Positions 1 through 64,000 of a DNA stretch of 64,000 bases are shown here, piece by piece (position 1 is the first letter of the stretch; each line of letters opens with the position of its first letter). Origin of the DNA: Pavona decussata (Eukaryota). The translations under genes and the position numbers were made by a program. The DNA is taken from the NCBI GenBank assembly GCA_977016875.1, contig CDRNST010000090.1:1736001-1800000 (forward strand), in the 5' to 3' direction. The notes beneath the pieces are model-generated. The model was given only the letters and a program-made list of their open reading frames with translations, did no database searches and was not told the origin of the DNA.

Positions 1-128
1 AATAAAGCGATGAATAACCTCTGAAGCCTAGAACTAAATTTTCTGTATCATAAATATGTGAAAAAATGAATGAACGAACGAAAGAAAGAACGGACGGACG
101 GACGGACGAAAGAACGAACGAATAAACG

Positions 129-377
129 NNNNNNNNNNNNNNNNNNNNNNNNNNNNNNNNNNNNNNNNNNNNNNNNNNNNNNNNNNNNNNNNNNNNNNNN
201 NNNNNNNNNNNNNNNNNNNNNNNNNNNNNNNNNNNNNNNNNNNNNNNNNNNNNNNNNNNNNNNNNNNNNNNNNNNNNNNNNNNNNNNNNNNNNNNNNNNN
301 NNNNNNNNNNNNNNNNNNNNNNNNNNNNNNNNNNNNNNNNNNNNNNNNNNNNNNNNNNNNNNNNNNNNNNNNNNNNN
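129..377. other. Assembly gap
   Basis: Run of N next to a gaac/gaaa/ggac microsatellite. Confidence 1.
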
Positions 378-759
378 TGTGTCGTAGCTTCTAGCGTACT
401 AGAATGTACGCTTCTTGGGGACACCAACTACTTTACATTATAAAATATACATACGATTTATCGTTATACAATATGTTAAAAGACACCTAACTACTTCACA
501 TTATAAAGAATACATAATGATCGATCAAAACTACTCATAAAAATTATAAAAACTTATAAAAATAAATAAATACGGAATAAGTTGCAACCTAGATCCCAGT
601 GCCTTTTCCCTAGCCTGGGAATTACCCACCTCTTTCCTGTCCTCCATGATGAATTTGTCGATCAGTAAATCGTTCCACTCTAGTCAAATCAATAAAGATC
701 ATTGTTTTCCTTAACTCTTCGTTTCGAATACTGAATTGGGTGTACTCTAATATTTTATT

Positions 760-1000
760 TTATCCAGTCCCAGATGCTCCGATTGTCCGATAACTCATTA
801 CGCCCCTCCGCTGGCCGGATTGGTATCTAACATAATCATCATTGTTCGAAAGGGAGCAGTTCATTTTCCAATTACCGGGCCCTTTAATGTCGTCAATCCT
901 ATTACAGAACTCCATGATAAGAAAATTAATGATGTTTGTATCTTTGTTTGGAGCATAAAAATTGATCAATACATTTATACATTTTGTCTTTAAACAAGAA
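760..1000 (-). mobile_element. Degenerate L1/Tx1-type endonuclease-region fragment
   Basis: INFYAPN and KGPGNWKMNCSL resemble the NxYAPN and GPGxWKxNxSLL motifs of L1/Tx1 ORF2; internally deleted. Confidence 0.6.
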
Positions 1001-1084
1001 GTTCTGCTTCAAAGGGGCAACCCCCTCCTTCCTTTTACACGTTTGCGGGTGTGAAAGGCAAATTTAGACGCTCTTGAGTCGTAG

Positions 1085-1651
1085 TAAAGGCCCGTTTAAA
1101 CGTTTCAACGTTTGACCAACACACGTTCAACAAAAGTTGAACGGATGTTGGGCAAATGTTAGATGAATCAAGTGTTTAAACAGTTTCAACCAATCCAACA
1201 TTTTCAAGAACAAAGGAAATGTTGAATCGATGTTGAATGAAACTTTAAATCAATTTAAATTTGATTCAACACGCTTTCAACATTTTTTTTTTTTTGGCAT
1301 TTTCAACAATATTGAACGACCTGTTCAAACGCCCCCAACATTTTCAACAATATTGAACGACCTGTTCAAACGCCCCCAACATTTTCAACAATATTGAACG
1401 ACCTGTTCAAACGCCCCCAACATTTTCAACAATATTGAACGACCTGTTCAAACGCCCCCAACATTTTCAACAATATTGAACGACCTGTTCAAACGCCCCC
1501 AACATTTTCAACAATATTGAACGACCTGTTCAAACGCCCCCAACATTTTCAACAATATTGAACGACCTGTTCAAACGCCCCCAACATTTGGTTCAACAAA
1601 GTGTTGAACGCATGTTGAGGCAAATGTTAAAACTGTTTAAACGGACCTTAA
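1085..1651. mobile_element. MITE containing a 41-bp tandem array
   Basis: TIRs aaggcccgtttaaac / gtttaaacggacctt; ttcaac/gttgaa-rich interior. Confidence 0.65.
1298..1589. repeat. 41-bp tandem repeat, 7 identical copies plus a partial
   Basis: Unit cattttcaacaatattgaacgacctgttcaaacgcccccaa; no spacers. Confidence 0.95.
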
Positions 1652-2604
1652 GTTGTTGACTTAAACGTCCCCTGAAAAACTATGCCTCAAAAGTTCAGAA
1701 TGTCACCACAGTAGTATAAGACATCGGTTTCTAATTCGGTTTAATATATAACAGGATTTATTCCGAAAACTAAGCCAATTTTATTAGTAATGGTTGTAGA
1801 AGAAGACGTATGGTATTTGTCAGTTGTTTACGCTGATGGTTGATTGTTAACTGAAGGTGTGAATGGCCCGAGGCCGGACCCCTTTTATACCGCAATTTCT
1901 TGTTTAATCTCCGCTTTTAGAATGATTTACCGTTCTAGACGGGAGGGTCCAAGATTTTAGAGTGAATAATACAATGAACACCATTTTTGAGCAGGATTAC
2001 TAGACCAGACGAATAACGATCTCACCTCCCAATTCATTTTTCCATTGTGTTTCTGCATCTTTTTTAGAGTTGAGTTTTTTGCAAAAGCATAAAATTTGCC
2101 TGACACAATACGCGATTTGTGCCCGGTGCAGCGATTGCGATTTTCGCCGATCGCCGCGATCGGCGTATAAAATCGCTGATATCTGGCATGTTGGATATCG
2201 GCGATTAAATTCGCCGGCATTCGCCTAGTGTGCCCGTAAGCGCTATTTTCTACTCTCATCGCTGCCAATCGCCAGTAAAGTCAACCAATCAGGATGGACT
2301 ATTTTATGACATGACTTTTCCAAATGGCGAATAGCAGCGATACGAGGAGCCTGGGAACAAGATTGAAGTGCCACATCGCCGCGATCGGCGAAAGAAGTCG
2401 CCAAGTGTGTCCGCATCAATTGCCTAGTGTGTCGCCGGCTTAAGTGTAAATTATTCTTTCTCAAAGTCATTAATAATTCATCAAGAGAAAACAAAGAAAA
2501 TCGCTACTGTGACCGTGGTTTGGATATGTGTTCTTAATTAACATAACATTTTGCCAACTTTAGCCTTGAATTTCTCCAGGAATTATTGATCATTCGAAAA
2601 TCAC

Positions 2605-2735
2605 TCGAAAGCGTGTTTCATCAGATATCCAAACACCTCGAGGTCGTTTAAAAAAAACTCGGCTGCGCCTCGTTTTTTCAACCTATTTCTCAGTGTTTGG
2701 ATATCTGATGAAACACGCTTTCTCGTGTTTGATAT
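2605..2735. mobile_element. Palindromic MITE-like repeat
   Basis: aaagcgtgtttcatcagatatccaaacac ... gtgtttggatatctgatgaaacacgcttt inverted arms. Confidence 0.7.
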
Positions 2736-2960
2736 ATTACTAAAACTACACGAATGACTAGAAACGACATTTGTTTGCTAAACAGAGGCGGATAAAATTT
2801 TTAAAAACACTTACCTCGTGTTCCAGATCTAGAATGAACCTTGCACATCAATACAGGCTAGATTTAAATACCGAGGGCGCAGGCCCAGGTTAATGAATCA
2901 CATATCCACGTGGTTTCAACTGTGGCGTAAAACAATGATAAACACGTTTTTCTTCGCTTT

Positions 2961-3335
2961 GGTTATAAATAAAACAGTTTTAGGTCGTTATTAATACGGT
3001 GGTTAAAATAAAACAATTTTTGGTGGTTATTAATATTTAATGGTGGTTAAAATAAAACAGTTTCTGGTGGTTATTAATATTTAACGGTGGTTAAAATAAA
3101 ACAGTTTTGGTGGTTATTAACATGGTGGTTAAAATAAAACAGTTTTGGTGGTTATTAACACGGTTGTTAAAATAAAACAGTATTTGGTGGTTTTGCATAC
3201 GGTGGTTAAAATAAAACAGTTTTCGGTGGTTTTGCATACGGTGGTTAAAATAAAACAGTTTTTGGTGGTTAAAATAAATCCGTTTTTGGTGGTTATTAAT
3301 GCGGTGGTTAAAATAAAACAGTTTTTGGTGGTTGT
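2961..3335. repeat. AT-rich degenerate minisatellite
   Basis: Recurring ggtggttaaaataaaacagttt units with a 20-40 bp variable period. Confidence 0.9.
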
Positions 3336-3827
3336 CACGAATTATGAGATCAAAACCGGTTCACAAACACTTGACATCTGGAGCCCGTAAGGGTTTCCAA
3401 ACATCACGTATTGGGCTGTAAAACTAATCAGACTAACTGAAGACAGCCATTCAATGTTTTTCGATCCCATATTTCTTTCCTATTCTGCTCTAAACAAAAT
3501 ATATTTATTCCAGTCAATTAGCCTACGGAACATGTGCAACAAAATTGCATACCATTTCGATGTCGCAGGCAAAAGTAGGGCAAATCAAACTTTAAAGCTC
3601 CTTTATCTTCTTAAATGAAGTAGTCGATCAGTAAAATGGAGAAAAACGTGCGACTTTGTTCCTGCCGTGTTGTTTCGGCCGTTTTTCTTTAAACAGCGAC
3701 GGCTCAAATCAATAAGGCAGTGTTACTCGATATTCACCTAGCTGATCGGGCTGACGCTCACGTGATCCTGAAAACGTGCTAAAAGCTAAAAGAATCTTGC
3801 TTTTACTCCCACGTACTTATAATGCAC

Positions 3828-4160
3828 TACCGAAAACTACCGCTTATAAGCTCTGGACTTACACAAATTCGTAAGGGGTTTTAGATGGGCTTATAAACGG
3901 GGGGGGGGCTTATAACCGGAATGAAAAAAACGTTTCGAAACGAGCTAAAGCAGTGTTGAACGAAATAATTTTTTCATTTACTAAAGCTTAATTAAAATCC
4001 AGTAAATGAAAAACGTCAATTAAAAACTTCAACATTTGGAACAAAAATTAAAATTAACAACACAAACGAAATTAGAGGGGGGCTTATAATTGGATGCATT
4101 TTTTGGTTTACAGGTAGATGGGCCTATCACCGGGGGGCTTATAAAAGGCAGTTTACCCAT
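3828..4160. mobile_element. Probable MITE with gggcttata subrepeats
   Basis: Starts taccgaaaactaccgcttataagc; four gggcttata motifs; degenerate right end ggcagtttac. Confidence 0.45.
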
Positions 4161-6798
4161 ACGCTAACGGGCGTAAAAAACCCGGCCAGGGAAGTTGATC
4201 CCGATATCAAAGCATCGATATTGAAACGATAACTATTGGTTGATGAGCTTGAAACTGGCACTCTTCCAGTGATTGCTTTGTGGCTTGCAAATTCATAGGC
4301 AATTTCTTAAGTTATTCACGCAATCATATGCCTTCTAACGCGCGTAAAACGTCTTTAAAATAAAAATTGGTTAATGCTGTACTGATAAACATTTGTTAAA
4401 AGATGTTTGATCACTGAGTACACAAATTTCGCTTGTTTGAATATTTATAAGCGATTTCCAGTTGCTGCAAGAGCTCTAGTTTCGATAGTTATATATTTTG
4501 ATATTTTCCCTAGCCCTGATGATGTCTGTTAAAGAGCTTTAGTCATCCACTCTTTCTAACGAGTGAGATACTCATTTTGAAAATAAAGGGATAACTAACA
4601 CAAATTTCTCGGTTTTTCTAGAAAAGTTCAATGGATTACATTGCAAAATGTATTCACGCGCTCTCACTCTTTTTATCGTGCGTGAAAATTCTCAAGAACT
4701 TTCCCCTTTTGATAGAGATACTAAAGCCTAGTTTGTTGAGGTTGGAAATGAGCCGCGAATATCGCGCTAAGTACGTAACCAAGGAAACAAGATACCACAA
4801 ATGTTACTGCATCTGTTGTTTTTATTGTATGTATTCATCAACCACAATGTTTTCATCATGAAGGTTGAATGAATGATTAATAGCCTAATATTTTTACATT
4901 ACCAGAGATATTTTCTTTACCCTAAATGATTTGAACTGTATATGTAATCTATGTACACAATTTCATATTTTGTAAACTTATAAAATTTCTCATACAAAAG
5001 TGGCTAAAATGTGAATTGCAAAACAAACTAACTGAAAGCCGCTGAACAAATTCATTTTAAGGTTCCTTTTGAACCATTTAACATATACTGTTTGTAGAGA
5101 ATAAAGGAAAAAGGACCCGGAACAGGCCAGGACAATAGTGGCCAACTGGGTCGACACAGGACACCCAGCATGCAGCAGGGGTGACCAGCACGTCACAGGA
5201 TACCACACAGTCGATTGTGTATTCGACCTTGTATAAACTGTAGCGTCGCTTCCCAGCCAACCACAATATTCCTGGGACTGTTTCGTTTTGATTTAATAGG
5301 AGAAAATGTAACTATTAGCCATAAAAGAAAGTAGTTGGCGTACATTCACGTACTGTTTTTGAACTTTGCTTCCCCGTTCTCGAGTGTACGCAACACTGTT
5401 TGCGGGAACAAAATATTTCTGAAAATCGTGTTCTCTTCTCGGAAGCAAATTTGCTTCTGTGACAAACGCATCGTGTGCGATTATACAGTGAAATTGTAAG
5501 GAGAACATTAAAATTCGTTACTGTTTGCAGCGCCTATAGACAAAAAATAAAGTTTGAAAATAAGTCTTCACATCTGCGATTCTTATATAGTAATGCATTG
5601 TATTCTTATATAGTAATTTTGTTCTGTGTTCATCTATGGAAGTTCCTAACAACCCCCGAACTGCACGAAAATCGGTTGATCAAAAAGACATGCGGTGTTT
5701 AAGTTTAAGTCCCTCTGAGACTAAATGATGTGTTCATATTGCGGGTCACTTGTAAGGAGAGGTTTGGCTGTTAATTGCAGCCTTATTTTCCTGTTCGCAA
5801 TGTACGGATAAGATTGCGTGTTAATCTTAAAGATACAAATCGCCAAGTGGTCAAGAAAAGTGAAGCAAAACTGAAGGAACTGTTTTGGTTTACGTTTTCA
5901 GTAAAATTTTCAAAAGGTACATGTGTATGTGTTTCCTACGTGTTTCCTTGCTCACAACTAAAACGATCTAAAACGTTCCTTTCAAGTGAGTTGCCATCGC
6001 TTGTCAAAGGCTACGTTTGCATTCGTTTTTGCCGTCCGCATGTCAAATATCCGTTTTCCAACATTACCACTTTTAGCAGCTTTGTTTTGCTTGTTCTTTT
6101 CCTGCTTTCAATCTCCGTATTCACAGCATTTTCGTTTGAATCTTCATTTTCAAACCTAAACTATCAAAAACGGATAGTTCCCTTATTTGGAGAGTTCACT
6201 AAGTCTCAGAAAGGAAAAACAAAACAAAAACAACAACAAAAAAATTACACCTTCACCATACAGACACTTCGCGGCATATCGAGATTTGACTGCAGTTGTC
6301 ATGTGACTTCATGTCCTTGTTTGGTCACCCTCTGTTTGGTTAGTCATGCAACACGTGGGTAAACCCAGGCAAGAATTGAAAGACTTGAAAGGTCTGCAGT
6401 ATATTAAATAACACGTGTGCACTGGTTCACAAATGATAAATCGAGCACGGCATTACAGAAGAATTCAACTTGAACTAAGGACATCTTTTTGAATGAGAGA
6501 AACTCGATTGATTTTGTTTGCAATCCCCAAACCATCCGTGCTCCGTTGTATGTTGTCACTTACTAAACTGTAATTTTAGATTTCTTCAATACGTCGTAAC
6601 TTTTACCAGATGCAAAATATCTTGCATATTATTTTACTCCAGGCCCTCTGAGTGTCCAGGCCTTCATTGCATTGTAATTCTAGCATAGGGTGACCTAGTG
6701 TAGTCATGCGTTGCTGAAGACTTTCAACGAATTGATTTTTTTTTTCATTTTCGCTACCAGATATTATGGACTTATTGCCTGCATGCAGAATTTGAAAA

Positions 6799-9700
6799 TC
6801 ACATGATTGAGGCGCCAGCAATTTCAGCATCAAGGGTCTTGAGACGTTTCAGGATCGTCTCGTTGAGTTTTTTACGATCTCGTTGGGCTTTCTTCAGTGT
6901 TAATATTCGTTTCTTTCCCGTGTCCATCATCCTATTAACAAATCAAAGTAATTAGTAAATTGAATGAAGAGACACGTCTACTATAGCCATGGTATTCAAA
7001 AATCAACCTAAGTTAAAGATTGAACTTTGGTGCTCTGACTTTGCCCTTAGTGAATAAAGAGCAATGAAGCTCCACAACAAACTTCTTACAAGGTTTTTGT
7101 TCGCATGTTTGGACTTTACCGCTAAAACCCCCACCCGAGAGGGGTACTTGGGTTCGAGGCTTGCACTATTCTGTTTTTTTCCTTCTTTTCCTCTCAAGTT
7201 TGAAATTCAAGTGAATGTTCAAGGTCATTTTGAGAAATGGAAACGAGTGTGAAAAAACGGTCCCAAAAACTCTTTCTGCCTGCCGCTCCGCTCTCAATCC
7301 CGACCCTATCTCAGACCAGAATGTGTCATTTTCCACACCAGTTTTCTGCCTCAATATTTCTGTATTCGTCATTTATCATCTTCGAATGGTATTTACTGGT
7401 ATTCTCTGCCTCTTTTTCTTTTGAGGATAAAGACATAAACGCGTTCATATACTCGCTTGGCTCTGATAAAACCATACACAGTTTCAGAGCACGTAAAAAA
7501 AATTTCAGACCAAAACAGTTCAAACTGCATTGCCTTTGGGCGCACAATGTTAAGGGGTAATTCAGTCATGTGTGAACACACGCCGTAAAAAAGCAGGCCA
7601 GTTGTACACGGTTGTAGTTCTTCTGACATAAATTGCAGTAATAGCTAATCATTGGCTACAAAATATTACCAGCTGACAGTACAAACGAGCAGGAACGACA
7701 AGCAGTCAGTTGCTTACGTTAAAACAAAAAAACCAAAGAAAGAAAACGCGATTTATTTCCTGGGTCCGTTTCTACCACGACTTGAGAGAACTTAATTACG
7801 ACAAAAAATTACATGAAATTGCCTTGGTCTGTTGCGATCACCGTTGACCAAGTTCAAACATTGAATAAGCACTCGCCCCATCCCGTATAATTTTTTTACG
7901 CTCACTTCAAAATAGTTCTAGATAGCGGATACTATAAATCACACTTAGCTACGTTTTCTGTTTAGAGAAAGAGAGAACACCAAGTAGAGTCGAACCCGGG
8001 TCACTGGAGTACCAAGCGGGAACCTTACCATTGATTTTGCTGTTTTTTCTGCTAGATATCCTAACCGCAAGCTGCCTAAGCTACATTGGGCTAACCGCAG
8101 ATCTCTTTAGGCTAACCGGAGTGTTATTTTGTTAGTTACCAGTCTGTCACGGTAAGTATCCGCCATCTAGACGCGGGCTTAAAAAAAATTGCTGTCCCGT
8201 CCCGTCCTGTCCCATCTGTGATATAACACTTACTTCTCAAGAAGTCTTGCTACCACTTGAGGGTTGACTCGACTGTATTTACTGGTGGTGGAGCCATGAT
8301 CGGCAAAGTACGTGGACCAGTCTTCATTTAACAGCAAATCTACCAACTGAAAGAAACAAACAAATATACACACGCATTATTAATCATTTCCTTCCCAGAG
8401 TCAACACTAAGTAAGAGAGCCATTGCCCAGCACTTTCCTGTGGTGCTGTTTATTGCTTTATGTCTGTTATTGCTGTTAAAGCTCAATGTCTTAGTAGTTT
8501 GTACTAACAAATTCTTGTTTTCAGCTTTAAAATCAAAGTCGTAATCATTTTCTTGCGTTCGTCTTGCTCCGCCTCGATTAGCTGTAGATATTTGCGGGAC
8601 AAGCAAGCCTCTAATTATGTTATATTTTTAAAACAAACATTGATTGATTGTGCTACAAAAGGTGGCTCTAACCTTTGGAGACTATGGATGAAATCCTAAA
8701 GTGTGGACATTCAAGTAAAAGCACTTTCCTGAGAGAACTATCCTACGGTGCTGTTTACTATGCTGTTCGATGTTGCTATGGTGCTGTTTACTATGCTGCT
8801 ATATGTTGCCACGGTGATGTTTGTTCTTCATCTACAGTCTACATTTCCAAGATGAAATTCTAGAGAGCTTTTAGATTTTTATTTTGGCAATACTGTGGGG
8901 AAAACAGTTCTAAAAGCTCGAATAACCTTCAAGCTGCGCTGGTCATAAAACTGTTTCGAGTCATTAGTCATGTTTACTATACCTGTCTGAGTTCAAGAAA
9001 CGTCATCTGCAATGTGCCGTCACTTATCCCTTCCACAGGATTCGAGTTGACAAACTCTGAAAAACAAGTTCGACAAAGTTAGATCTTGGAGTGTTTTCCA
9101 TTTGCAGGTCTTACCGGCCAGTCTGTAAATCGAATGCGTCATTTGAAGGGATGGTGGGCACGGCAAAATCTTGAAGTATATTTACTCCGAAACTGTTACA
9201 CGCTATTTTGAAGAAATTCGAAGGACTAGGATAAAACTTATCCTTCGAATTGGAACATTCCGTTTACGAACTGCCCGGTATGGCTGGCCAGTTCTAACAA
9301 TGGAAAGCGCCCTAACTTTTACATTACACTGAAGAAATACCAAACAGCCGAGTGCACGGAAGGGAAAATTATGTGAACCAGAGACCTCGGATGAGGCCAA
9401 TGACACCTCTGTTGGTTTGTTCAAGAAACGAAAAGAATTTGGGTCAACTTTGCACACGCAATTTTTCTACCCTTCAGTCAGTTGCTTTTCATCTTTCTCA
9501 AAATACACTCCTGTACCTCTCCACACTGAATCAGGCAACAGCCATTGTAGTTCTGTATGAGCAAGGTAAGCACAGATCCAAAAGTGATACATGACGACGA
9601 AGCTGTTTGAAACCTATTGTAATTGTGTTTATGCAAAGTTAAGTGTTATTCACAGTTAAGCGATCAAGATGAACAGCTAGTGTTGGAGAGCGACAAGCAC

Positions 9701-12700
9701 AAGGTAGCAACAATTCTGGCCAATATTTTCTAGGCCAGTTTCGAAAATAGCGTTGGCAATGTACATTTGTGTTCTGAATATCTATAACCAGTCGCCATAT
9801 GCTTGCTGGTGCTGTTATTGTGAATTTTTGAAGCCCACCCTCCCCTCTCCCCAAGCAACGTTGATAGCGACTGGAACTGATCATTCGGACTATACATAAA
9901 CACAGCAACATGACAACATTGCATGGGGTGGGGATAAGGAGGTATTTCGTGTTGAGTTTTGGAAATCGTCCCAACATTTTTGGCTAGGGTTGAAGGTAAC
10001 AACGATTTTACACAACACTGAGAAGTAGAAAGCGGACCAAGAATAACATGAATCAAGAGCATGCCCTAGGATGGTTCAAATGGAGTGTGATCGGTTTGCG
10101 TTAGTATGAGTAAGTATGATAACGTAATGCATAGGCAGGATAATACCTTCACATTTTCTAAGATCCTGGTTGAAGACTTGAAGGCCAAACGCATTCATCT
10201 GTTTCACCTGTAGACACAACGAAGCAACTACCAGTTATTGTGAAGCAGACCAACAACGAAATTACAGATCATTTAGTCTGTGACACAGGCATACTGGGAA
10301 AAAGAAAATCCAAGTTCTCCCAACAGGAGTCGAACCTAAGATCTTCTGGTAACTAGTTCGAATGCTCTACCACTGAGCTACAGGAGACTCGTGGGAGCTA
10401 AGGCCATTTAACTAGGTTCATGTGAAAAGACTTATTCAGGAAAAGACTTGTTGATTATCCCTTGTTTAATTATCGTTTTAAGAATATGTTATTCGCTTTG
10501 TTACCCGTGTTACAGTAAGTGTTTTGGTTCTTTGATTGTTGTAGTTTTTCTCACAAGTGTACCAACTGTTTTCATGGTTTGAGATTTAGTCTGTGCATTC
10601 TAGTTGGTAGTTAGTTGTTAGTAGCAGCTGAGTACGGTAGCAGGTTTAAGTTGTAATTCTAGTTGAAAGGAACATGCCTAGGCAGAAATTCGTCTCATTA
10701 ACCTCACTTCCTCAGTGTGGCGGAAAACCGTATAATTTGTAACTTAACTCGAACCAAGAACAACACATGACGGGTGGTAAGGTCAAATCTGGTTGGAGCT
10801 TCCTACCATTATCAACAGGTTTTACACACTGCAAAAAGTACAGATTATGGCGAGGTAAATGAACATTCAAGGCTTACCTCTTCATCCAAAAGCATCTCTC
10901 TGAGTTTGGTGGCCAGATATTTACAGGAAGACATGCATGCTGTTTGAGCTACGTTGCCCTATGGACACAGACATTTATAAATATATTAATAAACCAAAGA
11001 AACAATAACTCCAGAAAATAAATGACGTAGATAGTTTTCATTCAATTACTGAGTGCTCATGAAACGCTTATACCGTATTCAATATTTCATGATACTTTAA
11101 AGAATAGCTACATTCAATTTAGCCATGTTCAACGTGGAGGCAATGCCTTTATAGCGGGCGGATTCCCCACATTCCAGCATGTCAAATGCGGAGTACAAGC
11201 ACTAAAGTAAACGTGAACACCAGCAGACTGGCCTACTTACCGGTAACGGTGAGAAATTTAAAAAAGTGGTGTGAAGATAGTCCAAAAGATCCACTAAATA
11301 ACTACTGGCGTGTAACCTGGTATTTTCTGGAACCCAGTTATAATTCGCTGAAAACAAACAGACAGAAACTTGAGATTGAGTCAAACTTTATTCTGTCACT
11401 GAAGTTACTCTCAACGAACTAACGTCTCCAAGGTATGGATAACACTACACACATGACTGCAAACAAATGATAAATTTCAACAGGTGTCTACTGCTAAAAC
11501 CCTTAGACATAACACCGCGCATGTCAATACCGAAGTACACTGAATGATAAGTAAGGTATGGACACAGCCTACAATTAATATTTTTATAGCTGCCAATGTT
11601 GCAGAGACTAAAATTGGGTACCGAAAGCGATGGGCCTTTTTCGAGTTGCTCCCAACCTCATTATGAGGAAAGCTTTTCATATGAAAATTTGTTTTGTTTG
11701 CATATGAATGAAACTAATTTTCACATGTAAAGCTTAACACTTAGCCTCGCTTTCATAGTGAAGTTCCAAGCAACTTGAAAATTTTCTCAACGTTTGCTTT
11801 GACTTGCTATACTGTGCTTAGTGATTGGTTATAAGTAACTCGCGCTATTTTCTCAATTAATAAGAAGCAAAACCGAAAGCAATCGTTACTTGCTCGCGCG
11901 CGTTCCTTTATAACATTTTGCGTGTGCTTTCGACGTTATATACACACCTAACTCTAAAAATTCCTCTATTTTCATGTTAAGTCTTTCATACACTTGCTGC
12001 TCGGTTTCAGCTCTCATGTCCTGTCAGAAAAATACAAACAATAATCTTTTTTATCTTTATTTCTTAAATAAACCACACCAATGGCCCAGAGTCTCCACCA
12101 ACAGTCAAGACAAGTAAGAGCTGTTCAGAGAGGTGAATCAGGAGAGAAAAATGGTGGCTCCCAACGCTTAAAGGGGACGGTTTGGATGTTACAAAATTTC
12201 AATGAATTGTGTCGAAAAAGTTGCTGGGGAACAAGACCTTCGATTCTCTAGCAACCTTTTACATAAAAATTCAAAGTCACCAAAACACACTCTTAAGCAC
12301 CGGGGATCTCAAAATTGGCCATTTTTATGATTATTTTGTTATGCTCTTTCGATTTGATTGACCCATTTGCAAAGGACCTATTTTACCTAATTTCGTTCCA
12401 CGTGATCAAGCTTGCAAAACGTGACGCCACAGTCATTACTAAAATATCAATGTGAACGATACCGTAATTAACAGATTAGGAAACGAAACTCAACTGTTGT
12501 CCTCTATTTATTCACCAAAGGGTAAACTCTTGGCTTTTTTCCCTCAAATTTTGTTAGAGTTATGATTAATTGGTCACAGGACTTCGTGTCGTCCAATTCT
12601 GTCTGTAATCATGCTCGTGATTAAACGAATGTTAATCACTCGTATGATAACAGACCGAATTGAACTCCACTACATGTAAGTCCAATTACTATCATATGTT

Positions 12701-14005
12701 ATCAAATGCTTGATAAAACACACTGGTCATGAGATTATAGAAATGATCACAATAGAAAACATATCTTGATGTTGAAACAAATTCTCCTTACCTTGAACGT
12801 GGACAGGCCATAAACCCGAGAAACGTTTGCTATTTCACAGGAGGTGCTGAGGATATAACATGCACATTTACTGGTCACAATAGTTGTCATCATAAATGTA
12901 AGCTGTATGTAGTTCATAATCGATGGCAAAAGCACGGTTCTTGACTGGCTGTCAAGCGAAATCTCCTGTTTGCTTGGTTTTGCTAGTCGAACTCAGTAAC
13001 TGGATTAAGAAAATAAACTATGCAATGCCCTTAAACGAATAAAAACAAACATCCTTTTTTTATCTAAAAATCAGGAACAAATTCAATAGCAATGGTAGCT
13101 TCCTATGCTTGCGGCCAGTAACACGTTTTTGCTTCAAACTCTGATTAGTTCATTGCATTATCTCCATTTGTTACGATTGGTCCCTTTAGATTGGGGGGTG
13201 GGGGGGGGGGGGGGCTTTAGACAGTCAAGACGATACAAGACCACTCACGTAANNNNNNNNNNNNNNNNNNNNNNNNNNNNNNNNNNNNNNNNNNNNNNNN
13301 NNNNNNNNNNNNNNNNNNNNNNNNNNNNNNNNNNNNNNNNNNNNNNNNNNNNNNNNNNNNNNNNNNNNNNNNNNNNNNNNNNNNNNNNNNNNTAAGTACG
13401 CCAGTCTAAAACTTATTTCTACTCAAAGACCTCCTCACCCTGTTACAGCTATGACATGTTCTTCCAGATGAGCACAAGCTTCTTCTAAATGAATCGTGTT
13501 GATGGATAGTTGAACCAGCTGGTAGGACAAAAAATAATCAGATTCAGGAAGCTAACCAAAATCAGGAAATACACATATGGTGCACTTACACAAAACAACC
13601 TTATCATCATCATCATCATAGTCGCCACCAACATCATCATCATCATCAAGTTAGTAAGCCGGTTTGGCATTTCTTCTCTAATACGGTCAAGTCAAAATTG
13701 TGGCTGTGTTTAAATCATTTATGCTGAAATTTTCAACTTCATGGTTTGGGTATAAGATATTCAGCTAACCGAGAGTACAGCTAAGACTACATGTAGCAAA
13801 CCTGAGGAATTGACAAGCCTGTTCTTCTAATAAGTGATATGAAGCAACCTAAAAAAGAAAACAGAATTTATCAATTTTACATTGGATAGCACAAAAGGTT
13901 TTAATTATTGATCACTAGATCAATAAATCAATTGATCAATTAAGAAAGCAATCAATGAAGCAATCAATCAATTAGTTAACAAATCAATTGAGAAAGCAAG
14001 CAAGC

Positions 14006-14036
<31 letters not shown>

Positions 14037-29000: not shown

Positions 29001-31914
29001 GTACATGTAGATATACAGTACATTACTCATGTTATACCAACAACCCATGTCTCTACTTTGACAAATACTGCAAGCTAATGAACTTGTTTATTTTCCTTTT
29101 TTCACCAACCTTACAACACAATGTATTCCTTACAAAGTGAAACTAAGGAAACTGAGAGCACTAGAAATATTTCTGGAATGTTAATTGAATAATTGGGAAA
29201 GACAGCCAATCAGATAGGAGGTGTAAAACCCACAAGCTGTAAAAGTAATTATTTTTGAGGTTTGTGGTCTTTTCTTATGGTTTAATTTCACCTCTGATTT
29301 GTCAAAGAATGCTAAACATTCCAGACGTACAGTGTAATTCTTAGAATTTTCTTAGCTTTGCTGTAATGGCTACTGTCTAGCGCGAAAATTTTGCAGTAGT
29401 TTCATTTTGTGGATTGGCGATTTTTTCGGGGTTTGCGGTTCAAAATGACTGAAATTTCTGGTCAATCTGCAAAAATTAAAACCCACAAAATTTTCATCTT
29501 ATGCGGTATTATCTTCCACCAACAATATTACTTTGTCCATAATATTTATGTACACACCTCACGCCCTGATTCTTGCATAGCTTCGTTCACTTCCTTCACC
29601 TTTATCTGTGTCAAAGAGATAAGTTGTTTAATACTGTATAACCACATGCTTGTGATCATGTGTTTCCACACTTCCACTCCCTTGCTAACCTCAAGCTTAA
29701 AACAGCACCATAATACCTTCTGTCAAACTGACTTCTAAGTGAAGGGTTTGATATTTCTTTCATGATTCATAATAGAATGCTCAGGTGCTTACTAGAAAGA
29801 AAACAATCAAATAATTAAATCTACAGTGTAACTTCAGTTGCTGGACGGAAACCACTTAATTTCCTTCTGAGCATTGTCCTAATGAGGAAATATGGTCCAA
29901 ACAAGGGAAAGAAAAAATCTTTTACCTCAGTGTGAGTCACACCCATGAATCCCTAGTTAATGATTACTGATGCCCTACCAACTGAGCTAAGAGGCCAAAT
30001 GGGGGCAGATTGTGGGTAATTTAGATCATAAATCGCAGCAGAGAAGATGTGACGGGTACATCGTACATAAAATGTTGTATCATGCAGTACTTGTTGTATG
30101 ACTCAGAAATCAATGTAAATTCATCTGCAGAGAGTAAACCACTTCTTAATTTCCACGAGTTTATTCAATTTGATATCTCAAAACGGTAGGGGTGGCTTTT
30201 TGGAAAGGGGGCTCTGAAAAGCAGGTGAGGGGGAAAGGGGCTTAACCCTTTCACCACCCCCAGGAGTGATCAATATGTAATTTTCCCTTACATTTTCAAT
30301 ACATTGTCAACCAGACAGGTGATGAGAATAAAGAAAATCATCAACTAGCTGATATTGTTTGATGTAACACTAAATTCTCTGAACAAACTTTAAAAAGAAA
30401 TGTATGGCAGTCAGCTAGGAGGATTAACATTCACATCATGGGAGTGAAAGGGTAAATAGACTTTTCCCTGACCATGGCAACCCAGGTAAGAGTCCTAAAG
30501 TTATTATTTTTCTTTTTACTGACCTGTAGCCATAAAGAGAGTCAAGGTTTGAGAACCTGCACATTGCCTGCTCCCTCACCCAAACTTCAAACCTCAGTTT
30601 AGAGTACCCCAACCTCCCACAAACCCTTCACAGTATGAGAGGTCACAATTGAGGGAACAAAATAACTACTGCTGGTGTCCAGTGTTTGTCCAGCATTTCA
30701 GCGGTGCCCTTATATATTATATGCTATACCCCAGGGGTACCAAGGCTGCTGTCTAATAGGAGCCCAGTAGCCTGGGATGCCCAAGAAAATGTTCTGGGTG
30801 CCTAAATTTTTTTGCAGCAGTTAACCTAACACTTCGCATGTACCAGACAAGAAAGAGAGTACCACTGGCCAGAGCCCATAACAGTTTACCACAAGGAAAT
30901 GACTCTCACCCAGTGTCAAACCATACTTATAACATGTCTATAGAACAAGACCAGGCAAGATTTGCGTACAGCTCCATACACTATACATACACTTTGCAAC
31001 TTAAACTCTATTCAAGCCCACCATTTTTGGAAGAGAGTTGGTATGACAGTGGCCCATTTATAATTACATGGAATGTACAGAGCTGTGTTGATATCTATCA
31101 CGACCCTTTTTCCATGACTAACAAAACTATTTTCAGACCCATAAAGAAAGTAAAAGGAGGACAGACTGGGAATGCAGGTCTTCATGTAGAGGAATTTTTT
31201 ACACATTCCTGGGGTAGTATAAAATTACATTTTCGCAGCTTTGTACTAGCAAGACAATGGAATTATTGGTTTAAAGAAACAGTAAAAAGTGAAAAACTTC
31301 AAATGACGTTTTTTTTTATTTTATAACAACAAAAAGCCATGTAAATGATATTCGACTATTTGCCAAAAATAATGAATCGAAAGTGCATGTAAATCTCTAG
31401 CTAGAGATCGATCGCGGGGTCGCGATGTCAAATCTAAACAAATCATAAAATAATAACACTCCTTGCAGGAAATAAAGTCGTGGGTGAGACAGCAACAGCA
31501 TATTAAAATACCTTGAGTTTCCGTGCTTCTCCACGCACTTTAAGTAACTCATTCACAGATTCAATGAAGCCTTGATAGTGGTAGTTACACATACGTTCGA
31601 TGTCCTTGTCGTGAACCCGAATTCGTTCTTCCAGCTTGTCCATAAATTCATTGTGCTTCTCTTCATCGTACACAGCTCTACATCAAAAAGTGAAACAATA
31701 AATGCAGTAAAATGAGACACAAAACACCTCCCCATCTTAAAAGCAATCCAAGCCACGATTAGAAAATCTAGAGGTTTATCTGGCGGGATATTTGATGTAT
31801 GAATGACATTTGCAATATTCACCTCAACGTTGGTCCAAGAAGACCGTCACTCGATTCAATCTCCGCTAAGAGATGCTCCACATGAGAGCTTGATACAGGT
31901 TGCTCTGCCGCCAT
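6799..31914 (-). CDS. EXOC6: Exocyst complex component 6 (Sec15 homolog), 31 coding exons, 774 aa
   Basis: Manually spliced GT-AG exons (minus strand): 31823-31914, 31512-31677, 29558-29605, 28466-28556, 26761-26806, 26250-26312, 24180-24261, 23717-23776, 22972-23037, 22030-22104, 21599-21685, 21133-21179, 20564-20617, 20183-20255, 18299-18370, 17744-17793, 16419-16466, 16218-16323, 15552-15608, 15398-15450, 14359-14423, 13802-13848, 13439-13518, 12792-12846, 11948-12020, 11241-11347, 10878-10958, 10147-10207, 8983-9056, 8234-8346, 6799-6931. Sum 2325 nt, phases consistent. Translation is colinear with metazoan Sec15/EXOC6 as I recall it: EIESSDGLLGPTLRAVYD, HDKDIERMCNYHYQGF, RYYPALKTLEQLE, QDLVDFSPVYKCL, ETFENYYRKQRRKQARL, FFVVED, RKSTNLLLTRTL, YGLSTFKD, VAQTACMSSC, DWSTYFADHG. 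Confidence 0.96.
10270..10425 (-). mobile_element. tRNA-derived SINE
   Basis: The minus strand reads tagctcagtggtagagc (A box) ... ggttcgactcc (B box), embedded in non-tRNA flanks with no proper acceptor stem. Confidence 0.7.
13253..13392. other. Assembly gap (within an EXOC6 intron)
   Basis: Run of N. The flanking exon phases join without it, so no exon appears to be missing. Confidence 1.
16679..17373. mobile_element. Non-autonomous element with a ~200-bp terminal hairpin
   Basis: 16679-16880 is a long imperfect palindrome (cattgttgagttatataagcac...tttttaagaacac / gtgttcttaaaaa...gtgcttatataactcaacaatg). The right boundary is approximate. Confidence 0.6.
18527..18646. repeat. 120-bp imperfect palindrome (mini-MITE)
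   Basis: accctgctcacagag...aacagaattga / tcaattctgtt...ctctgtgagcagggt. Confidence 0.8.
18847..20099 (+). mobile_element. Helentron-associated non-autonomous element (HINE/DINE-1-like)
   Basis: Starts in a T-run. 5' subTIR aactcgtgaatgc with a nearby partial inverted copy (acgagtt). (ggtc)n microsatellite at 18922-18947. Internal duplication (about 18985-19140 and 19165-19320). 3' subTIR gcattcacgagtt, then hairpin ggctc-acag-gagcc and ttt. Confidence 0.7.
24609..25839. mobile_element. Non-autonomous hAT-like DNA transposon in an EXOC6 intron
   Basis: 11-bp TIRs CAGTGTTCTCC / GGAGAACACTG, flanked by the direct repeat ttgtagg on both sides. Confidence 0.7.
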
Positions 31915-32199
31915 CTCTGTTTCAATGGCTGCTTGTTCAAGCTCAGGTTATATGAGGCTGCAAGGAAACCCAGCCAACTAAAACATCCGCCATTTTGAAA
32001 TGAAAACCGGGTATGTCTGAGCATGTGCAACAGCTGTTTCCGCTGCCTCGTTTTAGCGCTAGAATGAACCAAGGGTCCTGGGAACGAATCTTACATAAGA
32101 TTCCCGTGTTGGAAGAAGTCTGCGAACGGGAGACGAACGGGATAGTTGTGGTAATTTTTTTCTTGTGATCTTTTTACTTTAAAGAAGCTTTGAAGCCTG
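31915..32199. promoter_or_regulatory. Probable bidirectional promoter and 5' UTRs shared by EXOC6 and COX17
   Basis: The divergent start codons are only 285 bp apart. The minus strand carries CAAAATGGCGG (YY1-like/initiator-type motif) at about 31987-31997. Confidence 0.65.
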
Positions 32200-32403
32200 A
32201 TGTCGGGGAAATCAGTAAATGCTCCAATTGCGGTACCACTTGAAGAAAAGCCAAAAGAGGAGAAGAAGCTCAAGCCGTGCTGTGCGTGTCCAGAAACGAA
32301 GAAAGTGCGTGATGCCTGTATTGTCGAACGCGGTGAGGAAAATTGTGGAGAACTTATTGAAGCACACAAAGAGTGTATGAGAAAGATGGGATTCAATATT
32401 TGA
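32200..32403 (+). CDS. COX17: Cytochrome c oxidase copper chaperone COX17 (67 aa, single coding exon)
   Basis: [45 protein letters not shown]: Cu-binding CC motif plus twin CX9C, the canonical COX17 signature. Confidence 0.97.
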
Positions 32404-33463
32404 ACTGAAGAAGGATTGACTTAAAATATTCAGTGGTCAGGGATGAAGATTTTTGAATTTGGACACATCTGATGCAATCGGCGTAATTCATACGTCATGT
32501 AAGCGTACGTTTGTTCTTCACACATGCAAGAGAAAAATAGAGTGGAAATGACATTGACAAAACACAGTGTATTGTAAATCAAGGAGGCTACAATGTGTTA
32601 TCGCGACTAATTTACTGGAGTATATGTTTGATTCATTTATTTTGCGTTAATTTTTGCGCATTCTTTGTTTGTACTTTTATGTGTTGTGCAGGGTGACTGT
32701 TTCTAGGCTTTTGTAAACAAAGTAAACTGATAAAGATATTTTTCAGTTGAATAATGGATGTTGCTCAGACTTGCTAGATTTTACTCAATACTTAACACCT
32801 TTAATATTAGGGGCTTTAAAGTTTCCACAGTCAGAGATAGTGAAAGCTATGGTGTAACTAATTGCGGTATCGCCCTTGTGATGTGAGATTCATGTAAGTA
32901 CATTACAAAGGTTAAAAACATTTTGTAAAATTCGCAAAGCGCAGTAACAAAAAATCATTAAATTTGTAAATTTTGCAATTTTTGCAGATTTTGTACAATC
33001 AGCAGCACCGCACTGATGATGTGAGATAATTTGCATCAAAAAAGGTGAAAAAAATTTGGAAAATTCACAAAGCGCATTAACGAAAAATTTTTCAGTTTTT
33101 CAATTTTTGCAAAGCCATAACAAAACATCTAAAAATTTGTAAAACTGGTAATATATGGAAGGCCGTAATGAAAAATTGTAAAATTTGCAATCACACTCAA
33201 TCCTGGACATAAATGTAAAATTAATAATCTGTATGCTTCAAAAAATCAATGCTTTTTCTTTTTTTTTTTTCTTTTGGCTTGTCAGACCAAAATATGTGTT
33301 GTTAGAGTTAGATTATACAAGAAAGAATACAAATTATGCCTAGGCTCTGTTAAGGTGTGGCCCCTTAAAACTCTTCCCTCGGCAATCACTCTTGCTAGGC
33401 ATGAAAATCAGCTGAAAAACTTACTCCCACCCATGTGCCTCTCGCAGGACAATAGCTTAGGCA

Positions 33464-33671
33464 CCAGGGCGCCATTGCATAAAGCATCTTAACTGGATAT
33501 TTTCTGCAATCATTTTCTGCATTCATAAGGATTTTCTTCAAGACTATATTGGATCATTTGGGCGAAAGTGGATACGGAACACAACAAAAGTGTGAGAAAA
33601 TCCTTTGGAGTGCAGGGAACGACTACAGAAAACTCACATCATCTTTAGATGCTTTATGCAACTGGGCCCTG
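33464..33671. mobile_element. MITE
   Basis: TIRs cagggcgccattgcataaagcatct / agatgctttatgcaactgggccctg. Confidence 0.7.
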
Positions 33672-36600
33672 GACATCCAATTTTGTGTGACCATCATGAC
33701 TCATAGTTGACATATGAAGAGTTTTATGCAAGAGCATAGTAAGTGCATTTTTGCTTTGAAGTTGCTCCAAACAGGCTGTGTGTTTTGTAGGGAACTTAGT
33801 TCTGTATTTAGTTTTTGAGAAAAAGGCTAAAAGAAAAAAGTAAGTTAGCTTGGTACATTTCTTTAGAATGTAAGCAACACACACAAAAGAGGAACCAATG
33901 CTTAACAGATTTTTTTTTCAGTAACTACCTGGAACACTTTGCTTTAAAATTAAGAGTGAGCTTTTGTGATTGTTTTGATTCACAGCAAATTTAGGGATTT
34001 TTATGGAAAAAGTTGCTGGAGTGCAAGGTCTGAGAACATAACAATCTCATCCTCCAGCTGGTCGGGAGAAACGAATGTTTGGTTTTATCAACAGAGCTGA
34101 TAAGGTAATCTCGCCAGCATAATGAGATTCAATTGCTGATGTTTCAGAGAGTTAACCCTTGGAGAGGGCCAGGCCACATGGTATTAAAATCTCTATGTGA
34201 TCCTGCCATAAATATGGAAAATAAACTTTGCCTATTTTAAAATTTTATGGTAAGGTTACATGATACAAACCTCCAAAATTTTGGAGATCTTCTTACCACA
34301 TGACCTGGCTGTCACCTGGGTTTTCCCCCAACCGGCTGCCATCTTGCAAAACAGTGCCGAGAAAGCCCTGTGCGGTGGGGACACAACTGAAGTACCTTTC
34401 ATTTTGAGATCTGAGTAAAAATGGTAAGGATTTTTTCAGGGACTCTTTCAAACTCACTATGCCAAGCAAAAGAGATGACACTTTGAAATAGTGTTTTTTG
34501 GTTCGACGGGAGACCAGAAAAGGGGTAAATTGAAGAAATAGTTCAGTGCTTCGCATTCCAAACGGGAAAAGAGGAATTCCTTTAGAGGTCTCGCGAAAAT
34601 TCTGGATAGATTTCTCAGAAATTTTGGAGGTCAATTTTCTAATCGGGATTTCCAATTTTTTCGTGTGAATAGGAGGAGGTATATACTTCATGTGAGAATG
34701 CCATATATGCATCCAGATATCTACGTTCAGTAAGGCTTGGCCAGAGCCTTGCACGCATGCGCACATCCTATGTTTACAACCAGGAAGTGTGCCAGTTAGC
34801 TTGGTACAATTTGCACGTAAGGAAAAGTTGCATAAGAACATCGACAAGAACGTAAATAAAAGGTTGCACTTTTTTAAATCTCAATTTCTAATTGGTTCAC
34901 TGCATTCATTGACTGTCGTGAACGGTCAGAAACTTTTTTCATAATTATTGAAGGATGGTGTCAGTTCAAGAAGTAGAATTAGCCTTAATCCGTAATCCGA
35001 TGGAATCGCTAGTTTTCCCGGTGAACTGAATCATCACCTCAGACTTTCGTAAAACAAGAAACATAATGTTTTCTGTTGTCGAAGGACGAAAAGAAAGTGT
35101 CGTTTACAGTGGAAAGTCAACAGCTCGTAAACTCGCTGGATGCCAACAACGTTGTCAAAGGTTTGCTTAAGTTTGTTACTGAGCACAATAGCCATTTTTT
35201 TCTATAGTCCCTGTATATTTCTTACCATATCTCTCTTAGGCAGGAGACAGACGGCTAGCTGTCTAAAATGATTTTGGAAAAACAAAAATATATATTCGAG
35301 GTATATTTTCATATTTTTTTTTTTTCTTTTACAGATGGCTTCAATCTTCAGAAGTGTTAATTGCCTTTTTAAAAGGTACTTTCACATGACTTATCATGCA
35401 AAGGTTTTATAACCGCTTTGTAAAAAGTATTTTTAAAAATAGGTGATAGTTTAATCGTTTCGGATTCTTATGCCGAGTTGTTAAGTTGAAGACAATTTTA
35501 GGGGACAAAATCCTACGAGTGAGACCTCGGTAGCGATCGAGAGGTGAGGTGGAGTATCCCCTTATCTGCATGGACAATCTAAAAGACAACTATTCCTTGT
35601 CCCCCAGATTTACCAAGGCTGTTATTCCTAAAATTATGGGTAGAGTTATCCCTAAACTGAAGCTAAATTGAGTTATTTCCTATAGTATTTTCTTGAAAGA
35701 AACATTTCTCCCTAAATTATTTTGTGAGTTTTCCCTAGTCCGTATATACAAAACCCTTATGAGGGTCTTATTACTCGTATTGTATTCCTCCCGAAACAGT
35801 TTTGATGCACTTGAATATGGTTGCCAAAATAGGGCATTTCAGTGAACATTGTTCCGTAAACGGAGGTAGTAAAATCGTTTAATAATTATCAAGTAATTAT
35901 CATTAAATGGATTTTTTTTCATGGCGTGAAAATCAATGATCGGATGCACTGTTTTTCTAAGTGCTAATTCACCAACGCAGCTTACACGCAATAAACAAAA
36001 TCAATAATTTTTTTGCTTGATCAATGCCTCTGGTTCATTTCGAGTTGTAGCCAACTTAACAGAGGTGAAAAATGAAAGGTTAGCGAACCAAAACAATTTT
36101 AAACCATCGAGAAAAAAACTCTAACTTGAACTCCATTTTTCCGATATTGGTCGTTCGACTGTAGATATTTTAAAGCACAAGCACTTTTTAAAACAATCGA
36201 AAATAATTGGCGCTGATTACTTCTATTGTAAACAAAAAAGAAAAACAAAAAAGATGCTTTTAAAATGCTCGAAGGAAGCCATTTAGTTTCGTGGATACGA
36301 AGTTAACTACCTTAAACAACATTGGTCCTGCCTCGCATTTTCAGTTAGTTTCTTCGGTCATCAGAAGAAATATTCGAACCGGTAAAGTTAGGTAAAGCTT
36401 TCTTATTGGAATTTTCTGTTCTTTTCCTCAACCTATTATCTTGTTTAGTGGAAAAAGCCAGTTTCTAGACAACAGCAAAAGTTTTTTTTTTTCGACAACG
36501 GGGAGATTTTTGTTGAACTTAACTAAAATGGGAGATTGTGTTTTAACGGCAAACAAGAACTGAAGTAATCATTTACTGTTTTTTTCTTTTTTATATTTCC

Positions 36601-36981
36601 TCGGAAAGCCTTGCTCCATATCATTTAAGTCATTTTAGCCTTCTTTGGATGTTCATGATCTTCTGGAATTGAAACTTTTTTTGGTCGGTTGACGCATGCT
36701 GGTGCGTTCCATTCGAGCTTCGTCTTCAAGGTTCTTTTATTTTATTACCATTCAAGATTCTTTGTTTGTTTAATTTTTTTAGGCTTGCATCTTATATCTC
36801 ACCTTCCTCACTTCATTGACTACACAGTAACTAAACTTTTCTTAAGCATCAAAATCAGTTTCACCTCGATATGAGGGAGGGGTGTTAGTAGCAAATGCCA
36901 CTGGTAGCTCGAATTCATTCTGGTTCACAAGTATAAAATCCATATGTTCTAATGTACTGTTGTTTTTCTCTCGAAGACATC

Positions 36982-39556
36982 ATGCAGTTCTTTCTGTTGA
37001 TGCCACTGATCATCTTTTTTGCCACATTCAAACTCGCCTACGGAGACGAAAACACTTCTGATATCGCCTTAGCCTCGAAAAATGATCAGGAAGTTGCGGT
37101 CGAGTCTGAAACCGAGGATGATGAAGAACTGGACGACGAAGCGGCAAAATACAGATGGCTGGCCCCACTGCTATATGATGAAATAGAGAAGCGAGGACGA
37201 AAAGGAAGAAACCGAAACCAAAATGCAGGAAATAGCAGTGAAACTTCGGCGGGGTCAAGCGAAGAGGAGGAGGAAGTGGAAAAGGACAGGAAGCCGAAAA
37301 ATCCAAAAAATAAAGGAAAGAAAAAGAGCAAAGGGAAAAAGAAAGGGAAGAAAAAGAATAAGCAGTTGATAAAAATTACAGAGGAAGGTATGCTTAAACT
37401 CTTAATAAATAATAGGAGAACAGTGATAAAAAGGTCGATCGACGGAACTCTTGAAAATCGATGCAAAGTTCAAAGCATTGCAAATTATGCGCTAAATAAA
37501 GTTATTTGCTCTTTTTATAACTGAGGCCAGATGTATTAAGAAACAGAACTGCTAAGCTAAACAGCATCTAGGGAGCGCCTTTCTCGAAAGTCCCGCAACT
37601 TACCACGTCAGGTATGACTATTTTTTGTTTTTAGATTAATTTGGGTCAGTGACACAAAAAACTGAAGTAACGTGAAATGAGGATCATTTTCCAACTGAGA
37701 ATTGTTCAGCCGGATGAACATTAATTCCTGAAATTTAGCTTTCAAAATCAACAAAATTGTTGTGTTGACGAGCAAGGTGCAGATAAAATAATTTTGGGAT
37801 ACGAAAAGATATCGGCGTCTTCGAGAAACGGAAGCCAGGATATCAAGAAAGGATTTGCCAGTTCATGAAGTGCTTCGTTATTAGCGGGAGCGCTACTTAC
37901 ACAGACTAAAAAGCCGGCCATCTGCGGCGACCCTAAAAGCTAGAGGGTGGAACGGTGGAATGGCGGAAAATCACCTCAAATCCTAAAAGACGGAACGGCG
38001 GAAAATCACCCCAAATAAACTACAACCTAAACCCTTAACCCTACCCTTTACCCTAACCTTACCCTAACCCTAAACCCTAACCCGCTCCCTCTTTTAGGAT
38101 AAGGGGTGCATGATTTCCGCCATTCCAGCTTCGAGGGTTGCCCGCCATCTGCGTGATTGAAAATTTCCGATGAGTTTACGGTTATCGTCATCCAGATTAT
38201 AATTAATCCTTCACAGTGAATGAACTGACCATAGACAGTTTTAATCTGAAAGGCACAAATATTTTGGATTAATCTTAATTGACTTATAGCTAGACTGGAA
38301 GACAAGTTTCACACAACCGGTAATTTCGGCATAGATTATAGGAGCAATACTAAACTTCGGAGGACAGATGACGTCTCTCTGATATCACTTCAGTGTAAAC
38401 TATGAAGACCTCTATGAACTATGTGAGGTAAATATTGGGGAAAAATTCACAACTTTCGACCCTAACAGTCAATCAGCAATCTAAAGAAACAATTCTTGCA
38501 TGGATACACCCTTGTTCTACCCTTAGAGTGTAATAGTATACTAGTTATTTTAACTTCCAAGTAACAAAGGTTAATTAAGTCTGAGGCGTGTTACTTCAAC
38601 ATGAAACCTACAGAAGACTGAAAAAATAGGAAGAATTGCAACCGACAATTTATGTGCATTAGTAATAACGTAAAACAAAAAATGCTAAAATCTCAGTAAA
38701 AAAAAGATTACCCTAAGCAGAAGTGCAATAACGGAAACCTTCGTCTACAGGGCAGAAAAGGGGTAATCTCTTGAATAACAGGCTAATTTGAACGTTAACT
38801 GAACTCCTCCGTCAGTCACCAAATGCCATGGAATTGTCATCGATTAAATATATTTGGCAAACTCACAACGGACACTGTTCAAAACTGCTTTCGGGAGCTC
38901 CCAGAAGCCACGAAAAAAAAACAATAAAATACGCCAAATGAGTTTTTTCAGACCTAATAATTGTAATTTGTGTAGGTTTTTGAGGGAAAATTGTTGTTTA
39001 ATTTTCGATCGAATTTCAACACCATACAAACTCTTATATTACGCTTTGTTGAACTGTGTGGGTAAGTCGTTTCTTAGAGCCAAGTAGGTAGACGTGTGCG
39101 TAAATTAAGATCTGTCATGTTGCTAAGCAACACCCTCTTAACCAGAATAGTAGGCTTAAACGATTCCTGGAGACGGTATTTTAAACTTTTGATGTGATCT
39201 GATCGGAGATTTTATAATTAACCCGAGAAAATAAAATGAAACAGACAGCAACGAATGTTCATACTAAGGGAATCAGCCGTATTTGAACATAGGATCACTG
39301 CAAGAATCTGTTATATGAAAGGATCGGAACTGGTAATATTTATTAAAAACTGAATCATTGTATAATGCAATTCGAGGGATTTGATTGGCTTAGCGGCCAT
39401 GGTATATGAGCCATTATATCATGGCCGAGAAATGGCGACCATTTAATTGTCTGCTGGTTACTCTTGGACAGCCAAATCAGTAAGATCTAGCAATATTTCT
39501 TGATTGTTTTTAATAAATTAATTATTCCACTTGCGCTTGTTGGAAATGAGATGATT

Positions 39557-39614
<58 letters not shown>

Positions 39615-42600
39615 GCACGTGGAATAATTGTTAAGTAGACCCAAGATAGGATCCTCTCTTGGTAGACGTGCAAGTATGCTTCGCCGGGAAGGACTGGAAT
39701 CTCGGTCTCCCGATAACGTGATAACCGCTACACAACAGGCGAACCTAAAATGAAAGCGGGCGAAATAGCATAGCTAAATGTCCATATACCCTGAAAAGTA
39801 CTGATTCAACTGCGATTCTATTTCATATTTTCTCAGAAAAAGTGCTGTGGTTCGATCCTCTGGGATGCTTCAGGGATAAGGGACCGAAGGCATGGAGGTA
39901 CCCCAACCTTCGTGCAATAAAATACTTAATCGAAAACTTCCGCAGGCGGATCGATAACTGGGCAAACTTCATATACGTCATCACAAACTGTGCCGTGAGA
40001 GCCCGAGCCGCCGGATGCAGCTGCTTTGGTATTCAGTTCTATGGTGAATGTTGGTGTGATCCCTTGGCCTGTTCCACTTACCACATCTACAAAAAATCGA
40101 GAAAGTGCATTGGAGGCGTTGGTCTTCACTGGGCCAACTTCGTTTACCGAGGGAAATGTGGATCAAGTAATGATGAAGAATTTTTTTAACAATTGACTTC
40201 CTGGAGGGTCTCAATGGGAGGATAGCTTTGACAGTTGACGGTTTTAGGGCTTTTGACGATTGACGATTATCAAGGGGAAATTTCTTCCAAGATGAGCTAA
40301 AATTAATATTAACTTTTGTGTTTTTTAATATTAACAAATGTGTTCTGGAGGTTGTTTTGTGGTCAGAAACATGTAGTGTACCATTAATGTTTTGAAACAG
40401 GAAGTGGAAAAGACAGAAAGTGAGCAGATTTTGGAACATGAAAACCGGTTCACCAGTTGAAACCGATTCTTCGAGAGCCAGAAGTCTGGGATGAGCAGCT
40501 GAAATCATGAGTGATTTTTCAGACCTTGAAACCGTTTGACGGCTAATAATAACCGGTTTTTTACGGTTGATGGTAAAATATTGTCCTTTTTTGACGGTTA
40601 ACGGTTAAATTTTAGGCTGTTTGACGGCTGACGGGTGACCCCACTGAGACCCTGTTCATGGACTTGCGAGAAATAGGTGATCTGAACTGATTTTAAACGT
40701 GGTTTTGTATTTGAGTCTGAAATATCGAAGATTGCCGGTATTTTTGGTGTAAATGTTTGAGAAGCTCAGAAAATTTCCACCTTGGATTTTATAGGAAACG
40801 ACATTCCATTCCCTTAATCTGCCTTATTCTTTAAATTTAAATTTCAACTTAACGATCCGATAAATCAAATTTATTTACAGGAGGCTCTTGTAGTATACGA
40901 AAAATTACATCAGTCGAAAGTATCATTTACAATTTTCTGTCTCCGTTATCAAGCTGTTGTTTCTCTTGCTTTCTTTTTCGTGTTTGACTGCTAGTATTAC
41001 GAAATATATCAGTGAAACACGCGAAAGAGTGCTTCATCTTAAATCAAACACTAAGAAATGGGATGAAAAAATGAGATGCAGTCAGTGAAACAATCTCTGT
41101 GGTGTTCTTATAGCTACTCAAACCAAAAATAATTCTAAGAGAAATTCTAAGCAAACTGTCACCAAATTTTATGATAATCGGATCAAATTTCAAAACCTTC
41201 TCTCTGTAGATTAAGAATTCGGCTTCAATTACTCTCATTTTGTTCATAGTTTTTGGATGCTGTAAAGATGGTGCTATGCCGGCCCTGGGTCCCAACTATG
41301 CAGGATGTCCAGGTGTGTATCTGTGTGTGTTTTAGTGTTAGTCATCCGATACATTAAATGAAATGATTATACGATGTACCACTTTTGGGATGTGCCTAAG
41401 AATAACAGTCACAAGTACTGCGCATGCGTACGTCAGGCTATTCATCAAATCAAACGTTTCAACAAATCTTAACTTCATGTAAGACCCAGATCCGCGTCAA
41501 TTATGTCGCAGATCAGTTTATCAATTTCCTTTTAAGGAAATTTTAAGAAAATATTAAGAAATTAAGCATTTATCAATCAACGTAGTCTAACTGGCATTTC
41601 CGAGGACCTATATTTTTTTAAGATCAACTGTTTAGATGCGTCGTCGTGTTTAACACGTTAAAGCAAAATGATTCGAACATGATTCTCAATCTTAGATTGC
41701 AGGACGGAAGTGGATTTGGTGTTCGTTATTGACGCCTCAGGGAGCATCGGAATAAACAACTTTAAAATGACAAAACAAATCCTGGTCAACCTAACCCGTC
41801 ATTTCTCCGTCAGCGCCACGCACGCACGAGTTGGCATCGTAAGATACTCTACAGCACCACGACGAATTTTCAGCTTGCCAAGGTCACAGAGGCTGGGCTT
41901 CATGGGGCTCGAGAAGAAACTCATCGGGATGCGTTACACTAGGGGCGGAACAAGGACCGGTGAAGCTCTAATGATGGCTTACAGAATGTTTACGCGTTCT
42001 CGTAGAAGGTTTCTTGGTCAAAACGTATACCATAAGCAGGTATTACTTTTACTGCTAACTAAATGGTAATGATCCGGTTAACAAACGGTATGTTTTTCTA
42101 TCAAAATGGCGTGTTTGGCTGAAAAGCTAGCCGAGTCGGCAAGGTTGGTAAGGATGTTGCTAGACAACAAGGATGTGTCCCCACGGAACAATGCACGTGA
42201 CTTGGTCACGCCTTTTCCAGCCTACTGATATCAGAAATTTATTGCTACACGCAATGTCCACTGTGGGTCAGCAGCGTCAAGTTGGAGTCCAATTTAACTA
42301 CAAGTAGTCTCTTGTTTTTTGCACATGCTAGTTGTATAAAACTCCACATCGAACGTTAAAATACTGTTTTTGGCGAATTAAGCGTCCGTCGTTAGCAGTT
42401 AAAAGTCCGAAGTTTTTAGTAACTAGCCCCTGAGACTTACTCCAATATGACACATGGAAATAGTTTGCCCTGCATTTCACTCGGAATAAGATGCACCAAA
42501 TTACAGCGTTTTGAGGAAACATGCCTGTCAACTGGACGCGTAAAGTACTGGAAAAGTAATATTGATTGCATGTATCAAAAACTTCACCCAAAAAACATTT

Positions 42601-45600
42601 TCAAAATATTGTGCAATCGATTAGTATCGATCTCTCTTCATCCTTAGTCCTTGCCTGCGCTAAGGGTTGGGTGAAATAAGACTAGTCTTGGATGTAATAA
42701 AAAACATTTTTTACTCTCAATGTATTAACTCTCCCCTCTCCCCCTCAGGTTTGTATTGTCCTGACCGACGGTCTTACCAACCCAATAGACGTGCCGACAC
42801 TTAACATTGCCACGAAAGCTCTAAAGCGCATTTCTCACGTGATAGCGGTCGGTGTGGCTGGAAAAGGATACAACGCCGGGGAAAGGCAACAGCAGAGAGA
42901 CGAGCTGAGTAAGATTGCCAGCAGCTTTGAAGATTTATTTTACGAGGCATCCTTTGAACAGGTCAGGGATCACGTGGATCCGATAGCCAAACGCGCATGC
43001 CCTCTGACACCCAAATTAGTGTAAGTACAACAATCATCTGTTAAAAGCTTGTCGAGCCCAAGTTTGCACGTGAGAGGTACTCGCACACAACAGTGATATT
43101 TACGGTCGAATTCTTTGTTCATCCCTCAACGTCCTTCGATTTCATTCTCAGACATAATTAATTCCAGTAGACACTTCAATCAATGTGATATTCACATTAC
43201 TGGTTTCCCATTTCTGCTATCAATGTTGTTCGTCACCTCTGTCATTTGCAAACTTGCATAATCATCAGTATGACGAGGAGAGAAACACGTTACCTGAGCC
43301 AACATTTGTGTGGTGAATAGTAATCAGACAAATAAACAGTTAGAATACTACAGAAAGCACTGAGGTTTTACGTAGCCACTAGAACATAAATTAGCGAACG
43401 CTTCGAACAAAACTGAGAATTACATACTCATTTAGTACCATTAACCGTTTTAATGGCTTATGTTGTTCATTGTCATTCCGCTACCTGACCCACATTGAGA
43501 GGGAGCGTAAACCACAGCTGTCCAGACTTAAGTCTTGAATTTTAATCATGAGTATGGTAATGACGACGACGATGACGACGACGATGATGACGATGATGGC
43601 ACACAAAAAGAACAGTGAGCTTTACGCACACATTCTACACGTTCTCGCTCTTCTTATCAATTTAAAAAATCAAAATTGAGAGGGCAAGAACAAGAACCAA
43701 TGGTAGGTATTTCCCATTTAGTGTTTCAGACCACTTTTAAAACACCAAATGAAGGGTTAACCCCCAATGAAAAAAAGAGGGCCTGGGTCTACCCAAGAGG
43801 CTCCACGAACTAAGACCTCGTGGTCCCATGATGCTTTTGTGGCTTTTTTCCTTGTGCTTCAAACCAATCGGTAGGTAAGTTTGTATATGCTTACTTTTAT
43901 GACTCGCTTTTATGATTTCCACTGTGTTTTTCTGACAGTGGGCCTATGTTTTTTTGTTGTTGTTGTTTTTCGTTTTTTTAATTTCTTCTTCTTTTCAGGA
44001 GATTGCCCTTTCCATGTATGTCTTCAAGACGTCACAAATCTCAAAAGAGAGATTGTTCGCGGTTGCCATGCATCTTCCCGCCAAACTCGGCTTTTTCTGC
44101 GGAGAATCACAATGATCATTCACCGCCAGAGCACTGCAAAGAGAACGGTTCTCTGCAGACGACTGCCAACTCCATCGAAACGCCGTGCTTTCAAAGCCGG
44201 GTTAATAGATTCTCGCTCATTTCAGAAATAATTTATTCCGGGCATAAGTGATGTGAACGATGATGATACGTTGTCCATTATGGCGGACATGTCTAACCTG
44301 GACTCCTGCCCACCTTGTATGCCTAATGGGGCACCAGTAGAGCCCAATGAGGCACCAGAAAAGCTACATGTAGCATTAGCAGAGTCTTCTAAGACACAAA
44401 AGAATACGAAGAATACCGTGCGTCTTGAGATGAACTGTGACGATCACGGCCTTTTTGATCCAGTTGCTAAGTTGGACACCAATTTTCGGGGAAAATTATC
44501 TTATCAGCGGTCGCTTGTTATTCTAAATGACTAGGCTATCTCAGATGTGGATTCCCTTCAAACTCCAAAGTTTTATCAGCAGTTGCCTTTAAAAATGAGA
44601 AAGTTCGTCGAAGAATTAAATTGAAAAAGAAATGTTTACCGTTCAGAGTGCCCTTTTAAATGCTTCAGGCCCTTTTTGTGGCCTTCATGATGCTATTGAA
44701 TCTGGTACATCTCCAACTTATGAAGAAATCAAACTTGTTTCGGAGTAAACACTACCTTCTAGGCTAAGCAAGCACTCAACTGTCGATGTTGAGGCGATAG
44801 AGGATCGTTGCAGCCATTAATAGTTTTCGAGAATAAACATCGCCGAGTGTCTTAGCCTAATGCGTAAGCTTGGTTATCTGGAGATGACTTCTCTTCCTGT
44901 TCCCTCAAACGGCCTCCAAACCCACCGCTACACGTGTTAACAGTTCTATGGAGAATTTTTTTATCTTCTAAATATAACTCCAGTAGAGCATCTTCGAATG
45001 CCTCAAAAGCACAATCATATCGAACTACAACGCATCTCGGTCAAAATTAAAAATGGAACTTTTTGTTCCCCAAAGGGACATTAGCCAGACTTTCACACTG
45101 CATAGTAGGAAGGAGAACCCTAACATCGGATCCAGAGATTCGTTTTTCTTTTTTCAGGTAACAAGATGCGTTTTTCCAGATCCCTTTTCAAAAATCTCTC
45201 CAAGTTACCAAAGCATCAGGTCAGAGGGTAATTCTAATTTCTCAGGAAGTCAATGAATCGCTACACAAAGGAGCTATAAAAATTAATCCTTTATCAAAAT
45301 GAGAGTTTTACAGTCGTCTGGTCCTTGTTCGTAAAAAGGACAAACCAATGCGTCCTGTGATAGATCTGAGTTCTCTAAACAAGTTCATAATCTAATCAAC
45401 AAGCACTTCCAGATCAGTGGAAAATTTAAGTTAAAGACTTAGCTTTTGCCAAGTGATTTTATGACCAGTGTATATTTAAAAGACGCATACCCTTCGGTTA
45501 CCTTTCACGAATGTTCACAAAAGTTCCTTCGTTCATTTGGAAGGGAAACTGCCATCAGTTCAAAGCTCTCTCGTTCGGCCTGTATTCAGCTCCCTGCATG

Positions 45601-47954
45601 TTGAAACCAGTTGCTGCCTTCCTAAGAAAGAAGTCTTTTCGAGTACTCATATACCTTTTCGATTTTCTTCTTTTAGCTCAATCGTAGGAAGAAGCGATCA
45701 GAAATACTCAACTTTGAGTAGCACTCCTTCAGTCCTTAGGTTACACTGTGAACCTCAAGAAATCCTCTCTACCTCCAACACAAGTGATCCCTTTCCTGGG
45801 TTTCAATATCCCTTAAAAGCCTATGATAATTTCACTCCCAACAGCAAAAGTGCACAAAATTCCTCACACGACTCTCTAACGTCGCTTTCACAGACATCTT
45901 TGCGACCGCCTCTCACATTCTAGGAAGAGACAATGTGTCTGCAGATACAGAGTCGAGGGTATTCAAAGACATGAACGAATAAAAGTTGAATCCAACCGTT
46001 AAACAACCCTTTCTGCAGAATTGTTAGGCCGATCTGTTTGCAAGTCGCCTGACTACTGTACTCAGCTCAAGAATTATATCAGCTGGAGGCCCGACCCAGG
46101 GGCCATCCACACAGATAACTTTACAATCCACTGGGCTCCCTTGAAGGCTTATATTATATATTTCAACCCCATAACCAAAAAGTACGAGGTGATGGTCGAC
46201 ACTACAGAGATAATTCTTGTTGCTCCAGTATGGCAGGCACAACTCTACTGAGTGGCCGGTTCTGCTGAAACTCCTAATAATCCAACCCGTACTTCTACCG
46301 AACAACCCAACCGACCTCAAGAGAGTCCACCCAATGTACCCTCGACTACACTAGGCCATATTTCACATTTCTACCGACGCTTCCAAGCTGCGGGCATTCC
46401 GGGAGACGTTGTCAAACTACTTATCGTAGCGACGAGTGCCTCCACATAAAAAACTTATGAATCAAGTTGGAACCTTTAGTGTCGGTGGTGTTCTGGAAGA
46501 CAAACTGATCCCGTTCATACATCTTTAAATGATATCCCAGTATTGGTGACAGAAGCTTTCAATGAAGGTTAAGCTTACAGATTACTCAATATCCTTTGGT
46601 CTCCTATTTTGTCTACTCATATCATTCTTCAATAGATGGATTCTCTGTTGGGCAACATCGGTGTGCCTCTAGGATCCTTAGAGAGATTCTCCGTACACGC
46701 CCTCCTAAACCTAGGTACTGACATACCTGGAGCGTTGATATCATCGTTAGATACTTTGGTTCTCTTGGTAAAAAGGAAGTCCCTTTCACTGAAAGGTTTT
46801 CCATGAAGTTAGTCACTCTGTTCACATTAACATGTCCTGAAAGGATTTCTGCCCTGGCTACTCTGGATCTCAGACATTGCAGTGTTCATCAAGAAGAGCG
46901 TCGTTTAACCTTTCTACTCCTAGCCTAAAAGCAGGTAAACAAGCAGAAGCCTTCTTTGTCCGTTTTGAACAAGGCAAAAACCTATATCCAGTAGAATGAT
47001 TTCGGTTATATCTCAAGGTAACCATAAATATTCATTTTGTCATTTCGTCCTCTCAACCGGACAGATTGCTCCTCTCCTCATTCGTCCCCACAAGTCCGTC
47101 ACGTCTACGACTTTAGGACACTTGCTGAGAACCTTTACGAAAGCAGCAGGAATAGACAGTCAAATCTTCAAAGCTCACTCTGTGAGTGGTGCTTCAATGA
47201 CAATAGCAGCCTTTCTTCCATTTTCAACCATCGTGGCTGTGGCTGATTGGTCTTTCCGTTCAACTTTTAGGACCTTCTATTACAAACTTTTGTTTAACTC
47301 AGACTTTGCGATGGGTGTATTATCGTCGAAGTAGATGACTGGTAGTTTTCAACGCTACTTGAAGGCCATGCAGATTAGAAGGGAATCGACAAAGTTTAAC
47401 AAGAACTCTTTTAATGAACAAAGCACGTTACTCAAACTGAAGAAACAGAATAAGAATGCATCCTTAAACGGAGACTGTGCATAAATACTTGAAGTGATAA
47501 TTCATATTATATTAACAGACGAAGTGAGAAATACATGAGTTCTTTCCCATACCCCTCCCTATATTTATTCCATTGTCGTCACTAGCCACAGAAGCATTAT
47601 GGGACCATGAGGTCTTGCATCCTGGGGCCTCTTGGGTAGACCCAGCCCCTATTCCTTTTTCACTGGGTGATATTTACGTACCATAACATCCTTTAACCCC
47701 ATCCTCGTTCCCAGAACTTTTTTCTCGTAAATTGGGAGGTCTCCCTTTCTCCCCATCCCTCCCCCCAATTTACAAAGGAAAGCCCTGGGAACGAGGTTGT
47801 CATGTCCCCCTTCCTAACAATGCAGCTGAAGTGAAGATATATCCGATCTGTCCCAAAGTAACATGGAATATAAGTAGAGACACAGCGGGACTATCAACTC
47901 ACTTATGATAGCTATAGATTTTACTTTTTTTTTATTTTTTTCAATTACAGGTAA
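36982..47954 (+). CDS. Secreted modular protein, copy A: signal peptide + acidic pro-region + Lys-rich tract + WSC-like Cys-rich domain + lagrin-like motif + VWA domain (about 472 aa)
   Basis: Exons 36982-37387, 39837-40166, 41250-41312, 41696-42039, 42749-43020, 47951-47954 (G+TAA); all GT-AG with matching phases. MQFFLLMPLIIFFATFKLAYG is the signal. GCFRD...FGIQFYGECW...GVGLHWANFVYR is the Cys-rich domain. FGCCKDGAMPALGPNYAGCP is the lagrin-like motif. VWA: DLVFVIDASGS...GGTRTG...VLTDG. If the last intron is unspliced the stop is at 43024. Confidence 0.85.
37926..38143. mobile_element. MITE with telomere-like core, specific to gene copy A
   Basis: TIR ggcgaccct / agggttgcc and subterminal IR ggaatggcggaaaatca / tgatttccgccattcc. 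Direct repeat gccatctgc at 37917-37925 and 38144-38152. Copy B has the empty site (about 56761). The core is (ccctaa/taaccct)-like. Confidence 0.75.
39335..39635. mobile_element. Short element with 3' hairpin, specific to copy A intron
   Basis: attattccac...gttggaaatgagatga..atagccaac / gttggctat..tcatctcatatccaac...gtggaataat palindrome; missing from copy B (about 57890). Confidence 0.65.
40204..40653. mobile_element. MITE with gacggtt subrepeats (complete in copy A, only the left end in copy B)
   Basis: TIR agggtctcaatggg / cccactgagaccct; the left ~60 bp recurs at about 58470-58530. Confidence 0.65.
43760..47668 (+). mobile_element. Decayed DIRS-type (tyrosine recombinase) retrotransposon with inverted terminal repeats
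   Basis: Approximately 85-bp ITRs at 43762-43844 and 47584-47668 (ctgggtctacccaagagg...tggtccca / tgggacca...cctcttgggtagacccag). Frameshifted RT about 45260-45720 (FYSRLVLVRKKDKPMRPVIDLSSLNKF, LKDAY, QFKALSFGL). Methyltransferase-like remnant about 46020-46380 (SWRPDPGAIHTD, LVAPVWQAQ). Tyrosine recombinase C-terminus 46996-47334 (FKAHSVSGAS...ADWSFRSTFRTFY). Absent from the matching intron of copy B. Confidence 0.85.
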
Positions 47955-49410
47955 CGGTACTTCGCTTGCTGGCGTAAAATGGCATGCTGAAAGTCGTGGG
48001 ATGAATTTTTGGGTGTTTGGGGAATTTCTTCAAGTGTTTATATCATAAGTAATGTAGAATTGTACAAAGATTTCAGGAAAAGAACAAAAGTTTCAAAACA
48101 TGTTTCCGGTTAGAGTTTACATTCATCACAATTTATGAAAATTGTTGTCAATTGATGGTAACAGCCAAAGTGAACGTCGAAACATGTCTAAGAGATGTTG
48201 TTCTTTTTCTCAATTGTTATGTACAGTGATGTGGAAATAATAAAGACAGGGAGTTTAAAAACAAAATACTTGTGCATTGTGAAGTTTCTTAGCAATAGTA
48301 TTTATAAGAAATCGAAAAGTCGTTTCTTCTATCTTTGCCAGGTTCCGATCAGTTTTTCGAGCTTGTCCTGGACAATAAATTAAGCGAAGTTTTCATTTCT
48401 TTTACTACAAAATGCTGAATTTGAGTATGAAATAATATTTATACCCTTTCCCAAGCCATCGCAAGGAATCGATCGCTGTCAACGGTGGATTAAGTTCCCG
48501 CCAAAATTTTGAGGCCGATAATTTTATTAATATAACCACAAACACTGACATCTCTGCACTTCACTGGCCAGGGGGAAAAGGCTCCGACCCCTTGAAAGGG
48601 AATTTTACATCACGCGAAGACGTCAAAGCATCGGGTTCAAAGCGTTAAGTTTTATTTCTCCTCGCTCCAGTCTCGCCGTTCTTTGAGCGCACCCTCTCGA
48701 CTGCTCTCGACAAATCCTCGACTAACCAGAAAGGGACTGCTTGCAGTCTAAAAGCACCAAAACCAAGAGTCATGGGAAACAAACGGACAGGAAAAGAAGA
48801 TTCTAACTTGCTGCTTCCTTCGACTTCGTACTTGACAAAAATGGTTCACACGTGCGGGTAAATCACTCCTTTTACCTGCTTATTTTAAGCCCCGACAGTT
48901 CAACCATCGCTCCAGTTGTTTCACCTCACAGTATAGCTTTCAGGTAACCAGCGATCAGGCGTTCTTTCTTTCGGGGAAGCGCGAAAGTGTGGCAGCGTGA
49001 GAGTCGGCGGTCTGGAGAAGGGAAGAAAAAAACAATGCCTGATACAACCGACCATTTCTGAGTTGCTTTGAACCTCATTATGAAAGCGAGGCTAAGTGCA
49101 AAGTCTTTGTTATGAAAATTAGTCTCGCTTTCATAGTGAGGTTCACAGCAGCTCGGAAATGGCCTATTACTGCACGAGTCGTCTGCCGTCAGTCCAGAAT
49201 CTGGATTTTTTTCTAATTGGTCGAAAAACAAAAGATTCTTTCAATCACGTTCCAATTGGTTACATGATTGCATGTTTGACTTCCGGTGTAATTTCAAAAT
49301 TATGGCTACTGCCGAGGGAAATGTGAACAGCCAATTTTCCGCTGCTCTTACTTCGTCTCTTGGAGAGTTCATCCACAAATCGTGAAAAGATGAGCAGACA
49401 GAAAATGCAT

Positions 49411-49505
49411 CAACCTCGTTCCCAGGGTCTCTCATCTTCCCGCCCAAGCGAGAGAGGAGAGACCTCTCTTGGGCGGGAAGATGAGAGACCCTGGGAACGA
49501 GGTTG
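49411..49505. mobile_element. Palindromic mini-MITE (caacctcgttcccagg family)
   Basis: Near-perfect hairpin caacctcgttcccagggtctctcatcttcc...ggaagatgagagaccctgggaacgaggttg. Related copies at about 47700-47798, 61848-61890 and 585-620. Confidence 0.8.
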
Positions 49506-50449
49506 AAAATGCATCCGAAGGATCGTTTGCTTCGAAAAAGATGTTTTAGCCGTACTTTCAAAGGGAGACAGGGAACGTTGACATTTTTGTTTAGGGCCAG
49601 CAGTGCTGAACAATGGCTGAGTGATCGACAGAGGAAGGCGTTTAATACGGTGTGGCAATCTTCACTAGACGTAGGGTTTGATGGAGGATTAGATCAACAA
49701 TTTAATTATGTACATGCAAACTAGTTTTTTAAAATTAATTTAACTATTTACTCCTATTACTAATTAGGTTAGAGTGTTTTTAAATTCAATTGGATCTTAT
49801 TATTGTAAAGATAGATTTTAGTTTAAACTTAAACCTCCTAGTGTAGTTTTTACTGTTTTAGGAGAACCTCTATGAAGGTAATCGATGAAGTTTCACATAG
49901 TCGCAACCTGGTTAGTTTAATACACGATGATAATGTCGACGTTCGAGCTGAAGTTTTCCACGCTCGCATGCAATGAAGCATGAAGATGGCTTCCTCGATA
50001 AATGCCTAAAAGTTTGGAAAACGTTAATTTCGAGAGCTCAGCTGTCTCTTTTCGGCTTAGAGAATGCCATTGTGTAGTTTTAGAAATTTTAGAATTAGCA
50101 TTTAAAATTTCTCTAAGAAATGTGGCTGTTTGAAGCCTCACGCTCGAAGAAAGTTTTCATCACCTTTCATCAACACGGGGAGCTTTCTCATTACTGACAG
50201 TTTATTTGTCTTTTTGCTCGGGGTTTAAATTCGATGACGTCATTTGCGCGCTGCGCTATTATTACGAGGGAGCAAATATTAATACATGACCTCTGCACCC
50301 AACCGGCTCTTTCTCAGTTCTCTCCACAAGAGGGAGAAATGTCTGGCGGACGTGAGCAATCAAATCAACCGTGACTTGTGCGGCATTGGGTACACAATGT
50401 GGGTACCGTAAGCTCACTCAATTTGTTTTTCTTTTTTTCTTTTTTTTTT

Positions 50450-52556
50450 TTTCTTTTTTTTCATCTGTGAGAAGTTCATTCTTTTTCTCATCTGAATCTG
50501 AGAAAAGCTCACTCATTTTTTTTTCTTTTTTATCTGTGAAAAGTTCACTCATTTTCTCATCTGAGAAAAGCTCACTCCTTTTCTCATCTTTGAAAAGTTC
50601 ACCCATTTCCTCATCTGTGAAAATCTCACTCATTTTCTCATCTGTAAAATTAGCTCACTCATTTTCTCATCTGTGTAAAGCAAACTCATTTTCTCATTTG
50701 TGAAAAGCTCACTCATTTTCTCATCTGTGAAAAGCTCACTCATTTTCTCATCTGTGAAAAGCTCACTCATTTTCTCATCTGTGAAAAGCTCGCTCATTTT
50801 CTCACCTGTGAAAAGCTCACTCATTTTCTCATCTGTGAAAAGCTCACTCATTTTCTCATCTGTGAAAAGCTCACTCATTTTCTCATCTGTGAAAAGCTCA
50901 CTCATTTTCTCATCTGTGAAAAGCTCACTCATTTTCTCATCTGTGAAAAGCTCACTCATTTTCTCATCTGTGGAAAGCTCACTCATTTTCTCATCTGTGA
51001 AAAGCTCACTCATTTTCTCATCTATGAAAAGCTCACTCATTTTCTCATCTGAGAAAAGCTCACTCATTTTCTCATCTTTGAAAAGTTCACCCATTTTCTC
51101 ATCTGTGAAAATCTCACTCATTTTCTCATCTTTGAAAAGCTCACTCATTTTCTCATCTGTGTAAAGCAAACTCATTTTCTCATTTGTGAAAAGTGCACTC
51201 ATTTTCTCATCTTTGAAAAGCTCACTCATTTTTTCATCTGTGAAAAGCTCCCTCATTTTCTCATCTGTGAAAAGCTCACTCATTTTCTCATCTGTGAAAA
51301 GCTCACTCATTTTCTCATCTGTGAAAAGCTCCCTCATTTTTCTCATCTGTGAAAAGCTCCCTCATTTTCTCATCTTTGAAAAGCTCACTCATTTTTTCAT
51401 CTGTGGAAAGCTCACTCATTTTCTCATCTGTGAAAAGCTCACTCATTTTCTCATCTGTGAAAACCTCACTCATTTTCTCGTCTGTGAAAAGCTCACTCAT
51501 TTTCTCATCTGTGGAAAGCTCACTCATTTTCTCATCTGTGAAAAGCTCACTCATTTTCTCATCTGTGAAAACCTCACTCATTTTCTCGTCTGTGAAAAGC
51601 TCACTCATTTTCTCATCTGTGGAAAGCTCACTCATTTTCTCATCTGTGAAAAGCTCACTCATTTTCTCATCTGTGAAAAGCTCACTCATTTTCTCATCTG
51701 TGAAAAGCAAACTCATTTTCTCATCTGTGAAAAGCTCACTCATTTTCTCATCTATGAAAAGCTCACTCATTTTCTCATCTGAGAAAAGCTCACTCATTTT
51801 CTCATCTTTGAAAAGTTCACCCATTTTCTCATCTGTGAAAATCTCACTCATTTTCTCATCTTTGAAAAGCTCACTCATTTTCTCATCTGTGTAAAGCAAA
51901 CTCATTTTCTCATTTGTGAAAAGTGCACTCATTTTCTCATCTGTGAAAAGCTCACTCATTTTTTCATCTGTGAAAAGCTCCCTCATTTTCTCATCTGTGA
52001 AAAGCTCACTCATTTTCTCATCTGTGAAAAGCTCACTCATTTTCTCATCTGTGAAAAGCTCACTCATTTTCTCATCTGTGGAAAGCTCACTCATTTTCTC
52101 ATCTGTGAAAAGCTCCCTCATTTTTCTCATCTGTGAAAAGCTCCCTCATTTTCTCATCTTTGAAAAGCTCACTCATTTTTTCATCTGTGGAAAGCTCACT
52201 CATTTTCTCATCTGTGAAAAGCTCACTCATTTTCTCATCTGTGAAAACCTCACTCATTTTCTCGTCTGTGAAAAGCTCACTCATTTTCTCATCTGTGGAA
52301 AGCTCACTCATTTTCTCATCTGTGAAAAGCTCACTCATTTTCTCATCTGTGAAAAGCTCACTCATTTTCTCATCTGTGAAAAGCAAACTCATTTTCTCAT
52401 CTGTGAAAAGCTCACTCATTTTCTCATCTGTGAAAAGCTCACTCATTTTCTCATCTGTGAAAAGCTCACTCATTTTCTCATCTGAGAAAAGCTCACTCAT
52501 TTTCTCATCTGTGAAAAGCTTACTCATTTTCTCATCTGTGAAAAGCTTACTCATTT
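50450..52556. repeat. 27-bp satellite/minisatellite array, about 78 units
   Basis: Unit tcatctgtgaaaagctcactcattttc; it produces the FTDEKMSEL / VKSSLIFSS pseudo-ORFs. Confidence 0.97.
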
Positions 52557-52609
52557 TAGCTCGTGAAAGCAGCCAACGAATTATTGCTGACAGTGTACAG
52601 TTCCACCAA

Positions 52610-53160
52610 TACTGTATATCTATCTTTTACAAATCTTATTTGGTGCCAATGAATTAGTTTGGGTATAAGAGGCTATTCGTTTAGCAATACTCTTCGCAAG
52701 GTTTTTCTAGTCAACTGATTGAGCACCCTTAACGGACGCCAGCCTGTCCATTCTCACAAGTTACTGTCATTTTTAGGAATTAAAGATATTATTCCTCTTC
52801 TCTGAGAGACTGAGAGAGGCTACCTTTCTGAAAAGCGTCATCAGACAAGACTTAAACCTGTTTTAAAAGATTAAAGAAAGTTACATAAAACTCCTTGGTA
52901 AACCGTCCTCACCAAGAGTTTTGTTTTTCTAAAACGATGTAACACATTTTTATTTCTTCAAATGTCAGGTCTTGTTCAAGCGTCGCTTGATCCTCGTTGG
53001 TCAATGTTGGGAATTCCAAGTTGTTGATAAAGTCTTTGAAACCTCTTTCCTGTTCACTCAGCTAATGTAATATTAGCAAGCTTTGTCCTGTATATTTCGC
53101 TAAAAAATTAAAGGATCCTTTTGGCCTAATTATCCTTTTCAGATCAGAGGTAATTAACCG
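52610..53160 (-). mobile_element. Degenerate L1/Tx1-clade non-LTR retrotransposon ORF2 (RT) fragment
   Basis: Minus-strand frameshifted translation: NNLEFPTLTNEDQATLEQDLTFEEIK, KTLGEDG..KEFY, RGIISLIPK, WRPL, LAKSIAKRI, LIPKLIH, FVKDRY. Confidence 0.75.
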
Positions 53161-53194
53161 TTGTCATGTGGTCGTCCATATGTTGCAAGCTTCG

Positions 53195-53515
53195 CGAAAT
53201 TTTAATTCGCAGTCGCTAAACAGAATTCGCTTTCGCTAAACATAATTCGCTGTTGCTAAATCGAATTCGTTATCGCTAAATATCAATTCGCTGTAACTAA
53301 ATTCAATTCGTTGCCGCTAAACTGAATTCGTTGTCGCTAAAAATTAACATTCCTTGGCGCAAAATTTAATTCGTTGCTGCTAAATTCAATTCGCTGTCTC
53401 TAAACTGAATTCGTTGCTGCAAAACTGAATTTGCTGCCGTTAAATTCCATTCGCTGTTGCTAAAATTCATTCCTCGGCGCAAAAGTTAATTCGTTGCCGC
53501 TAAATTTAATTCGCG
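53195..53515. repeat. Degenerate ~20-bp tandem repeat
   Basis: Recurring gctaaa-ntgaattcgttgtc-like units. Confidence 0.85.
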
Positions 53516-53695
53516 TTAATCCATACAGGATCAATGCCTAAAATAACCTCTTATATGAAAGAAACGAAAGTAAGTAAACCTGGAAAAGCAAGATATAACG
53601 CAAGACATTAAACCTGGATTAAAAACCTCATCTTCTCTAGGACGGATATTTTTGTCCTTTATTGACCAATTGATCAATGAGAATCCGTACATTTA

Positions 53696-54258
53696 TACCG
53701 TATTTCCTCGAATAATAGCCGTCCCTCGATAAATCGCCTCCCTCAAATAATTGCTCCCCCCCCCTCCTCCCTTTGACGACAATATTTAAAATAATCGCCT
53801 GCCTCGAATAATCGCCCACCCCCCCCTCCCCCCCCGTTCGCCATTTTCTCTTTCTTTTATCCCCTCCCTCTCAAGTTAAAAATCGGCATCTTGGGTAACA
53901 AACAAGCTTTCATTTAATTGTCACGACTGAATAGTTACAAAAGCACCGGGGTTTTTTTTACAGTTTTTTTTATGGTAATGTTCATGTATTTCACTTTTTC
54001 AGGCTCTGACACCGAAGATATTGATATTGAACATTGATTAATCAACGAAACAAATTTGAAACAGTTAAAAAGCCCTTGTTCGGTTTATTTTGATGTGAAT
54101 AGTTTTTTGATTTAATGGTATAATAAAACAAAATATTTAGGGCACGACCTCCTGTGAGAAATATTTGAGATAATCGCCTTCCCTCGAATAATCGCCCCCC
54201 GCTTTCGGTGCAAGAAAAGAAATAATGGCCCCCGGCTATTACTCGAGAAAATACGGTA
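53696..54258. mobile_element. Tc1/mariner(pogo)-like MITE
   Basis: About 26-bp TIRs taccgtatttcctcgaataatagccg / cggctattactcgagaaaatacggta, TA at both ends, internal repeats of cctcgaataatcgcc. Confidence 0.75.
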
Positions 54259-55839
54259 GGTCTTGGTGGGTCCTAGAAACTGAAATACTACTGAAATACC
54301 ATTTTGATTGACCGATTCTTCGTATTCCTAACAGTTTTTGCGCACTGAGTTTTGAAAAACGTGCTCTGCACGGGTCTGGATATTCGAATTAATATGTAAC
54401 CGCTTTGTAAAAGACATTAATGAGTTGATACTGAGACGAGCAGCTATCCGCCTGTCTCTGGCGAGATAGAATGGTAAGATTAATACAAGAACTACAGATA
54501 AAAAAGGGCCTTAGTGCTCAGCAACAAATTTAAGCAAGGTACTAACAGTCAACCTTAAGCGAGGTCGGCCTCGGTGTACAACCCTCGATGACAGCTATTC
54601 CTTATCCCCCAGATTTGCCGAGGTTGTTATTTCTCAAATTATTGGTAGAGTTATCCCTTAACTGAAACTAAGTGAGAATTTCCCATAACTTTTCTAGGTA
54701 GTTATCATTTGCACGTATCGAGTTTTCGGTAATCCCTATATACAAAACCCTTGTGAGGGTCTCATTAGTCGTATTATATTCCTCCGATCCCGAAACAATT
54801 CCCATGCTCTTGAGTATGATTATGATGATAGGGTATTTAAATTAACACAGTTCCATAAACTTCATAAAAAGAGGTAGTAAAATCGTAAATAATTATCAAG
54901 TAATTACCATTAAAAGGATTTTCTTTTTTCATGGCGTGAAAATCAATGCTCAGATGCACTGATTTTCTAAGTGCTAATTCACCAATGCACCTTCCACGTA
55001 ATAAACCAAAACCGACAATAAATTTTTTCTTATCCAATTAATGCCTCTGGTTCATTTCAAGTTACGGCAGACTTAACAGTGGTGAAAAATGAAAGGCTAG
55101 CGAACCAAAAATAATTTTAAGCCAGCCAGACAAAAAACGCTTACTTCATTTTTCCGATATTGGTCGTTCGACTGTAGATAATTTTAAGGACACTCAAAAT
55201 TGATTGGCGCTGATTACTCCTATTGTAAACTGAAAAGAAAACAAATAGATGCTTTTAAAATGCCCAAAGGAAGCGATTTAGTTTCGTGGATACGAAGTTA
55301 ATTACGTGTTTTGCTATATCTTAAACTGCAACATTTGTCCTGCATCGCATTTTCAGTTAGTTTCTTCGATGATCACAAGGAAGAACCGGTAAGTTTTTGT
55401 TGGATTTTTAATCTTTAGAAGTAAATGCCACTGAACTAAAATGGGAGATTATGTTTTAACAGCAAAAAGGGGCTGAAGCTATTATTTAGTGTTTGTTTTA
55501 AATTTTCTTAGAAAGCATTGCTCCATTTAAGTCATTTTGGCGTTCTTTAAATCTTCATGATCTTCTGGAATTGAATTTTTTTTGTGAAGAATGGTTGACG
55601 CATGCTAGTGCGTTCCATTAGAGTGTCGCGTCGGTAAAATGTGAAGCAGTTTCCAGGGTTCTTTCATTGCCATTCAAGTTTTTTTGTTTGTTTGTTTCGT
55701 TTGTTAGGTTCATATCATATCTCGCCTTCCTCGCTTCATTGTCTCCACCTCGTTATGGGGGGTTGTTAGTAACAAATGTCACTGGTAGCTCGAAAATCCA
55801 TCTGTTCTAATGTACTGTTGTTTTTCTCTTGAAGACATC

Positions 55840-58800
55840 ATGCAGTTCTTTCTGTTGATGCCACTGATCATCTTTTTTGCCACATTCAAACTCGCCTACG
55901 GAGACGAAAACACTTCTGATATCGCCTTAGCCTCGAAAAATGATCAAGAAGTTGCGGCCGAGTCTGAAACCGAGGATGATGAAGAACTGGACGACGAAGC
56001 GGCAAAATACAGATGGCTGGCCCCACTGCTATATGATGAAATAGAGGAGCGAGGACGAAAAGGAAGAAAAGGAAGGGAAGGAAGAATAGGAAGGAAAGGA
56101 AGAAAAGGAAGGGAAGGAAGAATAGGAAGGAAAGGAAAAAAAGGAAGGATAGGAAGGAAAAGACCAAAAAACGGAAAGAAACTTGCAGGGAAAAGCAGTA
56201 AATCTTCGGCGGCGTCAAGCAAAGAGAAGGCAAAGAAGAAAAAGGAAGGAGGGAAAAAGGGCAAAGGGAAAAAGAAAGACGGGAAGAAAAAGAATAAGCA
56301 GTTGCAAAAGGAAGGTATGCTTAAGCTCTTTATCAATAACAGGAGAAAAGTGATAAAAAGGTCGATCGACGGAACTCTTAAAAAATTCGAAGCATTGATT
56401 CATAATGGGCAGAATGACATTGCCGGCGAAAATGAGTAAATGAGATTTACATCAGTCTATGCCTTATGAAGTTCATATCAGGTGTATTAAGAAACAAAAC
56501 TAAGCTAGTCATTGGGAGGCGTCTCTCTTAAAAATCCTGCTACTTACCACGGCAGATAAGATGATTTTTTTGCGATCAAATTTAGCTTTCAAATTCAACA
56601 AAATTGACGTTATGTTGAAGAGCATTGTGCAGCTAAAATAGTTTTCAGGCCGGAAAAGTTTTCGGTGTCTTCGAGAAAGGGGTCCCGGGATTTATTTCAT
56701 GAAGTGATTCGCAAAAAGTGGGCGCGCTACTCAAACAGACCATAAATCCGAGTCTAATCCGGCCATCTATACGCGTCATTGAAAATTTCAGATGAGATCA
56801 CGGCCATCGTACATCCAGATTATAATTAATCCTTCATTGTGAATAAACTGACCGCAGTCGGACAATTTTAATCCGAAGGGGAAAATCTTTTGGATATTAA
56901 TCTTTATTGATTAGTAGTTAAACTGAAAGACAAGTTTTACAGGCTAACCCCGGGTTAGTTTAATCGTCTTAATCGTGCTTTGAACCACTGGGCGTAGAGC
57001 AGTAGTTCTACAGTTCTTTCTCAGGCACAGCTGATGTCTTCCTGGTGTCGTACGTCAATTATAAACTATGAAATGTGTGAGGTAAATATTCAAGTGGCGG
57101 ATAATTCGCAACTTTCTACTCTAAAAGTCATTCAGCAATCTGAGAAACAATTTTTGGATAAACTAAACGAGTAAAAGACGAAATTTTAACTGAAAGTTTC
57201 ACATTTTATTCCTGTGTTCTCACCGGCTATGAGAAAATAGGTTTGTTTAAGTTCATAGACTTACTGTTCGCTGTTATTTTACTGTTTATAGCTATGACCA
57301 ATGTATACTTGAAAAAAACATTTAGTGTAGATCCTCATATTTAAATTTTCTTTCTCTAATTATATTGTCAGGAATGTATGGTATGACCCTAGCAATGAAC
57401 TAAGAAATTTGAGCGAGTGTAAAGAAGAATATAAAAAAATCAGACCTTTTCTCCGCTAATTATTTATCAATGAGGTCAGGTAAATCCTGATATTGTCACG
57501 GCTATCAATCTTTTTCCTTCAGGCTATAACATTGTCGAAGTTGTTAGAAAGTCGTTTCTAAGAGGCAAGTAGGTAGACGAAATGTTAACGCTCGACATCA
57601 ACACTCGAATCTCTTTACGGTGGCCAAACTTCCTTTCTTTATCAAGTCTGTTGATAAACCAAACAGTCGCGCTTTCACCAAGACTTGTCATGTTGCTAAG
57701 CAACACCGCATTTACGAGATCAGGTGGCTCAAATGATTCCTGGAGACGGTATTTTAAACTGTTGATGTGATCCGACTGGGAATTTTAACATGAAAAATAA
57801 ACTGAAACAGACAGCAATGAATGTTCATACTAAGTGAATCAGGCGTATTTTAACATAGGATCACTGCAAGGATCTGTTATATGAAAGGAACAAGTATGTA
57901 GATGGGCCTTAAAATAAAAAAAAAAACGTATTATGTCAAAATATATGCTTCGCCGGGAAGGACTCGATCCAACCTCGGTCTCCTGATAACGTGACAACCG
58001 CTACGTACAGCAGGCGAAACTCAATGGAAGTGGGCGAAAGAGAACAGCCACATGTCTATATACCCTGAAAAATAACTCATTTAGCTGCAATTCTATTTCA
58101 CAGAAAAATCGCTGTGGTTTGAACCGCTGGGCTGCTACAACGATAAAGGACCGAAGGCATGGAGGGAGCCCAAACTTCGCGCAATCAAATTCTTAATCAA
58201 AAACTTCCGCAGGCGGATCGATAATTGGAAAAACTTCACATACGTCATCACAAACTGTGCTGCGGAAGCCCAAGCCGCCGGATGCAGCTGCTTTGGTGTT
58301 CAGTTTTATGGCGAATGTTGGTGTGATCCCTTGGCCTGTTTCACTTACCACATCTACAAAAAATCGAGAAAGTGCATTGGAGGCGTTGGTCTTCACTGGG
58401 CCAACTTCGTTTACCGAGGGAAATGTGGATCAAGTAATGATGAAGAATTTTTTTAACAATTGACTTCCTGGAGGGTCTCAATGGGAGGATAGCTTTGACA
58501 GTTGACAGTTTTAGGGCTTTTGATGAGTTTTTGATGGTCGAAAATGTCCACATCGTAATTTTATCAGAAAATTACATTTAATTATTCAGATCAAGGATCC
58601 ACGCAAATCAAATTTACTTACAGGAGGATCTTGAAGTAGACGAAAACGTGAAATCAATCAAAAGTTCCATTTACAATTTTCTGCCTCCTTTATCAAGCTT
58701 CTGTTTTATTTTTTTGCTTTCTTTATCATTTAATTTTATTCTGATTTCGAGTTTGAATGCTAGTTTTACACAACAAATCAAAAACACAAGCGAGAGAAGT

Positions 58801-61800
58801 GGAAGACTTGGAAAATGAGGTGCATTCAGTGAATCACTCTTTCTTGTGCTTGCTAAAGTTTCTCAAACCAGCAATAATTCTTGGAGAAATTTGAAGAAAC
58901 ATTTGACCCGATTTTGTAATAATGGGAACAAACTTCTTATTGGTCTTCCCGGTAGTTTAGAATTCCACTTGAATTGCTCTTTATTTTACAGGTTATGGCT
59001 GCTGTAAAGATGGTGCTATGCCGGCCCTGGGTCCCAACTATGCAGGATGTCCAGGTGTGTATCTGTGTGTGTTTTAGTGTTAGTCATCCGATACATTAAA
59101 TGAAATGATTATACGATGTAACACTTTTGGGATGTGCCTAAGAATAACAGTCACAAGTAGTGCGCATGTGTACGTCAGGTAACTTGGCTACTCATCAAAT
59201 CAAACGTTTCAACAAATCTCAACTTCATGTAAGACCCAGATCCGCGTCAATTATGTCGCAGATCAGTTTATCAATTTCCTTAAATATTAAGAAATTAAGC
59301 ATTTATCAATCAACGTAGTCTAACTGGCATTTCCAAGGACCTTTATTTTTTTAAGATCAACTGTTTAGATGCGTCGTCGTGTTTAACACGTTAAAGCAAA
59401 ATGATTCGAACATGATTCTCAATCTTAGATTGCAGGACGGCAGTGGATTTGGTGTTCGTTATTGACGCCTCAGGGAGCATTGGAAAAAAAAACTTTAAGA
59501 TGACAAAACAAATCCTGCTCAACCTAACCCGTCATTTCTCCGTCAGCGCCAAGCATGCAAGAGTTGGCATCATAAGATACTCTACAGCACCACGACGAAT
59601 TTTCAGCTTGCCAAGGTCACAGAGGCAGGGCTTCATGGGGCTTGAGAAGGAAATCATCGGGATGCGTTACACTAGGGGGGGAACAAGGACAGGCAAAGCT
59701 CTAAAGATGGCTTACAGAATGTTTACGCGTTCTCGTAGGAGGTTTTTTGGTCAAAACGTAAACCATAAGCAGGTATTACTTTTACTGCTAACTAAATGGT
59801 AATGATCCGGTTAACAAACGGTATGTTTTTCTATCAAAATGGCGTATTTGGCTGAAAAGCTAGCCGAGTCGGCAATGTTCGTAAGGATGTTGCTAGACAA
59901 CAAGGATGTGTCCCCACGGAACTAGGCACGTGACTTGGTCACGCCTTTTCCAGCCTACCGATATCAGAAATTTATTGCTACACGCAATGTCCACTGTGGG
60001 TCAGCAGCGTCAAGTTGGAGTCCAATTGAACTACAAGTAGTCTCTTGTTTTTTGCACATGCTAGTTGTATAAAACTCCACGTCGAACGTTAAAATACTGT
60101 TTTTGGTGAATTAAGTGCCCGTCGTTAGCAGTTAAAAGTCCGAAGTTTTTAGTAACTAGCCTCTGAGGCTTACTCCAATATGACACATGGAAATAGTTTG
60201 CCCTGCATTTCACTCGGAATAAGATGCACCAAATTACAGCGTTTTGAGGAAACATGCCTGTTAACTGGACGCGTAAAGTACTGGAAAAGTAATATTGATT
60301 GCATGCATCGAAAACTTCACCCAAATCCAAAACAATTTTCAAAATATTGTGCAATCGATTAATATCGATCTCTCTTCATCCTTAATCATTGTCTGCGCTA
60401 AGGGTTGGGTGAAATAAGACTAGTCTTAGTTGTAATAAAAACCATTTTTGACTCTCAATGTATTAACTCTCCCCTCTCCCCCTCAGGTTTGTATTGTCCT
60501 GACCGACGGTCTTACCAACCCAAAAGACGTGCCGACATTGAACATTGCCACGAGAGCTCTAAAGCGCATTTCTCACGTGATAGCGGTCGGTGTGGTTGGA
60601 AAAGGATACAACGCCAGGAAAAGGCAACAGCAGAGAGACGAGCTGATTAAGATTGCCAGCACCTTAAAAGATTTATTTTACGAGGCATCCTTTGAACAGG
60701 TCAGGGATCACGTGGATCCGATAGCCAAACGCGCATGCCCTGTGACACCCAAATTAGTGTAAGTACAACAATCATCTGTTTAGAGCTTGTCGAACCCAAG
60801 TTTGCACTTGAGAGGTACTCGCACACAACAGTGATATTTACGGTCGAATTCTTTGTTCCCCCCTCAACGTCCTTCGATTCCATTCTCAGACATAATTAAT
60901 TCCAGTAGACACTTCAATCGATGTGATATTTACATTACTGGTTTCCCATTTCTGCTATCAATGTTGTTCATTACCACTGTCATTTGCAAACTTGCATAAT
61001 TATCAGTATGGCGAGGAGAGAAACACTTTACCTTAGCCAAAATTTGTGTAATGAATAGTAATCAGACAAAGAAACAGTTAGAATACTACAGAAAGCACTG
61101 AGGTTTTACGTAGCCACAAGAACATAAATTAGCGAACACTTCGAACAAAACTGAGAATTACATACTCATTTAGTACCATTTCCCGTATTCATTGTCATTC
61201 CGCTACCTGACCCACATTGAGATTTTTCATTTCTGCTATCAATGTTGTTCATCACCACTCTAACTTGCAAACTTGCATTAATTATGAACATGACGAGGTC
61301 AGGCACATCTCATCTGTACAAAAATTTGTCTGTTGAATTGTAGTCAGACAGATAAGCAGTTGAAACACTACAGAAAGTACTGAGGTTTTACGTGCCCACC
61401 GGGACATAAATTAGCGAATACTTCAAACAAAACTGAGAATTACATACCCATTAAGTACCATATTCCGTATCAATGTTGTTCATTGTTATTCGGCTATCCA
61501 AACTTGCAACCCATATTAAGAGAGAACGTACACCACGTTTTCCACAGTCAGTATTCTTAATTGCCATTCTTCTTACCAATTTAGACACTAAAATCGAGAC
61601 AGAAATTAAAGTACACTACATCTTATCTTCGCCAACATTTGCAGTGGCGTGTCTAGGGGAGGGGGCTCGGGGATCCCGCTCCCTTCCCCCTTATGTTTTA
61701 AGCCACGTCGTGACATTTCCTCTTACGGAGGGAAGCAAGCCACCACTTACCTTAAAGTCTGAATCCCCAACTGCATTTGCATCTTGAATAACAATGGAAG

Positions 61801-62029
61801 ATATAATTGGTTGGGTGATATTTACGTACCACAACACCCCTTTACTCCAACCTCGTTCTCGTTCAAGGGAAAGCCCTGGGAACGAGGTTGTCATGTCCCC
61901 CTTCCTAGCAATGCAGCTGAAGTGAAAGTACATCAGATTTGTCCCAACATGGTATGGATCATAGGTAGAGACATAGCGGGGCTACCAACTCACTTATAAT
62001 AGATTTTACTTTTTTTCAATTACAGGTAA
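55840..62029 (+). CDS. Secreted modular protein, copy B (tandem paralog of copy A, about 495 aa, with G-X-Y basic tract)
   Basis: Exons 55840-56314, 58104-58433, 58992-59054, 59429-59772, 60487-60758, 62026-62029. Internal exon sizes are identical to copy A (330, 63, 344, 272 nt) and the frame is open. If the last intron is unspliced the stop is at 60762. Confidence 0.85.
60946..61520 (+). repeat. ~280-bp tandem duplication in the last intron of gene copy B
   Basis: catttctgctatcaatgttgttcat...aaaactgagaattacatac occurs at 60947 and again, diverged, at 61228; it is single-copy in copy A (43208-43500). Confidence 0.85.
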
Positions 62030-63022
62030 CGGTACTTCGCTTACTGGCGTACACTTGCATGCTGAACGCCTGGGGATGAATTTGTGGGTGTGTGGGAAAT
62101 TTATTCAAGGGTTTATTCCATAAGTAACGTTAAATCGTACAAATATTTTAGAAAAAGAACAAAAATTTACAAACACGTTTCGGGTCAGAGTTTTCATTCA
62201 TCACAATTTATGAAAATTGTGGTCAATTAATGGTAACAGCCGAAGTGAACGTCGAAACTCTAAGAGATGTTGTTCTTTTTCTCAATTGTTATGTACAGTG
62301 ATGTGGAAATAATAAAATCAGGGAGTCTAAAAACAAAATACTGTGCATTGTGAAGTTTCTTAGCAATAGTATTTATAAGAAATAAGAACGCCGTTTCTTC
62401 ATATCTTCCCCACCTGCCCCTGATTCCGATCCGTTTTTCGAAAGCTAAAGCTTGTGCTGGATAATAACCCAAGTTTTCCTTTCTTTTGTTTTAAAGTGAT
62501 CTTTTCCTTGGGCAAGATGCACTAAAAATCTGATCACGATAAAAACGATTGTGAAACGACTTATAATTCTCAGACCAGGGGGTGCCCAGGCTACTTGAAA
62601 CATGTCTGACACCTGACTCACAAATTGCCGTACAAGAAATGGACAGTCTGTGCATGTGATGTGGCTGAGTGAGGTGGAGAAGTGGGGGGGGGGGGGGGGG
62701 GAAGGAGGCAGACGAGAAGCTAGCGCATCATTCAGCAAATAAAGAAGTCATAAGCACCATCATTTATTGTAAATTCACCCAATAAACACTGACATTTTAA
62801 AATAATCATTCTAACTTCGATTGACATGGCATTCATCTTGAGATTTCTTAGAAGTTCACCTTGCCTAAATGGGTCTCTAGCACAAGTCTACCATGAGTCA
62901 TGTGACCGATCTAACTTGATGTTTCTTTGTAGATTACATTGAGAACATTACATTACAGTTTAACAATTTGAACTGAAATTTGATTAGTCGCAATTGTATG
63001 AAGGAAAATTTCCTTTCTCGAT

Positions 63023-63387
63023 TTACACTTCCATCTGATTGTTTGGTTTTATCAACCAAACTTTATCTCTTACGACCTTGTCCTTATTACGCACCCACTC
63101 ATAATACAGCGCCGAACTGTTAGCTACTAAGACCCTTCCATATCCATAGTCGTTCTCGTGATAACGAGACCAAGCCACATCGTAATAAGCTTCAGTGTCA
63201 ATTCCGAACCCGGCCGAACCCACGACAATGTGTGTAGTGCCCAGTCCCTCCTCTTGGCACAGGTGCTTGTAGACTGCACATGTCCTTTCGTAACTATGGT
63301 AGTGTCCCCAGAAGGCAAGGTCCACTTTGTACTTGTGGAAAAGCTCCTCCAAGTAGTACTGCATGCCCAAGGAAACCACATAGTCAC
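63023..63387 (-). CDS. Terminal exon of a purple acid phosphatase-like metallophosphoesterase (gene continues beyond the window)
   Basis: LEELFHKYKVDLAFWGHYHSYERTC (GHxH metal-ligand motif), THIVVGSAG, WSRYHENDYGYGRV, then DKVWLIK: typical PAP C-terminus. Splice acceptor just upstream of 63387 on the minus strand; stop at 63023. Confidence 0.88.
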
Positions 63388-64000
63388 CTACCAGGAGAGA
63401 CGAACGTACATGAGAACATGCTTTGTTTTTATAACGAGGTCAATGATTGGCACAATAAATGAAAGACAAGGAGCTAGGAAACAGCATAGCCCATAATTTT
63501 GCCTGACTTAGAGCTACTTTATAGGAGGCCAGTAGCTCCTAGAGAAAAGTGTACACTGAATTTTATAATTCCCGCGGGCTTTTAGCCTTTAAAAGCTCTA
63601 CCACGTGTCTTTGAAAGATAAATCTGAGTAGCAGCTCCAATTTTTCCAGTTTTTGCTAAAACCGCAGAGGAAAGGTTGCACGTGCAATTTTCACTGCAGT
63701 TTGGGTTACGATAGCAAAACGTTGCTCCCGGAGGTATTTATTATTTAGCCCTTTCAAGTTTTCCAATTCAACCGCAGGAAAAAAGACTCGTAGGGACTGG
63801 GGACAAAGATGCAAATAGGACGGCTTTTGACCCGATGCGCATGCCTTAAATTACGAAGTGTCTTGACGTGTCATATCTCGTAGCTGAAACCTATGTATCT
63901 ACTGTTCTGGAACAGGTAGGAGTTAGGGGTCTTGGAATGGTTTGAAACTCAAAATGTGAACTCTAAGTCAATTTGAAAGGTTCTTACCGAACTCTCGCTG

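Follow-up and report, generated by a model that had tools for sequence, protein, structure and literature searches.

What kind of protein is specified by the two similar genes that lie in tandem on the plus strand of this 64,000-nucleotide stretch of Pavona decussata DNA (the window), and what might it do? Copy A spans 36982 to approximately 48260 and encodes 472 aa; copy B spans 55840 to approximately 62335 and encodes 495 aa. Each contains six GT-AG exons, and BLASTN comparison of 36.0–44.5 kb with 54.5–63.0 kb revealed colinear blocks of 79–98% identity, confirming an earlier note's observation of a tandem pair. On balance, we favour the view that these are two paralogs of a conserved stony-coral gene for a secreted, strongly cationic cross-linker of 470–495 amino acids from which an acidic piece may be cut off.

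In copy A, exon 1 (36982–37387, ending in phase 1) carries the start codon, signal peptide, acidic piece and basic tract, with the same start and layout as in the orthologs P0151 and P0198. Exon 2 (39837–40166; 330 nt) encodes the predicted WSC-fold domain and exon 3 (41250–41312; 63 nt) the lagrin-like mini-module GCCKDGAMPALGPNYAGCP; both are phase 1-1, in agreement with the phases first proposed. Exon 4 (41696–42039, phase 1-0) codes for the N-terminal half of a VWA domain with the DASGS and GGTRTG elements of its MIDAS, and exon 5 (42749–43020; donor AGT/GTAAGT) for the C-terminal half with LTDG and the clasp cysteine. The corresponding exons of copy B are located at 55840–56314 (signal peptide, acidic piece, 87-residue basic tract), 58104–58433 (WSC-fold domain, 86% amino acid identity to copy A), 58992–59054 (lagrin-like mini-module), 59429–59772 (VWA N-terminal half with the MIDAS DASGS) and 60487–60758 (VWA C-terminal half). 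The five-exon models were the same for exons 1 to 4 and closed with 42749–43024 and 60487–60762; all borders are GT..AG, and the summed lengths of 1419 and 1488 nt yield the 472 and 495 aa given in the earlier note.

A sixth exon was recognized in copy B from a contig of run X1 which leaves the gene at 60762 and whose next 30 letters match 62030–62059 exactly. Since GTAA is present on both sides of this junction, the canonical cut is 60758/62026. Exon 6 (62026–62335, AATAAA at 62311, 3' end approximate) begins with the base that completes the final Val codon and goes on with the stop (TAA, 62027–62029) and the 3' UTR, leaving the encoded protein unchanged; its stop explains why the earlier note ended the pair at 62029. 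The copy A equivalent (47951–48260, TAA at 47952–47954, last codon base and 3' UTR likewise, AATAAA at 48239, 3' end approximate) was placed by similarity to copy B exon 6 and not by reads, the two being 85% identical and sharing the acceptor ...caattacag/GTAACGG. The preceding copy A intron (43021–47950) harbours unclassified ORF-bearing sequence.

Are these exons joined in RNA? The joints 58433>58992, 59054>59429 and 59772>60487 are present in X1 contigs, two of the three also in run X8, and none was found in DNA run X2; copy B exons 2–6 are thus transcribed and spliced, the spliced contigs being absent from the DNA run. The X1 contig over copy B exon 2 shows zero differences and is joined to exon 3. 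Run X8 yielded A-like spliced exons 2–4, with copy-A letters at seven of nine diagnostic sites of exon 4 and also at position 55958 (exon 1), and an A-type contig covering copy A exon 1. Because X1 contains no exon-1 contig and retains 146 nt of unspliced intron 1 (the copy-B contig runs on without a gap from 57958 across the acceptor of exon 2), splice support for copy B in this species is limited to exons 2–6. The joint between exons 1 and 2 was observed only in orthologous transcripts, namely P0151 (467 aa, from a 1522-nt metatranscriptome contig) and Stylophora pistillata XP_022791975.1 (six transcript-like contigs of approximately 1.55–1.6 kb), with both of which the window exon pieces align colinearly at the predicted borders.

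This pattern raises the question of whether copy B is turning into a duplicate that is non-coding or truncated, with transcription starting mostly within intron 1 and the signal-peptide exon left out. The unbroken contig, the depth in X1 (0 over exon 1 versus approximately 6–11 over exons 2–6) and in-frame stops upstream of exon 2 would fit such decay. However, copy B retains six intact exons with canonical splice sites and in most pieces lies slightly nearer to the ortholog than copy A does. Contigs break at a high-copy repeat (57440–57930), and holes in coverage carry no proof. We regard decay of copy B as quite unlikely, and retain two protein-coding paralogs as the preferred reading.

The N-terminal region is an alternation of charged blocks. 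All of the motifs described in the earlier note, that is, a signal peptide, ESETEDDEELDDE, DEIEKR (copy A) or DEIEER (copy B), a basic tract and GCCKDG...GPNYAGC, were recovered in both copies. The 21-residue signal peptide ends in AYG and is the same in A and B. It is followed by an acidic piece of 50 residues (net charge -13/-15) ending in a conserved RWLAPxLYDEIE(K/E)R; two residues differ between the copies, which end in YDEIEKR (A) and YDEIEER (B). The Lys/Arg-rich tract comprises 64 residues (net +12) in copy A and 87 (net +36) in copy B, where a purine-rich tandem repeat (56052–56162; period 36 nt, 2.9 copies, 92% matches) has widened it into 12 Gly-X-Y-like triplets (GRK/GRE/GRI) with a weak, below cut-off match to Pfam Collagen (E 6.6e-5). 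These blocks are common to three species (the window, P0151 and P0198), with acidic pieces of -13 to -15 and basic tracts of +11 to +36. Basic clusters lie immediately after the conserved helix: EKRGRKGR in copy A, EERGRKGRKGR in copy B, KERERRS in P0151 and EKRSKRKNK in Stylophora. It is plausible that the acidic piece is cleaved as a propeptide. Against this, copy B and P0151 have no Lys-Arg pair at the conserved position, and the charge of the piece cannot neutralise a mature part of +40 (A) or +74 (B).

A signal peptide plus an acidic propart might also be read as the sorting and processing signature of a cnidocyst (nematocyst) component, in which the polycation would bind polyanionic capsule contents or the tubule scaffold. 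The proparts of nematocyst proteins, toxins and minicollagens among them, are described as polar and acidic with a Lys-Arg end (Anderluh et al. 2000, cited in PMC3447340), and the venom proteome of a sea anemone is reported to include proteins with WSC domains (PMC6627431). A Lys-Arg pair occupies the conserved position in copy A and Stylophora, but it is Glu-Arg in copy B and P0151. Moreover, the proparts described in PMC3447340 are 9–17 residues long versus 50 here, and such proparts are also mentioned there on proteins outside nematocysts. A cnidocyst role is therefore rather unlikely, and an extracellular cross-linker remains our preferred reading.

Which domains follow the charged region? 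The earlier note had pointed to a Cys-rich exon of 110 residues, and this can now be given an identity. The AF2 model of the exon-2 domain (pLDDT 94.5) has the WSC fold, all of its top seven Foldseek matches in the PDB being WSC-bearing proteins, including Wsc1 (7pz2), Kremen (5fwv/5fws) and Fusarium glyoxal oxidase (9n3u). Pfam WSC scores this exon below cut-off (E 0.2–0.35) and a sequence profile of the domain retrieved none of the solved WSC domains; phmmer connects it with proteins in which Pfam does recognise WSC, and its ESM Atlas neighbours are cnidarian WSC clusters. Copy A exon 2 possesses eight cysteines plus a ninth (KCGS), which probably belongs to the adjoining linker module, so that exon 3 is not a whole module. 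The linker is of a 4-Cys, GCCxDG...GC type. The proposed lagrin-like exon stands as far as the motif is present; its identity is by motif only, and Pfam finds nothing in this module at E up to 1, nor does it match either of two related modules when E is raised to 10. Other genes of the same genome also have the motif, on small exons that end in phase 1, and both exon 3 and the exon-2 WSC behave as shuffled single-exon modules elsewhere in it, which upholds the suggestion of exon shuffling.

The C-terminal VWA domain belongs to the collagen-VI/matrilin type, and its MIDAS (DASGS, GGTRTG, LTDG) is complete, as first described. Pfam VWA E-values are 7e-19 (copy A), 1.3e-20 (copy B) and 1.6e-28 (P0151), exons 4 and 5 of copy A covering profile positions 1–98 and 106–170, respectively. 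Foldseek returned VWF A1, collagen VI N5, MIC2, integrin I domains and PTMP1, and phmmer against the PDB gave collagen VI alpha-3 (E 1e-46) and PTMP1 (E 3e-13), with MIDAS and clasp cysteines lining up in the PTMP1 alignment. The net charge of the domain is +15 to +31 across three species (exon 4 alone, +16 in copy A and +21 in copy B). It is thus Arg/Lys-rich as noted before but not unique in this respect, since the nearest VWA paralogs (contig C70), which are large matrix-type proteins, have pI values of 11.4–11.9.

Coral skeletal proteomes repeatedly contain ECM-type domains, VWA among them (PMC3748352; PMC4890752), and the orthologs identified so far come from coral material, including Stylophora. 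Perhaps, then, calicoblasts secrete these proteins into the skeletal organic matrix or a settlement matrix, where they would link the ECM to acidic proteins or polysaccharides of the matrix. The two Acropora papers just cited, however, describe no WSC-VWA protein of such size, and for the optimised skeletal proteome of S. pistillata neither the Stylophora accession, its locus name nor 'MUP-4' was found in the main text or in the supplements examined. We give this proposal little credence in comparison with the more general cross-linker.

How widely is the gene distributed? Both copies form a clade of 10 with eight other exon-2 (WSC) sequences (support 100/97), within which A and B are sisters (100/98). 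This genome holds at least 127 matches to the WSC-like exon, and the ten nearest of them, which represent the own-genome paralogs in the tree, fall outside the clade. Since the eight sequences come from other assemblies, including that of a pocilloporid coral, the family is coral-wide and the term lineage-specific applies to the tandem duplication alone. The order of signal peptide, acidic piece, RWLAPxLYDE(I/L)x(K/E)R, basic tract, WSC, linker and VWA is common to three species; P0151 shows 58–85% identity to the window exon 2–5 pieces and 50% to P0198. As anticipated, the architecture has no family name: the sole annotated ortholog, XP_022791975.1, is 'uncharacterized protein LOC111331177', an older model of it (PFX24792.1) bears the automatic name 'Transmembrane matrix receptor MUP-4', and none of four identifiers of this ortholog was mentioned in the literature searched. 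The gene is present in other corals without prior study, and specifies a moderately unusual matrix-type protein rather than a new kind of system.

The duplication is recent, judging from a dS of approximately 0.10 and the sister position of the copies. Identity between their exons (91–96%) does not exceed that of introns 3 and 4 (92–96%) and dN/dS is 0.61, which suggests weak or mixed constraint after duplication. The first 228 nt of exon 1 contain just three differences; exon 5 carries 11 non-synonymous changes versus one synonymous. A dN close to intron divergence, together with the exon 5 counts, the very high net charge and the enlarged basic tract of copy B, might point to a mucus or surface defence protein whose polycation and lectin-type WSC bind microbes, with fast, microbe-driven evolution after duplication. 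Yet the counts are small and also compatible with relaxed constraint, the protein is not known to carry an antimicrobial motif or to be induced by immune challenge, and a basic VWA is shared with the large paralogs on C70. A defence function appears improbable to us, and we return to the cross-linker.

The most likely role is that of an extracellular cross-linker of glycans or polyanions and a protein ligand. After removal of the signal peptide, the acidic N-terminal piece would partly offset the cationic tract in the secretory pathway, until cleavage of the proprotein-convertase type, within the basic cluster directly behind the conserved helix, freed a mature polycation of approximately +40 (A) or +74 (B). 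The WSC domain and the Lys/Arg tract may then bind glycans or polyanions (sulfated glycosaminoglycans, for example), and the MIDAS of the VWA may grip a protein partner, for instance a collagen, by an acidic side chain; the mature protein would thereby cross-link extracellular material. After duplication, the basic tract of copy B grew by its 36-nt repeat. From the earlier note's overall reading, the secreted-type multidomain protein with a WSC fold and a MIDAS-complete basic VWA is retained, with the lineage restriction confined to the duplication.

Compared with known systems, the acidic piece resembles cnidarian toxin and minicollagen proparts, as described in PMC3447340 after Anderluh et al. 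2000, in following the signal peptide and being rich in Asp/Glu, but differs in its length and its conserved hydrophobic/aromatic motif. The exon-2 domain shares its fold with the WSC domains of yeast Wsc1, Kremen and fungal glyoxal oxidase (Foldseek probability 1.0, TM 0.56–0.67) at approximately 15% identity, and copy A has eight cysteines like these if the KCGS cysteine is set aside; unlike them, the window proteins have no membrane anchor or kringle/CUB context. Among the lagrin repeats of papilin/MIG-6, those of MIG-6 have disulfide-bonded cysteines 15 residues apart (C833-C848 and C864-C879; bioRxiv 10.1101/2025.02.10.637428), which equals the distance from the second Cys of GCC to the last Cys of the window linker, a comparison made by motif and cysteine spacing as no lagrin profile exists. 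Those proteins carry a lagrin array, whereas the linker here is single and without a papilin cassette or Kunitz domains. The nearest solved VWAs, those of collagen VI N-domains, matrilins and mussel byssus PTMP1 (in whose entries zinc occupies the MIDAS), have the N- and C-terminal clasp cysteines and MIDAS in common, but occur with several VWAs or collagen/coiled-coil parts and without WSC, lagrin-like linker or charged N-terminal blocks. Small, secreted cnidarian 'cartilage matrix protein-like' proteins of approximately 420 residues (ESM Atlas cluster; P0202, 29% identical to P0151 residues 136–467 over 98% of that stretch) likewise combine an N-terminal WSC-type domain with one C-terminal MIDAS VWA; they have a TSP1 repeat in place of the 20-residue lagrin-like linker, no acidic/basic N-terminal blocks and a less basic VWA (net +8). 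XP_022791975.1 and P0151 match the window copies in length class (466–467 aa), order of parts and a GCCxD(G/N)...GC linker, but each is known as a single sequence as against the tandem pair here, and the Gly-Arg/Lys tract of copy B is expanded.

The open stretches and intron borders read in the window, which is eukaryotic DNA of approximately 38% GC on contig C90 of a 602-Mb assembly, show that the two genes (copies A and B) share a layout of five coding exons on the plus strand, with GT..AG borders throughout. The coding exons of copy A lie at 36982–37387, 39837–40166, 41250–41312, 41696–42039 and 42749–43024, and those of copy B at 55840–56314, 58104–58433, 58992–59054, 59429–59772 and 60487–60762. 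The summed exon lengths bear out the products of 472 and 495 amino acids proposed in an earlier note made from the sequence alone, and the borders in both copies agree with its placing of exons 2 and 3 in phase 1-1. BLASTN comparison of 36.0–44.5 kb with 54.5–63.0 kb gave colinear blocks of 79–98% identity, and the pair is therefore a tandem duplication. Runs of N occupy positions 129–377 and 13253–13392 of the window.

Public sequencing runs, comprising DNA runs and small runs which come from the same organism and behave as RNA, were compared over positions 55600–61100. In the RNA-type run X1, a 737-nt contig corresponds to 57958–58433, 58992–59052 and 59427–59626 with at most one difference, and a second one links 59769 with 60484. 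In the DNA run X2 the introns were covered and none of the X1 splice joints was present. A third X1 contig follows the stretch as far as 60762 and then continues with 30 letters identical to 62030–62059. Since GTAA is present on both sides, the canonical cut is 60758/62026 (AGT/GTAAGT ... ttacag/G). Exon 6 of copy B thus starts at 62026 with the base that completes the final codon, followed by the stop (62027–62029) and a 3' UTR with AATAAA at 62311; this stop accounts for the position, 62029, at which the earlier note had ended the pair. In copy A, exon 6 starts at 47951 on the same strand after an intron of 4.9 kb, and is 85% identical to that of copy B. A second RNA-type run, X8, yielded a spliced exon 2-3-4 contig with copy-A letters at seven of nine diagnostic exon-4 sites, and a contig of exon 1 whose letter at 55958 is that of copy A. 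Taken with the copy-B contigs of X1, these indicate that both copies are transcribed.

The joint between exons 1 and 2 was not seen in the RNA-type contigs of this species. Exon 1 had zero depth in X1, and an X1 contig passes without a break across the end of intron 1 into copy B exon 2 (57958–58103) although introns 2, 3 and 4 had been spliced out, its 146 unspliced nucleotides upstream of the exon-2 acceptor reaching a high-copy repeat. This continuity could reflect intron retention, transcription from an internal start or an effect of assembly. Stops in the frame upstream of exon 2 rule out an alternative start there in either copy, so that no transcript beginning at that place could encode the protein. 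The repeat itself (57440–57930, copy B intron 1) attained a depth of approximately 5800 in the DNA run against 40–60 nearby. It also occurs in RNA-type contigs, one of which ends at 57926 and continues with 12 A, and it borders the X1 contig that enters intron 1; it has the appearance of a SINE-like element whose tail is rich in A.

Several other features lie within and between the genes. Between the copies, a 27-bp minisatellite (50532–52557; 75 copies, 92% matches) is the source of long spurious ORFs on either strand (DEKMSELFT... and SSLIFSSVK...). Copy A intron 1 contains a short interstitial telomere-like repeat of the CCCTAA type (38026–38082), and the last intron of copy B a 282-bp unit repeated 1.9 times with 82% matches (60947–61470), both units of which are matched by 43209–43441 of copy A. 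Several ORFs of 60–130 amino acids lie in copy A intron 5 (43881–47334) and in the spacer (48926–49724), in sequence which is absent from copy B. None of these ORFs matched a Pfam model, and the sequence is probably a decayed mobile-element insertion.

Homology searches were run with each in-frame exon piece, the full-length protein being represented by P0151, from a metatranscriptome, and P0198, from Stylophora pistillata. Using phmmer, exon 2 gave 514 matches among 1.84 billion representatives. The closest of these (52–69% identity) are short single-exon ORF calls from unspliced contigs, with ends near the same exon borders, and the farther ones are multi-domain proteins carrying Pfam WSC beside ADAMTS, TSP1, SUEL-lectin or VWC domains. 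P0151 (467 aa; 1522-nt transcript-like contig) sits in the 90% cluster of the best exon-2 match and has exactly the predicted architecture, with the join of exons 1 and 2 visible (...KEEEE/KIWFDH...). As a query it led to one annotated ortholog, P0198 (XP_022791975.1; "uncharacterized protein LOC111331177", 466 aa, 50% identical). An older model of this protein was automatically named "Transmembrane matrix receptor MUP-4", and the same 466 amino acids are found in six transcript-like contigs. In alignments to these two proteins the exon pieces of the window fall in colinear order, with their borders where predicted. P0151 is filed under a 135-aa single-exon fragment (P0003) which leads its 90% cluster; length-filtered searches miss such members, a general trap for eukaryotic genes in this protein collection. 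P0198, as query of a word-based search of representatives, returned only itself. Since full-length members are concealed in fragment-led clusters, the absence of more full-length orthologs says little.

Maximum-likelihood analysis of the WSC-type domain placed the window copies as sisters (100/98). Together with eight candidate orthologs, assigned like all tree members by their WSC-type exon 2, they form a clade of ten (100/97), outside which fall the ten paralogous exons that are closest to them in their own genome. The gene is therefore common to corals and the duplication alone is local. The lineage specificity suggested in the earlier note thus holds for the tandem duplication and fails for the gene itself, which shares its clade with sequences of other assemblies, a pocilloporid coral among them. 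Summed over exons 2–5, the copies differ with dS 0.10, dN 0.06 and omega 0.61, and in exon 5 a single synonymous change stands beside 11 non-synonymous ones; identity is 92–96% in introns 3 and 4 and 91–96% in the exons. These values, based on small counts, fit relaxed or diversifying evolution since a recent duplication. Exon 1 differs at only three sites over its first 228 nt, a near-identity pointing to gene conversion or strong constraint.

The N-terminal half is arranged in blocks of opposite charge. A heuristically predicted signal peptide of 21 aa, with a hydrophobic core and A-Y-G before the cut, precedes a 50-aa acidic piece (net charge -13 in copy A, -15 in copy B) and a basic tract (+12 over 64 aa and +36 over 87 aa, respectively). 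The downstream WSC exon (+12, +11) and VWA exon 4 (+16, +21) are also positively charged. The same charge blocks recur in P0151 and the Stylophora protein. The most conserved segment in this half, RWLAPxLYDE(I/L)x(K/E)R, is predicted by AF2 to be helical, at modest confidence, and in every ortholog the basic cluster follows it directly. The extra charge of copy B stems from a 36-nt purine repeat at about 56052–56156; a weak Pfam Collagen match in this copy was rejected as an artefact of the repeat, which has 12 proline-free triplets.

Loss of the acidic piece through a cut at the basic cluster would be a plausible, putative step. In the main rival reading, the protein would be a cnidocyst component. 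Acidic proparts ending in Lys-Arg are known in nematocyst proteins (PMC3447340), and WSC proteins are present in an anemone venom proteome (PMC6627431). The acidic piece is, however, three to five times longer than the 9–17-aa proparts of the nematocyst type, and the Lys-Arg is not conserved, being present in copy A and Stylophora but replaced by Glu-Arg in copy B and P0151; moreover, such proparts also occur on non-nematocyst proteins (PMC3447340). An Anderluh-type propart, i.e. an acidic stretch of 9–17 aa ending in Lys-Arg right before the mature protein, was not found here. Neither was the ortholog accession in the supplements of the Stylophora atlas which we searched.

The Cys-rich exon 2 scores 11.6 and 12.3 bits (E-value=0.35 and 0.21) against Pfam WSC (PF01822), under the gathering threshold of 27.8 bits. 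The AF2 model of the window exon has a pLDDT of 94.5, and the first seven PDB entries retrieved with it by Foldseek all bear WSC domains, namely yeast Wsc1, Kremen and a Fusarium glyoxal oxidase (E-value=2e-4 to 5e-2; TM 0.54–0.67), PAN/apple modules ranking next. Multi-domain phmmer relatives of the exon are Pfam-significant for WSC (P0019, 2.9e-22; P0027, 2.9e-20), the stretch matching the query best in some relatives being other than the one which Pfam scores best. No solved WSC was recovered from the PDB sequences with a profile of 70 relatives, and a match of such a profile to TRPM5 (E-value=0.08) was set aside as chance. Judged by the modelled fold, the transitive homology and the ESM Atlas neighbours considered alongside them, we regard exon 2 as a divergent WSC domain, one of at least 127 WSC-like exons in the genome. 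It is a lectin-type module with putative carbohydrate binding.

The 20-aa GCCKDG...GPNYAGC linker of exon 3 and its related modules match no Pfam model. Related modules of the form C-x5-9-GCC-x-D/N-G...GC, on short exons which also end in phase 1, were located in genes on two other contigs of this genome, C56 and C248. The former (2.897–2.917 Mb, minus strand; loci L023, L030, L037) has ShK-type domains alternating with GCCxDG/GCCxNG mini-modules, and in the latter (1.069–1.079 Mb, minus strand; loci L027, L036) one lagrin-like module (…YGCCPDGKTPAAGPHQAGCPG) comes after an array of ten or more EGF-like exons. The linker thus occurs as a mobile Cys-rich mini-module of extracellular proteins. 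Both of these genes have an extra Cys before the GCC, whose counterpart in the pair is the Cys of KCGS ending exon 2, kept in all orthologs and missing from the paralogous WSC exons. From this placement and conservation, the linker is probably a four-Cys unit across the exon 2/3 border, in which case the WSC of copy A would keep the canonical eight Cys. The disulfide Cys of the MIG-6 lagrin repeat are spaced by 15 residues (bioRxiv 10.1101/2025.02.10.637428); a link of the module to the "lagrin" repeats of papilin, drawn from the motif and this spacing, is unproven. Pfam Papilin_u7 matched neither this genome nor the controls. A GCCxDG..GP pattern at the DNA level gave six matches in the genome and six in the reversed control, no better than chance, with two clearly related modules among the non-self matches.

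Exon 4 matches Pfam VWA (PF00092) over profile positions 1–98 (E-value=7e-19 in copy A, 1.3e-20 in copy B), and exon 5 extends the match over positions 106–170 with a weak score; in the spliced P0151 the profile is covered from 1 to 170 (E-value=1.6e-28). The AF2 model of P0151 has 10-residue block-mean pLDDT values of 86–97 across residues 271–460 and shows a Rossmann-like alpha/beta fold; with it Foldseek found at least 500 PDB VWA matches (best E-value=1e-12), including VWF A1, collagen VI N5, MIC2, integrin I domains and mussel PTMP1. Against PDB, the best phmmer matches are collagen VI alpha-3 and PTMP1, with the MIDAS residues and clasp cysteines aligned in the latter. The complete MIDAS which had been read from the sequence (DASGS, GGTRTG, LTDG) stands in both copies when aligned with P0151, P0198 (DSSGS) and PTMP1. 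D-x-S-x-S, Thr and Asp are present in A, B, P0151 and P0198, and from these residues a metal site is predicted. The basic character of the VWA is not unique to the pair, as its nearest VWA paralogs are likewise basic (pI 11.4–11.9). They form a cluster on contig C70 (131–197 kb; loci L015, L018, L020–L022, L031–L033) in which single-exon VWAs, extremely Arg-rich with net charges of +23 to +34, alternate with short WSC-type exons on one strand.

Coral mucus, adhesive, skeletal and cnidocyst matrices consist of shuffled extracellular modules, and most such proteins are unnamed. We conclude that the pair encodes a secreted, extracellular matrix-type protein with a lectin-type WSC, a VWA predicted for metal-dependent adhesion and a polycationic tract suited to polyanions. 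Its most likely function is that of a predicted extracellular cross-linker. A skeletal role found no support: the Stylophora ortholog was not found by identifier in one skeletal-proteome paper, and two Acropora skeletal-proteome studies do not describe the architecture. Literature searches by ortholog identifiers produced no mention, and those for WSC with VWA in coral no paper on this architecture by title or abstract. Perhaps, although we consider it improbable, the conserved order of acidic piece, helix, basic cluster and polycation marks a self-packaging "pro-polycation", condensed with its own acidic propeptide in secretory vesicles until it is cut by a convertase. The lectin/VWA glue so released, with a charge of +40 to +74, would condense or anchor a polyanionic material, which might be poly-gamma-glutamate or chondroitin in cnidocysts, a larval or basal adhesive, or acidic skeletal matrix. 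If true, corals would have their own counterpart of the coacervate-type bioadhesives.

The pair opens no new category of system. It defines a compact, conserved and experimentally tractable coral family, in which a putative acid/base charge switch precedes a single WSC, a linker and a single VWA, and which public annotation calls "uncharacterized" and has once mislabelled MUP-4. The family could serve as a model for the cooperation of a WSC lectin with a MIDAS adhesion module and for the secretory handling of strongly cationic proteins. The closest larger group is the cnidarian "cartilage matrix protein-like" cluster, which has WSC, TSP1 and VWA within approximately 420 aa; the pair differs from it in possessing the mini-linker instead of TSP1, together with the charged N-terminal blocks.
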